DNA from: Blastocystis sp. Blastoise
Taxonomy: Eukaryota; Protista; Bigyra: Opalinata
Assembly: GCA_039096225.1 (NCBI GenBank)
Contig: JBBPEB010000021.1
Location: forward strand, 372,001-436,000
Reading direction: 5' to 3'
DNA length: 64,000 nt
In this document: positions 1 through 64,000 of the stretch, piece after piece
Position numbering within the stretch: position 1 is the stretch's first letter
How the letters are laid out: the number at the start of each line of letters is the position of its first letter
Made by a program: the position numbers and the translations under genes
The notes under the pieces: model-generated
Databases searched by the model: none
Seen by the model: the letters and a program-made list of their open reading frames with translations, nothing else
Told to the model about the DNA's origin: nothing

Positions 1-1196
1 TATTCTTAACCATTCATTTCATTTATGATGAAGATTCTCTATATTTAGTAGATATGAGATTATTCATGTTTATTTTCATTATTTCAGTTATATCTTCTAA
101 ATTCCTATTACACCCTTTTATAACAAAACAAAATCCTACATGACTTATCACATATTTATTTTATTATATCTTATATGATTAATATGATATATTATTAAAT
201 TATTACTTTATTTTATTATATATGGTACTATTATGATGGTAGGTGTTTGCTGTTTCTTTATATTTTATTTTTTCTACTCTATTCATTCATTCTCTATAGT
301 AGCTGTCTCTGCTTCTTGCTGTGGCTATTCCTGGTCTCCTTAAGTGTTCTGCTCCTTCTTGTGTGTGGTTATGGTTCTCTTATAGTTATGCTGCTTGGGT
401 CTAGAATGAAGGGAATCAACATGAATAAAAGGTACATATATATCTATATTATCTATTACATATTATATAACTAACCCCACTTTATATTTATATAGCAGTA
501 ATGTATATATTTATATTTTATTTTATTATATTATTCTATATATTATATATTATTATATTATTCAACTCACTCTATCTTTATATAGGTTTCCATAAGTTCT
601 GTTGCTGTCGTTGTTGGCCAATTGGAGAGAATGGTTTATAAAAAGTATATATATATATTTAATTATATTGTTTTATTCATTATACTATTTATCATATATC
701 TTTTATAGGATGGTTCTTTGTCTTTGATTCCTTGCCTGTCTTGTAATGATTAGAAAAGGTATATATTTTTTATTTTATTATTATTTTAAAATGTTATATA
801 TATATTATTATTAGTAATACTTAACTAATATCATCTCTTTATATAGGTTGGTTAGGCTTAAATGGCAAATTAAAGACTGAAACTGTCCTGGTTGAAATAT
901 TATAAATTAAATATTATATATATTTTATTATATTATTTATTATATGTTTTATTATCTTTTTTTATATATTTATTATTATTGTTTTCTATTATTTGTTTTT
1001 AATCATTATTTGATAATATTTAATTTGTTTGTTTTGTTATATCGTTTATTATTACACCACAAAAAGAATAAAAAAAACCAATAAATGAAAAAATAGAGAA
1101 TATTTAAAACCATTTTTATTCGCCAATTATTGTTTTAAGGTGCGTCATACTTTTGCACTGCTTTTCGATTTTATAAAATCACTGAAACTCTGACTA

Positions 1197-1410
1197 AAAT
1201 TTTCACTGCTCACCACTGGGGAAACCAAAGCAAAAAAGTCGTTGGACCTTTTGTCAGCAACCCTTTAAAATTTTTTCACTGCTCCACCACTGGGGAAACC
1301 AAACAGAAAAATCAAATAACCTTTTGTCAGCTACATATTTAAAAAATTTCACTGCTCACCACTGGGGAAACCAAAACAAAAAAGTCGTTGGACCTTTTGA
1401 CAGAAACCTG
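1197..1410. repeat. Three-copy tandem repeat, ~72-75 bp unit
   Basis: Core TTTCACTGCTC(C)ACCACTGGGGAAACCAAA recurs at ~1202, ~1275 and ~1348. Each is followed by a related tail ending CCTTTTG(T/A)CAG. Confidence 0.85.
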
Positions 1411-2475
1411 AAAAAATGTCCATAGTGTATGCTTTTATTCAATTTAATGTTTAGTCTTATAAATATAGAGAAATAATCAACTATTTTCATTACATAAAAT
1501 TATTACACTATCATATCAAAACAAATTCTCAAATTTACTTATATTCTTTTTAATTTTTTATTATATAAAGTGTTATTCTTTAACCAAAGATTTCCATCAT
1601 TATATGTTTTAATTTTTATAATAAACTCATAAATCCACTATCTATAAATATATATATAGTATTTCCAAATATATATTCAACTTGACTTGTTTTTCCTCAA
1701 TTTTATTGCATTTTTTATCAAATTATCATCATTCTCTTTTTATACATCCATATATATACTTTTATTTATATTAAATAATTAGTATAATAATTTGTTGTTC
1801 TACATTTGCTGATAACTCATCTTCCTAAACAATTTATGCCAAATAAAAGTTCTATAAAAATAGGATAGGCTACAAAATACACTGTTATTCAATAAATCAA
1901 TAATTTAATTAGAAAGCATATTAATACTAACAATCAACACAAATATCATATTTCTTAAAAATCAAGTATCATTATATTGATCAAATACTAATACTATTGA
2001 GCAATATTAATTGATATAACAACTTAAAATAAAATTATTCACATTTTATTATTAATTCAGGAAAAGTTTTCCATCAACATCAATATAAACAAAACCATTT
2101 TTATATTAAAACCTATATAACTTTTTATAGAATTAATTCAATTGATAATTTCTTTTCGCAGAAATCAACTAAATAAAATCATAATCATATATTAAATTCA
2201 ATCAACACAATGAAACAGCGTTTCTTTAAATAATAAAATTATGTCCAAGTAAGAAAATGTCAATTTATTATCATCAATAAGACATATATTATCATAGCCT
2301 AATCTATTTTGCTTTGTTAATCATTTAGAACATTATGATCCAATTGAATATAGATAGACATCAAGAAATAACAAATCAATTTTTTGAAAATCCATAGTAT
2401 ACAAATTTGTAATAGAACACATTCTCGGTCATTATTCAATAGATTGATATATTCTGGGAAAAAACAACTTTCAAT

Positions 2476-2548
2476 GGCCGGTTAGTGTAGTGGTTATCAC
2501 GTTCGCTTTACACGCGAAAGGTCCCGGGTTCGACCCCCGGATTGACCA
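2476..2548 (+). tRNA. tRNA-Val(UAC)
   Basis: GGCCGGT...ATTGACCA acceptor stem with one mismatch, D-loop TAGTGG, anticodon arm TTCGC-TTTACAC-GCGAA, T-loop GGTTCGACCCC, downstream T-run. Confidence 0.93.
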
Positions 2549-3081
2549 TTTATTTTTCTTATTATCATATTAACTTTTTATTTACATTAATAATTATTTA
2601 CTACATTTTTATTGGGGTAATCAACGATATTCAAATAAAATATATAATAAGATGCACTGAAATGCATATATATATATCCTTGCACAGTTTTTTCTCTCTA
2701 CTAAGTAATTTGTCACTCGAGCAAATTATTTGATTACTATAACAGCCAATCATGTTCAAAAGATCCAAAACACTATAATATTTCACAAGACACTGGTGAG
2801 ACAATTAATCTGTAATAATATTACTCATTTTAATGAAAATATTAAAATGATGTTTATCATTTTTTTAGAGACACCGATAATTTGTGGCTTTTATATATAT
2901 ATCTATATATATATGTATATATAACATTTAGCATATTTCCAAAGAATTGAAGCAAAAATTATTATGTATTCTTTTTGTAACTTAGCAAAATTACTAGTAC
3001 AATTAATACAATTGTAATCAATTTGATGAAAAATAATCATTTTCGATCACTTCTAGTATTTTCTCTGAAAAAAGTATCAAC

Positions 3082-3111
3082 TAGAGCGGTACAAAAGTTT
3101 CGAAAAAATTG
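3082..3111 (-). mobile_element. Degenerate 3' terminus of the hAT copy at 28726-30672, separated from it by the PLV insertion
   Basis: TAGAGCGGTACAAAAGTTTCGAAAAAATTG matches the hAT terminus TAGAGCGGTTCAAAAGTTGCGACAA seen at 32756 and, inverted, at 35751. Confidence 0.8.
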
Positions 3112-3801
3112 ATTCTTCCGTTCTTCGAACTGCAGAAGGGGGTATGCAAACCCCGCATAGAGTCTGCGCGACGCGCGCAGCCATAAGCGGGGAAGTCATC
3201 CCCCCTTTTTGTTCTCGACGGAAGAATTAATAACATTTCTGAAGTAAAATAACCATGGGAGTGTAGGGTAGTGTGTGTGTGTATTTATTTTTTCCCATGT
3301 TTATTTATTTTTAATTTATTTGTGTTCCGATTCCAACGTGAAACGTAAAGTGATCAAGGAGAAACTCATAGTAATCATAAAAGAAATAAAATACACAGTC
3401 CAACCCTCCCCTTTACAGGGAATATTCATGGAAAATGACTCCATCGTTGGTAAAGTGAGTAAAATAATCACGGGAATACAGAAAGAAATACGAAAAGAAG
3501 CACAGAATGTGCTAAATAAACACACACCCCGACCCTCCCTTTAATAGAGAAAAGATGAAATGGATGGTTCTATCTAAAAAGAAATAATAAAAATAATCAC
3601 GGGAATATATAAAAATAAAAATGTATGTATAGTGATCAATAAATAATATAAAAAGTCATGATAATCATAAAAAATTTATATAAAAAGAGTAAAGTGATCA
3701 AGGTATGTATTTATAGTGGGTGAAAGAAAAGCTGGTGGTGGTGTGGTCTTGTAAAAAGATGTACCCACCACCACGATTATAACGAGAGACTTTTGGAAAC
3801 A
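3112..3801 (+). repeat. Left terminal inverted repeat of the PLV
   Basis: Near-perfect reverse complement of 28029-28720 with only scattered differences. Similarity decays by ~3820. Confidence 0.95.
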
Positions 3802-3830
3802 TGAGCGACCGATATGGAAAAATATAAAAT

Positions 3831-3878
3831 TTCTAGAACATTCTAGAACATTCTCGAAACTTCTAGAACATTCGAGAA
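3831..3878. promoter_or_regulatory. Heat-shock-element-like array (10 alternating nGAAn/nTTCn units)
   Basis: TTCtaGAAcaTTCtaGAAcaTTCtcGAAacTTCtaGAAcaTTCgaGAA, 45 bp upstream of the ORF at 3924. Confidence 0.7.
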
Positions 3879-3923
3879 TAATAAATTGTATTATTCGTTT
3901 TTTATATTTTTATACTATATATT

Positions 3924-4091
3924 ATGGATTCCCCAAAGCAATTTGCTCCAGATTATAAAGAAGGTACTTGGAAACCTTATGGAAATTTTGAAGTTGATGA
4001 ATTAAATGATAGTGATTCTGAAGTGGATACTATTAAAACTGAAAGTGAAGATGATTATGAAGATTATATAAAAAAATTTATTGATTTTTAA
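3924..4091 (+). CDS. Small acidic viral protein (55 aa), unknown function
   Basis: ATG...TAA reading MDSPKQFAPDYKEGTWKPYGNFEVDELNDSDSE...IDF. Not in the supplied ORF track. Preceded by an HSE array. Confidence 0.55.
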   Translation: MDSPKQFAPDYKEGTWKPYGNFEVDELNDSDSEVDTIKTESEDDYEDYIKKFIDF

Positions 4092-4165
4092 ATTAATTTT
4101 TATTAATAACAAAACAAATTGTTTAGTTTTTAAAAATAATAATAAATAAAACAAATTAAAATTAA

Positions 4166-5656
4166 CTAATGTTTTCTACGTTTATTTCTTAATTTTTTAT
4201 TTTTTGAAATACGTCTTTTTCTACGTAATCCATTACCTTCTTCGAGATCATAAAATACCTCACCATCATCTTCATCAAATGATTGAAATTCATCATCTTC
4301 TTTTTTATTTCTTTTATTATTATTTACAAGAGTGACATTTTCTACTGGATTGGGAATCGGGGCTACAGGTGTAATATTTGAAGTGAATTTATTCGTGACT
4401 GCTTGAGACATTGGAACAGTATCAGGTAAAGGAACAGTAGGATCATTTATAAGAGGAATTAAATTTGGAGGATTTGAATCTTCAATAGTAATATTATGAA
4501 TATTTTCTTGTGTTAGAGTATCAGGAGTAGATGAAGAAGTTGGTATAACATTATTATTTGCTTCTATTGGATTTTCTGTTTGTGGTATTTCCTCCTCTGG
4601 ATTCTTACCAAATAAAAATCCAGAAAAAGTATTGTATAAATTATTTACACCACTAACAACAGAGTTTGCAACTTTTTTAACACCATTAACAATTGGTGTT
4701 CCTACATTTGTTGCAGTATTAACAACTTTATTAACGAATGTTGGGTTTTCTGCATAGGGAATATAATTATTATGAAATGTTTTTGCTTGATCTTCTAAAG
4801 ATTTACTTTTGTTAAGTCTTTGTTGTTTCGTATCATTACCTGACATATGAGCAAATCTAAAATAGTTATCAGCTAATATTTTATTCTTTTTCTTAGCTTC
4901 ATTATCATTAGTTAATTTCCAATTATCATATAAATTATTTCTATCACTTACAAGTTTTCCTTTAATATCATTGAATCCTTCTTTTGGATCAACATTAATA
5001 TCTCTCCACCAATTCTTGAGATCTTTGAATTTATTTGCACCATAATCAACAGCATTACTTATTCCATGAGTGATGTTATTAATACCTCCAGTTAATTTAT
5101 CAGACACATTGTATACATCACTTACAGTGTGATAAATATTAGAAAATAAATTACCACCTCTAGAATATAAGTAACCATCACGATCTCTTTTAGTAAAATC
5201 AATAGCACTATCAATTGTACGAGGATTTAATAATCTAGAATATTTAGAATAATCAGACATATGATTTTGTTTCATATAAGGTAAGACATAATCATGAGCA
5301 TAAATAAGTTTTCTTGTAAAGTTCTTTGGAATTCTACCATCAGGTAATAGCCCAGATCCTTCATCTATTGGTTCACTTTCTTCTGATTCTTCTAATGAAC
5401 TTTGTATAACATCTTGTCTAGTTTCTGACAGATATGAATAGAATGGATTTGACGTTGCTCTATTAACCATATTACTTTCTATTCGCTTAACAGCAGCTAA
5501 AGAATTAGGAGCAATAGAATAATTAATTGGATGACGTTCTTCCCCATCAGGAATAGATCCTGGAACAATATAATTTCGATATTCATGACCAGTAGCACGA
5601 TGATTTACGCCTACTAATCCTTTATTTGAAACATTTAAACGAGCACTTTGTATCAT
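4166..5656 (-). CDS. PLV putative virion/core protein (496 aa) with GxG motifs and basic C-terminus
   Basis: Long intact ORF with EGSGLL, RGGNL and EGNGL motifs; ends RRKRRISKNKKLRNKRRKH. Confidence 0.7.
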   Translation of the reverse strand: MIQSARLNVSNKGLVGVNHRATGHEYRNYIVPGSIPDGEERHPINYSIAPNSLAAVKRIESNMVNRATSNPFYSYLSETRQDVIQSSLEESEESEPIDEGSGLLPDGRIPKNFTRKLIYAHDYVLPYMKQNHMSDYSKYSRLLNPRTIDSAIDFTKRDRDGYLYSRGGNLFSNIYHTVSDVYNVSDKLTGGINNITHGISNAVDYGANKFKDLKNWWRDINVDPKEGFNDIKGKLVSDRNNLYDNWKLTNDNEAKKKNKILADNYFRFAHMSGNDTKQQRLNKSKSLEDQAKTFHNNYIPYAENPTFVNKVVNTATNVGTPIVNGVKKVANSVVSGVNNLYNTFSGFLFGKNPEEEIPQTENPIEANNNVIPTSSSTPDTLTQENIHNITIEDSNPPNLIPLINDPTVPLPDTVPMSQAVTNKFTSNITPVAPIPNPVENVTLVNNNKRNKKEDDEFQSFDEDDGEVFYDLEEGNGLRRKRRISKNKKLRNKRRKH

Positions 5657-5780
5657 TTTAGTTTAATAAAATAATTATGATTTTTAAAACAAAACAAAAA
5701 TATATATATATATATTAACAAAATTATAATTTAAATGGCAAACATAATATTGCATAAATAAGTAAATATAATATAGTCTA

Positions 5781-6959
5781 TTAAGTTTCATCGTTTTGCT
5801 GATTTCTTAATCCACTATGTTCTTTATCAGGAAGTGCCTTATTTTCATTAAATAAACCTTCATTATATTTGATAATGAATTCATCAAGTGGCATTGTTCC
5901 GTACGTTTTATATATATAGCCTGACTTTTCAGCTGATCTAACATAAATTTTTTCATCTTTAAGAATGAATACCTGATCTTTAAACTCTGGATTATTACAT
6001 ATTACTTTTGAGTTCTTACCATTAACATAAATTGTGAATGGTATACCACTTTCAACAATATCATAATGCATACCTTGTTCATCCATCTTATCTTCAAATG
6101 CTTTGGCATCTTTTTTACGGTTACTCTCATAATTATCCATCTTAGCGTTTGTTTTATTAGTATCATTTTGACGATTCTTTTCATATTTATCCATTCTAGA
6201 TTGTGTATTGTTATAGTCTTGATGACGATTATTTTCATATTTATCCATCTTTGAATTTGTATTGTTAACATCTTTTTTACGATTATTTTCATATGTATCC
6301 ATTTTAGAGTTTGTAATATTATTATCTGATTGACGATTATTTTCATATGTATCCATCTTTGAGTTCAAATATTCGTTATCTTTATGTAGATTTTCATAAT
6401 TACTAGTCATATTTTGTTTCATTGAAGCTGCTTCAGCATGTATGTCATCATTATTGGTTTTAATTTGATATGAAATATTATTTAATTGATCATACATATC
6501 TTTTTGAGCATTTGAATAGAATTCATAATTCTCTTTATTCTGTTTATATGCTTCTGAATTCAATCCATTTAAGCCTTTTATTGAAGATAATAATGTTTCA
6601 TATTGATAATTATTAGGATTACTAGCATCATACCATATCTTACTGGTAGTAGGTACACCATAATTCGTTTGCCATTGAGATAACATAGATGAGTATCTTG
6701 CAGTATCTCCATTAGCTTTAGCTGAATTCATAGTAGCTATAAACATATCTTCAGGTGATTGACCATGATTTCTTAATGCTTGAACTGCCATTGAGCTATA
6801 CATAGATCCTTGTGCATTAGGATCATGTGCTAATGGTTGTACAGGTTGTTCATCTTGACAAATATATGAATTGGGTAACCATGGATCCCAAGATTGTTTT
6901 TTCTGATTTCTTGATAAAATATCATAGAGAGTTACACTATCTCCTAAATTACTTTGCAT
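5781..6959 (-). CDS. PLV protein (392 aa) with ~18-aa tandem repeats, probable coiled coil
   Basis: About five repeats of NSKMDxYENNRxxDxNxT. Confidence 0.75.
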   Translation of the reverse strand: MQSNLGDSVTLYDILSRNQKKQSWDPWLPNSYICQDEQPVQPLAHDPNAQGSMYSSMAVQALRNHGQSPEDMFIATMNSAKANGDTARYSSMLSQWQTNYGVPTTSKIWYDASNPNNYQYETLLSSIKGLNGLNSEAYKQNKENYEFYSNAQKDMYDQLNNISYQIKTNNDDIHAEAASMKQNMTSNYENLHKDNEYLNSKMDTYENNRQSDNNITNSKMDTYENNRKKDVNNTNSKMDKYENNRHQDYNNTQSRMDKYEKNRQNDTNKTNAKMDNYESNRKKDAKAFEDKMDEQGMHYDIVESGIPFTIYVNGKNSKVICNNPEFKDQVFILKDEKIYVRSAEKSGYIYKTYGTMPLDEFIIKYNEGLFNENKALPDKEHSGLRNQQNDET

Positions 6960-7035
6960 TATTTATTGTATTAAATTAAAAATAATTATATAACAAAACA
7001 AATAATTAATTATGAAATAATAAAAATTAAAATAA

Positions 7036-8073
7036 TTAATTTAAATGAAATTTTTTTAAGAAGAATTGAACAAGATTAATAATTAGATTAGTAGTAGTAT
7101 CAAAGGATGTAGAGTTGACAAGAGCACCACCACAACGTTCAGCATTCTCTTTTGTAACACCACTTCCACTAGGATTTTTAAAGTAGTTATCAGCAGTTTC
7201 TTTACGTTTCTTATCATCATCAGTAGTAATCATATTATAAGCGAAATCAATAGGGATACCAAGAGAAGGATAATAGTATTTTAATGCATTCACTACAATA
7301 GGAACAATCGTTTTAATAGTTTTAATAGCAGTATTAGCAATAATAGAATGCTTTTGTTTTGGATCCATAGGATATTCTTTATCGATAACGACATTAACAA
7401 TATCACGTACAGACACATGCTCATCATTTTTAGGTAATCGTTCTTTTATATCTTGTAATTTCTTTCTATTAGACTTTATATTATTAGAACGAATAGCCTT
7501 CTTAGCAATAATTCTTATTTGAGGAGTTACGAATTTACTTGTTTTCTTTTCTTTTTCTCGGTGACTCCCATGTTCTTTACGATGTTTCTGATGCCTTCTA
7601 TGTATACCTTGACCAAATATATCATCATAATTTTCATCTTCAAGATTTGCATTATTATAATCTTTATCATCATCAGCCATCATTTTTCTTGTTATTCTCT
7701 TTGGTTGATAAGTAGCATCATCATTATATAATTCATCATCTCTATTAGCATCTTCAATATGTTCTTCAAATTGTCTTTTCTTTTCTTCTTTTGCTTTTTC
7801 TTGACGTTTATTTTCTTTTCTTTTCTGATAATAATTATATCCAGCAATAGCTCCTAATGTACCTAATGCAGGAATAGCATAAGAAACACCATTTTTAACA
7901 CTATTCCACATAGCATCTTTAGCTTGTTGAGCAACAAGTTCTTCAAATCCAGTTCCTCCATATCTTACATAACGTTTATGATAAAGATCACGTCTATTTG
8001 ATTTTGGTGGTGATCCTCCAAATAATCGTGGATCACAATTTTGTTTTAAATATCTTTTTGTAATTGAACTCAT
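7036..8073 (-). CDS. PLV hypothetical basic/charged protein (345 aa), probable virion protein
   Basis: Intact ORF with hydrophobic stretch AIPALGTLGAIAGY and FGQGI, SGSGV, CGGAL motifs. Confidence 0.7.
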   Translation of the reverse strand: MSSITKRYLKQNCDPRLFGGSPPKSNRRDLYHKRYVRYGGTGFEELVAQQAKDAMWNSVKNGVSYAIPALGTLGAIAGYNYYQKRKENKRQEKAKEEKKRQFEEHIEDANRDDELYNDDATYQPKRITRKMMADDDKDYNNANLEDENYDDIFGQGIHRRHQKHRKEHGSHREKEKKTSKFVTPQIRIIAKKAIRSNNIKSNRKKLQDIKERLPKNDEHVSVRDIVNVVIDKEYPMDPKQKHSIIANTAIKTIKTIVPIVVNALKYYYPSLGIPIDFAYNMITTDDDKKRKETADNYFKNPSGSGVTKENAERCGGALVNSTSFDTTTNLIINLVQFFLKKFHLN

Positions 8074-8126
8074 AACAAAACAATAAAATAATTATGGTTT
8101 ATTTAACAAATTAAAATATAAAAAAA

Positions 8127-9164
8127 TTAATGAAAAGAAGGATAACCAGAATAATGTTTTTTATTTAAATAAGGATTGAAAATGCGTCGTTGACTATCTT
8201 GTATGATTTGATCTTGTATGATTTGTAAGATGGATTCTTTAGGTTTATCTTTTTCATCTCGTTCAATACCTTTCAATGAGACTTCTTCTTCAATAGGTAA
8301 AAACTTCTTCATTTTCTTTTCATATGTAGATACATGTTCATTAGAACGTTTAATACCACTACCTGATACTTCACCTTGTTCTTCTCGTTTCTCTTTTTCA
8401 CTATCTTCTTCTGTCCATTTCCGTTTCTTTACCATCTTATATACATTCTGTTTACTACCACAATCAGGATTAGTCCATATTGTTAAATCATCACTACCTT
8501 GTTTTAACATAAAGAATTGATGTGGATCATTCATTAATTCTTCATCTGTAAGAATTTCATTTAGATTTGATGGCATAATCTTTAATTTATCTGGTAAGAA
8601 TCCAGGATCACGTTTTAAGATTTGACTATTAATAAAGAAATGAGATACTTGACTTAATATAGATTGATTGGTAACATCTGTATGACTTTGAAGACATATA
8701 ATAGCATTCTGTTTATAATGACGACCTTTAGATAATATAGATACAATCAATTGTTTGGTTTGTCTAGATAATGGATAGATATCATCCAATACAATGAAAT
8801 TATGTTCTGGTAATTTATATGTATTGACTAATTCATCAACAGTTTTAATCTTTTTAAATTTATCATCTACAGAATCATACCATTTATAATCAATTCCAGC
8901 ATGTTCACAAATATCTTGAAAGGATGTATAACATTCATTCTTATTGGATGCATCAGGACAAATTACTGTGACTTGTTTATATTTATTTTTAAGATCCATA
9001 GAACATAAGAGGTTCACAGTTAAGAAAGATTTTCCTGAGAATGTTCTTGCAATAATCAATATGAATTTTGATTCATATGTTTTATGATGGGATTTTCCAT
9101 ATTTAAATTCTAAGACTCCACATCCTTTATGTGTTTCTTTTAATGGATTTATTTTATTCACCAT
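8127..9164 (-). CDS. A32-like (FtsK/HerA) genome-packaging ATPase
   Basis: Walker A ARTFSGKS, Walker B FIVLDD, A32-type motif LSKGRHYKQNAIICLQS. Confidence 0.9.
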   Translation of the reverse strand: MVNKINPLKETHKGCGVLEFKYGKSHHKTYESKFILIIARTFSGKSFLTVNLLCSMDLKNKYKQVTVICPDASNKNECYTSFQDICEHAGIDYKWYDSVDDKFKKIKTVDELVNTYKLPEHNFIVLDDIYPLSRQTKQLIVSILSKGRHYKQNAIICLQSHTDVTNQSILSQVSHFFINSQILKRDPGFLPDKLKIMPSNLNEILTDEELMNDPHQFFMLKQGSDDLTIWTNPDCGSKQNVYKMVKKRKWTEEDSEKEKREEQGEVSGSGIKRSNEHVSTYEKKMKKFLPIEEEVSLKGIERDEKDKPKESILQIIQDQIIQDSQRRIFNPYLNKKHYSGYPSFH

Positions 9165-9233
9165 TTTTATATGATTTTAATAAACAAAACAAAAAATAAT
9201 TAATGATAAGTTAAAGATAAATAAATGATTTTA

Positions 9234-9899
9234 TTAAGATGCAGTAAAGTATATATAAAGATTTGTATTTGATAAATCAATTGGATTATTTAATTGATCA
9301 TATACTTCCCATTGGATATCTGTATATTTACCATCAATACATGGAATAGATAAATCACTTAAAGCAAATGTATTATCAAATCCTTGTTTAGCATATAAAG
9401 GAATAGAAATCAAATCATTATCTTTATTAATAATATCACAATACACACGTAACATATAGATCTTATACCATGAAATATTATTAGATATATATTCATCACT
9501 GTAAGTAATTGGTGTATTAAAGTATTCATCATCTAATCCTAAATAATAAAAGAATTCTTTATTACTAAGACTTCTTCTGAATCCACTATACGTACCAAAT
9601 GTTTTTGTTTCTTTATCATAATAGAATGCACTCGTTTGTCCAGATACAGATATTGTCATCTTCTTACCAAGTTCAATTAATTTCTCAAAGAATTCTTCCA
9701 ATGAATAGTTACCAGCTGGAAATGTATGTGCTGTTGCATTATTTTCAGTTATTCTGAAAGATGGGATATTAATGATATCACTTGTATTCACTAATGTATT
9801 GATATGAGTAATATTTTTACCTACTAAATCCAAAGTATAATTGAATTGTTCATGACAGATTTGACTTGTAATTTTACTTAGATGAGATATTGATGTCAT
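9234..9899 (-). CDS. Putative minor capsid (penton) protein, single jelly-roll
   Basis: FPAGNYSLEEF, LRVYCDII and IQWEVYDQLNNPIDL resemble Polinton/PLV penton motifs. Lies between the ATPase and MCP genes. Confidence 0.6.
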   Translation of the reverse strand: MTSISHLSKITSQICHEQFNYTLDLVGKNITHINTLVNTSDIINIPSFRITENNATAHTFPAGNYSLEEFFEKLIELGKKMTISVSGQTSAFYYDKETKTFGTYSGFRRSLSNKEFFYYLGLDDEYFNTPITYSDEYISNNISWYKIYMLRVYCDIINKDNDLISIPLYAKQGFDNTFALSDLSIPCIDGKYTDIQWEVYDQLNNPIDLSNTNLYIYFTAS

Positions 9900-9997
9900 T
9901 TTTATTAAATGAATTAATTATGAAATTATAAACAAAACAATATTTTTTTAGAATAATATAAAGTTGATACAAATAATAAAAATATCAAATAAATAAA

Positions 9998-11221
9998 TTA
10001 ATTGGTAGCACCATCTCTAACAAATTTAACAAATATAAAATGAGCATATAAAGTATAAGGACCAGTAACAGTTCCACCAGTATATTCAGTTAATAATGAG
10101 ATATTAACTTCACAACCACTACGCGTATTGACATCAACAACACTTGAAATAGGGAATATATAAATAGGTTGTTCATACCACTTTTCACCATTTAAAGGAG
10201 ATTGAGGATGACTATTACATCTCCAAGTATTATAAAGCATAGCATTAGGAATAATTTGTGATGGATTCGTTGTTTTATACGTAGTAGGGAAATCCGTCTT
10301 TGGTAAGATATTTTGACCACCAATTTGGAATTGACATGATTTTAATAATTCAGTTTTAATAGGAATCATGCTCTTCTCTTGATTTGTGAAGTATAACATA
10401 CAATAATCAGGTACGAAAACAACACTTCTATTGGATAAGAATTGTTGTGGAGTTGGTGTACCTGATACTGATGCTTGTGAATAAACAGGTGTAGTGAATG
10501 CAGATATCTGACAATTATTAGGAATACATTTAATCAAAGCACGTGGATCATTACCAAAATTAATATCATAAATTTGTTGAAGATGAATATAAACACGATC
10601 AAATTTCAATGCAGTGATTACAGTGGTACCGGTAAATAGATTCTTTAAATAATTTGTAACGAATTGCATCTTCAAAGATTTTACTTTAATAGCACAATCA
10701 AATGTACCAAGACCAGTAATAAGAGATAAAGGAATAATAACTTGAGCTTTTTCTTTCATTTCCATTCCAGCAATACTACTCAACGTGTTATTATATAAGC
10801 ATTCTGTCATACTATACATAGATTTATCAATTTCATCTTTACTTAATTCTTTAATAGTAACAAATTTTCTTGCTTTACTGGATTCAATAGAAGATTCAGA
10901 ATAATTAATAAGAATATCTTGACCCGTAGGAGATACAAACGTAAGATCTGTAGTAATCTTATCAATAATACTATAGATATTAGAATGTTGTACAACTGAA
11001 GATGTTGAATTTTTGTCTCTAGTACCAGTAATATTGAAATTCAGTTCTAAGAATGAATTACTGAAATCAATATAAGGGCTATCCACTGAATTATATAAGA
11101 ATTCAAATGGATAAGGTTGATTTAATAAATCTTGACTTGTAGAAACTAGAATAGGAATTTGTACAGGTTTAATAGTTTGATTTGCCTTTGAAGGTAAGAA
11201 TTGTCTTGGGAATCCTTCCAT
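9998..11221 (-). CDS. Putative double jelly-roll major capsid protein 1 (407 aa)
   Basis: Beta-rich sequence of MCP size, N-terminal YIDFSNSFLELNFNI, IIPL motif, position in the morphogenetic cluster. Confidence 0.65.
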   Translation of the reverse strand: MEGFPRQFLPSKANQTIKPVQIPILVSTSQDLLNQPYPFEFLYNSVDSPYIDFSNSFLELNFNITGTRDKNSTSSVVQHSNIYSIIDKITTDLTFVSPTGQDILINYSESSIESSKARKFVTIKELSKDEIDKSMYSMTECLYNNTLSSIAGMEMKEKAQVIIPLSLITGLGTFDCAIKVKSLKMQFVTNYLKNLFTGTTVITALKFDRVYIHLQQIYDINFGNDPRALIKCIPNNCQISAFTTPVYSQASVSGTPTPQQFLSNRSVVFVPDYCMLYFTNQEKSMIPIKTELLKSCQFQIGGQNILPKTDFPTTYKTTNPSQIIPNAMLYNTWRCNSHPQSPLNGEKWYEQPIYIFPISSVVDVNTRSGCEVNISLLTEYTGGTVTGPYTLYAHFIFVKFVRDGATN

Positions 11222-11396
11222 ATTAATAATTATGGTTTATATATTTTTTTAACAAAATAAAAATAAAAAAATAATAATATTTTATAATTATTAATTAATT
11301 TTATTTTTTATAACAAAACAAATGATTGTATTATAGAATAGAATAGAATTAATTAAACAAGTTAACGTTAAGAATAGTAAGTAAGAAATATTAAAT

Positions 11397-12890
11397 TTAA
11401 ATATCACGCACACTACGTACAGCAATCATATGTAAGGTATAAGGAGAACTATCACTTAGATCAGTAGTAGTATGTTTATAAATACCAGCATGAGAAGCTA
11501 CCTTATAAGAGGCAGTATCAGCTTCCCAATGATATTTTGTCTTTTTATCTGTTGGATCAACGTAACTTTTCCATTGACACGTTTGTCCATCAGGAACAGT
11601 GGATGAATCAATATGTTCATATTTAACATCATGAACATCAACATTACAATCGAAATTCAATTCAATACCACTATCTGATTGGATATTCATTAATGATTTT
11701 GTTGGAATAATATAAATAGGATGTTTAATCCATTCATCATATTTAAGAATAGTTTCAGGATTTGAATTATCAGCCCATAAACAATATAAATTCTTATTAG
11801 GACAAGATAAACTAGTAGTTTCTGCATTATTGAAGACATGACCTTTAGTAGTAAGATTATGATAATACATTTGAGTAGGGAATTCAGTTTGAGGGAACAT
11901 TTGAACATCACCAATCAAACAACTTTGATATGTTGGCCATACATTTGGACTAGCTATATTACTAATAGTTGTTGAACTATACCCATTTGTAAACCAAAAT
12001 AATATATATTCAGGTATAAATGGTAAAGCTCTATTGATATTGAAATGATTAGTAGTTAATCTTGTATTTTGATAATCAACTTGAATACATGTAGGTATAG
12101 TTTTATATAATTCATTCGATTGGAACTGAATATCTTTATAAGTCATTAAATTCATAGTAGCTGATTCAATCTTGAATGTACTAAACCATTTTTCATCATC
12201 TAAATGTAACCATTCGGTAGTTTTGGTAGCAGTACCATTCTTGAAATAAATACTCATTTTATTATCAATTAATGATTCAATAGTACTAGTTCTAAATAAC
12301 ATATTGAAATGTTTAGTTAATATTAAAGAATCTCCATCAACACCTAAACCACTAATAAGATATAAAGGAATAGCAATATGAATAGATTCATTTGGATGTG
12401 CACGTATATAACGAATAGAATTCAATTCATAAGTATCTGCAGATAAATCTTCACCATACATAGATTTTTCTAAATCATTCTTACTGATATCTTTTAATAA
12501 AATCATTTTACGACCACGAGAAGCATGTGTACAATTTTCTTCATATTTTAAAGCACGATCAGATCCATCAGGTAATGTATAAACCATTTCAACATCAGTA
12601 GTATCAATAATAGAATAAATATTAGCTTTCTGAACTAATTGATCCAAGAAATATTGACATAATTGATCATAGGTGAAACTAGCAGAAGTACCTGTTTCAT
12701 CTAAATAAACAGAAACTGGTCCAGCTTTATCTGTTACAGTTGCCTTGACAGTAAGATCCAAATAGGATTGATTGAAATTGATATAAGTATTATCCACATT
12801 AGTCCAATGATATTGAAAGATATAAGGACTAGATAGAATATCAGTATTGCTTTGAATAGGAATATTATCTTTAATTCTTAAGATTCTCAT
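11397..12890 (-). CDS. Putative major capsid protein paralog 2 (497 aa)
   Basis: Collinear similarity to 9998-11221 (NIYSIID, KSMY, IPLxLIxGLG, FxPxYxxxxFTN, PxTxFPT, PIYIxP, PYTL) with insertions. Confidence 0.65.
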   Translation of the reverse strand: MRILRIKDNIPIQSNTDILSSPYIFQYHWTNVDNTYINFNQSYLDLTVKATVTDKAGPVSVYLDETGTSASFTYDQLCQYFLDQLVQKANIYSIIDTTDVEMVYTLPDGSDRALKYEENCTHASRGRKMILLKDISKNDLEKSMYGEDLSADTYELNSIRYIRAHPNESIHIAIPLYLISGLGVDGDSLILTKHFNMLFRTSTIESLIDNKMSIYFKNGTATKTTEWLHLDDEKWFSTFKIESATMNLMTYKDIQFQSNELYKTIPTCIQVDYQNTRLTTNHFNINRALPFIPEYILFWFTNGYSSTTISNIASPNVWPTYQSCLIGDVQMFPQTEFPTQMYYHNLTTKGHVFNNAETTSLSCPNKNLYCLWADNSNPETILKYDEWIKHPIYIIPTKSLMNIQSDSGIELNFDCNVDVHDVKYEHIDSSTVPDGQTCQWKSYVDPTDKKTKYHWEADTASYKVASHAGIYKHTTTDLSDSSPYTLHMIAVRSVRDI

Positions 12891-12977
12891 TTTTTATTAA
12901 GAAAATATTAATAAATAAATAAAATTAAATAATTTTTATAAATTAATATAAATTATAATTTAATAAAATTAGAAAAT

Positions 12978-15416
12978 ATGGAACTTGATGATGATAATTA
13001 TGAAGAACAGACTTCATTAGAAGAGAAGGATACTCGTATTAAAACACATATAGTCCCTATTGATGTTCGATGTATTGATAATCAATTCAATATACATTTA
13101 TCGAATTCTATTGATATCACTAAAAATATCATTTCTTATATTGATCTTAATTTAATTGGTAGTGAAAGTGTGCCTCTATTTGATACTTTCACAAAAACAC
13201 AAATATTCAAATATATAAATACTCAAGTCAATGGTAATAATTATATATATACAATCACTTTAGATCAGAAAAATTATTCAATTCCACAATTATTAGAACT
13301 ATGTCATTTTGATGTATGTGATAGACCAGTAATAAAAGATTCTCCAGATATTGATCCTTCTGTTAAAATTAATGAAGCCCCTACAATAACCATTGATAGA
13401 GATGATTGGTATTGTGAAATTACAATTTATAATAAAAGACGTGGTTTTTACTTTCCAAAAGGTACTTATACGGATATAGAGTTTTGGTGGATAGCTGTAT
13501 GTTGTGTATCAGCTAAATGGGGTGATAAATTTAATCGTTTAATGATGAGATATGATGATGATACTATAACCATATATCGACCTCAATTAAATTCTTATAA
13601 TGTTCCTGTTACATCAACAGGAATCTATGAATTGAATGAATTCTTTACTGATGGTGTGAGTGATCATTCAAGTTATATTGTTCCAACACAAGGTTCTAAT
13701 GGAATTATGAAATGTGTATTAGCTGATGAACATAAATTTTATTTCCAATGGTCAAGTAACAATGTACTCAATTTAGAAAATCAATTATTCACTGGCTTGT
13801 TTAAAGATTCAGAAACATTGACATATACTTCACTTCAAGAGAAAATTACATTAAATAGAATTAAAAGAACAGTCTTTGTGGAAGATGGATATAATACAAT
13901 GATTGTTCGACAATTAAGTGGACCAGGTGGTCGAATTGAAACTACATACACAATGCCTCCAGGAGAATATACTGAACAAGAATTCTATGATTTATTAGAA
14001 AGTTCAATCAATGGATCTCCTGAAACATATTACTTCGAAATATCAAAAGATGCTCAAACGATGGACAATAAAGATGGATATATAATATATTTATCATGGC
14101 AAGGTTATGATTCATACACATTTACATTTACAGCTACAGATATAGAACATTCATTATTTAAATATCGTGGTGCTCTACATAATATACGTCCTGATCTTGT
14201 TTATGATGAACAAGGATGTTTTGCATGGCATATATCTTATGGGAAACAATTATTACCAGACATTATACCAGATTTGAATACACTTGATTTAGATGGTAAT
14301 TATAAGTGTTATACCGATAGTCATTATTTGGATTTCTCTCAAGCACAAGAATTAGGTGAAATCTTAGGTTATAGTAAATTATACTATAATGATGCAAATA
14401 GTTATTATGGTATTCATAATATTGATAGTAGTCGTCCAAAGGGAATGTTAATAGCTCAATCGAATATAGTAGATAATAGTCAGAATTCTTTATATTCATT
14501 TAATGTGAATAATTATAAAGGCAATAATGAATTTCATGATATTATGAATATTAATGTGTCTCCTTATTTAAATACTATACAAGATATTATTATACGATAT
14601 ACTGATAAGAATAAACAATATGTGAATTTCAATGATAATTGTATTTTAAGAGGATTCTTAGAATTCTCAGATACAGTAGATACGATTCAACCAAGTGAAA
14701 CTATTAAGAAATTATGTTTGAATTGTCAAACAGCAGACACACAATTCTATGCTGAATATCCTACATTGAATATCCAGAATAAGATCTTAAAAGATATTAT
14801 TATTCAGAATGATACTGATACGATCCAAACAAATGCATCTAAATTATGTACTGGATATATAAATGGATCTTATTATCCTACATTTAGTTTTCCTTTATCG
14901 GATAAATATGTTACATATAGTAATATAAATTCTCCAATTACAATTGATCATCATATAGATTTAAGATTTGATGAATTATTCAAAGGAAATATCATTTGTA
15001 ATATATGTGAACCTAATGGTAGTGATATACGTTTCAAAGCTTATGATGAAATATATTGTGATTTTAGTACAAGTAAGAATCTAATTTATGAATTGAAGAA
15101 AACCAATGTATATGGATATCAATATTTAACAAATATACAAATTATATCAGTGTATGGTCAATCCACTGATTACTTATATCCTATTTCATTAAGATGTTTT
15201 ACTAATGAATATGAGAATAATATTCATGTTATTGATACTACAAATCTACCTTATTACTATTCGAATGGTATTAAATATGAAGGTATATCGAATAAGATTA
15301 ATAAGAATGTTTATTATTGTAATCGTAAATTATTAAAGTTATTACCTCATGATAATATGTTCTTTATAACATGTGATTATCCTTGTGTTGTTTTATTAAC
15401 TATCTCTTATATATAA
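12978..15416 (+). CDS. Large penton-like/vertex protein with repeated inserted domains (812 aa)
   Basis: Motifs DQKNYSIPQL, PKGTYTDIEF and PPGEYTEQEF echo PAGNYSLEEF of the small penton. IIIRYTDKNKQYVNFN parallels IQWEVYDQLNNPIDL. Confidence 0.5.
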   Translation: MELDDDNYEEQTSLEEKDTRIKTHIVPIDVRCIDNQFNIHLSNSIDITKNIISYIDLNLIGSESVPLFDTFTKTQIFKYINTQVNGNNYIYTITLDQKNYSIPQLLELCHFDVCDRPVIKDSPDIDPSVKINEAPTITIDRDDWYCEITIYNKRRGFYFPKGTYTDIEFWWIAVCCVSAKWGDKFNRLMMRYDDDTITIYRPQLNSYNVPVTSTGIYELNEFFTDGVSDHSSYIVPTQGSNGIMKCVLADEHKFYFQWSSNNVLNLENQLFTGLFKDSETLTYTSLQEKITLNRIKRTVFVEDGYNTMIVRQLSGPGGRIETTYTMPPGEYTEQEFYDLLESSINGSPETYYFEISKDAQTMDNKDGYIIYLSWQGYDSYTFTFTATDIEHSLFKYRGALHNIRPDLVYDEQGCFAWHISYGKQLLPDIIPDLNTLDLDGNYKCYTDSHYLDFSQAQELGEILGYSKLYYNDANSYYGIHNIDSSRPKGMLIAQSNIVDNSQNSLYSFNVNNYKGNNEFHDIMNINVSPYLNTIQDIIIRYTDKNKQYVNFNDNCILRGFLEFSDTVDTIQPSETIKKLCLNCQTADTQFYAEYPTLNIQNKILKDIIIQNDTDTIQTNASKLCTGYINGSYYPTFSFPLSDKYVTYSNINSPITIDHHIDLRFDELFKGNIICNICEPNGSDIRFKAYDEIYCDFSTSKNLIYELKKTNVYGYQYLTNIQIISVYGQSTDYLYPISLRCFTNEYENNIHVIDTTNLPYYYSNGIKYEGISNKINKNVYYCNRKLLKLLPHDNMFFITCDYPCVVLLTISYI

Positions 15417-15485
15417 ATATTTTAAGTCATTTCATTTAAATTAAAAAATGTTTTGTTATATTATTCATTTAAAAATTATTAAAAA

Positions 15486-15908
15486 ATGGAGCCTAAATCT
15501 GTATCTGAATCCTTACATTCTTTATCAAGTACAAGTTCAACAAGTTCAGATAGTTCAACAACAACCACATTATCCGAAGAAGAAATAGAAAAGAAAAATA
15601 CTTTATTAGAATTTATTATAAAAGCTATAAAATGTTTATTTGAGAAATCAACTGAATTCTTTCAATTAATTGTTAAAAATATAGATATTCATTGTAATTG
15701 TTGTAATCCACAAACAAAGAAAGTCTATTATAAGACAATGAAAATACAACAAACGATTATAGAAGAAGAAGTCAAACATATATCTGAAGTCTTGAATGAA
15801 TTAGAAGAAATTGATTCTAATCAAAATGAATCAATACAAGAATTAGCTGTTCAATTAATGAAATTAAATATAAGTGTTGATTCTATTGTTCAATCTCTTC
15901 ATTTATAA
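15486..15908 (+). CDS. PLV hypothetical protein (140 aa)
   Basis: ATG ORF with Ser/Thr-rich N-terminus, CNCC cluster and C-terminal heptads; followed by TGTTTTGTT. Confidence 0.65.
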   Translation: MEPKSVSESLHSLSSTSSTSSDSSTTTTLSEEEIEKKNTLLEFIIKAIKCLFEKSTEFFQLIVKNIDIHCNCCNPQTKKVYYKTMKIQQTIIEEEVKHISEVLNELEEIDSNQNESIQELAVQLMKLNISVDSIVQSLHL

Positions 15909-15975
15909 TTCTATGAAATGTTATAAAATATTAATAATAAATTTGTTTTGTTTATAAATAATTTAATTTTTAATA

Positions 15976-17772
15976 ATGCAATCAACAGGTTATTCAGATA
16001 AAGATTGTGAAGAATTCTTTACAAATTGTATAGATCAATTATTACATTGGAAGAAAATACAATTATCAACAAGTATAAATTGGAAGAAATGGATCAAGAC
16101 AATATGTAAGAAATTTCGTAATGAAGAACGAATTCAAATAGATGATATGGAAGAACCATTCTTTTGTGTAGAAGTGTTAACAGATCCATTTCAATTTCAA
16201 AATGTTATGCAACATACACAAACAGAAGCTCCTGGACAACAAGGTGGATTATCCAATACTACAGTAGCTAATTATATGCAAATGATTACTTATATAATGA
16301 AGAATATATCTATTTGTACAGATGATGAAGATATCATTAATTATAAAGCATTTACTCCACAAAATATAAAGAAATGGGAACATTTATGGGGTTCTTTACA
16401 AATTGATGCTACTTATTCAAGACATTATGAAATCACTCAGAAAATTATTAATTGTGAAGCTGATTGGGGAGAAATCATTAATATCACCAAAAAGAATTAT
16501 TTAGAGAATCCTAATGATTTATATTATGTGAATAGTTATTTATTAGTTTTAACTTATGATACATTATGTGCTCGTAATGATTATAATGATTGTGTAATCT
16601 ATACTCGTGGTCAACAAATTCCTTTATCGTTAAGAAGAACAACTAATTATATTGATTTAAATACTTTAACTATTCATGTGAATGATACAAAGAATCGATT
16701 TGAAATTGGTAAGAATGAATATCCTACTTATCAATATTTATCAGAAGAATATTTAAATGTCCTAGCTAGATCCTTACGTTTATTTCCAAGACATTATTTA
16801 TTTGTTACTGAGAATGGTGGTAAAGTACGTGATTTGAAATTTGGTGATGAATATATAAAACCACATTTAGGATGGATTTATAAAACACAACAGAATAATT
16901 CTTTAATTAATGGTTGTGATATTATAAGACATTTATTTGCTCAATATTATTATAGATTATCAAGAGAAGCACAATTCCAACATAATGATTCAGAACATGA
17001 ATCTAAAGGTGTAGAACTCTTTGAAAATTCGATTATGAAGATGTTACATAGTCAATCAACACATATGGAAAATTATATATCTCCTTATTTATCTTCTCAT
17101 TCAACTAAATTGCAAGATTTAGATAATAAAACAAGAACATTTCATATTGATATGAATAATATTACTTATACAAGAGAAATTAATCAATTGAATAAATTAT
17201 TATTTTTATGTAAACGATTTAATGATCGTATAGAACAATATGAAGAAGACTATGAAGATGTATTTGGTAAAGAGAATTTCAATATGAAATCAGAATCGAT
17301 ATTAAGTAGTCTAGAACAATATTCATCAGATAATGATACCATAATGATTACATTAAGATATTATAAAGATCTATTAAAGCATCATTATCCTGATAAAAAC
17401 GATTTAGAAAATGAATTACCTGTAGGATGTTCATTAGAATCTGAAGAAGTTCCAGATGATTCTAGAGATCGTTATAATCGTTTTATACGTAATAAACAAT
17501 TATTACCTGATCATTTACATAATAATACAACAGATTCAGAATTAACGAATACTCAAGCATCTCTTATGCAACAGAATACTCAAGATGAAAACTCTACACC
17601 TATAGTTATGAATAATTCAGATACTTATGCATTACGTAGTCTTTCTACTATGCCTCCTTTAGAACCTATTCATCGTGGTCATGGTTTATTGAAAAAACAT
17701 AAAAGTAATGCATTCTTTAAAGTCAAAGTCCCTAAAAAGCATTTTCATGGAATTCAATTTAAATTTTATTAA
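15976..17772 (+). CDS. Tyrosine recombinase 1 (598 aa)
   Basis: Ordered catalytic motifs: R in CARNDY, K in NDTKN, DIIRHLFA, H...Y in MLHSQSTHMENY. Confidence 0.75.
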   Translation: MQSTGYSDKDCEEFFTNCIDQLLHWKKIQLSTSINWKKWIKTICKKFRNEERIQIDDMEEPFFCVEVLTDPFQFQNVMQHTQTEAPGQQGGLSNTTVANYMQMITYIMKNISICTDDEDIINYKAFTPQNIKKWEHLWGSLQIDATYSRHYEITQKIINCEADWGEIINITKKNYLENPNDLYYVNSYLLVLTYDTLCARNDYNDCVIYTRGQQIPLSLRRTTNYIDLNTLTIHVNDTKNRFEIGKNEYPTYQYLSEEYLNVLARSLRLFPRHYLFVTENGGKVRDLKFGDEYIKPHLGWIYKTQQNNSLINGCDIIRHLFAQYYYRLSREAQFQHNDSEHESKGVELFENSIMKMLHSQSTHMENYISPYLSSHSTKLQDLDNKTRTFHIDMNNITYTREINQLNKLLFLCKRFNDRIEQYEEDYEDVFGKENFNMKSESILSSLEQYSSDNDTIMITLRYYKDLLKHHYPDKNDLENELPVGCSLESEEVPDDSRDRYNRFIRNKQLLPDHLHNNTTDSELTNTQASLMQQNTQDENSTPIVMNNSDTYALRSLSTMPPLEPIHRGHGLLKKHKSNAFFKVKVPKKHFHGIQFKFY

Positions 17773-17816
17773 TTTTAAAACAAAACAACTTTTTATAATA
17801 AAAAAAATATTATTAT

Positions 17817-20800
17817 TTAATTTGGTATAGCATATAAAGTATTATCTATTAAAATTCGTTTTGTTGATGACGTATTATGATATTGATCTTCACTATAAAC
17901 AATTTCTTCTTTCTTAGATAAACAATTGGATAAACAGAATAAATCTGTATCCACACAATTATTATAAGTATTATCAATCATTAAACCACAAATACCAATA
18001 GCATTCCCTCCCTTATAGAAATTTGAAGTATGTTTTCTATGAATATTCACAATATCTATAGAATTGAATGTATCTTTACTACTTAAACAACCAAATAAAG
18101 CATTTGTAAATTTATCTAAATCTTTCTTAATCGTAAATTGATTATTATTATTCACTTTCTTATAACTATTAAAAATATCTTCAATAGTAACTACATTCAA
18201 ATAATAAGGATCTATAGTAATATGGTTATCAACAAAAGATTTCAAATCATATCCTTCTGTACTACGATCAAAGAATCGTTTCTTACATTCACTTATATGA
18301 TATTCATTATCTAATTCATGCATATCTAATTGCATACTAGAATAGAAATAATTACTTACTAGATAACTAAATATAATAGAACGATTCTGATAGAATTTAT
18401 CGGATAGAGTATAATCCATTTCATAATGATTGGGTTTCAATCTCTTTTCTACTGTCTGTTGACGTTTCGGTAAATTATGATCTACATAATCTTCATATAA
18501 ATTAGCATTACCAGGAGGGAAATAACGACAACATGAAGGTAAGAAACAAACTCTTCTTTCAATAGGTCCAGCATTCACAGCAGTAGGTTGAATATTACTT
18601 GTCATAAATAAAGTACCCGTGAAATGAACTTTTGTAAATATATTACTGAATAATTTACGAGCACTAGCACCTTCTTTCTTTTCTGCTATTTCTTTAAATA
18701 CTTTAGAAGAGAATGGATTAAATGTTTTCTTTCTACCAGTAACATCTTCTTCTATTAATTCATTCATATAATACATAGTCTTATTAGACATATCTACAAT
18801 CTTAGGAGCTATAGATGTTTCTTCTAAATTATCTGGATTTACTATAATACATTGATTACTACCTACAATACGAGATATTAAATCAGTTGTTATTGTTTTA
18901 CCATTACTACCTGTACTACCATATAATATATAAGAAACTGTTTTCTGAGTATTGACATAGAAAGCAGTGGTTAAGATACGTAACATAATACTTTCATATT
19001 TCTTATCGAATTCACAATATCTTGCAATGTGTTGTTCAAATAATTGGATAATATCTTTCTGTTCATTATTTATATTCCAACTTACATTAAATTCAGTATC
19101 AATTAATAAATCTTCAAACACCATATCTTCTTTATGATATGGTTGGATATAATATTGTCTAGGATCTTCTTCTGTAGATTCTTTTGGATATAAATAACCA
19201 AGTTGTGTATAGATAACACGTTCTTTATGAACCATATACGTATCTAAATATTCTTTATAAGATTTACCATAAGTCTTCAAATAACGATTCAACCATTCTT
19301 TATAATGATATTCATTAGTAACAGAAGCAGACATTATTTTATCAACTATTTTTTGATGTTGTTCATTCTCTTTAGAATATAATCTTGATAATTTGAATTT
19401 CTCTACAATCGATTTCATAAATGTAGTTATTTTGGTTTCAAAGAAATTAATATCATAATTATTCTTACAACGTCTTAAGATATTATATTCATCAAATGTA
19501 TATAAGATAAAATTATCTTTATCTAATATAATAGAAACAATTTCATTAAATTCTAATAATTGAAATAACATAACTAATGTTTGTGAATCTACAAGATTAA
19601 AGGATTGAATACATTCTAAAATAGACATAAATATGAAATCATTATCATCATCTTTATTAAATAATTTATTATCCATTAATATCTTCAAAATATAATTATT
19701 CGATAAATGAGTAGGATCAACTTGTATATGATTCCATGTAGATTCAATTACATCATCACTTCGATCATGACCATAACGTAATGAATAATTTTTAAATAAT
19801 TCTAATCCTCTTGTTGTATTACAAATCTGTTTTGCTGCACAACATAATTTATACCAAGTATTATGAGATTCAAAATAATTCATATCTTCAATAGAACCAA
19901 TCAATAATAAATATCGTTCTAATAAAGCTTCTTTAGATGCTGTAGTATCCAATATAGTATCTGTAGAAATCAACATAGGAATATCTTTAATATCTTGTAT
20001 AGAACATAATATAGTACGTGAACAATTATTTAATCTTGCATAATAACGTTTATAACGTGAATATTGTTTTAATTTATAAAAGATAATAGGATTAATAATA
20101 TCACTTATAAGATCATCTTCATTCTTATAATTCAATAATGTTTTAAAATAATAATGTTCATCGATTTCGCCTTCTATTTTCTTCCATGTTTTATTGGTAT
20201 ATTCTTCATATAATTTATAAGTAGATGGAGAATTATCTTTACTACAACCAAGAAACATACAACCATTATTCTTTCTGGGTTTACCAATAACATTATAATC
20301 AATGAATTCTTTTATATCTAAATTATTCATTTTACATAAATCAACCAATTTGGTATTCAGAATCATACTATTATATAAGAAAAATAAATAATCACCATTT
20401 ACAAACCAATTCGTATATATATGAATTCCCCATGAATAATGTATTTCATTATGAACTGTCTTCTTATTCACTTCTTTCTTTGTATACACAAGCGAAATAA
20501 ATTCTTGATTATAATAATGAATACAATGATTACATATTTCTTCTATAAATTCATGAATAAAAGAATCTGTTAGAAAAGAAAAATCATTTGATATTTGGTG
20601 ATAATCTAAATCAAACCATAATCTTCTATAATTAGTTGATGTATTACAAGGAGTACAATCAATATAATGTAATAATTCTTTTGGATTTTGGTAATTAGTA
20701 AATAGACTTTTATAAAATGGTAATGGATTTGGTATAATAATTTCACTATGATTATCTTTTGAATTATCATGATTAAAGGAACCAAAAGTATAAACAAAAT

Positions 20801-20819
20801 GAATTTGTGAATTTTCCAT
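17817..20819 (-). CDS. Primase-helicase (AEP + PriCT-2 + D5-like SF3 helicase), 1000 aa
   Basis: AEP motifs WFDLD and GIHIY; PriCT-2-like WYKLCCAAK...GLELFKNYS; Walker A YGSTGSNGKT; Walker B YYMNE; motif C FMTSN. Confidence 0.88.
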   Translation of the reverse strand: MENSQIHFVYTFGSFNHDNSKDNHSEIIIPNPLPFYKSLFTNYQNPKELLHYIDCTPCNTSTNYRRLWFDLDYHQISNDFSFLTDSFIHEFIEEICNHCIHYYNQEFISLVYTKKEVNKKTVHNEIHYSWGIHIYTNWFVNGDYLFFLYNSMILNTKLVDLCKMNNLDIKEFIDYNVIGKPRKNNGCMFLGCSKDNSPSTYKLYEEYTNKTWKKIEGEIDEHYYFKTLLNYKNEDDLISDIINPIIFYKLKQYSRYKRYYARLNNCSRTILCSIQDIKDIPMLISTDTILDTTASKEALLERYLLLIGSIEDMNYFESHNTWYKLCCAAKQICNTTRGLELFKNYSLRYGHDRSDDVIESTWNHIQVDPTHLSNNYILKILMDNKLFNKDDDNDFIFMSILECIQSFNLVDSQTLVMLFQLLEFNEIVSIILDKDNFILYTFDEYNILRRCKNNYDINFFETKITTFMKSIVEKFKLSRLYSKENEQHQKIVDKIMSASVTNEYHYKEWLNRYLKTYGKSYKEYLDTYMVHKERVIYTQLGYLYPKESTEEDPRQYYIQPYHKEDMVFEDLLIDTEFNVSWNINNEQKDIIQLFEQHIARYCEFDKKYESIMLRILTTAFYVNTQKTVSYILYGSTGSNGKTITTDLISRIVGSNQCIIVNPDNLEETSIAPKIVDMSNKTMYYMNELIEEDVTGRKKTFNPFSSKVFKEIAEKKEGASARKLFSNIFTKVHFTGTLFMTSNIQPTAVNAGPIERRVCFLPSCCRYFPPGNANLYEDYVDHNLPKRQQTVEKRLKPNHYEMDYTLSDKFYQNRSIIFSYLVSNYFYSSMQLDMHELDNEYHISECKKRFFDRSTEGYDLKSFVDNHITIDPYYLNVVTIEDIFNSYKKVNNNNQFTIKKDLDKFTNALFGCLSSKDTFNSIDIVNIHRKHTSNFYKGGNAIGICGLMIDNTYNNCVDTDLFCLSNCLSKKEEIVYSEDQYHNTSSTKRILIDNTLYAIPN

Positions 20820-20905
20820 GATTATTTGACGTATAAATAATGAAAATAATTATAATACAACATTTAAAACAAATAATATATTAAAGATTCTAGAAGTCAG
20901 TTTTA

Positions 20906-21055
20906 GAAGCTTCTAGAACATTCTAGAACATTCAAGAACATTCTAGAACATTCTATAATAGTAAATATTACTTTATATTTTTAAATGTTCTAGAACCTTC
21001 AAGAACATTCTAGAACCTTCGAGAACCTTCTAGAACCTTCGAGAACCTTCTAGAA
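20906..21055. promoter_or_regulatory. Two long HSE-like arrays upstream of the primase-helicase
   Basis: 20906-20953 and 20988-21055 (14 units) keep TTCnnGAAnn periodicity with variable nn. Confidence 0.7.
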
Positions 21056-21165
21056 CATCCTTTTTATACTTTAGTGTTTTAAATGTATATACAATAAACA
21101 AAACAATTTTCAATGATTTTTTACAAGTTTATAAGTAAAAATAGAAAAATTAACAAGAAAATAAA

Positions 21166-21789
21166 TTAAATTTCAATTGGTTCTTGACTATTAATATATG
21201 TACATGAATGAGGCCATCCATTTTTATCATATAAAATACCATCCCAGAAATACATTTGTTTTGAAGGATCTCTTTTAATCTTGTTAATACTCTTAGCATG
21301 AACAACTTCATAAGTATAAACTTTACCTTTTTCATCATAAAGAAATCCATCTTCCATATGGAATTTCATAATATCAAAATCATCATCTTTAGAATTCGAA
21401 TGTTCTTTAGAATCTTCAGAACATAAAATAGTAGTTCTATCACTTTCTAAAAGATCTTCAGTATTGATAATATCTTGAATATCTTGTTCTTCATTAAGTT
21501 GTTGAGTATAAATATCAGCAGCGAATTCTTCATAATCTTCAAGACCTTTAATAACCGCGTTTATACGTTTTAAAGCTGATCTATAGTTTTCGACTTCGAA
21601 AGAAGCAAGACGTTCTTTAGATTTTGCAATACCCAATAGATTCTTTTCTCTATTCAATTGAGACTGATGTAAATCAATATCACGAAGAACATTCTTATGA
21701 ACTTCAACAGCCTTCTTAGAATTCTTTAGAAGTTCCATACGAACAGTTTGAAGACATTTACGGGAATCAGCAGAAAGATTAAATTGCAT
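21166..21789 (-). CDS. PLV hypothetical coiled-coil protein
   Basis: First ATG at 21789 (MQFNLSADS...). Short HSE at 21901-21918 upstream. Confidence 0.65.
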   Translation of the reverse strand: MQFNLSADSRKCLQTVRMELLKNSKKAVEVHKNVLRDIDLHQSQLNREKNLLGIAKSKERLASFEVENYRSALKRINAVIKGLEDYEEFAADIYTQQLNEEQDIQDIINTEDLLESDRTTILCSEDSKEHSNSKDDDFDIMKFHMEDGFLYDEKGKVYTYEVVHAKSINKIKRDPSKQMYFWDGILYDKNGWPHSCTYINSQEPIEI

Positions 21790-22187
21790 TATAATCGCGA
21801 ATATCGTTACAGAGAGAAAATTTGTATTTATCAAAATGAAATAAATAATACATTTAAATGGAATATTAAATATTCTAGGAGACAGTCTAGAATCTCTATG
21901 GAATGTTCTAGAAGGTTCATTTGATTGGCTAATTTTGTCGACTTAGCATTTTTTATTTGTGTTTCAATGACGAGTATAGTTGGCATCTGTAATCTGATTG
22001 GATAAAAAAATTAGTAAAACACAATTAGACGATGACGACGATGTGTCATACGAAATAAGTTATTTTATTGGCTTATTTTCCAGCTGGAAGCAATAGGCTT
22101 TTGTTAGCAACTGAAATGAAGAACTGTACACTAAAAATAGTATATTTAATATATTGTATAAAAATACTTTTGAAGGTTTAAATAATC

Positions 22188-22715
22188 ATGGAAATTCCTG
22201 ATAGTCTTTCTGCCAGTTTATCCCCTTTCGGTCAAGCCATGATATCCCCCTTGTTGAATCAATTTGAAAATAGTGTTTCTGCAAATCCTATGGCTTTACC
22301 CAATGATAATGATTTCTGTTTTAATTCGCGTGACGAAATCATATTTGAAGATCCACCTCAAGAAATTCATCCAATCAATGATGTTTACGTATCTAAAAAT
22401 CCAGATAGATATCATTCGGTTAACAATCAACCAATACAATTTCAAGATCAAGTAAATACAAATCCTGATAAGCAAGCATTATTATTTACAAATGAGGAGT
22501 TAACAAATATATCCAGTCAATTCGAATCTTTATTTCAAACTATGGAAACGGCTGATAATATATTAAATAGTATTTATTGTACTGTTGATCATTTAAAAAC
22601 AAAGATTGAAAGTCAGAAACAAGATTTGAAACAGATTCATGATGATTCTAAAGAAATTGTTTCATTATTATCCGAATATTCTATTCCTTCTATGTCTGAA
22701 ATATTTGATCATTAA
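22188..22715 (+). CDS. PLV hypothetical acidic protein (175 aa) with C-terminal coiled coil
   Basis: ATG ORF followed by TGTTTTGTTT at ~22740. Confidence 0.65.
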   Translation: MEIPDSLSASLSPFGQAMISPLLNQFENSVSANPMALPNDNDFCFNSRDEIIFEDPPQEIHPINDVYVSKNPDRYHSVNNQPIQFQDQVNTNPDKQALLFTNEELTNISSQFESLFQTMETADNILNSIYCTVDHLKTKIESQKQDLKQIHDDSKEIVSLLSEYSIPSMSEIFDH

Positions 22716-22805
22716 TTATTTTTATTTAATTAATTATTTTGTTTTGTTTATTTTTTTTTAAATTAATTACACAAAGTTTAAATGGAGAATAGAATAGTTT
22801 CAAAT

Positions 22806-22913
22806 AGAATTCTTGAATGGTCTAATGGATCTATTAAAGAAATATGTAACTACAGTATCATGGTTCGATTCCGTTAAAATGTTTCCATTAGATTATTCAA
22901 GTGTTCTTTTTTT
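22806..22913 (+). ncRNA. Putative Pol III-transcribed hairpin RNA (VA-RNA-like)
   Basis: A-box TGGTCTAATGG 22818-22828, B-box GGTTCGATTCC 22862-22872, 18-bp stem 22812-22829/22884-22901, T7 terminator 22907-22913. Confidence 0.6.
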
Positions 22914-22959
22914 CTAGAACCTTCTCGAACCTTCTAGAACATTCTCGAACCTTCTCGAA
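22912..22959. promoter_or_regulatory. HSE-like array (10 units) upstream of the putative SSB
   Basis: TTCtaGAAccTTCtcGAAccTTCtaGAAcaTTCtcGAAccTTCtcGAA. Confidence 0.7.
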
Positions 22960-23035
22960 AATTGATTCATTTGAAAAGAATATCGTAAAATATTAGTATT
23001 AAAATACTTATATTTTTACTAAATACTTAACTAAA

Positions 23036-23629
23036 ATGTCTTCAACTGAATTTAAGAAACCTACTATTCTTGATACTTCTAACTTTAATTTACAATGGGA
23101 TGACACCAAAGAAAATGCTGTTCTTTTAAATAATAATCATCGTGTATGTATTTCTACTGATGCTACACCATGTTTATTTGGTTATATTGTTACACGTGAT
23201 AAATGGACTTTAATAACGATTGAAGATGATAATCAAGTATTCTTAACTGCTTATAAAGAACTTTATCGTAAATTATGTGAATTATGTCCTGATGGTGATA
23301 TTGTTAATTTTGTACGTATGGATAATGGTAAATATAAGATTACAATTAAAGTACCTATTAATGCATCGAAGAATGTTACTATTGATATTACTGATAAAAG
23401 AGATAAGAAGATTAATATCGGTAAAGATCCTAAGTTAACTTACGAAGAAATACGTGAAAAGTATATTCCACCAAATACGTTATGTAAAGTATTATTTACA
23501 ATACATGGTATTCATCGTTATAATAACAAGTATTATATTGGTTTATATGCACGTTCTATTAAAGTATTCGATAAATCTACGAAGAATACTAACAGCAATG
23601 ATACTATTATTGATTTAACTAAATTATAA
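23036..23629 (+). CDS. Putative OB-fold single-stranded DNA-binding protein (197 aa)
   Basis: C-terminal LCKVLFTIHGIHRYNNKYYIGLYARSIKV resembles the beta-strand pattern of viral SSBs; size fits. Confidence 0.5.
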   Translation: MSSTEFKKPTILDTSNFNLQWDDTKENAVLLNNNHRVCISTDATPCLFGYIVTRDKWTLITIEDDNQVFLTAYKELYRKLCELCPDGDIVNFVRMDNGKYKITIKVPINASKNVTIDITDKRDKKINIGKDPKLTYEEIREKYIPPNTLCKVLFTIHGIHRYNNKYYIGLYARSIKVFDKSTKNTNSNDTIIDLTKL

Positions 23630-23704
23630 ATTTTTAATGTTAAATTTATTTTTTATTAATATATTTGTTTTGTTTATAAATAATTTTATAATTGAAATAA
23701 AAAA

Positions 23705-25432
23705 ATGCAAAGTTGTATCTTAGGAATGCCAAGTCCTGGTACTTTTGGTATGAATTTAATTTCAACTGGAAAAGAATATAGGCGATATAATACACAACCA
23801 TTACATAAAATGGATCAATATAATCCAATATTTCATGAAATAGGTCCAAATTCATCTATGCCTGTGTCTACTTTAGAAAGTAAAGAAATACATGATGGTA
23901 AAGAAGATGATTATGTAGATCGTTCTAAAACATTTGGTAAAGATGCTGTTCCACAAGGAAATGGTGCTTTAATTCGTGCTAGAGCAGCAGGTAAAGGTGT
24001 AATGAAAGCAGCTGGTCCAGAAGAAGATAAAATAGATGGTGAAGATCGTCAATATAAAGTATTAAATCCATGTAAACCAAGACGTAAATCTGGTAGAGGA
24101 ATTATTCCAAATAAATCAGAAATCAATAAATTAGAGAATAATCAAGGTTCTGGTATTGGTGATGCAATTAAAAATAAAGTAAAAGATATGTATCAACGAA
24201 ATGTTCTAGATATAAGAGATGCTATTGTAGATAAGAAAGCTAATAGAAAAGCTCGTGATGCATTAGCTATTTTAGCTCAATATGTTGGTGATGGTCATCA
24301 TGATCTTGATGATGAATTCAAAAGATTCTATGAACATAAAATAAAACGTGGTGGAAAGATTCCTATATCAGTTGCTTCAGCAATTATGAATGCAATTAAA
24401 AATAAGAAAATGATTAAGAATCCAAAATTAAGAAGAATGTTAAGACCTTCAATTATACCAAAATATATAGATTTAGATTCAGCTCAAAGTGGTGATGGTA
24501 TATTAAGAGTTAAAAGAGGTGGTGGGTTCTGGGACTCATTTACAACTATAGCACCATCTCTTTTAGATGTAGTTGATAAAGGTATGAATTCTTTTGCTAA
24601 AGGTAGAAAAGCTTATTATGATACACATTTGGCACAACAATCAAGTGAATTAAATGATATGGAATTTGAAATGGAAAAATTAAAACGTCAACAAGCATTA
24701 AATGAAATGAAAAAACAAATAGGTAATGGTATAGTAATGGGAACAATTAATGATGGTTACGATACAGTTGAACGACAATCAGAATTATTAGATCAAGAAG
24801 TACAACCATTAAGAGATTTGCACAGTATGAAACAACAACTTAGAAAGAATCTTCCTGTTCGTCAACCACCTCCTCCAGCGGCACCCATTCGACCACAACC
24901 AGAAATTGAACCTGAATTGAATGTTGATACATTTGATATACCTCAAAATGATACACCAAGACATCCACAAACTCAACAACCTCCTCAACCTTATAAACCT
25001 ATGTCTCGTGATGAACAAAGTTATTATTATAAGATTTATGGTTTCCCTCAAAATGATAAAGAGAAAGTCGATAGAAAATGGAAAGAAGATGAAAGGGATA
25101 AACGAATAGCTGCAAGAAGAGCTAAACGTAGAGGTTATGGTGGTCGTGTTAAATTAAGTAAATCAGAATTCTTAGAACGAATGAGAAGAGGAAAAGAAGC
25201 TAAAAAGAAAAGAGGTGGTGATTTACCTCCAATAGTATCAGCTTATACAGATTTTGTAATACCTGCACAAGTAGCTCAAAGGAAACGTAAAGTAGCTAAA
25301 AATGATTTAAAACAATTACAAACAATAAAACAAAAAATGGATAATAATGAAATATTAGATAGAGGTGAGCAAATGTTTTGGAAAGAAAAGAAGTATATGT
25401 TATCAAAAAACTCAGGGGAGGGGATCTGGTAA
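23705..25432 (+). CDS. Basic core (DNA-condensing) polyprotein-like protein with many GxG/GG sites (575 aa)
   Basis: Arg/Lys-rich with about 12 motifs such as QGNGA, AGKGV, SGRGI, QGSGI, SGDGI, RGGGF, IGNGI, RGGDL, SGEGI. Confidence 0.7.
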   Translation: MQSCILGMPSPGTFGMNLISTGKEYRRYNTQPLHKMDQYNPIFHEIGPNSSMPVSTLESKEIHDGKEDDYVDRSKTFGKDAVPQGNGALIRARAAGKGVMKAAGPEEDKIDGEDRQYKVLNPCKPRRKSGRGIIPNKSEINKLENNQGSGIGDAIKNKVKDMYQRNVLDIRDAIVDKKANRKARDALAILAQYVGDGHHDLDDEFKRFYEHKIKRGGKIPISVASAIMNAIKNKKMIKNPKLRRMLRPSIIPKYIDLDSAQSGDGILRVKRGGGFWDSFTTIAPSLLDVVDKGMNSFAKGRKAYYDTHLAQQSSELNDMEFEMEKLKRQQALNEMKKQIGNGIVMGTINDGYDTVERQSELLDQEVQPLRDLHSMKQQLRKNLPVRQPPPPAAPIRPQPEIEPELNVDTFDIPQNDTPRHPQTQQPPQPYKPMSRDEQSYYYKIYGFPQNDKEKVDRKWKEDERDKRIAARRAKRRGYGGRVKLSKSEFLERMRRGKEAKKKRGGDLPPIVSAYTDFVIPAQVAQRKRKVAKNDLKQLQTIKQKMDNNEILDRGEQMFWKEKKYMLSKNSGEGIW

Positions 25433-25524
25433 AGAGTAAAGATGAGAAACTTATTCAAAATTCGATGAATTGCGATAATCCTATTATATCTGATAAAACT
25501 CGTCATGTTACTCCTAGATCCCCT
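25405..25524 (+). promoter_or_regulatory. Predicted -1 programmed ribosomal frameshift signal
   Basis: In-frame slippery heptamer A_AAA_AAC (25405-25411), 7-nt spacer, then stem AGGGGATCTGG (25419-25429) pairing with CTAGATCCCCT (25514-25524). Confidence 0.7.
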
Positions 25525-25998
25525 GATAATTTTAAACAAACTCTATCTCAATATTGTAATATACCCAATTCTTTAATATCTCAATTATATAATTATGCTT
25601 ATTTAAATAAACCTACCTCTTCTGTTGCTTGTGATCGTGCTGAAAATGTTATGAAACAATTAAATAAAACGAATTCTCAATCTTATAATTATTATAATAG
25701 TTATGATGATTTTGAACAAAATATAGATCAAGATCAAACTAAATTTAATATGATCTTTCATGAAAGTCCTAGTGATCCTTATAATGGTCATTTTGAAGCT
25801 GTTATTTATAATGGTAATAAAAATATAGAACACTATTCATCATTAGGAAATGAACCTACTTTTTCAAAATCATTTATTCAAAATCATAATATTCAATATA
25901 ATCCTATTCAACACCAAAAAACTACAAGTAATGCAAATGGTTGCTTTTATTATTCTTTACTTTATTTACTTTCTAATGGAAATCTTATGCCTTGTTAA
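25411..25998 (+). CDS. Adenain/Ulp1-like maturation cysteine protease (in the -1 frame of the core ORF; first own ATG at 25465)
   Basis: His in NGHFEAV, IEHYSSLG (usual YDSxG position), Gln and Cys in QHQKTTSNANGCFYY. Confidence 0.72.
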   Translation, partial: LRGGDLVKSKDEKLIQNSMNCDNPIISDKTRHVTPRSPDNFKQTLSQYCNIPNSLISQLYNYAYLNKPTSSVACDRAENVMKQLNKTNSQSYNYYNSYDDFEQNIDQDQTKFNMIFHESPSDPYNGHFEAVIYNGNKNIEHYSSLGNEPTFSKSFIQNHNIQYNPIQHQKTTSNANGCFYYSLLYLLSNGNLMPC

Positions 25999-26342
25999 AA
26001 CATTCTAGAATATTCTAGAATCTTTAATTTATTATATTAATATTTTGTATAATTAATTTGTTTTGTTTAATATTTAATACTATTATGACAAAGAAACGAT
26101 TTGGCAATTACTACTTAGATCGTAGTGCAGAAACTTTAGAGAATGTAAATGAAATACTGTCAGTTATTGAAATTGTTCTTATTATTATATATATTTTACT
26201 TTACTTTTATATGTCCAAGAAACGTTCTAGAACATTCTAGAACATTCATTTTGAACTGGCTCTATTTGTAGAATCTTTAATTTATTATATTAGTGTTTTA
26301 TATAATTAATTTGTTTTGTTTAATCATTGGTTAATTTAAATA

Positions 26343-26717
26343 ATGAACAAGAAATATCTTAGTTATTCTTATTTTTGTCGTGTGATGAAGAATCTAAAAG
26401 AAGAAGGAATTAAATCTAAAAAGAATGAAATAGCGAATCTATTAGAACAATTTTTAAATAATAATAACAACAAAAATCTTAGTGATTTGCAATTGAGTTA
26501 TTGTAGAAATATGTTACTTTATATAGATGATCCTGTGATTCATCAACGTCTTGAAATGTTATTGGATAAACAATATATGAAGAATGAGAATCAATATCAA
26601 GATGATAAGAATCTTATTCAACCCAATAATATGTTTATGCCAACTATGAAAAGTAATCAACAACAAAATCAATATCAAAATAATAATAATAATCTATCTT
26701 TCTTACCTTTTAATTAA
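26343..26717 (+). CDS. PLV hypothetical protein (124 aa)
   Basis: ATG ORF preceded by an HSE array at 26225-26247; N/Q-rich tail. Confidence 0.55.
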   Translation: MNKKYLSYSYFCRVMKNLKEEGIKSKKNEIANLLEQFLNNNNNKNLSDLQLSYCRNMLLYIDDPVIHQRLEMLLDKQYMKNENQYQDDKNLIQPNNMFMPTMKSNQQQNQYQNNNNNLSFLPFN

Positions 26718-26790
26718 TTTTTATATCCTTTTATTACTAGTTGTTTAGTTATATTCAAAATTAAAGCAAAACAAACATGAAAACATAAAA

Positions 26791-27726
26791 TTATTCAATT
26801 AATTTTTTAAATAAATTATTATTTTCTAAAGATACATAAGAATTAATATGTGTATAATCATTATGACATAAAGCAGAAGCAGAATTTTCTATATCTTGGA
26901 ATGTATTGGTTGTAGTTGTAGCATATAATTTTCTTAATGCATTAATGGTTAATTTTGGATGGATTTGTTTTAAATGCTTATTCACAAACCAATCAAATGC
27001 TTTAGTAGTAAATCCAGTTCTTACAGAAGATTCAAATATAAATTTACGATTTGGATTTCTTTTTAAGAGTAATTCTAGATCTTCAATCAATTCTTTTGGT
27101 GCATCTAATTGAATTGTAGAGTATTTACCAGCAGTTTTATAATCATTTAATAGAATAGAACCAGTATGTTTCTCTTTATCATAAACAATATAATTCTTAT
27201 GAATAGCTGGATCAATAGTATCTTCTGGTGATAGAATGAATAATTGAGCATAATCAGCACGAGCAGGAGGAAGATAGGAGTAAAAATCTAATATTAATCG
27301 TAATGGATTATAATTTTCTAATTTATCGTGATATTCATGTAAATATGGAGTCGTAATACCATCTTTAATAAGATCTTGAATTAAAGTACGTTTCTTATTA
27401 TCCAGATATTTTTCATACATTGAATTGATAATCACATAAAATTCACACCATTTATTCAAAATACCTTCTTTATTTAATGAAGAAACATTACGTATAATAA
27501 ATAATATCAATTCACATAACGATTTCATTGGACTAATTTTGATTTTACGTTCATTTACCATATAATCCATGAATGAATAAGGATTCTTTAAGAATTCTGA
27601 GAACTTTTTAAATGGTAATGGGAAAATATATAAATTGAAATAATTAGTTAAACGTTTTTTCCAAATATCAGAATAATTTGAATTCTGTATAACCAAAAGA
27701 TACTTGTCATAATTTGTATTTTTCAT
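26791..27726 (-). CDS. Tyrosine recombinase 2 (~311 aa)
   Basis: R in PPARADY, K in DYKTAGKY, TINALRKLYAT, H...Y in LCHNDYTHINSY. First ATG at 27726. Confidence 0.88.
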   Translation of the reverse strand: MKNTNYDKYLLVIQNSNYSDIWKKRLTNYFNLYIFPLPFKKFSEFLKNPYSFMDYMVNERKIKISPMKSLCELILFIIRNVSSLNKEGILNKWCEFYVIINSMYEKYLDNKKRTLIQDLIKDGITTPYLHEYHDKLENYNPLRLILDFYSYLPPARADYAQLFILSPEDTIDPAIHKNYIVYDKEKHTGSILLNDYKTAGKYSTIQLDAPKELIEDLELLLKRNPNRKFIFESSVRTGFTTKAFDWFVNKHLKQIHPKLTINALRKLYATTTTNTFQDIENSASALCHNDYTHINSYVSLENNNLFKKLIE

Positions 27727-27814
27727 TGATTTTCTCAAGTAGAATCTCTAAAACTTCTATTTTCAAAAGAATAATACATAAGAAAATCAAAATAAAATAT
27801 CTAAGATTCTCATG

Positions 27815-27862
27815 TTCTAGAATGTTCTAGAAGTTTCGAGAATGTTCTAGAATATTCTAGAA
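27815..27862. promoter_or_regulatory. HSE-like array (10 units) upstream of tyrosine recombinase 2
   Basis: TTCtaGAAtgTTCtaGAAgtTTCgaGAAtgTTCtaGAAtaTTCtaGAA. Confidence 0.7.
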
Positions 27863-28028
27863 AATTGATATACATCCCGCCACCTAAAACCACTGGAACA
27901 CAATTAGTTTCTCTAGTTTCCCCAATATAATTGTGTTTTTGTGTTCCAAAATCCCTCATTTTTACAATTTTAAGCAATTTGATTGGACAATTCACGATGA
28001 CGCATCCTATTTCCATAACGGTTACCCT

Positions 28029-28720
28029 TGTTTCCAAAAGTCTCTCGTTATAGTCGTGGTGGTGGGTACATCTTTTTACAAGACCACACCACCACCAGCT
28101 TTTCTTTCACCCACTATAAATACATACCTTGATCACTTTACTCTTTTTATATAAATTTTTTTATGATTATCATGACTTTTTATATTATTTATTGATCACT
28201 ATACATACATTTTTATTTTTATATATTCCCGTGATTATTTCTATTATTTCTTTTTAGATAGAACCATCCATTTCATCTTTTCTCTATATAAAGGGAGGGT
28301 CGGGGTGTGTGTTTATTTAGCACATTCTGTGCTTCTTTTCGTATTTCTTTCTGTATTCCCGTGATTATCTTACTCACTTTACCAACGATGGAGCCATTTC
28401 CCATGAATATTCCCTGTAAAGGGGAGGGTTGGACTGTGTATTTTATTTCTTTTATGATTACTATGAGTTTCTCCTTGATCACTTTACGTTTCACGTTGGA
28501 ATCGGAACACAAATAAATTAAAAATAAATAAACATGGGAAAAAATAAATACACACACACACTACCCTACACTCCCATGGTTATTTTACTTCAGAAATGTT
28601 ATTAATTCTTCCGTCGAGAACAAAAAGGGGGGATGTCTTCCCCGCTTATGGCTGCGCGCGTCGCGCAGACTCTATGCGGGGTTTGCATACCCCCTTCTGC
28701 AGTTCGAAGAACGGAAGAAT
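28029..28720 (-). repeat. Right terminal inverted repeat of the PLV
   Basis: Reverse complement of 3112-3801. Confidence 0.95.
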
Positions 28721-28844
28721 TAATACAACAAATTATGTTTAATATTTTTTAATATTATTTATAAACAAAACAAATAATTAAGTAAACAAACATCAATATA
28801 CACATTTCAACATTTTTTATGAATTAATTAAGAAAAAGAAATAA

Positions 28845-30672
28845 TCAAGATTGACTCTGAAACATTACTAAAAGTAGATAAATTAACAAAAAGTAGAAAA
28901 AAACATCACCAAAAAAATCAGATAAAACACTATTTGAAATGAAATTAGAATTATAATCGTTATTTTCACTTTCATTTGCTATTGATTCATTATCATCTGC
29001 AATTGTTATTGAAGAATCATTAATTGTAGTATCTATTTCATCTTCAATAATCATTGAATCATTTTGAATTGAAACATTATCTGTTTGTGGATTCATATAA
29101 AAAAATAAATCTCTAAATAAATTATCATCAGAATAACTAAATTTATTCTTTGTAAATAAAATATTCATAAAAGAGAAAGATCTTTCTACACTAACAGTAG
29201 TAGAAGGTAATTGAAGAATGAAAGGAATTATTTTAGAAATAGAAGGAATTTGTTTAAGAAGAGGAAAATAGAATTTTATCATTTGTTCTTTACTTATCAT
29301 ATTTTGATGAAAACATTCATTTTATTTCTTTTCATTATCAATAAAATCTTTCATTTTTGAAACACATAATAAATAATCTTTCTTCTCAATATTTGAAAAT
29401 TCAGATGAAGTGAAAGAAGGAAATGAAGAAGACATTAAGAAAGGATTGAAATATTTTACTTCATTATAAAATATCATTTGTTTCTTATTCATTGTTTTGA
29501 TTTCTTTCAATTTTAATAATGTATTCGTAAAACCTATATAATATAAATAAATAATAATAAATAATAAATATACTTTTCTTATATTCTTGAATAAATGAAG
29601 AATGAACATTTGATAAATTATTTTCTTTGCATATTTCATTCACTATCATAATTATATTATCTTTTGAATTCTTCAATTCTTCTTCAATTTCATCTATCAA
29701 ACTAGAAACATTACAACATTGAAAATTATCATTGGATAATAATTTTAATATTTCTTCAAACATTATTCCACTCTTCAAGAGAATCGACATTTCGATATGT
29801 AAAGAAGAAGATAATTGATTATCTTGAAGAATATTCAATATTTCTTTATCTTTATCACTTAACATATCCAATGTTTCTAAATATTCATAGAATGATTTCA
29901 AATATTTAAAATGTTTCAAAATATATCTTAAAGATTTATACCAAGATATCCATCGTGTTTCGACATATGAAAAGAAAGAAGAAGAAGGAATATTATTTAT
30001 CTTTAAAAAGGATAACCATAAATCATTTTTCTTTCTAAAGAAACGAAATGATGAATTAATGAGATTAATAAATGATTTAGTATTAATAAAACCATCTTTT
30101 AGTTTTTCAGCTACTAAATTAATCATATGCATAAAACATCCACAATAAATTCCATCACTAAAAATCGATTCATAATTATTACCAGCATTTCTCATAGTAT
30201 TACAATTATCAGTGTGAAACGATTTAAATTGTTTTCTTTTAATGTTCCATTCTTCTAATGTATCTTGAATGATAGAAAGATAATTATTCGATTTTTGATT
30301 TTCCATTCTTTTCAAGTTTATTAAGTAGAAAGGTTCATTCAAATTGAAAGTATTCAATCTTCTTACGATTATTGATAAATAATTAGAACCAGCATCTGAG
30401 GTAGAAGAATCACATAGAACAGCTAGAGGACATTTATCTAAACTCATTTTTACATATTGAAGACGTTCATCATACAATTTAGGTATAATTCGTTTTTGAA
30501 TAGTATTATAACAAGGCATATTATTATTATTCATTTCAAATATATTTTTCAATTTCATTCTAAATTGAGGTTTCTTAAATTTATTAATAGGAATACATTC
30601 TTCCAAGAATAATTCTATTAATTTTTCAAATCTTATATAATTCACATTAGATTCAATAATTCTATTTTTAAT
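28845..30672 (-). pseudogene. 5'-truncated hAT transposase pseudogene
   Basis: Nearly identical to 33709-35543. GAA>TAA nonsense at 29322-29324, diverged C-terminus, truncated at 30672 by another element end. Confidence 0.88.
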
Positions 30673-30993
30673 TAGAGCGGTTTAAAAGTAGCGAAAAAGT
30701 TGCGACAAGTTGCGACAGTTGCGACACTTTTTATATGTTATTTATAAGCCATGTATTTATTATATTTTATATTTAAATATATAATTATAAAGATTATTTC
30801 ATGATGATTACATAAATAATTTTTAAATAAATTTAGAAAAAGTCTAATTACCTTAATAACCGTTTTAAACACTAAAAATTGAAATTTTTAAATTTCATAA
30901 GAAAAATTCATTAGATAAATATATAAATTTTTACTATATTTGTATTCTTTTAACGATTTTTTAAATATTATATTATTTTTATACTATCAAAAT
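30673..30993 (-). mobile_element. Truncated right end of a non-autonomous hAT-family element
   Basis: Starts TAGAGCGGTT with GTTGCGACA repeats; similar to the reverse complement of ~31872-32194. Confidence 0.8.
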
Positions 30994-32194
30994 CAGAGCG
31001 GTTCAAAAGTTGCGACAAATCGAGTTGCGACAAATTTCACAACTTGTCGCAACTTGTCGCAATTTGTCGCAACTTTTTTAACCATGAATAATGGCGAGAG
31101 TACCGTGATTATTTTATTAATTTGGCAATTAAAAATGACTTGTTTAAAGAATGAATTCAGTGTCGCAATTTGTCACAACTTTGTCACAACTTTTCATTTA
31201 AACATTTATTTAATTAATATTTTATAGAATACAATATTTCATTATATGAACTAAGTAGTGATGAATATATATACCAAATTTCATTTTATAAAAATGAAAA
31301 GATCATATGAAATGAATTAAAGAAAGAATTCAAAATATTTTGAATAATTTTTTTCCAGTCAAAAAATTGATTTATTTACGGGATAAAACTATTTTTGACT
31401 CATTTTTGAAGTTCATTTTTTAATGACAATTCAAATGAATTTCAATTTTCTTTTCTTCGCATTATTTATCCATTTTCAATTGAAATCATAGTTTGTATTA
31501 TTTATAGTATTTAATAATGTGAATGATTTCATTAATACATTGATTTTAGATCTTTTTGAAATGATTTATTTTTTATCAACTCATTTTATCATCTAATTAA
31601 GCATAATATATTTATAATTGACTCTTAATTATCATATAGATACATATTTATATCATAATGATTCATTATATGATGTTTAATGAAGAATGTTAAAAATTGA
31701 ATTTTGATGAAATGAAATTATTTGAATATATATGTTATCAATAACTCATTATTAGTTCATTATGAAGAAATGAATCATTTTAAAAATACTTTTTATAGTT
31801 AATGAGTTCATTTTATCTTCAATGAAGCTTTTATGACATTCAATTTTTCACTTTTTATATTTAATAACATTATTTTGATAGTATAAAAATAATATAATAT
31901 TTTAAAAATCGTTAAAAGAATTAAAAAATGATTAAAATAAGTATATTTATCTAATGAATTTTTCTTATGAATTTCAAAAATTTCATTTTTTTTGTGTTTA
32001 AAACGCTTATTAAGAGTATTAAACTTATTATTAATTTATTTAAAAATGATTTATGTAATCATCATGAAAATATCTTTATAATTATATATTTAATTATATA
32101 ATATAATAAATATATGACTTACAAATGAGATATAAAAAGTATCACAACTGTCTTAACTTGTCGCAACTTTTGTCGCAACTTTTGAACCGCTCTA
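30994..32194 (+). mobile_element. Non-autonomous hAT-family element (~1.2 kb)
   Basis: (C)AGAGCGGTTCAAAAGTTGCGACA...TGTCGCAACTTTTGAACCGCTCTA termini. Left ~200 bp resembles the autonomous copy. No ORF and no matching TSD. Confidence 0.82.
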
Positions 32195-32202
32195 GATAAG
32201 AT

Positions 32203-32604
32203 ATTCAATTTTTCACTTTTTATATTTAATAACATTATTCTTATAATATAAAAATAATATAATATTTAAAAAATCGTTAAAAGATTGTTAAAATGATTAA
32301 AATAACGATATTTATAGAATAAATTTGACTTTTAAAAATTCAATTTTTAGTGTTTAAAACGCTTATTAAGACTATTAAACTCATTTTTAATTCATTTAAA
32401 AATTATTTATGTAATCATCATGTAAATCTCTTTATAATTATATATTTAAATATAAAATATAATAAATATATGGTGTACAAATGAGATATAAAAAGTGTCG
32501 CAACTTGTCGCAACTTGTCGCAACTTTGTCGCAACTTGTCACAACTTTTTCGCAACTTTTGTCGCAACTTGTCGCAACTTTTGTCGCAACTTTTGAACCG
32601 CTCT
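32203..32604 (+). mobile_element. Additional right end of the non-autonomous hAT-family element
   Basis: Repeats ~31838-32194 and ends GAACCGCTCTA after a longer TTGTCGCAAC array. Confidence 0.8.
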
Positions 32605-32755
32605 AAATATATATTAAATATTTTTTTCATAACTCTTCAACATTATGGAATGTGCTCATCAACAATGCTTTCTGCGAAATCAAGCAATATTTTTTACTCT
32701 TATGTTGTATAGATTAGCAATTTCTGGAAATAAATTAGCTACTCAATATCTTATC

Positions 32756-35751
32756 TAGAGCGGTTCAAAAGTTGCGACAAATCGAGTTGCGACAAATTTC
32801 ACAACTTGTCGCAACTTGTCGCAATTTGTCGCAACTTTTTTTACCCCGAGTATATCGAGAGTCCCGTGATTATTTTATTAATTTGGCAACTAATTAAGAC
32901 TTGTTTAAAAAAAGAATTCAGTGTCGCAATTTGTCACAACTTTGTCACAACTTTTCATTTAAACATATATAGACCTATTTTACATTTATATAAAATATGA
33001 TAATTTATGAAATTCATAGTGGTGAATATAATAAGCATCAAGAATTATTTAAATACTTAATTCAAACAAAGAAAAACATTAAAAATACTTTTCAAAAAAT
33101 CATGAATATTTTTTTTACAGTCAAAAAAATGAAATATTCACGGGAGATTATTAATTTTCAGTCATTTTAAAACGTATAAATAATTGAAAGAAATCATCTC
33201 ATTTTCATTAATTTATATTTCTATATAAATCGTTCTTTCAATATAGATTCATTCATCTATTCATAAAGTCTTCTTTAATACTCATTTCTATCAATAAAAT
33301 ATCATTCTAAGAATCAAAAGAAGTATATATATGTATTCATCATTCTTAATTATCTTTAGATATGGTTAAAAAAACAATGAAACAATCTAATAATCATAAA
33401 GTGAAAAGAAAAGAAAAGAAGAAGTCTTCATCTACTAAGAAAAGTGAGAATGTTAGAACGAGAATCTACAAAATGAATCCAATAAGTCGTTTAACAAAAA
33501 TAAAATTATCATCAAGTATGAATGAAGAAGAAAAGAAATGTTTTATATCAAAGAATAATAATCTTCGTTGTATTTATTGTAATTGTATTGTAGATCATAA
33601 AAGATTATCTTCTATTAATAAACATCTCAATACTGATATGCATATTTCTAATATGAATTCATTCATGAAAGAAAAGTCTTCTACTGTACCTTCTATAAAG
33701 AAAACTAATATTAAAAATAGAATTATTGAATCTAATGTGAATTATATAAGATTTGAAAAATTGATAGAATTATTCTTAGAAGAATGTATTCCTATTAATA
33801 AATTTAAGAAACCTCAATTTAGAATGAAATTGAAAAATATATTTGAAATGAATAATAATCATATGCCTTGTTATAATACTATTCAAAAACGAATTATTCC
33901 TAAATTATATGATGAACGTATTCAATATGTAAAAATGAATTTAGATAAATGTCCTCTAGCTGTTCTATGTGATTCTTCTACCTCAGATGCTGGTTCTAAT
34001 TATTTATCGATAATCGTAAGAAGATTGAATACTTTCAATTTGAATGAACCTTTCTACTTAATAAACTTGAAAAGAATGGAAAATCAAAAATCGAATAATT
34101 ATCTTTCTATCATTCAAGATACATTAGAAGAATGGAATATTAAAAGAAAACAATTCAAATCGTTTCACACAGATAACTGTAATACTATGAGAAATGCTGG
34201 TAATAATTATGAATCGATTTTTAGTGATGGAATTTATTGTGGATGTTTTATGCATATGATTAATCTAGTAGCTGAAAAACTAAAAGATGGTTTTATTAAT
34301 ACTAAATCATTTATTAATCTTATTAATTCATCATTTCGTTTCTTTAGAAAGAAAAATGATTTATGGTTATCCTTTTTAAAGATAAATAATATTCCTTCTT
34401 CTTCTTTCTTTTCTTATGTTGAAACACGATGGATATCTTGGTATAAATCATTAAGATATATTTTGAAACATTTTAAATATTTGAAATCATTCTATGAATA
34501 TTTAGAAACATTGGATATGTTAAGTGATAAAGATAAAGAAATATTGAATATTCTTCAAGATAATCAATTATCTTCTTCTTTACATATCGAAATGTCGATT
34601 CTCTTGAAGAGTGGAATAATGTTTGAAGAAATATTAAAATTATTATCCAATGATAATTTTCAATGTTGTAATGTTTCTAGTTTGATAGATGAAATTGAAG
34701 AAGAATTGAAGAATTCAAAAGATAATATAATTATGATAGTGAATGAAATATGCAAAGAAAATAATTTATCAAATGTTCATTCTTCATTTATTCAAGAATA
34801 TAAGAAAAGTATATTTATTATTTATTATTATTTATTTATATTAAATAGGTTTTACGAATACATTATTAAAATTGAAAGAAATCAAAACAATGAATAAGAA
34901 ACAAATGATATTTTATAATGAAGTAAAACATTTCAATCCTTTCTTGATGACTCCTTCATTTCCTTCTTTTACTTTATCTGAATTTTTAAATATAGAAAAG
35001 AAAGATTATTTATTATGTGTTTCAAAATTGAAAGATTTTATAGATAATGAGAAGAAAGAAAATGAATGTTTTCCTCAAAACATGGTAAGTAAAGAACAAA
35101 TGATAAAATTTTATTTTCCTCTTCTTAAACAAATTCCTTCTATTTCTAAAATAATTCCTTTCATTCTTCAATTACCTTCTACTACTGTTAGTGTAGAAAG
35201 ATCTTTCTCTTTTATGAATATTTTATTTACAAAGAATAAATTTGGTTATTCTGATGATAATTTATTTAGAGATTTATTTTTCTATATGAATCCACAAACA
35301 GATACTATTTCAATTCAAAATGATTCAATGATTATTGAAGATGAAATAGATACTACAATTAATGATTCTTCCATGACAATCATAGATGATAATGAAATAT
35401 TATCAAATGAAAGTGAAAATGAAGAAAAAAATGCGAATTTCAATTCAAATAGTGTTTTATCTGATTCTCTTGATGATATTTTATCAATTTCTTTTGATAA
35501 TTTATCTACTTTCAGTAATGTTTCAGAGATCAATCTTGATTAAACTATTTCTTAACTTATTTATAATTTATATTTTATATGCTTTATTTATGTTTTCTTT
35601 ATTAAAAATTAGTTTTGTTTATAAAAATAGTGTTTAAAATGTGTCGCAACTTGTCGCAACTTGTCGCAACTTTGTCGCAACTTGTCGCAACTTTTTCGCA
35701 ACTTTTGTCGCAACTTGTCGCAACTTTTGTCGCAACTTGTGAACCGCTCTA
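32756..35751 (+). mobile_element. Complete autonomous hAT DNA transposon (~3.0 kb)
   Basis: TIRs TAGAGCGGTTCA...TGAACCGCTCTA, subterminal TTGTCGCAAC arrays, perfect 8-bp TSD ATCTTATC (32748-32755 and 35752-35759). Confidence 0.95.
33362..35543 (+). CDS. hAT transposase, two exons (intron 34809-34848), ~713 aa
   Basis: N-terminal Zn finger CIYC...H...H; DDE motifs LCDSST, TDNCNTM, SVERSFS; CFMH; TRW. Removing the 40-nt GT-AG intron joins the two ORFs in frame. Confidence 0.9.
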
Positions 35752-37489
35752 ATCTTATCAAATTATCAAAAATTCATACGGCTCTTAGAAGAGGAATTCA
35801 TTCAATTGGAGTGTGTTTCAATGAATTTTCATCAAATTTTGATGTTCCTAAATTGAATATGAAATTAGATCGAATTGATTTAAGAATACTTTCTTCTCTT
35901 CCTAAAGTATTGAATTCTACATTTGTGATTGATGGAAGACATCAATTATTTGGAAATATTTCTAATAATGGAATTGATGCTAAAGAATATTATTCTTATA
36001 AACGCAAGAAAACTGCATTGAATTCTCAATTTATTATCAATCACAATGGATATTGTGTTTATGTTAGTCCTGGACATCCTGCTTCTTCTCATGATGTAAT
36101 AATGTATCGAACATATAGAAATGTGATAATAAATGGTTTAAGAAATATGATTCATGATAAATATGGAGAAGATAATAATAGTACTAATGAAGAATTAGAT
36201 ATATATTAGCTGATGAAGGATATGTTGGAGGTGGAGATGAATTATTAACATCTCCTGGATCAAGTCATTCTTCAATTTCTTCTTCTTCTTCTCGAACTAA
36301 TAATAATAATTCTCAAAATATTTCTTCTAATCAAATATCTATAAATAATTCTCAAATTAATCGAAATAATAATAATTCTAATTCTAATTCTATTTCTTCT
36401 GTTTCAGAAAAAAATAATAATAATTCTCAAAATATTTCTTCAAATTCATCTAATTCTTCATCTTCTATTAATAAAACATTCAATAAACATCGATTATTAG
36501 TAGAAAATTATTTTGAAAGATTAACAAAGAAATTTTTGATTTGTTCACAAAGATTCGAAATGAAACAGGATACATATTACGATTACATAAAAGGATTAGT
36601 TTATCTAACAAATTCAACGATTGAAAGTAGTCATTAAGAAAAAATGAATCACTAATTTATAAAGTTTTTCTTAATGAAATGAAGCAAGCAAATCGAAGAC
36701 AATCTTAAAATCATTTAGAAGCTCAACATCGATATTTAAGAAATATGGGATTATCTACGAATATTCCTAGAAGTAGATCTTCTTCTCCTGTTATTCCTTC
36801 TACTTTTTGGAATGACAGTCAAGATTCAATTCTTCCTGGTCCTGTTAATTAGTATTTTATTTATTTAATTTATTTTTATCATTTCACTTGTTCATTTTAA
36901 TATGTTTTATATATTTTATTTTTATTCTTTATAATATATATAAATATTTATGTGCTATGTTTTTGACAATGATAAACAAATTATCTAATGTATTTGACTT
37001 TGAATGATTTCAATCATATTTACAAAATTCTTTGTTTGATCATTCTATACGTAATAATCGTTTTTATATTAATCAATCAATTTGATTGAAATCAAATCAA
37101 ATCAAATCAAATGTTACACTTTTTTCTTTATCAAACTGGTTTTATCAAAAAAAAAAAAATCTATTGTTTGAGTTTGATATGAATCAATTGAGTTGACTTT
37201 ATTATTTGAGTTTGATAATACTATTCGAGATTGATTATTTAGAAGGTTTACATTAATCATTCTCTTTGTATTATTTTCCTTCAGTTTGTATAGTTGTCCT
37301 CAATTAATCTATGAATTTATAAAAAAGTTTATTTATATATTTGATATGAATCAATGGATTTGACATAATTAAGTTTACAAATATTTTTCAAGATTATTGT
37401 CTCCTCAGAATAAATATAGTAATCCATCTTTTTTTAAATTTTTTTTTTCGATTTGATAATAATTGTCTCAATTAATATATGATTAAAAA

Positions 37490-38230
37490 ACAAATAATAT
37501 TTATAAAAATTAAATATATATCAATCATTTCTTGAAGACTTTATTTCTTTTTTTAATTCATTCGAAAATATAGAAACAAAGATTATTTATGATGTATTTC
37601 TAAAATCAAAAGTATCATTGATAATTAAAAGGACGAAAAATGAATACTTTCATAAGAGTATGGCTACTAAAGAACAAATGATTTTCATTTTTTAATATTG
37701 TTTCCAAAAATCATGTTATTTCTATTTTAATTTTCATTCTTCGATTACCTTATACAACTAAAAATGTTGAAACATCGTTTTAGTTTATAAGATTCTTTCA
37801 TTTATTAAAAGAGAATTCTTCTATTCTGATATAAATTTTTGTTTGCGATTTATTACATCATATGAAACCATGAATAGATATAATTTCACTTAAAAATGAT
37901 TCAATTATTATAGAAAGAAGAAATGTGTACTAAAATTGATGATTCTGTGAATAACAGTTATAGATGATGAATAATTTTGAAATGATTATGAAACTTTTCT
38001 TTATTATATAATTTGTATTCAAATAAAGTTTTATCTGATCCACTTGATGATTTATACATTTCGTTTTTATAATTTATCTACTTTTGGTAATATTTCAGAA
38101 ATCATTATTTTGCTTAAAAACATGTGTAATATATATATTATTTCTTAATTAAAAAAATTGTTATGTTAAAAATAAATATTATAAATAATAATCGCGACTT
38201 TTCACAGCTTTATATTGCAATTTGTAGACG
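37490..38230 (+). pseudogene. Highly decayed 3' portion of a third hAT copy
   Basis: Patchy similarity to 34920-35700, e.g. AAAGATTATTTA, TAAAGAACAAATGAT, AAAATGATTCAAT, GTTTTATCTGAT, ATAATTTATCTACTTT. Confidence 0.65.
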
Positions 38231-38475
38231 TCTCAATAATTATAAAAGGAATCGTTAAAAAAATTTAAAAACGTTTATATATAGTTAATTGTTTATATGT
38301 TTTTTACACTTCAACATGTCTACAAATGAATAAAATAATAGATAATTTTCATTTTTGTTATAACCTTTTATGTTGTATATTATATTTCAATGTTACATAA
38401 AACGTTTAAAACAATAAACTCTATTAATTTTAGTGTTTTGAAAAATAGTTTAAAAAATAAAAAGAATTAAAAATT

Positions 38476-38557
38476 CGACAACGACGAGATTCGAACTCGC
38501 GCACCCAAAGGGTATTGACTTAGCAGGCCAACGCCTTAACCACTCGGCCACGTTGTC
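38476..38557 (-). tRNA. tRNA-Ser(GCU)
   Basis: Reverse strand GACAACGTGGCCGAGTGGTTAAGGCG-TTGGC-CTGCTAA-GTCAA, long variable arm, GAGTTCGAATCTC, CGTTGTCG. Confidence 0.95.
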
Positions 38558-39789
38558 TATTATGATAATTGTGTTTTCCTACTGTATAACAGACTAGTCA
38601 ATTGTTTAGAGCTCTTCTATTCTATTGTTGTTTTGTAGATATTGGAATAGTCGTTTTTTATACATTATGATAATACTGTTTATTTGAAAATTATATAGTA
38701 AATTTTATTGTATTCCATAGTTTAAAATGTCATATTATTAAATTAAAAAATAAGCAATATTTTGTATTTAATGTTTTTTATATGTTTTTCTTTTGGGTTA
38801 CAAAAAAATATTACCTATATAAGAATATTAAAATTGAAAGAGTTGCTCTTTTTATATAATTTATATTGAAGAAAGACTAAATAAACCCATTAGAAAAAAT
38901 GTGTTATTGCTTTTTATCGTGAATAATATCAAAATCATAATACTGAGTCGAAATATAAGCACTAAATAATATATGTAATCTATATGAGGTAATGATCTTT
39001 ATGTCTCAAAATTCCAAATAAACTGGAAGTATATTTCTTTGACAAGGTTTGAATCTTATTTTATAGCCATTAATTTTGAGATTTTGAAAGACTAGGATTC
39101 TGTTTGAAGTTTTCACGTCAGAATATTCTCATTGCCAATATGTTTTTTCATGATCGTTAGGGCGCATTCTTTATTGAATGGTGGAGGATTCGGAGCAAAT
39201 TATTCTTAAGTTTTATGATTATTTGCCGTTTTCACACCTCATTGTCATTTTTTTATATTCATTAAAATAATGACTATCATTATTTTAACTTAGTAATAAT
39301 ACTATGTTGATGAATGAACATACTTATATATTTGAATTAATAGTCAATGAACACTTTTAAAGTGTGTTTCTAATTGAATGTTCATGATTGCTTTAAATAA
39401 CTCGTGTGATTTATTTTGATTAAATATATATGATAATTGTTATTTAAATAGATATTGATTATTTATATATAATGTAATTGTTGATTTATACATTAAAAGT
39501 ATTTAAAAAAAAAAAAAAAAAGAGAAAAAGTTAACACTATTAGAGAAATATAGATTATAGTTAAGACAGTAATAAATAATAATATATATTCTACTAATAG
39601 TTGTATATTCTAAATAAAAATAAACAAAACAATAAGCATAAAGTTCATATAATATTAATTTGTATTTTTTATTATTTGGAGAAAAAGTAGATATGTGATA
39701 TATATAAGACTTTCAAATGCAAGTCATAATATAATAAAAAGAGATTCAATATACAATTTTATATAAATATTTATTATCTAGATACTCAT

Positions 39790-43650
<3,861 letters not shown>

Positions 43651-43737
43651 ATTATCTACAGCAATGTAACTTAACTAAAAGACAGCTAAGAAAAAAAAAA
43701 TAATGTTGACAAAAACAATGATTAGAAAAAGCATTGA

Positions 43738-43782
43738 AATATCTGTCAAACGCGTATTGTTTTTTTCTCAAACGCGTATTTT
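43738..43782 (-). promoter_or_regulatory. 45-bp promoter block with two ACGCGT boxes upstream of PFO1
   Basis: Exact reverse complement of 46488-46532. Confidence 0.75.
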
Positions 43783-46487
43783 TATGTTTTTGTGTGTATT
43801 TTGTTTTTGGTTGAACTCAGTTGATATTTATTTTTTTTAAATAATTTTTTGCATAAACTCTTTTCTAATCTATCAGAGACTACTTCATAAATATGAAGTG
43901 TATACACATAATACACAATGAAAAATCAGTACACAAAGTTGCTCGTCTTATTTTATAGTACCAACTTTTTTAATGACAAGAGCGACTTATTAAAAAGAGT
44001 TAATCTAAAAAATATATAAGAATATGTTTATCTTCAAGAATATACAAATAATTTCCACTCAAATGAGTTTGAGCAAGTATCACTTGAATAATGTTCTTTC
44101 AAAATTAGTCTATTACAACATAAATGAGGTCTATATCGTCTGCAATTATTGTTAACGTATCTATCTTAAAAATTAGTAATATTTTATCAATAATTTAGTG
44201 CTAATTCTCATATTATTATCATTAAAAATCATTATTTGTTGGATATTATAATCAACCCTAAATCAAGACTAATATAAATGATAAAATAATCACTGAACAT
44301 TAAGAAATACACTACCTTTAGACACACAATTAACAACTGTTTTTTATAGTCTTATATATTGAGTTAACAATCCTACTCATAAAATAAATTAGTTAAAGAA
44401 ATAATATGTCAAGTTATTTATAAAATAATATCTATGTATAAACATATAATAAAAATTAAGAATAATGAAAAAGACAACAAAAAATTTCACACTCATTCCT
44501 TTACTCCATGAATATTCCTGATTACTGAAGTTCATAGAATGATTAACTAGTTTCTATTTTTATATATGTATAAAACATAAGCCGTGCTTATTTATATTAT
44601 TTATATTAAAATATTTGAAATTAAATTTAGTGTTTCAAAAAGAGGATTTTATTTTTTTTTTACATTTTTTATTGTTTTTCATAAAAACACTAACTAACTA
44701 TGATATTTTGATGGTTAATAATAAGTCACAGAGTATTGAAATTTTGGTATATTATGCATCTATCAATCTATATTATATATATAAACCTTGAAAACAATTA
44801 ATGAAATATTTATTGATTAAAGGGCACGATAACAATACCCTAAAAAGAGTTTTTAAAAAATGTATATTATGTCAAATATATATATGTTTTCTTTATGTGT
44901 TTATTTCTCTTTATTATATTTTTTGCAACTATAGTCGAATATCTATCATTTTTAAATAATTTAAAATTCTGAAATTCATTTATAATTTATATTACTTTAT
45001 TGTCAAAAAGTATGAAAAAATGCATTTCATTGTGTTGTATCATAATGTATTGATTCTAGAATTTTCACTATCATAATGTAATAGCAAGCATATAAACAGT
45101 TTGAAACTGCACATACTTTTGAATTTCTATTTTTCAATATGGGAAAAAAGAAAAAAGTGTAAAAAACTCAAAAAGCCATATACATATAATTTCTTTTGTG
45201 TTAATAAATACTTAAATATTTATATATAAATCTATATTTTACTAAATAGAGATACTTAACATTGTACTAATTTAATATATATAAACTGTTCCCAATCTAC
45301 CTGAAGAGATAGGTAACCTGACATTAATTAATAACAGAAAAAAAAACATTTTTTTCTGGCTTTTTCTTTCTTTTAGCAGCTTTCTTTATACCAGTAAGAA
45401 TTATTTGTTTTTCAAATATCATTTGAATATTTATATAAGAGAGTGTTAAATATATAAGAATATCTTTTTTTTTGTTTTTAATTCAATAATTATCAAGAAC
45501 TATCACTAAGTGTAACAACCCTTTTTTTAGAAAAACACTTTAACGTCAATTGAAAATGATTATTTTTCTCCGTAAGGAAAATATTAAAAAGATATTTATT
45601 AACATAATATTAAAGTTCACATAACATATATCTTATAACTATAAATTAAAATTATAAATAAATCAATTTGGTGAAACTAAACGCTTGCAAATCCATAATA
45701 AATCAAATTTTCTGTTTAGTGTTAATAAACTATGAAGAACTAATTTTTATGTTTTTTGCTTATTGTTGTAGTCAAAAGTATTTGGTACTCAAGAAAATAT
45801 AATTATTTTTAGTTTGATGATATTGGAAGTTAATCATTTTACAATTCAATAATTATAAAATATTTTATAATCTACAAAAATTATTATGAAAAATATTCAC
45901 GTCATATGCAACCTAAAAATAAAAATATGACTGCCTGAAATAAAAGACAGAAACCTGAAAATGAGAATTATGACATGACAAATATATTTATTGTTTTATT
46001 TATTTTATTAATTAGTTCAATCATTTAATCATAGTAAAATAGTTGAAATCAATTTGAGAAGAATCTGATTATTTATAATAGGGATTTCAACCCATTCAAA
46101 ATTTTATCTCATATATTTAGCTTTTAAGTCATTACAATATATTTAAAGTACTCTGTAGAAAGTAAATCATAATGAATTAAAACAAACGAAGAATATGAAG
46201 TTCAGTATCACGACCTAGAAGACAGTTTCAAAGACTTATTTGTCGACAAGATTATGTCAGAACTCATTCTCTATGTGTATTTACGAAATCAGAATGACCT
46301 AACAAAGTTTGATAGAGTACACCCTTGAAATGAATACAATTTGACTCTTATTTTTCTTCTTCATAAGGCACTAATGAAATATTTAATCATATGTTGTGTG
46401 TAATAGCACTGAAGCTTGACATAAAAAGTTATATAGCTAAGAAAAAAATATCACAGTTATTCTTTTATTTTAGAAAATAATCTTGAG

Positions 46488-46532
46488 AAAATACGCGTTT
46501 GAGAAAAAAACAATACGCGTTTGACAGATATT
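46488..46532 (+). promoter_or_regulatory. 45-bp promoter block with two ACGCGT boxes upstream of PFO2
   Basis: AAAATACGCGTTTGAGAAAAAAACAATACGCGTTTGACAGATATT. Confidence 0.75.
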
Positions 46533-46654
46533 CCGACGTGCTGACCATAATCTAAATAATTTTTTGGGGCAGGACATATTTGGTCATGACATTTTTTACT
46601 TCATACATTTTTTTTTCTGTGTTTTCAACAGTTTTATAGAAACTTTCACTTAAA

Positions 46655-50845
<4,191 letters not shown>

Positions 50846-51114
50846 ATATAAAAGGCTGATGTTTATTATGTAATTATGAAATCTATAGTATTATAAAATG
50901 TTCTATGAGTTTACTTTTTTATATTCTCCTATTAAATAAAAACTAAATGAAAATTATTCTATTGTTTTGTTATTGTTGTATAAAATCATATATATATATA
51001 TATACTATTATAATATAAAATAGAAACAATACAAATATTTTAAAATAGTTATTTTTTTAAAATTTAAAAACAGTATACTATGCAAAACTTCTATTATTAT
51101 TTAGTTTTGTTTAT

Positions 51115-51775
51115 CTACATTTGATTATTACTTTCAGGACCTAAATAATCACCACGAATAGTAGCTGTAATACCCTATAAATGACAAAATAAACAATATA
51201 TACATATATAAAATATTACGATTTTAGTATTATGAATGTTAACACCAATAATTCGAACTCTTAAATGTGTGTCAACTTTGATAACTTCATTATCAGCATT
51301 TTTATAACAAGAAGTTTCAGGATCAAAACTGTTCATATAATCTTCAAGGAAACAGTAAATAATTAAGAAAAATATAAAGATAATTTGTTTCATGAAAAAA
51401 TAATAGGATTATTAAAAAAAAGTGTATAAAGGATATGCTTTTAGAAATAAAAATATTATCAATAGGACCAAATTTACAAAAAACACCTTCAGATCCAACA
51501 GAAGATACACAACAATCTAATACTTCATTTTTAAAAGGACGATATAATAAAGCAGTAAATCGAATTTTGAATTTTGAATAACCAGTATCATTATCAATAA
51601 GTCCGATACCAATATTATCATTAATATCTAAAACTAAAATTACAAAACCTAGATTACCAAGAAGACATCCTTCAACCATATCACGTAGCTGAGCCTTCAC
51701 TCTATCCTTGAGTCTTCTACCGAGATATTGTGGATGAATAGAAATGATATGGTCTAATTCTTTTTGAAAGAACAT
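51115..51775 (-). CDS. RPB7: RNA polymerase II subunit RPB7, three exons
   Basis: MFFQKELDHIISIHPQYLG...VEG...GFV...YRPFKNEVLD...VRIIG...ATIRGDYLGP. Confidence 0.92.
51355..51436 (-). other. U12-type AT-AC intron in RPB7
   Basis: 5' ATATCCTTT, branch-like TTTTCTTAAT, 3' TTTAC. Removal joins ...FISKS|CFLEDY... in frame. Confidence 0.85.
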
Positions 51776-52642
51776 TTTCAATTATTCTGGAAATTATATA
51801 TATATATTTCTTTGATTAATAATAAAACCCTTTATTTAGATAAAAGAGTGTTTATAGAATAATGAAGAAAATATTACATTTTGTGAACGAAAATACAATA
51901 TAATCATGAATGCTATATCGTTTTTTTTTCAACACTTTTTTTTTTAAATATGTGCAATCTGTGTTGTACATAGCATATCATTATATTTAACAACATTGAA
52001 GACTATATATATATGATATTTATATAGAAAATATAAATTATCAAAAGACTATTTTGAGATCTAATTATATATATTCATCTAACTGAAATTTTTGTTTCAT
52101 AAAAAGTGTGTGCGTTTTATTATTGTTTTAAATACAATAAATTTAATAGAGATTATAGTTATTTTTCTATATAGTATTAGAAATTCATGTCATAATTGTG
52201 TTAGACTTATATGAATAGATGTATACATAAAATATTCACATGAAAAACATGTTAATATTCTAAAATAGTGTTTATACTCTTGTATAGGTTTAAAAAACAT
52301 TGAAAACAATACTAAATGATGAACTACTTACTTTTTTACTTCCTTATAGACAATATATATCTATGTATATGCGTTAGAAATACAGATATAGACATTTGAT
52401 CTAATTATTTTTTGTATATTCTTTCTGTATTTAATTTAAGTACATTAGTCTTGCCAGTATTTATATTATTTTTATTTTTATTCTGTTGAAATCACAAAAA
52501 TAAAAGTATATCTCAAATGAAGAAAATCTTTATGAATATTTTGTTATTTATTAAGAGTAATTTGAAATAATCTAGGAAAAAGATGCTGGACGTATATGAA
52601 TAACATACTTTGGTTTTTGTATTCTGATTTGTATAGTATATT

Positions 52643-54990
52643 ATGTTTGCCAATATTGGTGAAAAACTAAAGAAGATCGATGTATATCGTTCAACACAAG
52701 ATGATTTTACTGTGAAGACAATGTCAGGTGCAATTATTTCTATTATAAGTGTAACATTGATGATTGTACTTTTTTCAACAGAATTTATTGCAACGATTCG
52801 TCCTGTATTTGATAATATTATCATTTTTTTACTCTAAATTGTTATATATATTATATATTTAATATATGTAGGAACAATACGAAAAACTTGTTGTCGATAA
52901 AACATTAGATCAACCCATGGATGTTCATTTTGATGTAAACTTTCCTTTGATTCCTTGTTCTTTACTTGCTGTTGGTGCTCGTGATGCTCTTGGTGAAGAT
53001 AGACGTGATATTATTACTAATATTTTCAAGCAAGATTTAGATATCAATGGTAATTTGATAGGTAATGAAAATAAAGATGAAGTATGTTTTTTATAATTAG
53101 ATATTTTTAATTATATATAAATCTTTATATAAATGATTTTAGCTTGTTCATACTGCTGTAACAAAAGAAGAATTATTAGTATATATATATTATTGTTTAT
53201 TATTAATAATAATAATTATTATTATTTAGGCTGAAGAGAAGAATAGTAAGTGTGATGAATCTTTCTCGTTGCTTTCTATTGAATATAATTATTCTCTTTA
53301 GGTACTCAATGTTTACCTTGTTATGGTGCGGATGACGTCGTGACACGTGCTTCTCCAGATGCTCCTGCCTGCTGCAACACGTGCGAAATTCTTATGGATG
53401 CCTATAAGAAGAAGATGTGGAGTCTTGATAAAATTATGAAAACTCCAGTTGTATATATACATATATGGTGATATATTATATATTTAGTGATTTATGCTAT
53501 ATATTTAGTGATATATTATAGATTTAGTGATATGTTATATATTTAGTGATATGTTATATATTTAGTGCTTTATGTTATATCTATATATAGTAATTTATAT
53601 TATATAAATATGAATATAAATATATAATTATATATAATATATATATAGTGTAAAGACTTCGATGGTTTTAAGAATTGGAAAGAAGGTGTAGAGAAAGGTT
53701 GTCATATCTATGGATCTATTAATGTCAATAAGGTTGGTGGTCATATCTTCTTAGCTCCTTCTAAAGCTTATACACTTATGAGAGAACGAAATTTAGATTG
53801 GAATACCATGTATGTCATATAATCTATTCTCTACAGATTATATATATATATATTTATAATATTTAATTTATATACTATTCATATTGATTCTATTGGTTTT
53901 ATTCCTCTATATTTATAGGCAAAGAGTATATAATGTTTCTCATACAATTAACAGTGTTACTTTTGGACCTAAATATCCTGTATATATCTATTCATCATCA
54001 TCTTCTTCTTCTATTCCTATTTATCATGTATATACTATTATATACTATAGGGACGTACGTCTCCCCTAGACAATCGTTCTTTTACCATGAATGACACTAC
54101 GGGCATGTATCAGTATTTCGTTAAAGTTGTTCCTACGACATATAAAGTAGGCAAACAATCACTAGATACCTATCAGTATGATCCCTATTCTCTATTATAT
54201 ACTCTCTATTATATTACTAGAGGACATTATTATATGCTTTCTAACCTATACTCTTAATAAATAGCATTATTGTCTATTTTCTATTTTATATTCTCTAACC
54301 TATACTCTTAATAAATAACATTGCTATATATTCTCTAACCTATACTCTTAATAAATAACATTTCTTTATATTCTCTAACCTATACTCTTAATAAATAATA
54401 TTTCTATATTTTCTCTATTATAACATTAGTAAATAATATTATATATATTCTCATCTTGTTATTTCGAGTATATGCTACTTTATATAATACTCCTTTTATC
54501 TCTAATTTCTTATTTATATATATAATATATATTTTTCTTCTTAATAATACATGTTGTTATGTTTATAGGATCTCGGAAACTCATCATTTCCGTCAAATGA
54601 CAGATAAATCGTCATTCCTTTTCCCTGGTCTCTTCTTCGTCTACGATATATCTCCTCTTCGATCTATTGTCACCGTCGAAACAAAACCCGTTGGCGCTTT
54701 CTTCACTTCTGTTTGTGCCATTCTTGGAGGAATATTCAGTGTATATATATATACTATTTCTTAAGTTTCTCTATTTATTATGACTTCTATACTTATATTA
54801 ATTGATTATTCATAAGTATAACTAATAACTATAATATCTATTCAGATATTCTTTATACTTCTCTTGTATATAGATGATGGGACTTCTTGATTCTATTATT
54901 TATGAATTCACAAAGAAAATAAACAATAAATCTTCTGTATTGGATAATAAAAAACCATTAATTCCTATTCCTACTGCTAAAAGAGACTAA
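52643..54990 (+). CDS. ER-Golgi intermediate compartment protein (ERGIC3/Erv46-like), multi-exon
   Basis: LKKIDVY...KTMSGAIIS, FPLIPC, CLPCYGA, CCNTC, GCHIYGSINVNKVGG, YQYFVKVVPT, PGLFFVYDISP, CAILGGIF. Confidence 0.88.
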
Positions 54991-55761
54991 GTCACTTATA
55001 TATATTCTTAAACTTGATTTTATTATTATCATATTGATTAATCTCTTTTCTTCTAGTTATTGGATTATACTTATTATTTAGTCATATTCTTTGTTATTAC
55101 CTCAATAAACATATCATAAATACTAAATTCATGTAAAAAAACAATTATTAAGTTTTTTTTATTTGAAATAACACAAATAATATTTGACATTAATCAATTT
55201 TTCTATGTTAATCAACCTACCATTCTCATAATCTTTGATGAGAATTCAATGTCCTATTCAATCAAATATGATATACTATTATCTCGCCAAGAATTGTGAA
55301 CAGTAATGCATACATTCCATGTTTTAAAGGGATACTGCTCTAAAAGAAAAAGATAGCTTGAAAACGTTGTTTACTGAACTACCAATTAAAAATATACTAA
55401 ACATATAATTTTTAACGATAAAACAGTCTGATGTTCTTTTTTCCAAATGATCCTTTTTTGGAAAAAAGAAAAAGAATTTGTTTTTTTAGTTAACTCTTGA
55501 AGTTATTATTTTGATGATGTGTCTTTAATAATGAGAATAAACTCAAACTGGTTTTTCCGGTATCTCTCAGAGAACCGCAAATAACAAGAGATTCAAGCCA
55601 CACGACGCAACATAACCGCGGGTTTCTAGAAGACAAAAAAAAAAGATAGAGGTGGATAGTATTATTACTTTTTTTTTAATTCATTTATCTTTGATTGTTT
55701 TGTAGACATCAGAGGTTTTTAACAAATTAGTATTTGAATATAAATTAGAATTGAAATTGAG

Positions 55762-57008
55762 ATGAGTCACTTACAAGAAGAACCTAAAGTTACAATTGAA
55801 GAACCATTAGCAAACACTTCACTTAATAATTCTTCACAATCATCACACAATATGTCACAGCCATCAAAAAGTAGTCAACTTTCTGATACTGTTGGATTTG
55901 TTGCCGTTAATTCTATTGAAAAATTAGAAGTTATTGATAGAGTTGCACCTATCATACAGGAGGTAAATTAATTATAACATAGTTGATCTTATTCTTATTT
56001 ATATAATTCCATGTATATAGACTCCAGTCGTTACACCTAAAGCTTTTCGTATTTTTTTTTTTTTTGAAATATTGATATTTTATGGCATTATTTGAATCTT
56101 TATTATCTATAGCACTTCATCCTGCTTTAAGTGCTGTTCCTAATGGTGCTCCCAAATCTAAAGGAAAATATGGAAGTATATCATCTGGTACTTCAGCGCT
56201 TTTAAAGAATCGAATGAAACAAGGAGGTATTCAACATTTCGATTCTGGAGAACATTTCCGTCAAATGGCTCAAGATACTAAGAATAAACAAGCGGAAAAG
56301 GTATATATATATATATATAAATATGACTTGAAATAATAAATATAATAACTATAATTATTATATATATATATATAGAAGATTTTGAATAATTTCCATTCGG
56401 GATTATCTGGTGCCCCTTCTACGGATTCCTCGTCTATTCCTGAATCTCCATTAGCCTCTTCTTCTAACTTGAAACCTAGTCTTATCCATATGGCACCTAA
56501 TGCTCCTAATAAACAAGAATATCTAAATCATTCACATTTACAAGGGTCTCTACAGGGTTCTTTACGTGGTTCATCCCTTGCTTCCTCTCATGCACCTTCA
56601 TCTCTTGCACCTATTTCTCATGCTCCCTCATCTCTTGCTTCTTCATCTCTTGCACCTATTTCTCATGCTCCCTCTTCTCTTGCTTCTTCATCCCTTGCTT
56701 CATCATCCCTTGCACCTTCTCATGCTCCCTCTTCTCTTGCTCCTTCCTCTCTTGCACCTATTCGTGAGCAACCTTTATCTGTATCCACATCTACTCTTAA
56801 TCCTTCTACACTAGAGTCTACTACAACTCCTATTCTCTCTCATCGTATTAATCCACTTCGAACTCCAAACAGACGTCTCAATAACTCTTTCGTCGATGCT
56901 CAAGGAAGAACCATCAATCGTCTCTCTAGTGCCTCTATTGAAAACTTCGGAAGTGATGAAGAAGATGCACTTGAAGAATATAACAAAGAAAATGGAATCG
57001 AAAACTAA
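55762..57008 (+). CDS. Endosulfine/ARPP-19 family protein with Ser-rich repeat extension, multi-exon
   Basis: KYGSI...LLKNRMK...HFDSGEH matches the endosulfine FDSGDY region; SSLAPISHAP repeats. Confidence 0.7.
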
Positions 57009-57568
57009 ATTATTATTATATATATATTGATTATATATATTCTTTGTATATTGTTTTTTTTTGAATATTTATATGTATTTCTTTTTTGTTGTTGGATTCA
57101 TTTGTTTTCTGATTTCTTCCTTGTTCTTATATGTTTATTATTATATTTATATAATATAGATTTTTTCGATATACGTATATTCGCATCCAAGTATCTATAC
57201 ATTCGTTTTTCTGTTTATATTTACTTATCTGTTTTATCTATACCATTTTTTTTGTCTTATGCTATAACATATTTATATGATTAAGTTGTCTTTGGTTGCT
57301 CTTATTCGTATTTATTTTCCACCCTGTAAATAATTTTTTTTTTGTTTTTGTTTTGTTCGAGAAAAATGTTTTATTTTATTGTTACAAAATAATATATATA
57401 GTCTTTAAGAGTATTAAATAACATACATATATATTATTGATTCAAATAACTTATTTGTATTGTGTTTAATATATATATATTATTAATTAATAAACAATGT
57501 ATTTTCTAATAACAATAAAACAAATATTAAACATACAATATATCAATTTGATTGAGTAATACTATTTA

Positions 57569-58966
57569 TTACTCAACTTGATCTTCCAGTATATCTTCTT
57601 CGTCTGATTCAATCTCATCGGTATTATCAAACATTTGAATATATGTATATTCAGGAACATATTGAGAACCATCTTTATTTTTAATGGAACAAGATTCAGA
57701 ACATGTATAAATATTAATAACACCAAAATCAATAGATGGAATGTGCTTACCTTGTTGTTCTAATGTATATATAATTTGTGGCATAATTTGGATTTCACAT
57801 TTTCGAGGAGCCCCACAAAGTGGGCATGGAGGGATATTCTGTTCATCCAATAGATTATTATGAGATACCCATAGAATGGATGAATTGTTCCATTGATATA
57901 TTCTCATAATCTGTTGTTTAGCATATTTTACTCTATTCATAAACTTATATATATATGGATCTTTCATAGCACTCTTTTTAAATACTTCTTTTATATCTAT
58001 ATCTGTAGCTACAGATGAATCGAACTCTATATTATTATAAGTATATTCATAATAATAATAAATATAATAAGTATAATAATACTAAGTATACTAATACTAA
58101 TAGCATACCATCATCTTGTTTTAGATACTGATTATACTCTTTTTCAATTTCTTTTTCTTTTTCTTCATCAATATACTCAGTTTCATCATCCAAATAAACC
58201 TATATAATAAATATTATATATAAATATTAAATAATAAATAGAATAAATATATAAATATTAAATAATAAATATAATAAATATATAAATAATAATAATAATA
58301 ATAATAACAATAATAACAATAATATATATACTTCTAGTTCAGGAAGAATTTGATATACATATGATGCTTGAATTGGTTTTTTAGGCTTATTTTCACACTC
58401 ATACATATGTCCACATAACATATCATGTATCTATATATATAAAGTAATATATAACTATTTATATGTCATTTTATAAATAGTTTATATAAAGAAATAAATT
58501 TTATAAAACAAATGATTACTTTATGTTCTTTTGAGCAGTAGAATCGTTTATTGCATTTCTCACACGTAATACTACTCTTCTGATTACAATAATTACATAA
58601 ATTATTCTTCCAGTAAAGAGGGCTGCTAGGATCCGATTTATCAGAAACGTCGGAACTATTGTCACTTTTATAATACTTATTGTCATGAGGAAGCTGACAT
58701 CGAAGCGCAACACATTCTCCATGACTAATACAATCCTCCTTACTACAAATAAACACGTAAATACAACGATGATAACACTCTTCTTGATCATCAAGAGGTA
58801 AATAACACTGTGCAAGAAGCATCAAAGGACTTTTACAATTCTTACAGAACAATGCATCAGGGACATGCTCAGGATCAAGCCAAACAGGTTTCCCACCAAT
58901 TTTACTACTATCCCAAATATTCCAATGCTCCTGCATAGGAACCGGAAAAGCTAGATCGACAGACAT
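57569..58966 (-). CDS. PDCD2: Programmed cell death protein 2 (PDCD2/Tsr4; zf-MYND plus PDCD2_C), multi-exon
   Basis: SKIGGKPVWL, CxxC...LLAQCY, MYND-like CNYC...CEKC...YCSKEH, QIMRIY, CPLCGAPR.CEIQIMPQ, DFGVINIYTCSESC. Confidence 0.88.
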
Positions 58967-59447
58967 TATCTAAAAAAAAAATTTCCAAGGTTAACAAAAT
59001 TTTATATATATATTTTTTAAATTCTTCTTTATTTCTTTCTTAATATTTTTTAATTTTGAAAAAAATAATTTTTGAACAGATCTTCCTTATTGTTTTTTTT
59101 TGATATACTTGAAAGGTTTATTAAATTTTTTTGAGTGAAATGATTATGAGAAAATACAAGAATTTTGACATTATTATTGGCAGTACACGATTCAAAGAAA
59201 ATGAAATTTAATATTCAATACTCTTAAATGATATCTATAGTTTTTTTGATACTTGATTTTGTGTTATTGATTTCTATTGATCACTTTCTTCTTTAAGAAT
59301 TATCAAGACAATGGTTAAACGAAGGTAAACGATAAATAGCACATTACTATGCTAATATTAGAAAAACGGAAATAAAACAAAAGAAAAATAAAATGAAAAA
59401 AATGGAATATAAATATTGATATAGTACTATTATTAGAAATATCTGCA

Positions 59448-62252
<2,805 letters not shown>

Positions 62253-63036
62253 TTATATGCTTTGGAGACGAAAATGAAAATAATAGATTTAAAAACACAT
62301 TTGAGAACAATTTCGTATCTTCATGTTTATCTGGAAATCTCTTATAAAATTATAATATTTACTACAGTTATACACTATTCAGAACAATAGGAATTGATTT
62401 ATTATTCTAATAGAGAGTTGCGTTCCATTATTTAGTGAATCAGAAAATATTTGTGAATAAATTGCCTTTATTCTCTATAGTCTATTTAGATAGAAACATT
62501 AATGGTATATAGACAACTTTATTAATGCTAAATTTGAAGAGAAATTAGTAATTGTGGTTTTCAGTGGTGGTTTTAGTACTAGATATAATTGTTATAATTA
62601 TATATTAATAGAAATCAAAGTAGTTGATATATCTATGACGAATATATTTGTATGAGTACTTTTGTGAATAGAAATTTCATAATTATGTTCAGTATAAAAA
62701 TAATGAATAAAAATAGTATTCAAATCAAGATGGAGTACTTTTATATAAATGGATTTATATATATTATCAATTATTTTCGGAATATATAATACTTTTAATT
62801 ATTTCGATGTCATCAATGTCCATATATACTATTTTCTTTCATTATAAAAAATATAAAGAATTCTTTTATAGAAGTATGCTAGAGTGCTTGTATAGAATCG
62901 TAGTTATGAAGTCAATAGAATAACAAAACATAAAACAAATAAAGACAAACAACTACATATAATAAAAGAGAAATAATATATGAAACATCAAAATATGAAA
63001 AAAAAAAAATGGAAATATTTTTATATATCGAAACCT

Positions 63037-64000
63037 ATTAATACTTTCTTTGAGAGGTATATCCGCGGGAATCCTCCATAAATCGTTTTTTATTCACATC
63101 TGCATTAGGAATGAATAATTCCTTTTCATATTCAATAGTATGTTTCATATCGACACAACGTAAATGAATTTCTTCGTCATTTGATAACTCGGTCTCCTAT
63201 ATATATATATATAGATAGAATAATTATAACAATACTATATAATAAATATATATATAATAAATATAAATATAACAATAATCTATAATAGTTATAACAATAA
63301 TCTATAATAAATATAACTATATATATAATAATAAAAGCAATAAATATTATGAATAGAATACTTTTAAATCAATGATTCTTTGAATATCTTCAATAAATGA
63401 CTCGATCTTCTCTTTCTTCGTAGTTAATTCAATTTCTCGTTTTCTTAATAACTGCTGAATCTCCATTTTTGATACTTCCTCATACTGAATGGAAGCTATA
63501 TATAATAATAAATATAATAATAATAATATAAACAATAATAAACATAATAATAATAATAACATAAATAAACATAATAATAATAATAAATATAATATATATA
63601 CGTTTCTTATCTTTTGTTTCTTCTCCTTCTACTGTGGTTGTTGTATATATATAATCATTTATTGTGTCTTCAATCAAAGCTTGATCCGCTAAAGATGAAT
63701 ATTAATACGTAGAACAACAAAAACATGATTATACATATATAATATATATAATATAAACTTAAATATGAACATTAAAAAATATAAAAATATCAACATGGAT
63801 ATAAATTAAAAATATATATATATATATATTCTTTATAGAATATTAATAAAAAAGATATATATATACCAAATATATCTTGTTCATTTTCTACTTCTTCTTG
63901 TATATAATCTAATATAGATTTCGCTTTTTGAATTCGATCTCTTGAGAAAAGATCTTCTGTGGATAATAAACTGATCTCCGTATTTGTTTTTAATAAACTT
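63037..64000 (-). CDS. 3' part of an unidentified multi-exon coiled-coil protein gene
   Basis: Charged exons separated by AT-rich GT-AG introns, ending ...KRFMEDSRGYTSQRKY*. The gene continues beyond the window. Confidence 0.55.

Follow-up and report, generated by a model that had tools for sequence, protein, structure and literature searches.

Which signal wakes an integrated virus, and whether that virus then needs a giant virus, is not known for most Polinton-like viruses (PLVs). The sequence analysed here is a 64,000-nt stretch of the Blastocystis sp. Blastoise genome (positions 372,001 to 436,000 of contig JBBPEB010000021.1; hereafter the window). The element at window positions 3112-28720 is almost certainly an integrated PLV, as judged by its terminal inverted repeats (TIRs), its capsid, penton, ATPase, primase-helicase and two recombinase-like genes, and its many recent copies. 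Taken as a whole, the evidence makes it reasonably probable that this is an intact temperate PLV, likely of Blastocystis, likely transcribed by the host, and that its likely switch is the heat-shock response of the host, not a helper giant virus. The provirus thus predicts a specific trigger and names the genes that would respond first; because the host protist is culturable and the predicted trigger is specific, the question is directly testable.

Ends and gene content of the provirus

The provirus spans 25,609 bp (25.6 kb), and its features are listed in Table 1. The two TIRs were 98.0% identical across 715 columns; the first-pass annotation had described them as near-identical and ~690 bp long, and they proved near-identical but slightly longer, at ~710 bp. 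Both the size and the TIRs are those of broad-sense PLVs (Polisuviricotina; 15-30 kb with TIRs). At either end lies a 124-nt hairpin (z -6 to -9), and none of 200 shuffles was as stable. The provirus split the end of a host hAT transposon, the remainder of which picks up at 28753. No exact target site duplication (TSD) was found at the provirus ends. When the empty site was reconstructed, a 6-bp overlap gave 30 of 45 matches vs 28-29 for the alternatives; other joins scored higher in the grid, and no model was singled out. Joining the TIR ends necessarily gives a palindrome, which was left out of the evidence.

Table 1. Features of the provirus and its immediate flank (window coordinates)
Feature	Position	Strand	Remarks
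Host hAT transposon terminus, TAGAGCGG end	3082..3107	+	begins in the same way as five further hAT ends of the window
Left TIR	3108..3820	+	98% to right TIR; outermost 124 nt form an imperfect palindrome (hairpin), z -6.2 and -7.9
10-unit array	3831..3878	.	45 nt before sORF55
Acidic 55-aa ORF (sORF55)	3924..4091	+	
496-aa protein, basic tail; likely virion core or membrane-associated	4166..5656	-	2 G-x-G-[ILV] sites; PHROG tape-measure-like match E 4e-8
392-aa protein, putative coiled-coil or fibre-like	5781..6959	-	18-aa repeats
345-aa basic protein, likely core protein	7036..8073	-	2 G-x-G-[ILV] sites
Packaging ATPase, likely A32/FtsK type	8127..9164	-	PHROG packaging family E 1.5e-10; Walker A residue 39, Walker B residue 124
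Penton, single jelly roll with hypervariable inserted domain	9234..9899	-	predicted fold
Major capsid protein 1 (MCP1), double jelly roll	9998..11221	-	predicted fold
Major capsid protein 2 (MCP2)	11397..12890	-	MCP1 paralog: 29% identity, E 9e-43
812-aa protein, likely a long second penton or a spike	12978..15416	+	weak match to short penton E 6e-4; repeated motif in common
140-aa ORF	15486..15908	+	
598-aa tyrosine-recombinase-like protein	15976..17772	+	within structural block; no upstream array
1000-aa primase-SF3 (D5-like) helicase fusion	17817..20819	-	PHROG DNA primase E 2.4e-9; TIGR01613 E 1.4e-8; AEP motifs by eye
Two arrays, 10 and 14 units	20906..21055	.	86 and 168 nt before primase-helicase ATG
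207-aa ORF	21166..21789	-	4-unit array at 21901-21918 upstream
175-aa coiled-coil ORF	22188..22715	+	
10-unit array	22912..22959	.	76 nt before ORF197
197-aa ORF (ORF197), putatively ssDNA-binding-like (by eye)	23036..23629	+	no significant database match
575-aa basic protein, likely protease-processed core protein	23705..25432	+	6 G-x-G-[ILV] sites; 0/2000 shuffles reach 6
Possible cysteine protease	25465..25998	+	His and Cys motifs by eye; Ser where acid residue expected
51-aa ORF with hydrophobic segment	26085..26240	+	4-unit array at 26003-26020 upstream
124-aa ORF	26343..26717	+	5-unit array at 26225-26247 upstream
311-aa putative tyrosine recombinase adjoining right TIR	26791..27726	-	Pfam E 0.084
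10-unit array	27815..27862	.	88 nt before 311-aa recombinase
Right TIR	28010..28724	-	final 124 nt form terminal hairpin, z -7.0 and -9.0

Between the TIRs we counted 20 uninterrupted ORFs: 18 ATG ORFs of at least 120 aa, in line with the roughly 18 of the first-pass annotation, and two small ones of 55 aa (3924) and 51 aa (26085). ORFs of 114 and 100 aa nested inside larger genes were dropped from this count. The provirus is ~83% coding, with 32-398 bp between the 20 ORFs. An Rfam scan of window positions 1-32000 returned tRNA-Val only.

The morphogenetic module proposed at first pass was recovered, with a double jelly-roll (DJR) capsid and a penton, both expected of broad-sense PLVs, recognised by predicted fold and an ATPase matching a packaging family. 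The predicted MCP1 fold matched the capsids of Faustovirus, PBCV-1, mavirus and Sputnik (Z 16.9-17.5, rmsd 4.2-5.5, 318-345 aligned residues), the matches to Sputnik and mavirus being tied with those to NCLDV capsids; a Pfam search gave no capsid match. Of the two jelly-roll capsid paralogs claimed earlier, MCP1 was thus supported by its predicted fold, and MCP2 stood as its paralog by sequence. The structure check proposed for 9234-9899 indicated a penton-type single jelly roll (structural matches Z 7.7-9.0; MELD-virus penton at E 5e-10). The best fold match of this short penton was a 996-aa penton, and the 812-aa protein is likely a second, long one.

The adenain protease of the first-pass annotation fared less well; a cysteine protease is frequent in broad-sense PLVs but does not occur in all of them. 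His and Cys motifs, presumably those of such a protease, are present, but Ser replaces the acidic residue expected in the triad, and searches of Pfam, PHROG, other profiles and PDB sequences gave no match. Candidate cleavage sites of the form G-x-G-[ILV], a pattern picked post hoc, occurred 14 times vs 2.1 expected, none of them in array-preceded genes. The site in the 598-aa recombinase has a P of 0.11 alone, and its position is not fixed among relatives. PDB-sequence searches with a profile or a single protein yielded nothing significant for MCP1, the 598-aa recombinase, ORF197, the protease or the primase-helicase.

The absence of polymerase B, claimed earlier, was confirmed: no pPolB motif was found in a six-frame scan of the provirus, no gap was big enough to hold the gene, and Pfam gave no match to pPolB or rve. 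Membership in the Maverick/Polinton group (Polintoviricetes) was rejected on these grounds. A primase-helicase and a tyrosine recombinase (YR) appear to take the place of pPolB and integrase, as had been suggested; the replicase and integrase expected of broad-sense PLVs were thus identified by profiles for the former and by clusters and motifs for the latter. Both putative recombinases contain R-K-(H/N/D)xxR-H-Y, which we take to be the tyrosine-recombinase motif set. Both also scored 0.97-0.98 against Preplasmiviricota clusters, one of which carries PF00589 on 16% of its members (a single source of evidence). These results are consistent with two tyrosine recombinases, the number first proposed, while Pfam gave no match for the 598-aa protein.

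Heat-shock-type arrays and proposed transcription of the provirus

Heat-shock promoters are marked by alternating nGAAn units, at least three of them close to the start of the gene, and the provirus has such sequences. A scan of the window identified eight perfect nTTCn/nGAAn arrays of 4-14 units each, all within the provirus; no array of at least 4 units was present in the window's 38 kb of host DNA. None of 300 simulations reached 5 units, and there were 23 matches vs 0.01 expected. In every case the array is located 45-168 nt before an ATG. Seven of the 20 ORFs, including the primase-helicase and the 311-aa recombinase, are array-preceded, and no array was found upstream of the capsid, penton, ATPase or protease genes.

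A second motif marks the 3' ends of genes. TGTTTTGT follows 15 of the 20 provirus stops, with all 15 provirus copies on the sense strand and 24-84 nt past the stop (shuffle mean 0.2, maximum 3 in 2000 shuffles); it also follows three of the five host-side stops examined.

We propose that stress-activated heat-shock factor (HSF) binds the nGAAn arrays and switches on the seven array-preceded genes, and that TGTTTTGT serves host 3'-processing; we regard this step as fairly probable. It is an even call whether the 311-aa recombinase would then excise or resolve the genome at the TIR ends and whether the primase-helicase, alone or together with a host polymerase, would start copying at the terminal hairpins. 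The array-less late genes would supply a capsid of two MCPs and two pentons, and the protease would trim the basic core proteins at G-x-G sites. More speculatively, and with rather low confidence, a particle-borne 598-aa recombinase might integrate the incoming genome via a 6-bp AT-rich overlap, leaving no true target duplication.

Alternatively, the same provirus could be a hyperparasite, in which late genes and particles need a co-infecting large DNA virus and the arrays merely prime early genes or sense infection stress. According to the introduction of a recent study (Barth et al. 2026, 10.64898/2026.10.13.758929), characterised PLVs are often giant-virus dependent and several do not replicate unless giant viruses are present, which counts against a helper-free reading. 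Polymerase B was not found in the provirus either, and searches of its proteins with Pfam, PHROG and further profiles revealed no recognisable late transcription factor, which leaves late-gene activation without explanation. However, the late genes bear the host-type 3' motif, which points to host nuclear processing, and by eye they have no common upstream motif beyond AT-richness. The egovirus preprint, in its available part, finds no gene flux between that group of gut large viruses and Blastocystis (10.1101/2024.03.23.586382). We therefore consider a hyperparasite unlikely.

Slightly less probable still is an autonomous provirus whose arrays bind a protein of its own, as sites of an early regulator, origin iterons or accessory sites of a recombinase, and whose trigger is not stress. 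Several array-preceded ORFs have no assigned function. Elsewhere the array pattern turned up at 4 loci of viral contigs and at 20 of metagenome contigs, with no tblastn relationship to the provirus at any of them, and the period-10 TTC/GAA pattern also occurs in phage and bacterial-looking contigs, so the pattern by itself is no proof of HSF control. Against this alternative, the GAA/TTC triplets alternate at exactly 5 bp although the bases between them vary, as in the HSF consensus, and the arrays lie at promoter distance before seven separate ORFs rather than at one origin or in the TIRs. Induction through host HSF remains our preferred reading.

Sibling copies and relatives

Near-identical proteins labelled Blastocystis sp. 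Blastoise, compared at the protein level, were encoded in the same gene order at no fewer than 19 other loci, on 13 contigs of 0.5-2.2 Mb, and the enzymes were ~99% identical among copies. The search for further copies suggested at first pass was thus rewarded, the provirus appears recent as then supposed, and the anaerobic protist named as host is likely Blastocystis. GARP/FYMINK ratios offered no useful clue to the host. Among the copies, 28 of the 35 variable MCP1 positions fall within four short blocks, and recombinant alleles are present.

These copies also bear on a very improbable explanation, in which the provirus is a transposon-like relic that is not infectious, or else arose during assembly, through collapse or chimerism of copies or through the joining of a co-cultured virus to host DNA: the junctions are those of the assembly, tortoise strains are xenic cultures according to the available part of PMC10690189, some sibling proteins are short (125, 255 and 534 aa) and repeat polishing could create mosaic alleles, but the two flanks are parts of one hAT transposon end, the siblings are spread over those 13 large contigs, ORF lengths are the same or nearly the same as in the siblings for all ORFs compared, and the variation is focused in capsid loops that also vary in distant relatives (0.53 vs 0.88 conservation). 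We rejected the idea that the element is a prophage from a contaminating bacterium.

Relatives at 43-63% identity were found in further assemblies. The capsid family is isolated: the MCP1 profile gave 11 matches among 1.84 billion proteins, recovering its own family and one weak match, and none of the 11 was named to the TsV, PgVV or Dino MCP groups (Aquintoviricetes). No related loci were found in IMG/VR, JGI metagenomes, GTDB or INPHARED. Within these searches, the suggestion of an undescribed lineage held. A midpoint-rooted MCP tree of 19 rows required 3 changes for the Blastoise label; its branches are long and its forks open, so we claim no order of events.

The provirus also draws attention to a capsid family that had been missed, although its relatives are numerous among public assemblies, within or close to the commonest genus of gut eukaryotes. 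An earlier capsid survey (Bellas et al. 2023, PMC10120064), in the available part of its Table S1, records 285 MCPs for Proteromonas and no count for any of the 10 Blastocystis assemblies. As a tentative extension, the provirus might represent a class-level, unclassified and widespread Blastocystis virus lineage and a true eukaryotic analogue of a prophage: helper-independent and HSF-induced, it would use one recombinase for excision and another, carried in the particle, for integration, and its capsid surface loops would be shuffled among the many resident copies.

Comparison with known systems

Other PLVs have been reported to carry two or three capsid genes, a pair of pentons or palindromic termini. 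The best fold matches of MCP1 (TM 0.68, E 5e-17) and of the penton (996-aa and 236-aa proteins) were proteins of 'MELD virus sp.' (BFVD A0A8S5L5M3, A0A8S5L5B1, A0A8S5L5C7), suggesting that a long-plus-short penton layout is common to both; these proteins share only 14-17% identity with ours and may come from the Blastocystis hominis MELD virus that Starrett et al. 2021 (PMC8502044) described. The latter comes from the same host genus but has an adintovirus-like PolB and integrase. The provirus has neither, and membership in that group was rejected.

Trimcap PLVs (10.64898/2026.06.19.733378) also have several MCP genes, and some have two pentons. Their three MCPs are highly divergent, whereas two that are 29% identical were found here by sequence and profile searches, with folds predicted for MCP1 and the short penton, and assignment to this group was rejected. 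Virophaviricetes are recognised by profiles for MCP, ATPase and protease that are specific to virophages (PMC9952930).

Halocafeteria virophages and PLV subtype 4 (10.64898/2026.07.28.741278) resemble the provirus in their TIR-end palindromes, which have been proposed to prime replication, in their non-pPolB replicases and in their insertion among host transposons. They differ in having rve integrases, TSDs and, in the example given, 52-nt palindromes, in place of the recombinases, the lack of an exact TSD and the 124-nt imperfect hairpin found here.

The heat-activated retrotransposon ONSEN, as described in the available part of PMC9032817, is likewise a mobile element wired to a host heat-shock factor (HSFA2-dependent). 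For ONSEN, an LTR retroelement, this wiring has been proved by experiment, whereas for the provirus, a DNA virus, it is predicted from the sequence and would run through several separate promoters with arrays.

Endogenous protist PLVs with a primase-helicase and a YR (Bellas et al. 2023, PMC10120064; Barth et al. 2026, 10.64898/2026.10.13.758929) share with the provirus a length of 15-30 kb, TIRs, a DJR capsid, a penton, an ATPase, the primase-helicase with YR and a multi-copy state. Unlike them, the provirus combines an isolated capsid family, two putative recombinases and heat-shock-type arrays.

Structure and gene content of the element

The first-pass annotation had described a Polinton-like provirus, and the element proved to be real and positioned as claimed, with inverted repeats at both ends and ORFs between them. 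The terminal inverted repeats (TIRs) were 98.0% identical across 715 columns, and the outermost 124 nt of each formed a hairpin (z −6.2 to −9.0). The element contained 18 ATG ORFs of at least 120 aa and two small ones (55 and 51 aa), with inter-ORF gaps of 32–398 bp. Its GC content was 26.8%, and that of the flanks and the TIR was 23.5% and 25.6%, and 35.7%, respectively. The left flank was a hAT transposon terminus and the 3' part of the same hAT restarted at 28753, indicating that the two flanks belong together. No exact target duplication was found at the element borders. The core borders, ATTGAT (left) and ATTAAT (right), are compatible with a recombinase overlap; an empty-site test did not single out this model. 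A tRNA-Val gene (~560 bp from the left junction) and three 73-bp direct repeats lay nearby. To the right, one hAT-like copy showed an exact 8-bp target duplication and split another transposase ORF. Further along were two divergently arranged genes, ~86% identical over 2.5 kb and unequal in intron number.

Coordinates of the features (window positions unless a contig is named)
Feature	Position	Remark
Element	3112-28720
TIRs	3108-3820; 28010-28724
73-bp repeats and tRNA-Val gene	1196-1417; 2475-2549
Penton	9234-9899	221 aa
Capsid protein MCP1	9998-11221
Capsid protein MCP2	11397-12890	497 aa
812-aa ORF	12978-15416	probably a second, long penton
598-aa recombinase	15976-17772	candidate
Protease	25465-25998	putative; assigned by motifs
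311-aa recombinase	26791-27726	candidate; TIR-adjacent
hAT-like transposon nest	28753-35751
hAT-like copy	32756-35751
Transposase ORF	35631-36637	presumably Harbinger-like
Two host genes	39790-50845	presumably pyruvate:ferredoxin oxidoreductase-like
Host-side TGTTTTGT	1030; 39624; 50963	about 110-165 nt after a stop
Period-10 TTC/GAA arrays	L002:4009-4046; L001:10001-10078	phage or bacterial-looking contigs
Retroelement	L020:1840-2514	presumably copia-like

MCP1 was modelled (pLDDT 74.7) from an alignment of 37 of its 87 homologs; P0001, the first row, and the protein encoded in the window differed at a single residue. The model matched known capsids as a double jelly roll, bearing out the capsid assignment. 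Foldseek placed Sputnik at the top (E 1.6e-11); the Faustovirus, PBCV-1, mavirus and Sputnik capsids were tied (Z 16.9–17.5). Against BFVD, the clear top match was a protein labelled 'MELD virus sp.' (TM 0.68, E 5e-17, 14% identity). As the annotation had proposed, MCP2 is by sequence a paralog of MCP1 (29%, E 9e-43). The penton, modelled from the window's sequence and 30 of 63 homologs, was predicted to be a single jelly roll. It was most similar to two MELD-virus proteins, one a penton of 996 aa (E 5e-10) and the other 236 aa long; PDB matches were middling (Z 7.7–9.0). The 812-aa ORF shared a repeated motif with this penton.

PHROG and NCBIfam matches backed the ATPase and the primase-helicase. 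Both putative tyrosine recombinases matched Preplasmiviricota clusters at 0.97–0.98, one of them a cluster with PF00589 in 16% of its members, which agrees with the two recombinases first suggested. In the 598-aa protein, the motifs of catalytic type did not vary across 17 aligned sequences (the window's and 16 of 120 listed homologs; 163 were found), and the two recombinases showed no significant sequence similarity to each other. No polymerase B was detected, in line with the annotation: six-frame translation of the element gave no PolB motif.

Putative expression signals and life cycle

Eight arrays of alternating TTC/GAA units (4–14 units, 5-bp spacing) were found in the element, the pattern of a heat-shock element. 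It gave 23 matches against 0.01 expected, and the window's host DNA contained no array of at least 4 units. Each array lay 45–168 nt upstream of an ATG. They preceded 7 of the 20 ORFs (primase-helicase, 311-aa recombinase, ORF197, ORF207, ORF124 and both small ORFs); none preceded the capsid, penton, ATPase or protease genes or the 598-aa recombinase.

The genes, copies and motifs were observed; each functional step is one that we infer. We consider it fairly probable that the element is a temperate virus, transcribed by the host and induced by stress through HSF. Stress would act through HSF to activate the early genes; the TIR-adjacent recombinase and the primase-helicase would free and copy the genome, starting from its hairpin ends; the late genes would build the particle; and the 598-aa recombinase would possibly integrate the incoming genome. 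Dependence of the element on a helper is unlikely. Similar arrays occurred in contigs that look like phage or bacterial DNA, in which HSF cannot be what reads them, so the pattern should not be over-read as an HSF site. They favour reading of the arrays by a viral protein, which we nevertheless hold to be quite doubtful. That the element is a relic or artefact is very improbable. Separately, several nTTCn/nGAAn arrays surrounded the gag-like ORF start of a retroelement.

TGTTTTGT had 15 copies in the element, each of them 24–84 nt past a stop and in sense orientation, and it followed three of five host-side stops examined. The motif is similar to the downstream gene element of Blastocystis (core TGTTGTT), for which PMC10690189 reports no enrichment in tortoise strains. 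Possibly it is a 3'-end signal of the host lineage that has been overlooked. G-x-G-[ILV], a pattern picked after the fact, had 14 sites against 2.1 expected, confined to array-less genes, and is a candidate maturation site.

Sibling copies and relatives

Near-identical proteins bear the name Blastocystis sp. Blastoise, a strain that according to PMC10690189 was isolated from a tortoise, grown in xenic culture and given a Nanopore assembly. When accession numbers were grouped, 17 groups had at least four element genes and two were double, giving at least 19 other loci that share the element's gene order and are spread over 13 contigs. In full-length copies the recombinases, primase-helicase and ATPase were ~99% identical; identity was 93–99.8% for MCP1, 89–99.6% for MCP2, 90–93% for the 812-aa protein and 76–100% for the penton. 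MCP1 and MCP2 each had two alleles, plus clear recombinants. Four blocks totalling 38 residues held 28 of the 35 variable MCP1 positions; 25 of 35 were in coil, against 181 of 407 overall (p 0.001), and their conservation in 33 relatives was low (0.53 versus 0.88). This pattern is consistent with selection on the particle surface; repeat polishing could contribute. P0077, P0079 and P0080 represented at least three further divergent capsid lineages (50–54% identity, 7 accession numbers) under the same organism name.

Among the 87 MCP1 matches, 83 showed 55–63% identity, and almost all of these came from assemblies in ENA or Logan. Contigs of 23,956, 23,715 and 23,710 bp recurred in the MCP1, MCP2-like and recombinase clusters, suggesting that the two-capsid layout is likely kept in relatives; contigs of this size would arise from a free genome as well as from a multi-copy insert split at its TIRs. 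An MCP1 profile run against 1.84 billion proteins found 11: the MCP1 family itself, MCP2-like proteins, fragments and one weak match. In two alignments of relatives (A1, A3), capsid and penton loops comprised a few alternative blocks in many combinations, which may reflect genuine recombination or else assembly chimeras among multi-copy elements.

Comparison with known elements

The element is a Polinton-like virus (PLV) in the broad sense; Maverick and Trimcap identities were rejected. The literature considered included PMC8502044 (Blastocystis MELD virus), 10.64898/2026.10.13.758929, 10.1101/2024.03.23.586382, 10.1101/2022.05.25.493380, 10.64898/2026.06.19.733378 (Trimcaps), PMC11296320, 10.64898/2026.07.28.741278 (Halocafeteria virophages), PMC9032817 (ONSEN) and PMC9952930 (virophage profiles). 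The text consulted of the strain paper (PMC10690189) uses 'virus' and 'viral' once each, neither for such elements, and the PMC10120064 supplement, as far as consulted, lacks an MCP count in 10 of 10 Blastocystis rows and gives 285 for Proteromonas. No description of the element, or of heat-shock arrays in any PLV, was found in the Blastocystis, Polinton/PLV, MELD-virus and heat-shock literature searched, a scope outside which most subscription journals and preprint supplements fall. In the PLV literature consulted, protists commonly carry endogenous PLVs, and there are precedents for more than one capsid, for a pair of pentons and for palindromic termini. What sets this element apart is its isolated capsid family, whose many relatives had gone unrecognised, the presence of two recombinases in separate expression blocks, and a clear-cut, testable division of promoters into early and late.

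Follow-up and report, generated by a model that had tools for sequence, protein, structure and literature searches.

Thousands of polinton-like viruses are integrated in protist genomes, and what reactivates them is mostly unknown. The gene set of these viruses comprises a double-jelly-roll capsid protein, an ATPase, a tyrosine recombinase and a primase-helicase. The reactivation cases found for integrated members, in the excerpts available of those reports, need a giant virus, and no description of heat shock element (HSE) arrays in polinton-like viruses was found in the literature. Polinton-like viruses of protists measure 14 to 40 kb, carry terminal repeats and occur in many copies (PMC10120064, in excerpt), as does the provirus described here. 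In Blastocystis, the MELD virus of Starrett et al. is likewise a capsid-encoding midsize DNA virus with unrecognisable virion proteins. However, it has PolB and a retrovirus-type integrase, neither of which was matched in the provirus, where tyrosine recombinases and a primase-helicase are found instead; the two capsids are likened by fold match only (PMC8502044, in excerpt).

The element is a polinton-like provirus of 25.6 kb, bounded by terminal inverted repeats (TIRs) and present in multiple copies (near-identical proteins labelled Blastocystis; about 20 copies). It lies in the window, by which we mean the whole 64-kb stretch of DNA analysed. Its length falls within the range of about 14 to 40 kb, its TIRs measure about 710 bp, and it encodes a double-jelly-roll capsid protein, a probable packaging ATPase (P-loop) and a tyrosine recombinase together with a replicase other than the PolB/integrase pair. 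It differs from other polinton-like viruses, as far as the excerpts describe them, in a capsid unrecognised by Pfam and in having two capsid paralogues and two recombinases. Coding sequence makes up 84% of the element (21,435 of 25,609 bp). Its features, apart from the HSE-type arrays, are as follows.

3108..3820, + strand: left TIR, about 710 bp, arms 96-99% complementary to 28010-28724
3924..4091, + strand: 55-codon acidic ORF, then a 3' motif; no Pfam match
4166..5656, - strand: 496-aa ORF, tape-measure-like, probable virion protein (phrog_167, E 4.1e-8)
5781..6959, - strand: 392-aa ORF with 54-bp repeats, inside the virion gene block
7036..8073, - strand: 345-aa basic ORF, putative core protein (19% K+R, three xGG sites)
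8127..9164, - strand: P-loop ATPase, probable packaging ATPase (phrog_2666, E 1.5e-10; Walker A in the sequence)
9234..9899, - strand: 221-aa ORF adjoining the capsid gene, candidate minor capsid protein (penton) by position only
9998..11221, - strand: double-jelly-roll major capsid protein (model and Foldseek)
11397..12890, - strand: major capsid paralogue (29% identity, E 9e-43)
12978..15416, + strand: 812-aa ORF without an array
15486..15908, + strand: 140-aa ORF without an array
15976..17772, + strand: tyrosine recombinase 1, without an upstream array (profile against the recombinase-2 family: probability 95%, E 2e-8)
17817..20819, - strand: primase-helicase (phrog_1156, E 2.4e-9; primase motifs by eye; superfamily-3-type helicase)
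21166..21789, - strand: 207-aa ORF
22188..22715, + strand: 175-aa acidic ORF, C-terminal part coiled-coil-like (weak coiled-coil matches only)
23036..23629, + strand: probable single-stranded DNA-binding protein (SSB), a lead from the ESM Atlas only
23705..25432, + strand: 575-aa basic ORF with RGG motifs, putative core precursor, without an array
25465..25998, + strand: putative maturation cysteine protease, without an array (His ... Gln-x-Cys pattern by eye)
26343..26717, + strand: 124-aa ORF
26791..27726, - strand: tyrosine recombinase 2 (catalytic residues in 41 aligned sequences)
28010..28724, - strand: right TIR, pairing with the left TIR

The major capsid protein, which has no Pfam match, was modelled at pLDDT 71. 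Its best PDB fold was the major capsid protein of Sputnik (Foldseek E 5e-12, though TM reached only 0.46 at 12% identity), and its best viral fold match was a MELD virus protein (E 1.6e-17, TM 0.70, 14% identity). Neither protein-primed PolB nor a retrovirus-type integrase was matched by Pfam among the 18 element ORFs of at least 124 aa, so that the element departs from a Polinton/Maverick in the strict sense. In recombinase 2, R156, K197 and R265 are invariant and H288 and Y296 are at least 90% conserved across the 41 aligned sequences. Its profile matched integrase 3nkh (E 0.0012); a search of PDB sequences with recombinase 2 alone gave nothing useful, and direct BLAST between the two recombinases was not significant. 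The primase-helicase was aligned with two relatives at 43%, while a PDB sequence search with the putative protease gave no match. For the SSB-like ORF, the ESM Atlas returned 0.94-0.95 to viral clusters, a recognition value below the usual range; 15-18% of the members of these clusters carry DUF5871 and 10-13% carry DUF2738, families that we take to be SSBs. A literature search on DUF2738 found nothing, the single-sequence model was unusable (pLDDT 37), and the homologue search returned one near-identical copy and nothing else. The 175-aa ORF was considered as an HSBP1 or HSF coiled-coil mimic and set aside, having just generic coiled-coil matches up to E 5 and an atlas score of 0.75. Numerous public metagenome assemblies contain relatives whose proteins are 41-62% identical, and no DNA around them was found in viral, metagenome or genome contigs.

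An HSE is defined as three or more contiguous inverted nGAAn pentamers (PMC9157408, in excerpt). All eight arrays that had been claimed for the element were found again with the same positions and lengths, and each surpasses this definition with 4 to 14 perfect units.

3831..3878: 10 units, 45 bp 5' of the ATG of the 55-codon ORF
20906..20953: 10 units, 86 bp 5' of the primase-helicase ATG
20988..21055: 14 units, 168 bp 5' of the primase-helicase ATG
21901..21918: 4 units, between divergent ORFs, with three CCAAT words in the same intergenic region
22912..22959: 10 units, 76 bp 5' of the SSB-like ORF
26003..26020: 4 units, 64 bp 5' of a 51-codon ORF
26225..26247: 5 units, in a copy of the 26003 segment, 95 bp 5' of the 124-aa ORF
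27815..27862: 10 units, 88 bp 5' of the recombinase-2 ATG

The array at 21901 lies 111 and 269 bp from the ATGs of the divergent 207-aa and 175-aa ORFs. Overall the gaps span about 45 to 270 bp, measured to the nearest ATG. The array at 26003 begins 4 nt past the stop codon of the putative protease, ahead of the 3' motif of that gene. The 4-unit pattern TTCnnGAAnnTTCnnGAA had 23 matches against a shuffle mean of 0.01 (maximum of 1 in 100 shuffles). The 38 kb of host DNA are free of arrays, which bears out the claim that none of this length occurs there; the one other run of at least three units in the 64 kb is a 3-unit run in host DNA at 45054. An A precedes GAA in 54 of 67 array units, and the commonest 8-mer, TTCTAGAA, occurs 22 times in the element versus twice in host DNA.

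The arrays are largely 10-bp tandem repeats, most units being TTCTAGAACA or TTCTAGAACC. The two end arrays (3831-3878 and 27815-27862) are identical at 46 of 48 positions in inverted orientation, and those at 26003 and 26225 sit in a local duplication. Because two array pairs are duplicates, there are about six independent sites instead of eight. The arrays had been described as having invariant TTC/GAA and variable spacers. Among 34 units chosen by at most 3 mismatches anywhere, 31 of 36 differences do fall in spacers and 5 in cores, with a p value of 1.5e-8 that is inflated, as the units are not independent. However, the spacers are less varied than had been listed: with strands collapsed, TA fills 21 of 31 TTCnnGAA, and CA or CC fills 23 of 28 GAAnnTTC.

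The arrays precede the primase-helicase, the probable SSB, recombinase 2 and five ORFs without known function, and the ATG gaps agree with the preliminary description on this point. Likewise, its statement that capsid, ATPase, core and recombinase 1 genes lack arrays holds: the other 12 ORFs (11 virion-side genes and recombinase 1) have none within 300 bp upstream, nor a 3-unit site in the same interval even with one mismatch allowed. The structural/non-structural split is in part circular, given that no function is known for five of the eight marked ORFs. Among genes with an assigned role, arrays mark 3/4 non-virion versus 0/4 (p 0.14) or 0/8 (p 0.018) virion genes. CATAATTA occurs 5-47 nt 5' of 5/11 unmarked and 0/8 marked genes and is tentatively regarded as a late motif; overall it was not enriched (10 versus 6.2 in shuffles). 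Behind 18 of the 20 ORFs stands, in sense orientation, a TGTTT(T/A)GTT-type word (18 in the element versus 1.0 in shuffles), which stays within the shuffle range in the host part of the window (7 versus a mean of 1.95, maximum 8). Its resemblance to the Blastocystis downstream gene element suggests host 3' processing. That element shows no enrichment in tortoise isolates (PMC10690189, in excerpt).

No RNA run on record contains this stretch. Between 17000 and 28000, contigs of run X1, RNA by guess only, occupy 25 of 30 bins in several variants and touch marked and unmarked genes alike; runs X2 and X3 have none. The uncovered bins include three array regions, although such contig gaps prove nothing and depth cannot rank genes.

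Arrays of this kind also occur in unrelated viruses. Seven of the 20 IMG/VR loci matching TTCTAGAAnnTTCnnGAAnnTTC (6 contigs, 4 lineages) carry a CRESS Rep, and a further search added a fifth lineage with a confirmed Rep; sample numbers are adjacent for five of the seven CRESS contigs, which may stem from one campaign. The array lies 98-134 bp 5' of the Rep ATG in L140, L145 and L150 and 110 bp 5' of a putative capsid ATG in L143, with a TATA-type word between array and ATG in L143, L145 and L150. The origin-like stem-loop lies away from the array. Composition-matched control patterns had a Rep at 0/41 and 0/7 loci, and Pfam found no Rep among 84 ORFs from 36 of the 41. The Reps are circovirus-like and geminivirus-like, and these viruses have no protein in common with the element. 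Matches in NCLDV-like loci were not counted as support, as two of them sit between convergent genes and the control pattern also matched an NCLDV-like locus, upstream of a comparable zinc-finger gene.

The geometry is not confined to eukaryotic hosts. Arrays of at least 7 units were found at 16 IMG/VR loci, 13 of them phage- or prophage-like as judged from ORFs read by eye, and the 22 metagenome loci with a Pfam-named neighbour comprised one with an Hsp gene and at least four bacterial ones. Phages and bacteria have no HSF. Invariant TTC/GAA with variable spacers, taken in the preliminary description as a protein-site signature, does not by itself point to HSF, since such loci carry arrays of the same geometry.

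Other evidence does bear on HSF. The earlier proviso that the host might lack HSF does not apply at genus level, as 2-3 proteins with the IPR000232 HSF domain are encoded in each of 8 Blastocystis genomes (PMC10690189 supplement, in excerpt). In PBM and EMSA, TTCTAGAA is bound by the Phytophthora HSF PITG_04701, one of 17 expressed, and binding is stronger when three units are present; this HSF is expressed mainly in zoospores (PMC11267843, in excerpt). HSF control need thus not mean heat. In human-derived Blastocystis, heat up-regulates HSP70 (PMC4151958, in excerpt). The proposal that host HSF switches on the element gains from the HSE definition, the HSFs of the genus, the TTCTAGAA site and the CRESS arrays and loses from recombinase 1 being without an array, and the host-HSF reading of the arrays is well supported at the level of sequence. 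The arrays are probably host-HSF promoters of an early module, whereas the further step, in which stress is the cue, has about an even chance of being right. Host HSF would bind the arrays, and the early module (primase-helicase, SSB, recombinase 2 and five small ORFs) would be switched on by stress. No RNA polymerase gene is present among the ORFs of the element, and transcription would occur in the host nucleus, where several HSF trimers may load cooperatively on long arrays. First to be produced would be the primase-helicase, SSB and recombinase 2, followed by excision, or by copying and reintegration, with virion genes turned on by some other signal. Possible stresses are heat in the gut of a cold-blooded animal, exposure to oxygen once the host cell is shed, and the proteotoxic burden that infection brings.

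Two features of the gene map count against this reading. Recombinase 1 carries no array, and the primase-helicase has the largest array pair beside it, a place that would also suit an origin.

Host HSF could instead act on the arrays as a standing or life-stage activator, for example in encystment or excystment. The sequence evidence serves this equally well, stramenopile HSFs are developmentally regulated, with the TTCTAGAA binder mainly a zoospore gene, and very long perfect arrays could be filled at basal HSF levels; element contigs in run X1, if RNA, would also fit. However, Blastocystis has 2-3 HSFs versus the 17 expressed in Phytophthora, so that one of them probably serves the heat-shock response, and constant recombinase and replicase expression from about 20 copies would be costly. 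On balance, we consider this alternative somewhat unlikely.

It is more doubtful still that a protein of the element itself binds the arrays (as origin iterons of the primase-helicase or operators of a small protein) and that they resemble HSEs through a coincidental 10-bp palindromic geometry. P4/SaPI-type primase-helicases do bind iterons, the primase-helicase gene has 24 units next to it, each TIR is bordered on its inner side by one of two homologous arrays, and five marked ORFs have no known function. TTCnnGAAnn arrays in HSF-less phage and bacterial loci point the same way, some lying inside putative replication-initiator genes and others before terminase-like genes. However, phage arrays mostly use other spacers than the element, and unrelated circovirus- and geminivirus-like Reps have arrived at the same array, which lies apart from their stem-loops. 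Dispersal over about six independent sites rather than one cluster, each site before a start codon, fits promoters better than one origin, and cumulative skews track gene orientation and indicate no single origin. The first ~120 bp of the left TIR form a long hairpin (DNA fold -33.4 kcal/mol, z -7.2), and this hairpin at the element ends is a likelier recombinase or origin site. No HSF-like or helix-turn-helix family was matched in eight small or medium ORFs up to E 5. Functionless 10-bp minisatellites spread by slippage and local duplication are highly improbable: although two unit types predominate, two array pairs are duplicates and homogeneous arrays of this type exist elsewhere, the differences concentrate in spacers, and the arrays precede start codons of one gene class in a mostly coding element and are missing from the host DNA.

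If host HSF does switch on the early module under stress, this would be a eukaryotic counterpart of the SOS induction of prophages. The promoter sequences name one host factor and one gene set in a culturable organism, so that a simple experiment can address the question. Induction of about 20 near-identical copies could also be lethal to a common gut protist under stress, or remodel it. The CRESS cases suggest that HSF wiring is more general. Tentatively, the element may be a temperate polinton-like virus that needs no helper and that leaves latency through a direct link to the host's proteotoxic-stress sensor. Borrowing HSF with perfect arrays before replication genes may then be a strategy, so far undescribed, that recurs among nuclear DNA viruses of microbial eukaryotes and that the element has in common with unrelated CRESS viruses.

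ONSEN, an Arabidopsis Ty1/copia element, is like the provirus a mobile element with HSF sites holding TTCTAGAA (twice in its 49-bp HSE), and its heat activation through HSEs, invoked in the preliminary description, is shown in PMC13602373 (in excerpt). However, ONSEN relies on a single LTR promoter of about five units, whereas in the DNA provirus several distinct arrays, the longest with 14 perfect units, stand in front of one gene class. In the Epstein-Barr virus Qp and the HIV-1 LTR, a host HSF1 site in a latent virus drives a gene needed for replication, as is proposed for the provirus; those are single sites in animal viruses, whereas a protist polinton-like virus here has module-wide long perfect arrays (PMC9157408, in excerpt). 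Egoviruses show no gene-flux link to Blastocystis in the available part of 10.1101/2024.03.23.586382, although there may be another helper. Mavirus/EMALE virophages and Tetraselmis polinton-like viruses are, like the provirus, integrated protist viruses awaiting a trigger (PMC10945749, 10.1101/068312 and 10.1101/2025.10.09.676808, in excerpt). In those systems the trigger is a giant virus, whereas the promoters of the provirus point to a host factor.

The element is a provirus bounded by long terminal inverted repeats, with two capsid genes lying side by side.

3108-3820 and 28010-28724: terminal inverted repeats, 96-99% complementary, bounding 25.6 kb
9998-11221: predicted major capsid protein with a double-jelly-roll fold; PDB matches to the Sputnik, PRD1 and PBCV-1 capsids
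11397-12890: capsid paralogue, 29% identical to the neighbouring capsid at 9998-11221

In structural modeling, the best viral match of the capsid at 9998-11221 was a MELD virus protein. Profile matches identified a P-loop ATPase and a primase-helicase. In an alignment of 41 sequences from the best of the 150 matches listed, recombinase 2 retains its R-K-R-H-Y residues, and recombinase 1 matches the recombinase-2 profile. The putative protease and core proteins were named from motifs read by eye, and the single-stranded DNA-binding (SSB)-like gene is a lead from an atlas match to families that we take to be SSBs. As Pfam gave no match to PolB or integrase among the element ORFs, this gene set identifies the element as a polinton-like virus and not a Polinton. 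Near-identical element proteins are labelled Blastocystis sp. Blastoise at NCBI, and the primase-helicase cluster (19 members; 15 listed, 12 full length) and recombinase-1 cluster (21 members) are spread over many contigs, which suggests recent activity. The same organism label is attached to three additional capsid families (47-51% identity) and two additional recombinase families (P0077, P0079, P0080, P0157 and P0158), indicating several related provirus families in one host. In each terminal repeat, the outermost ~120 bp are predicted to fold into a long hairpin (3105-3235 and the mirrored segment on the right; z -7.2), a candidate recombinase or replication site.

Eight alternating TTC/GAA arrays of 10, 10, 14, 4, 10, 4, 5 and 10 units were recovered in a scan of the window, at the same positions as in the preliminary description, and its statement that host DNA lacks arrays of such length also held, the rest of the window containing a single 3-unit run. 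The 4-unit pattern matched 23 times in the window against 0.01 expected. As the arrays nearest the two element ends are homologous in inverted orientation (46/48 identical) and those at 26003 and 26225 lie within one local duplication, the arrays represent ~6 independent sites. An A precedes GAA in 54 of 67 array units.

Placement relative to genes was broadly as first described. Arrays lie 86 and 168 bp upstream of the primase-helicase, 76 bp upstream of the SSB-like gene, 88 bp upstream of recombinase 2 and 45-269 bp upstream of five small ORFs of unassigned function. The other 12 element ORFs, among them capsid, ATPase, core and recombinase 1, have neither an array nor a one-mismatch 3-unit site within 300 bp. 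Among genes with assigned roles, 3/4 non-virion genes carry an array, compared with 0/4 (p 0.14) or 0/8 (p 0.018) virion genes; for all ORFs the contrast (8/9 versus 0/11, p 7e-5) is partly circular because 5/8 marked ORFs have no known function. Recombinase 1 is an exception to the non-virion pattern, and the putative core and protease genes lie unmarked inside the marked region.

The arrays exceed the heat-shock element (HSE) definition in the available part of PMC9157408. The possibility raised earlier that the host has no heat-shock factor (HSF) does not apply at the genus level, as 2-3 HSF domains are reported for each of 8/8 Blastocystis genomes (supplement table of PMC10690189). A Phytophthora HSF binds TTCTAGAA, as determined by microarray and gel shift (available text of PMC11267843), and this 8-mer occurs in 22 copies in the element versus 2 in host DNA. 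A heat response of HSP70 has been described in human-derived Blastocystis (PMC4151958, in part). We give an even chance to the proposal that stress-activated HSF, acting on long perfect HSEs, switches on an early module of the provirus. The provirus would be transcribed by the host, with the HSEs recruiting several HSF trimers to the early module. HSF-activating stress would lead to production of the replicase, SSB and recombinase 2, then to copying or excision of the provirus and finally to a second, HSF-independent wave of virion gene expression. The element's anatomy is the one part of this proposal established by observation. Alternatively, HSF could be a standing or life-stage activator of the marked genes, which appears possible but clearly less probable; the oomycete HSF with the site TTCTAGAA is described as mainly a zoospore gene (PMC11267843, in part).

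Binding by an element-encoded protein is unlikely, though not negligibly so. The largest arrays lie next to the primase-helicase, a position that would suit an origin, and the same geometry occurs in phage-like and bacterial loci. Sixteen IMG/VR loci have at least 7 units, and 13 of these were judged by eye to be phage- or prophage-like, some with the array within a putative initiator gene; array geometry is therefore not unique to HSF. In these phage-like loci (L001-L006, L008 and L011-L016), arrays of 7-10 TTCnnGAAnn units lie, by eye, inside putative initiators or before terminase-like genes. An 8-unit metagenome scan returned at least 120 loci of an estimated 370. Of the first 80 loci, represented by 143 ORFs, 22 had a neighbour that Pfam could name. 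Among these were an Hsp20 gene located 128 bp downstream, three LTR retrotransposons, two loci linked to transposases and at least four loci of bacteria.

Against an element-encoded binder, and for HSF, stand the CRESS viruses (Rep-encoding ssDNA viruses), in which unrelated Reps accompany the same array. A CRESS Rep was found in 7/20 IMG/VR loci matching TTCTAGAAnnTTCnnGAAnnTTC (6 contigs, 4 lineages), and a related pattern yielded a fifth lineage (L150); the counts are small, and 5/7 contigs come from samples with adjacent numbers. In all, five CRESS-type lineages carry perfect HSE-type arrays of 5-6 units, which in three lie just before Rep.

L138, 446-468: array at the end of Rep
L140, 4978-5000: array upstream of Rep
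L141, 254-276: array
L143, 315-342: array 110 bp upstream of a putative capsid gene
L145, 1484-1511 and 4545-4567: arrays
L148, 3767-3789: array
L150, 998-1025: array upstream of Rep

The array lies 98-134 bp upstream of Rep in L140, L145 and L150, TATA-type words follow the array in L143, L145 and L150, and the stem-loops are located away from the arrays. Two related L145 genomes share array cores and differ in spacers; in L145, a TGACGTAA word adjoins the array and a TATA box follows it. Composition-matched control patterns gave Rep in 0/41 and 0/7 loci. As the Rep BLAST queries were drawn from the test set, control loci were additionally checked with Pfam, which found no Rep in 84 ORFs from 36/41 loci (the other five being four near-duplicates and a locus that had no long ORF). 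The lineages with circovirus-like and geminivirus-like Reps have no protein in common with the element, and the convergence of arrays therefore points to a host factor.

The preliminary description had taken variable spacers as the mark of a protein site and not of slippage. With strands collapsed, the spacers are mostly TA (21/31) and CA or CC (23/28), so slippage probably built the arrays, and that part of the claim is weakened. The protein-site part fared better: 31/36 differences among 34 array units are located in spacers, which fits selection on the TTC/GAA cores. Neutral repeats are a very improbable explanation.

A TGTTT(T/A)GTT-type word lies 3' of 18/20 element ORFs (4108-26770), 18-fold above shuffles; in the host DNA of the window, the number of copies falls inside the range given by shuffles. 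The word is similar to the Blastocystis downstream gene element and points to 3' processing of element transcripts by the host. For tortoise isolates of Blastocystis, no enrichment of that gene element is reported (PMC10690189, in part). The word also lies 3' of both oxidoreductase genes and a transposase ORF (host positions 28764, 39623 and 50963). Upstream of virion-side genes (4166-11227), CATAATTA precedes three ATGs by 15 nt and two more by 5 and 47 nt; it is a possible late promoter word, its overall count not being enriched.

Translations of the host DNA include two pyruvate:ferredoxin oxidoreductase-like genes, which fit an anaerobic protist host. These paralogues (39790-43650 and 46655-50845) are divergent, have N-terminal leaders and together make up a long inverted duplication. 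The provirus appears to lie within the 3' end of a DNA transposon, labelled hAT by eye (Pfam gave no match): the left flank (3080-3111) resembles a transposon terminus and the right flank (28725-30993) continues into transposase-like ORFs. No clear target-site duplication was seen at the provirus flanks. A second, inverted transposon copy with GTCGCAACT subterminal repeats spans ~31870-35755, three 73-bp tandem copies containing CTCACCACTGGGG occupy 1196-1417 in host DNA, and a tRNA-like gene was read by eye near 2476-2548.

No description of such HSE-type arrays in a polinton-like provirus was found, judging from the matches listed in literature mostly outside subscription papers and bioRxiv supplements. 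The available text of PMC10120064 does not touch on Blastocystis, promoters or stress, and that of the punuivirus preprint does not refer to HSF. The Blastocystis MELD virus has PolB and an integrase (PMC8502044, in part), neither of which was matched in the element. In predicted working, the element resembles ONSEN (PMC13602373, in part) and the HSF1 sites of EBV Qp and HIV (PMC9157408, in part), but differs from them in that the sites would serve an entire module of genes in a DNA provirus of a protist. HSF sites in mobile elements and viruses are already known; it is their use across such a module that would be new.

Follow-up and report, generated by a model that had tools for sequence, protein, structure and literature searches.

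Endogenous virus surrounding the locus

The window analysed here, that is, the whole 64,000-nucleotide (64-kb) stretch of DNA, contains a Polinton-like/MELD-type endogenous virus of 25.6 kb at positions 3108 to 28724, which is bounded by terminal inverted repeats (TIRs; 436 nt at 99%, continuing to ~3910 and ~27783). Its double-jelly-roll major capsid protein (MCP; 9998-11221, minus strand) was recognized by its predicted fold: the model has a pLDDT of 73, the best PDB match is the Sputnik MCP (E 6e-12), and among viral proteins the fold comes closest to one of a MELD virus (TM 0.68). A primase-helicase is encoded at 17817-20819 (minus strand; primase family match) and a packaging ATPase at 8127-9164 (terminase-like P-loop match, E 1.5e-10). 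The TIRs, double-jelly-roll MCP, packaging ATPase and replicative helicase by which Polinton-like/MELD viruses are recognized are all present, and the initial annotation, which had placed a small RNA gene inside a virus, was correct in this respect. Such viruses have been described as 15-30-kb TIR-bounded insertions with an MCP, an ATPase and a primase-helicase (PMC10120064), and the element shares its TIRs, MCP, ATPase and primase-helicase with MELD/Polinton-like viruses that combine a primase-helicase with a tyrosine recombinase. The Blastocystis MELD virus treated in passages of PMC8502044 has PolB and an integrase, whereas this element has no recognized PolB. A link to adenoviruses through their kinship with Polintons, which the initial annotation had drawn, is weak, since no protein-primed polymerase was recognized among the ORFs of the element and the best capsid fold is that of a MELD virus; the virus is of the primase-helicase Polinton-like/MELD type and has no close adenovirus kin.

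The MCP and the helicase both have 100% matches among database proteins. Of the 19 members of the helicase cluster, 18 are named Blastocystis sp. Blastoise, and the assembly of this organism appears to hold roughly 20 proviral copies. At least three divergent sister families (47-51%) were seen in the same assembly. The MCP has 87 relatives, most of which are ~56-63% identical to it and lie on ENA/Logan contigs that reach ~27 kb, relatives of the helicase on ENA/Logan contigs show 42-45% identity, and the MCP profile search gave 11 representatives. DNA of relatives was not found in IMG/VR (queried with the SSB, the helicase, an MCP alignment and proteins of two relatives), in JGI metagenomes and GTDB genomes (helicase and MCP alignments) or among the INPHARED phages, and the virus family looks undescribed. 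The low GC of the window would fit the tortoise-clade Blastocystis isolates covered in passages of PMC10690189.

Several observations concern the surroundings and the remaining genes of the virus. The left flank (3080-3107) is similar to the subterminal repeat found in the DNA transposons nearby (family D13), and the virus may have inserted into this repeat. Directly to its right lies a transposase-like gene in two inverted copies that are 97% identical (28900-30672 and 33710-35482), and the host pyruvate:ferredoxin oxidoreductase is present as two diverged inverted copies (39790-42810, minus strand; 48395-50845, plus strand) that are 79-91% alike in blocks. Inspection by eye found tyrosine-recombinase-like motifs (R..DY, R-H/R-K, H...Y) in the ORFs 15976-17772 (plus strand) and 26791-27738 (minus strand); neither ORF has a Pfam or PHROG match, and the two show no BLAST similarity to each other.

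Genes and signals flanking the unit

The ORF upstream of the predicted RNA gene (22188-22715, plus strand, 175 aa) has no assigned function. It is followed at 22739-22749 (plus strand) by the motif TTGTTTTGTTT, a probable 3'-end signal of this ORF that resembles the Blastocystis TGTTTGTT element. A TGTTTTGTT-type motif lies at most 90 nt past the stop codon in 14 of 18 ORFs, convergent ends included, and is missing from the divergent gap; its positions are 4120, 5697, 9192, 9940, 15943, 17788, 21106, 22739, 23665, 26058 and 26311, and the strict 11-mer occurs only twice in the window outside the element. We infer the 3'-end role of this motif from its position. In Blastocystis the TGTTTGTT element, the polyadenylation element of human-type isolates, sits 5 bases after the poly(A) site, according to passages of PMC5608401, and it is not enriched in tortoise-clade genes, according to passages of PMC10690189. 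The virus possibly derives from a different lineage; alternatively, the host may have a variant 3'-end motif. The upstream mRNA likely ends ~70 nt before the stem described below.

On the other side, a five-unit TTCnnGAAnn array at 22912-22961, which resembles the consensus of heat-shock elements (HSE), lies upstream of a probable gene for a single-stranded DNA-binding protein (SSB; 23036-23629, plus strand, 197 aa). The naming of this ORF is a weak lead: it has feature matches of 0.94-0.95 to viral clusters in which 10-18% of the members carry DUF5871/DUF2738, families that presumably have an SSB role, and its recognition score is under the reliable level. The HSE-driven SSB promoter that had been proposed to adjoin the RNA gene corresponds to this array, which merges with the T-run of the unit. 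Seven TTCnnGAAnn arrays were seen in the element (at 3831, 20911, 20988, 22912, 26003, 26225 and 27815); they precede the helicase, the probable SSB, recombinase-like and small ORFs and not the genes of the capsid block, a placement that suggests stress-induced early genes. Small ORFs of ~50-55 codons at ~3924-4091 and ~26085-26240 (both plus strand) have, by eye, an HSE-like array before them and a 3'-end motif after them; one of the two is acidic and one has a hydrophobic stretch.

Because the predicted unit sits between the probable 3'-end motif of the upstream gene and the HSE-like array, it looks self-standing and resembles a separate transcription unit. Nine assembled contigs from four sequencing runs reach parts of both flanking ORFs: contigs of run X1, which may be DNA, cover 22389-22621 and 23033-23600, and a contig of run X2 covers 22283-22462; positions 22632-22997 were uncovered, which is uninformative for a 105-nt non-polyadenylated RNA.

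Anatomy of the predicted Pol III unit

The predicted type-2 Pol III transcription unit spans 22806-22913 on the plus strand and would produce a panhandle RNA of ~105 nt, whose 5' end is probably A22806 or A22802 and whose 3' end would lie in the T-run. The A-box TGGTCTAATGG (22818-22828, plus strand) is located within the 5' arm of a terminal stem, and the B-box GGTTCGATTCC (22862-22872, plus strand) follows 44 nt after it. Both boxes fit the consensus sequences TRGYNNARNNG and GGTTCRANYCY (given in passages of PMC12498455). Their spacing falls within the 30-60 nt expected of such boxes at consensus and is identical to that of the host tRNA-Val gene in the window (2476-2548), so the positions and the tRNA-like spacing reported initially were right. 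A loose pattern, with the A-box 25-110 nt upstream, found only two A+B pairs in the 64 kb, this one and that of tRNA-Val, among 12 loose B-boxes; this pattern is not exhaustive and under-counts, since it missed a real host tRNA-Ser.

The terminal stem is formed on the plus strand by a 5' arm at 22806-22829 and a 3' arm at 22884-22907. The RNA fold reproduces the 18-bp pairing of 22812-22829 with 22884-22901, two G-U pairs included, which had been noticed by inspection, and the extension described with it: 22806-22810 pairs with 22903-22907, adding 5 pairs after one U-U mismatch and bringing the G-U pairs of the whole stem to three. Directly after the stem comes the Pol III terminator-like run of seven T's (T7; 22907-22913, plus strand) that had also been pointed out, whose final two T's also open the HSE-like array as its first TT. 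There is no T4 within 22802-22906, an observation that is weak alone, as 2407 of 5104 windows of the element are likewise without T4. The GC content of the unit is 30%, versus 2-11% in the plain short intergenic gaps of the virus.

The overlap of the T7 run with the first unit of the HSE-like array speaks for a DNA-level explanation, namely that occupancy by TFIIIC and Pol III keeps the site nucleosome-free and shields the array from silencing or read-through, the RNA being a by-product in which a stem replaces the cloverleaf for stability. tRNA genes have established barrier activity. However, the loose pattern finds no A+B pair at any of the six remaining HSE-like arrays of the element, and a barrier makes the 23-bp stem unnecessary. 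We consider this explanation unlikely. A role at the level of the RNA is favoured, because boxes and barrier alike could do without a stem, and the one present here spans precisely the predicted transcript, up to the terminator.

Chance expectation

In 300 dinucleotide shuffles of the element we found 0.07 A+B pairs and 0.01 A+B+T5 units per element, and in 60 shuffles 0.067 stems per element (at least 18 bp, at most two G-U pairs, span of at most 130). The box and stem patterns for these tests were picked after the site had been seen. Having both on the same ~100 nt would be expected about once in a million elements. Although this figure was obtained post hoc by rough multiplication and ignores the size of the whole scan, noise is a very unlikely source of the feature. 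It is the coincidence of boxes, stem and terminator, against expectations of 0.01 and 0.07 per element, that argues for a non-random feature at 22806-22913.

The boxes could still be accidental if the site served Pol II, either as a 31-codon ORF (22782-22877) or as a hairpin that stops transcription of the upstream gene. The distance from the 3'-end motif to the ATG at 22782 is ~42 nt, a spacing like that of the head-to-tail gene pairs of this virus, GC rises there, and the virus has other small ORFs. Against this, there is no 3'-end motif between the 31-codon ORF and the next promoter, a second ORF of 30 codons, a chance size, overlaps it, and perfect boxes followed by T7 (0.01 per element) are left unexplained, which makes an origin of this kind highly improbable.

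Anatomy and chance tests together give good support to the reading as a type-2 Pol III gene, and judged from its sequence the unit is probably a genuine one. The proposal of the initial annotation, a stand-alone Pol III gene encoding a panhandle RNA of ~105 nt, is upheld to this extent, the transcript itself being a prediction.

Predicted fold of the RNA

The 18-bp helix has pair probabilities of 0.98-1.0, and its two G-U pairs sit at G's of the A-box; for the whole terminal stem the probabilities are 0.90-1.0. The interior of 54 nt is weakly structured, with helices of only 4-5 bp at probabilities of 0.4-0.8. The minimum free energy (MFE) is -31.9 kcal/mol (z -6.11), and none of 200 shuffles was equally stable. 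For 22802-22913 the plus strand folds better than the minus strand by 8 kcal/mol (-32.3 and -24.3), and apart from the U-U all three non-Watson-Crick pairs are G-U on the plus strand; this bias would equally be expected from a constraint on the A-box combined with C-to-T decay of the 3' arm. Among stems with at least four G/C, this is the only one of at least 16 bp in the element that does not come from the HSE-like arrays or the terminal repeat. By energy the site ranks 25th of 4252 windows of 108 nt, and the 24 lower-energy ones are in the GC-rich terminal repeats or in the self-complementary HSE-like arrays.

Three other structural candidates were rejected. A DNA hairpin or MITE would fold at about -14 kcal/mol as DNA on either strand and leaves the boxes unexplained; the 'hairpin rule' of giant-virus polyadenylation does not agree with a loop of 54 nt in a virus that owns a 3'-end motif; and the Ro-binding helix of Y RNAs has a bulged C that is absent here.

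Relationship to tRNAs and known RNA families

When the unit is placed in tRNA register, pairs are possible at 2 of 7 positions of the acceptor stem, 1 of 4 of the D stem, 1 of 5 of the anticodon stem and 4 of 5 of the T-stem around the B-box; the same arms of the host tRNA-Val have 6, 3, 5 and 5 pairs. Identity to this tRNA is 27/73, three arms being lost. The two host tRNAs are all that ARAGORN, and Rfam at gathering score, recognize in the window, and the unit is called neither a tRNA nor a member of an Rfam family. Both the absence of a cloverleaf claimed from inspection and the exclusion of a known family recommended with it are borne out by these results. VA RNA gave no Rfam match at E of 10 or below, and vault RNA, Y RNA, EBER and TMER gave no Rfam match to the unit. 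The seven best Rfam matches include six MIR precursor models, the best having an E of 0.004 and a score of 24 bits, where the gathering score is 100.

A non-functional relic, in which a decayed tRNA gene or tRNA-derived SINE acquired by the virus underwent a recent local fold-back duplication, would account for the exact tRNA box spacing and the partial T-stem, and a recent template switch leaves a near-perfect inverted repeat of this sort. But the boxes are perfect despite the 27/73 identity and the loss of three arms, and that both should be perfect while the rest of the tRNA diverged suggests selection on the boxes. Within the 64-kb window there is no second copy among the A+B pairs, the unit has no poly(A) tail, and the other gaps of the virus are compact. 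On balance a relic is decidedly unlikely.

Comparison with known Pol III RNAs

Adenovirus VA RNAs are ~160 nt long, so that the predicted RNA, at ~105 nt, is ~55 nt shorter. Like VA RNA I and II, the unit is a viral gene with a single internal A- and B-box (VA RNAs as described in passages of PMC12498455), the RNA ends would be closed by a terminal stem with wobble pairs, and the virus that carries it has linear dsDNA and a capsid of the double-jelly-roll type. According to passages of PMC6599070, the terminal stem of VA-I, which holds three G-U pairs, targets Dicer and Exportin-5, inhibition of PKR resides in the apical stem and tetrastem, and a tRNA origin has been proposed for VA RNA. The same passages give an invariant GGGU/ACCC tetrastem, of which neither word occurs in 22806-22913. 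The unit further differs from VA RNA in having no apical stem of at least 20 bp and no pseudoknotted central domain, in its GC content, and in a protist host presumably without PKR. The initial description as VA-RNA-like thus holds as an analogy, through the terminal stem, and fails as a family assignment, given the length, the missing tetrastem and long apical stem and the lack of an Rfam match; by this analogy the unit would act like the terminal-stem module of VA RNA without being a member of the VA family.

Bovine leukaemia virus (BLV) offers a second comparison. Its Pol III pre-miRNAs are type-2 transcripts that are themselves hairpins with the A-box in the 5' arm, but the BLV B-boxes come after the terminator and the genes form a cluster of five, while the present unit stands alone, has its B-box inside the transcript and encloses an interior of 54 nt (BLV from passages of PMC12498455). 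A BLV-like microRNA precursor made by Pol III, from which Dicer would free guides of 21-24 nt against mRNAs of the host or of competing viruses, is suggested by several features: the fold-back can accommodate a 21-24-nt duplex, the 23-bp stem and its U-tail have the size of one Dicer product, the MIR models dominate the top Rfam matches, though far under the gathering score, and BLV is a precedent for type-2 Pol III transcripts that lead directly to Dicer (same passages). On the other hand, the 64-kb window holds no target, the best gapless complement off the locus being 17-18/24 in AT-rich DNA, the B-box is placed differently from that of BLV, and host RNAi would be needed, for which the genome papers searched gave no statement. 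We regard a microRNA precursor as improbable, if not strongly so.

EBER1/2 of EBV, the TMERs of MHV68 and the vault RNAs resemble the unit in being short type-2 Pol III RNAs. The EBERs are transcribed from latent genomes, and vault RNAs form panhandles of ~100 nt; the TMERs differ in that the unit has no cloverleaf and no downstream miRNA hairpins.

Predicted tRNA genes occur in some MELD viruses (figure legend in PMC8502044), and the passages of PMC8502044 consulted contain no description of a VA RNA or other non-tRNA Pol III RNA in MELD viruses. A term search of a 2026 framework preprint on Polinton-like viruses gave no mention of tRNA, non-coding or polymerase III, and among top-ranked titles, with few subscription journals covered, no literature was found that ties VA RNA or Pol III RNA to Polinton or Polinton-like viruses. 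A search of IMG/VR with an A-box/B-box/anti-A-box pattern returned five loci, all ordinary tRNA genes; a B-box/anti-A-box/T5 pattern returned 112 loci, which came from 15 of the collection's 64 parts; 27 of the loci had an upstream A-box, and a comparable uninterrupted stem was found in none of the 14 best-ranked of these 27, the top ones reading as tRNA genes. In four phage tRNA-like genes (L026, L036, L078 and L089) the 3' trailer pairs with 8-10 of 11 bases of the gene's own A-box region in the MFE fold, which may be chance or may hint at how a panhandle grows from a tRNA gene.

Proposed function

We rank a decoy function ahead of the microRNA precursor, the TFIIIC barrier, the relic and the Pol II feature. 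By analogy with VA RNA, the predicted RNA could be a short dsRNA mimic that serves as a decoy for Dicer/exportin-type silencing machinery of the host, a reading that we put forward tentatively, as somewhat short of an even chance. A decoy for a small-RNA pathway is preferred because the RNA has a terminal stem of the VA-I type without the PKR-inhibiting part, which suits a host without PKR. To our knowledge a stramenopile is not expected to have PKR or OAS, which are the main targets of VA RNA. No statement on Dicer or Argonaute in Blastocystis was found in the main texts of the genome papers searched, including PMC3129679 (for Argonaute, as far as the listing of that paper goes), and no title plainly devoted to these proteins in Blastocystis came up in the literature.

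The decoy might work as follows. TFIIIC would bind the A- and B-boxes of the unit, and Pol III would initiate 12-16 nt before the A-box and end in the T7 run. The ends of the RNA are computed to pair over 23 bp, leaving a short oligo-U tail, and the resulting stem would be too short and too broken by wobble pairs to look like long dsRNA, yet would be enough for one Dicer cut. The ~20 proviral copies could steadily produce the RNA as long as the HSE-type Pol II promoters that drive the replication genes await stress, and the RNA may, as the VA RNA terminal stem would suggest, blunt the silencing of the provirus. As to origin, a tRNA gene would have kept its boxes and T-arm, lost the cloverleaf and acquired a fold-back copy of its own 5' end.

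In its most complete form the proposal is that a hitherto undescribed family of Polinton-like viruses in a gut protist has, by independent evolution, turned a tRNA gene into a minimal analogue of VA RNA, and that ~20 silent proviruses use this Pol III 'latency' RNA to disarm RNA silencing in their unicellular host; this is more speculative than the decoy role and we offer it as a possibility. Non-tRNA viral Pol III RNAs that we have traced so far belong to animal viruses (adenovirus, herpesviruses and BLV). If the RNA is real, it would open a way to study antiviral RNA defence in Blastocystis, a subject undiscussed in the genome papers checked, and would provide a simple model for the origin of VA RNAs from tRNA; the Blastocystis host is culturable, and ~20 copies together with many relatives of 23-27 kb are available in public assemblies. 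If the proposal is true, it would demonstrate a route by which VA RNAs could arise from tRNA, and Pol III counter-defence RNAs would extend from vertebrate viruses to the viruses of protists.

Follow-up and report, generated by a model that had tools for sequence, protein, structure and literature searches.

Probable −1 frameshifting between a core-like precursor and its maturation protease in a Polinton-like element of a protist

A programmed −1 ribosomal frameshift probably links a core-like precursor to its maturation protease in an endogenous Polinton-like element of a protist, as judged from the nucleotide sequence and its comparison with relatives. The element lies in a window of 64,000 nucleotides, by which we mean the whole stretch of DNA analysed. 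At the 3' end of the core gene, which the protease gene overlaps, a slippery sequence precedes a predicted stem, and it is this arrangement that makes a ribosomal slip likely. In the mechanism we propose, the two ORFs overlap at A_AAA_AAC and would share one mRNA, on which a three-helix stem 7 nt downstream would cause a minority of ribosomes to slip back by one base and yield a 764-aa core-protease fusion. The majority of ribosomes would terminate at the TAA at 25430 and release the core protein alone. Particles under assembly would take up a small, fixed dose of protease as part of the fusion, and cleavage at the Gly-Gly site in LRGG|DL would probably release it, much as the precursor's remaining GG/GxG sites would be cut. 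A minor core-protease fusion had already been proposed in a first-pass annotation of this DNA. That proposal now draws further support from fused relatives, from conserved residues ahead of the first protease ATG, from the lack of a 3'-end-type motif between the two ORFs, from the constraint on rare codons and from the Gly-Phe-stop ends of other cores.

Results

The element (3108..28724, no strand assigned) was recognised as an endogenous Polinton-like element of the MELD type from its terminal inverted repeats (TIRs) and from ORFs resembling an ATPase, a capsid protein, a primase-helicase and a recombinase. The TIRs, at about 3108-3910 and 27783-28724, were defined by arm complementarity, which reaches 96-99% across most of the arm length. 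They bound an element of 25.6 kb, within the 15-40 kb range for Polinton-like virus genomes, and the surroundings are AT-rich eukaryotic DNA with host genes that contain introns. Our ORF set comprised 18 non-overlapping ORFs of at least 124 aa, with four short shadow ORFs excluded. The ORF at 9998..11221 (− strand) encodes a double jelly-roll major capsid-like protein; its single-sequence model (pLDDT 33) was unusable, and the assignment rests instead on an Atlas structure match (TM 0.70) to Sputnik-type MCP clusters. A capsid-like paralogue is found at 11397-12890 (29% identical to the first, E 9e-43). The likely packaging ATPase (8127..9164, − strand) matched a terminase family (PHROG 2666, E 1.5e-10), together with a weak match to FtsK (E 0.058). 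The element also encodes a primase-helicase and shows a weak tyrosine-recombinase match, and family matches sought for the ORFs at 9234-9899 and 12978-15416 gave no clear one. None of the 18 ORFs had a Pfam match to pPolB or to an RVE integrase, and for this reason the element is by its sequence Polinton-like, rather than a Polinton (Maverick) sensu stricto.

The core-like precursor ORF (23705..25432, + strand; 575 aa, 0 frame) is homologous to the naturally fused protein P0019 described below. Its 3' end reads TCA AAA AAC TCA GGG GAG GGG ATC TGG TAA, which places the slippery heptamer A_AAA_AAC at 25405..25411 (+) in the X_XXY_YYZ phase with the core frame, six codons ahead of the core stop (TAA, 25430..25432, +). 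The protease ORF (25411..25998, +) occupies the −1 frame with 195 codons from the slip site; this frame is open from 25369 and contains no ATG until 25465. After the shift the reading becomes LRGGDLVKSKDE..., with a predicted fusion length of 764 aa. These features agree with the first-pass annotation, in which the heptamer was held to be in phase, the protease frame to be open across it, LRGGDL to follow directly on the shift and KRGGDL to recur inside the core; the sequence and a phase check bear out each of them. We use the name 'core' for the 575-aa ORF provisionally. Its product is 19% K+R and holds 10 GG/GxG motifs, compared with 0-3 in each of the other 17 ORFs, and neither core nor protease had a sequence match in Pfam, PHROG or PDB.

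Generic slippery heptamers are common: the + strand of the window has 491, and the 18 ORFs of the element contain 23 that are in phase. Among these 23, only the site at 25405 opens onto a long −1 frame (195 codons versus at most 14). The same fusion could in principle come from an edited mRNA, if RNA polymerase slipped on the A6 run and added one A, which would give the in-frame reading ...SKKLRGGDL. We consider this very unlikely, as the run is merely A6, of which the ORFs of the element hold 17, and as a ribosomal slip accounts better for the stem spaced by 7 nt and for the Gly-Phe-stop with which other cores end.

The predicted stimulatory stem (25419..25524, +) begins after a 7-nt spacer (25412..25418, +) and pairs 25419-29 with 25514-24, 25434-39 with 25508-13 and 25441-46 with 25499-504. 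All six arms lie where the first-pass annotation had placed them, and give 11+6+6 = 23 bp in three helices, including two G.U pairs, with the core stop in a bulge between helices 1 and 2. The RNA folding proposed there as a check yielded −32.1 kcal/mol, with z −2.96 and an equally good fold in 2 of 200 dinucleotide shuffles; each stem pair has a probability of 0.89-1.0. The stem had also been described as standing out. It is indeed strong, and its fold is the best downstream of any of the 23 in-phase heptamers (next −23.8 kcal/mol), but it is not unique, since 6 of 2380 windows in the element, each of them in an array of 10-nt repeats, fold better, and in coding sequence two more approach its energy (−31.8 and −31.2). 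The innermost helix encloses 52 nt, making this a long-range stem and not a compact hairpin. A pseudoknot search at the site returned only AT-rich helices of 8-9 bp and no convincing pseudoknot, and there was no Rfam match in 25200-25800.

Codon choice was considered alongside the fold, the element-wide GC3 being 0.11. The overlap is written in codons that are rare by element usage: AAC (6% of Asn), CTC (1%), AGG (2%), GGG (3%), CTG (1%), GAG (7%) and TCC (5%). With the −1 protein held fixed, 0 of 1500 usage-matched synonymous recodings folded as well as the native sequence (mean −17.3 kcal/mol), and 16 of 1000 uniform-codon recodings reached its fold. Because no usage-matched recoding folds as well and rare codons are used, the stem appears to exceed the requirements of the protein, and the frameshift signal looks selected.

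All 21 core copies listed end in YMLSKNSGEGIW, one of them (P0046) being identical to the window's protein. Across these copies the last 13 positions hold no variable site, versus 23 variable sites in the preceding 58. The named core proteins closest to that of the window are 80-99% identical and are annotated as Blastocystis sp. Blastoise, which makes a Blastocystis of this sort the likely host. Twenty named copies carry one locus-tag prefix, and because they share it they represent a single assembly and give no independent support.

These copies bear on the idea that the gene really carries an A7 run and encodes core and protease as one in-frame fusion, which long-read assembly has split by a systematic homopolymer error. 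In-frame fused relatives are known, the element's ORFs contain a single A7 run, and no short read spans the site among the 8 listed of 29 low-depth read-contig pieces from one sequencing run, two further runs having yielded no piece. However, the window retains 44 A/T runs of 7 and 30 longer ones, the other 17 ORFs are intact, the 21 core copies agree with one another, and stand-alone proteases and cores are also found in Logan/ENA records. An error would moreover leave the rare codons and the stem unexplained, and, according to PMC10690189, short reads were used to polish assemblies of the organism that the named relatives come from. Together these points make an assembly error highly improbable.

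The product of 25411..25998 is, from its structural model, a cysteine protease of the clan CE (Ulp1/adenain) fold. The model (pLDDT 60) matched this fold in three fold searches, with a best match of Z 9.0, rmsd 3.1 and 123 aligned residues, and the top 29 rows were all CE-type by their titles. Atlas features placed the protein in adenain-like clusters with Peptidase_C5 in the lead (0.94), and its top viral fold match was a MELD virus protease (E 1.5e-3); Foldseek with the same model returned no row at or below E 0.001. The His (codon 25789), Gln and Cys (codon 25942) are present in nine of nine sequences. The usual acidic position of the triad is Ser in eight of the nine, as SSLG in the window and 7/7 closer relatives and DSLG in P0066. 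Because the acidic residue is replaced by Ser, protease activity is presumed only.

Integrated elements decay, and expression of this one is presumed, so that an ancestral single indel might have left the endogenous copies with an inactive protease. The protease ORF is nevertheless intact, including its His, Gln and Cys, as are the remaining ORFs of the element and its TIRs, and a complete recoding signal is found at the very site. We regard inactivation as extremely improbable.

Relatives of the two ORFs include natural in-frame fusions. In P0019 (617 aa) the first 430 residues are homologous to the core (E 7e-27 and 2e-11) and are followed by an in-frame protease; 5 of the 15 members listed in its cluster are 617 aa long. 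Further in-frame core-protease fusions are P0002/P0018 and P0022. P0022, as a gene model, may conceal introns. In contrast to these, the P0001 cluster holds a stand-alone protease in all 15 members listed, each of at most 190 aa, and the P0001 protease is called from 'M'-K at codon −13.

In all five relatives compared, 5-7 of the 12 codons upstream of ATG 25465 are identical, and the conservation of these residues suggests that the stretch is read as protein. The Gly that matches the RGG|DL position is likewise kept in 5/5 sequences in which this position is visible. These data bear on whether the protease is instead produced on its own from ATG 25465, through reinitiation past the core stop or on a short mRNA that carries it alone, with the overlap as a relic of an ancestral fusion. 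The entire catalytic domain lies downstream of this ATG, the Met is retained in three of four lineages (P0001, P0002 and P0019), and some proteins of the P0001 cluster are called with a length of 177 aa, all of which would suit a separate start. The Met is, however, replaced by Leu in the P0020/P0038 lineage, and the codons ahead of it are conserved as protein. The ATG also lies within the predicted stem, in GC-rich DNA unlike that of the other 17 starts (37% GC in the preceding 60 nt versus 2-22%), and a separate start leaves the heptamer and the rare codons unexplained. On balance we consider separate initiation unlikely.

An intron could also join core and protease in frame, and two candidates were considered, of 23 nt (25393-25415, GTATAT...CAG) and of 125 nt (25393-25517). 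Both are GT-AG and restore an open frame, the GTATAT donor is seen in host introns of the window, and the gene models P0020, P0021, P0037 and P0038 of a related lineage join both ORFs, apparently with introns. These models, however, place the join at three different positions and also absorb the next gene, and because of this they look forced, which suggests a split locus put together by the gene predictor. Seven host intron sites picked by eye measure ~60-130 nt with 8-15% GC, against 23 nt and 26% or 125 nt and 34% for the candidates. The 125-nt version would in addition remove the conserved SKDE...CDNPI segment, all 21 core models are unspliced here, and LSKK is kept at the matching place in the fused P0019. 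We therefore assign an intron very little probability and retain a ribosomal slip as the preferred explanation for the join.

With P0019 as the query, nine proteins were returned, including three stand-alone cores (P0063-65). These cores come from different 50% clusters and all three end in Gly-Phe-stop, which P0064 reaches after ~40 extra residues. Each of the three ends is compatible with a G_GGU_UUY heptamer. Only 154 of 2519 core tripeptides (6%) are able to hold any heptamer, and among the 17 other ORF ends of the window the same is true of 2. These sequences provide a lead towards a second slippery heptamer, G_GGU_UUY, that Gly-Phe-stop cores may use. The −1 frame of such a heptamer before TGA would give Gly-Phe-Leu(TTG)-Lys, matching the 'M'-K of P0001 if its start is TTG, and this reading would keep the conserved Gly. 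P0063 and P0065 are related to each other, and P0063-65 and P0001 are known as separate proteins with no contig linkage. A terminal Gly-Phe could also be the remnant of a cleavage site; the core has an internal GGGF. More broadly, a family of gut-protist PLVs may make its protease as a Gag-Pro-like fusion, switching among lineages between in-frame fusion, A_AAA_AAC and G_GGU_UUY frameshifting; we judge the chances of this reading to be evenly balanced.

A search for the DNA of these relatives found none in the viral contigs, metagenome contigs, prokaryote genomes and phage records covered. Back-translation was used as a proxy for stem pairing. The split lineages allow 20/22, 11/13 and 14/16 of the pairs and the fused P0019 14/23; the proxy is weak, as the fused P0002 still allows 18/23 (4/165 in the null). 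The split lineages are in any case closer in sequence than the fused ones. Stem-arm swaps between split lineages, as read through this protein-derived proxy, revealed no covariation.

The layout of a recurrent motif suggests that core and protease likely share a single mRNA. A TGTTTTGTT copy at 23666..23674 (+) closes the gene upstream of the core ORF, and the first exact same-strand copy downstream of the core start lies at 26059..26067 (+), after the protease ORF, where it would mark a shared 3' end. With at most one mismatch, the motif occurs within 100 nt after 17 of the 18 ORFs (14 exact), the match after ORF 15976 being weak and the core ORF the sole exception. By our own count it is found at 12 of 13 head-to-tail junctions, the one without it being core-to-protease. 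A promoter role for TGTTTTGTT was rejected, as none of the four head-to-head starts has the motif ahead of it, whereas convergent genes and terminal genes are followed by it. Its absence before head-to-head starts leads us to read it as a probable 3'-end signal. It resembles the consensus of the downstream gene element of Blastocystis. PMC10690189 describes such an element but reports that isolates from tortoises show no enrichment of it, a result that speaks against treating TGTTTTGTT as the same thing.

Discussion

Retroviruses, RNA viruses and tailed phages make regular use of programmed −1 frameshifting, and retroviruses of the MMTV/HTLV type use A_AAA_AAC at gag-pro. PMC5009743 counts A_AAA_AAC among the heptamers on which mammalian ribosomes shift most readily, with G_GGU_UUU likewise named. 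In beta- and deltaretroviruses (MMTV, HTLV), as proposed here, a structural precursor is joined by frameshifting to a processing protease (the gag-pro arrangement, PMC5009743). The present system differs in that it belongs to a dsDNA Polinton-like element of a protist and involves a clan CE cysteine protease, in contrast to the aspartic protease of those retroviruses. It would also rely on a long three-helix stem rather than on a compact pseudoknot or hairpin, and it has no downstream pol. The g-t genes of tailed phages offer a second parallel, in which a −1 slip in a dsDNA virus sets the ratio of two assembly proteins (PMC5009743). Their hosts are bacteria or archaea, and the products are tail chaperones rather than a protease.

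Maturation proteases of the vUlp1 type (adenain, pS273R, I7L) cleave after GG or GxG and are normally encoded by separate genes. The window's protease has the clan CE fold in common with Polinton/PLV/virophage vUlp1, adenain, ASFV pS273R and poxvirus I7L. It departs from them in being fused or frameshift-linked and in the Ser at the usual acidic triad position. The word 'frameshift' is absent from the portions of PMC11161782 and 10.64898/2026.06.19.733378 available on such proteases.

The first-pass annotation knew of no such mechanism in Polintons or PLVs. A preprint by Buck et al. (PMC11071296) contains KnotInFrame-predicted −1 sites in adintovirus Penton and potential Hexon-Adenain fusions, with at least 12 'Hexain' entries in its supplement file 2. 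The fusion by a −1 slip is supported by sequence and comparison, but the claim that nothing like it had been described was too strong. The adintovirus-like viruses resemble the present element in broad virus group, protease class and a predicted −1 slip. 'Hexain', however, would join the protease to the major capsid protein, and PMC11071296 offers it as a brief KnotInFrame prediction for animal-associated viruses. Here the partner is a core-like precursor, and the prediction is backed by codon, motif and fused-homologue evidence. In the literature searched we found no description of a core-protease frameshift, and for Polinton-type viruses only the adintovirus prediction. The present case is most likely a Gag-Pro-like frameshift variant in a virus group where such a link had only been suggested before.

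If the family-wide reading is true, retrovirus-style stoichiometric control of virion maturation arose repeatedly in eukaryotic dsDNA viruses. The case suggests how a maturation protease could be both dosed and delivered into the particle, and the frameshift site points to the core precursor and to its cut sites. The whole signal fits in a 140-nt cassette. It also serves as a warning that recoding may lie behind protease genes that appear split or absent in PLV annotations.

The Blastocystis MELD virus of Starrett et al. (PMC8502044) has its host genus in common with the named relatives and is likewise a TIR-type midsize DNA virus. Compared by description, it carries PolB and an integrase, whereas the element reported here encodes a primase-helicase and matches a tyrosine recombinase weakly.

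Repeated motifs of the element

Within the Polinton-like element, the sequence TGTTTTGTT occurs in 15 exact copies between window positions 4116 and 26312; every copy is intergenic and the copies lie downstream of almost all of the element's genes. Only seven occurrences were found across the remainder of the window. TGTTTTGTT is likely an element-specific 3'-end signal. A near-palindromic repeat of 10 nt, similar to TTCTAGAACA, also forms arrays in the terminal inverted repeats (TIRs) and intergenic regions, at 3831, 20900-21080, 22900, 25999, 26221 and 27815. These arrays give the strongest predicted folds in the element.

Surroundings of the putative slip site and the protease

Read directly off the sequence, the spacer following the A_AAA_AAC slip site (25412-25419 in this register) could alternatively form 8 bp with the 3' arm of the predicted stem (25519-25526). 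This second register would be excluded if a ribosome were positioned on the slip site. Downstream of the core stop codon lies a 0-frame mini-ORF (25442-25468), whose terminal TGA overlaps the ATG at 25465 (ATGA). In the protease family (25411-25998), a serine occupies the position at which P0066, a distant relative, has the acidic triad residue, and a glutamate two residues past the catalytic histidine is invariant. Two further ORFs (4166-5656 and 7036-8073) are both basic and contain three GG/GxG motifs each; they are possible additional substrates of the protease.

Other genes of the element and its flank

Two paralogous major-capsid-like genes, 29% identical, lie side by side at 9998-12890. 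The element encodes a recombinase-like ORF at 26791-27726, and a 598-aa ORF (15976-17772) resembles, by eye, a second tyrosine-recombinase-type protein; a family search with this ORF returned no match. Adjoining the right TIR, the flank holds two inverted copies of a transposase-like gene (28900-35482), which are 97% identical and appear hAT-like on visual inspection. Further along, at 39790-50845, are two divergent, intron-containing host genes, whose long exons are 72-79% identical and which we take to resemble pyruvate:ferredoxin oxidoreductases.
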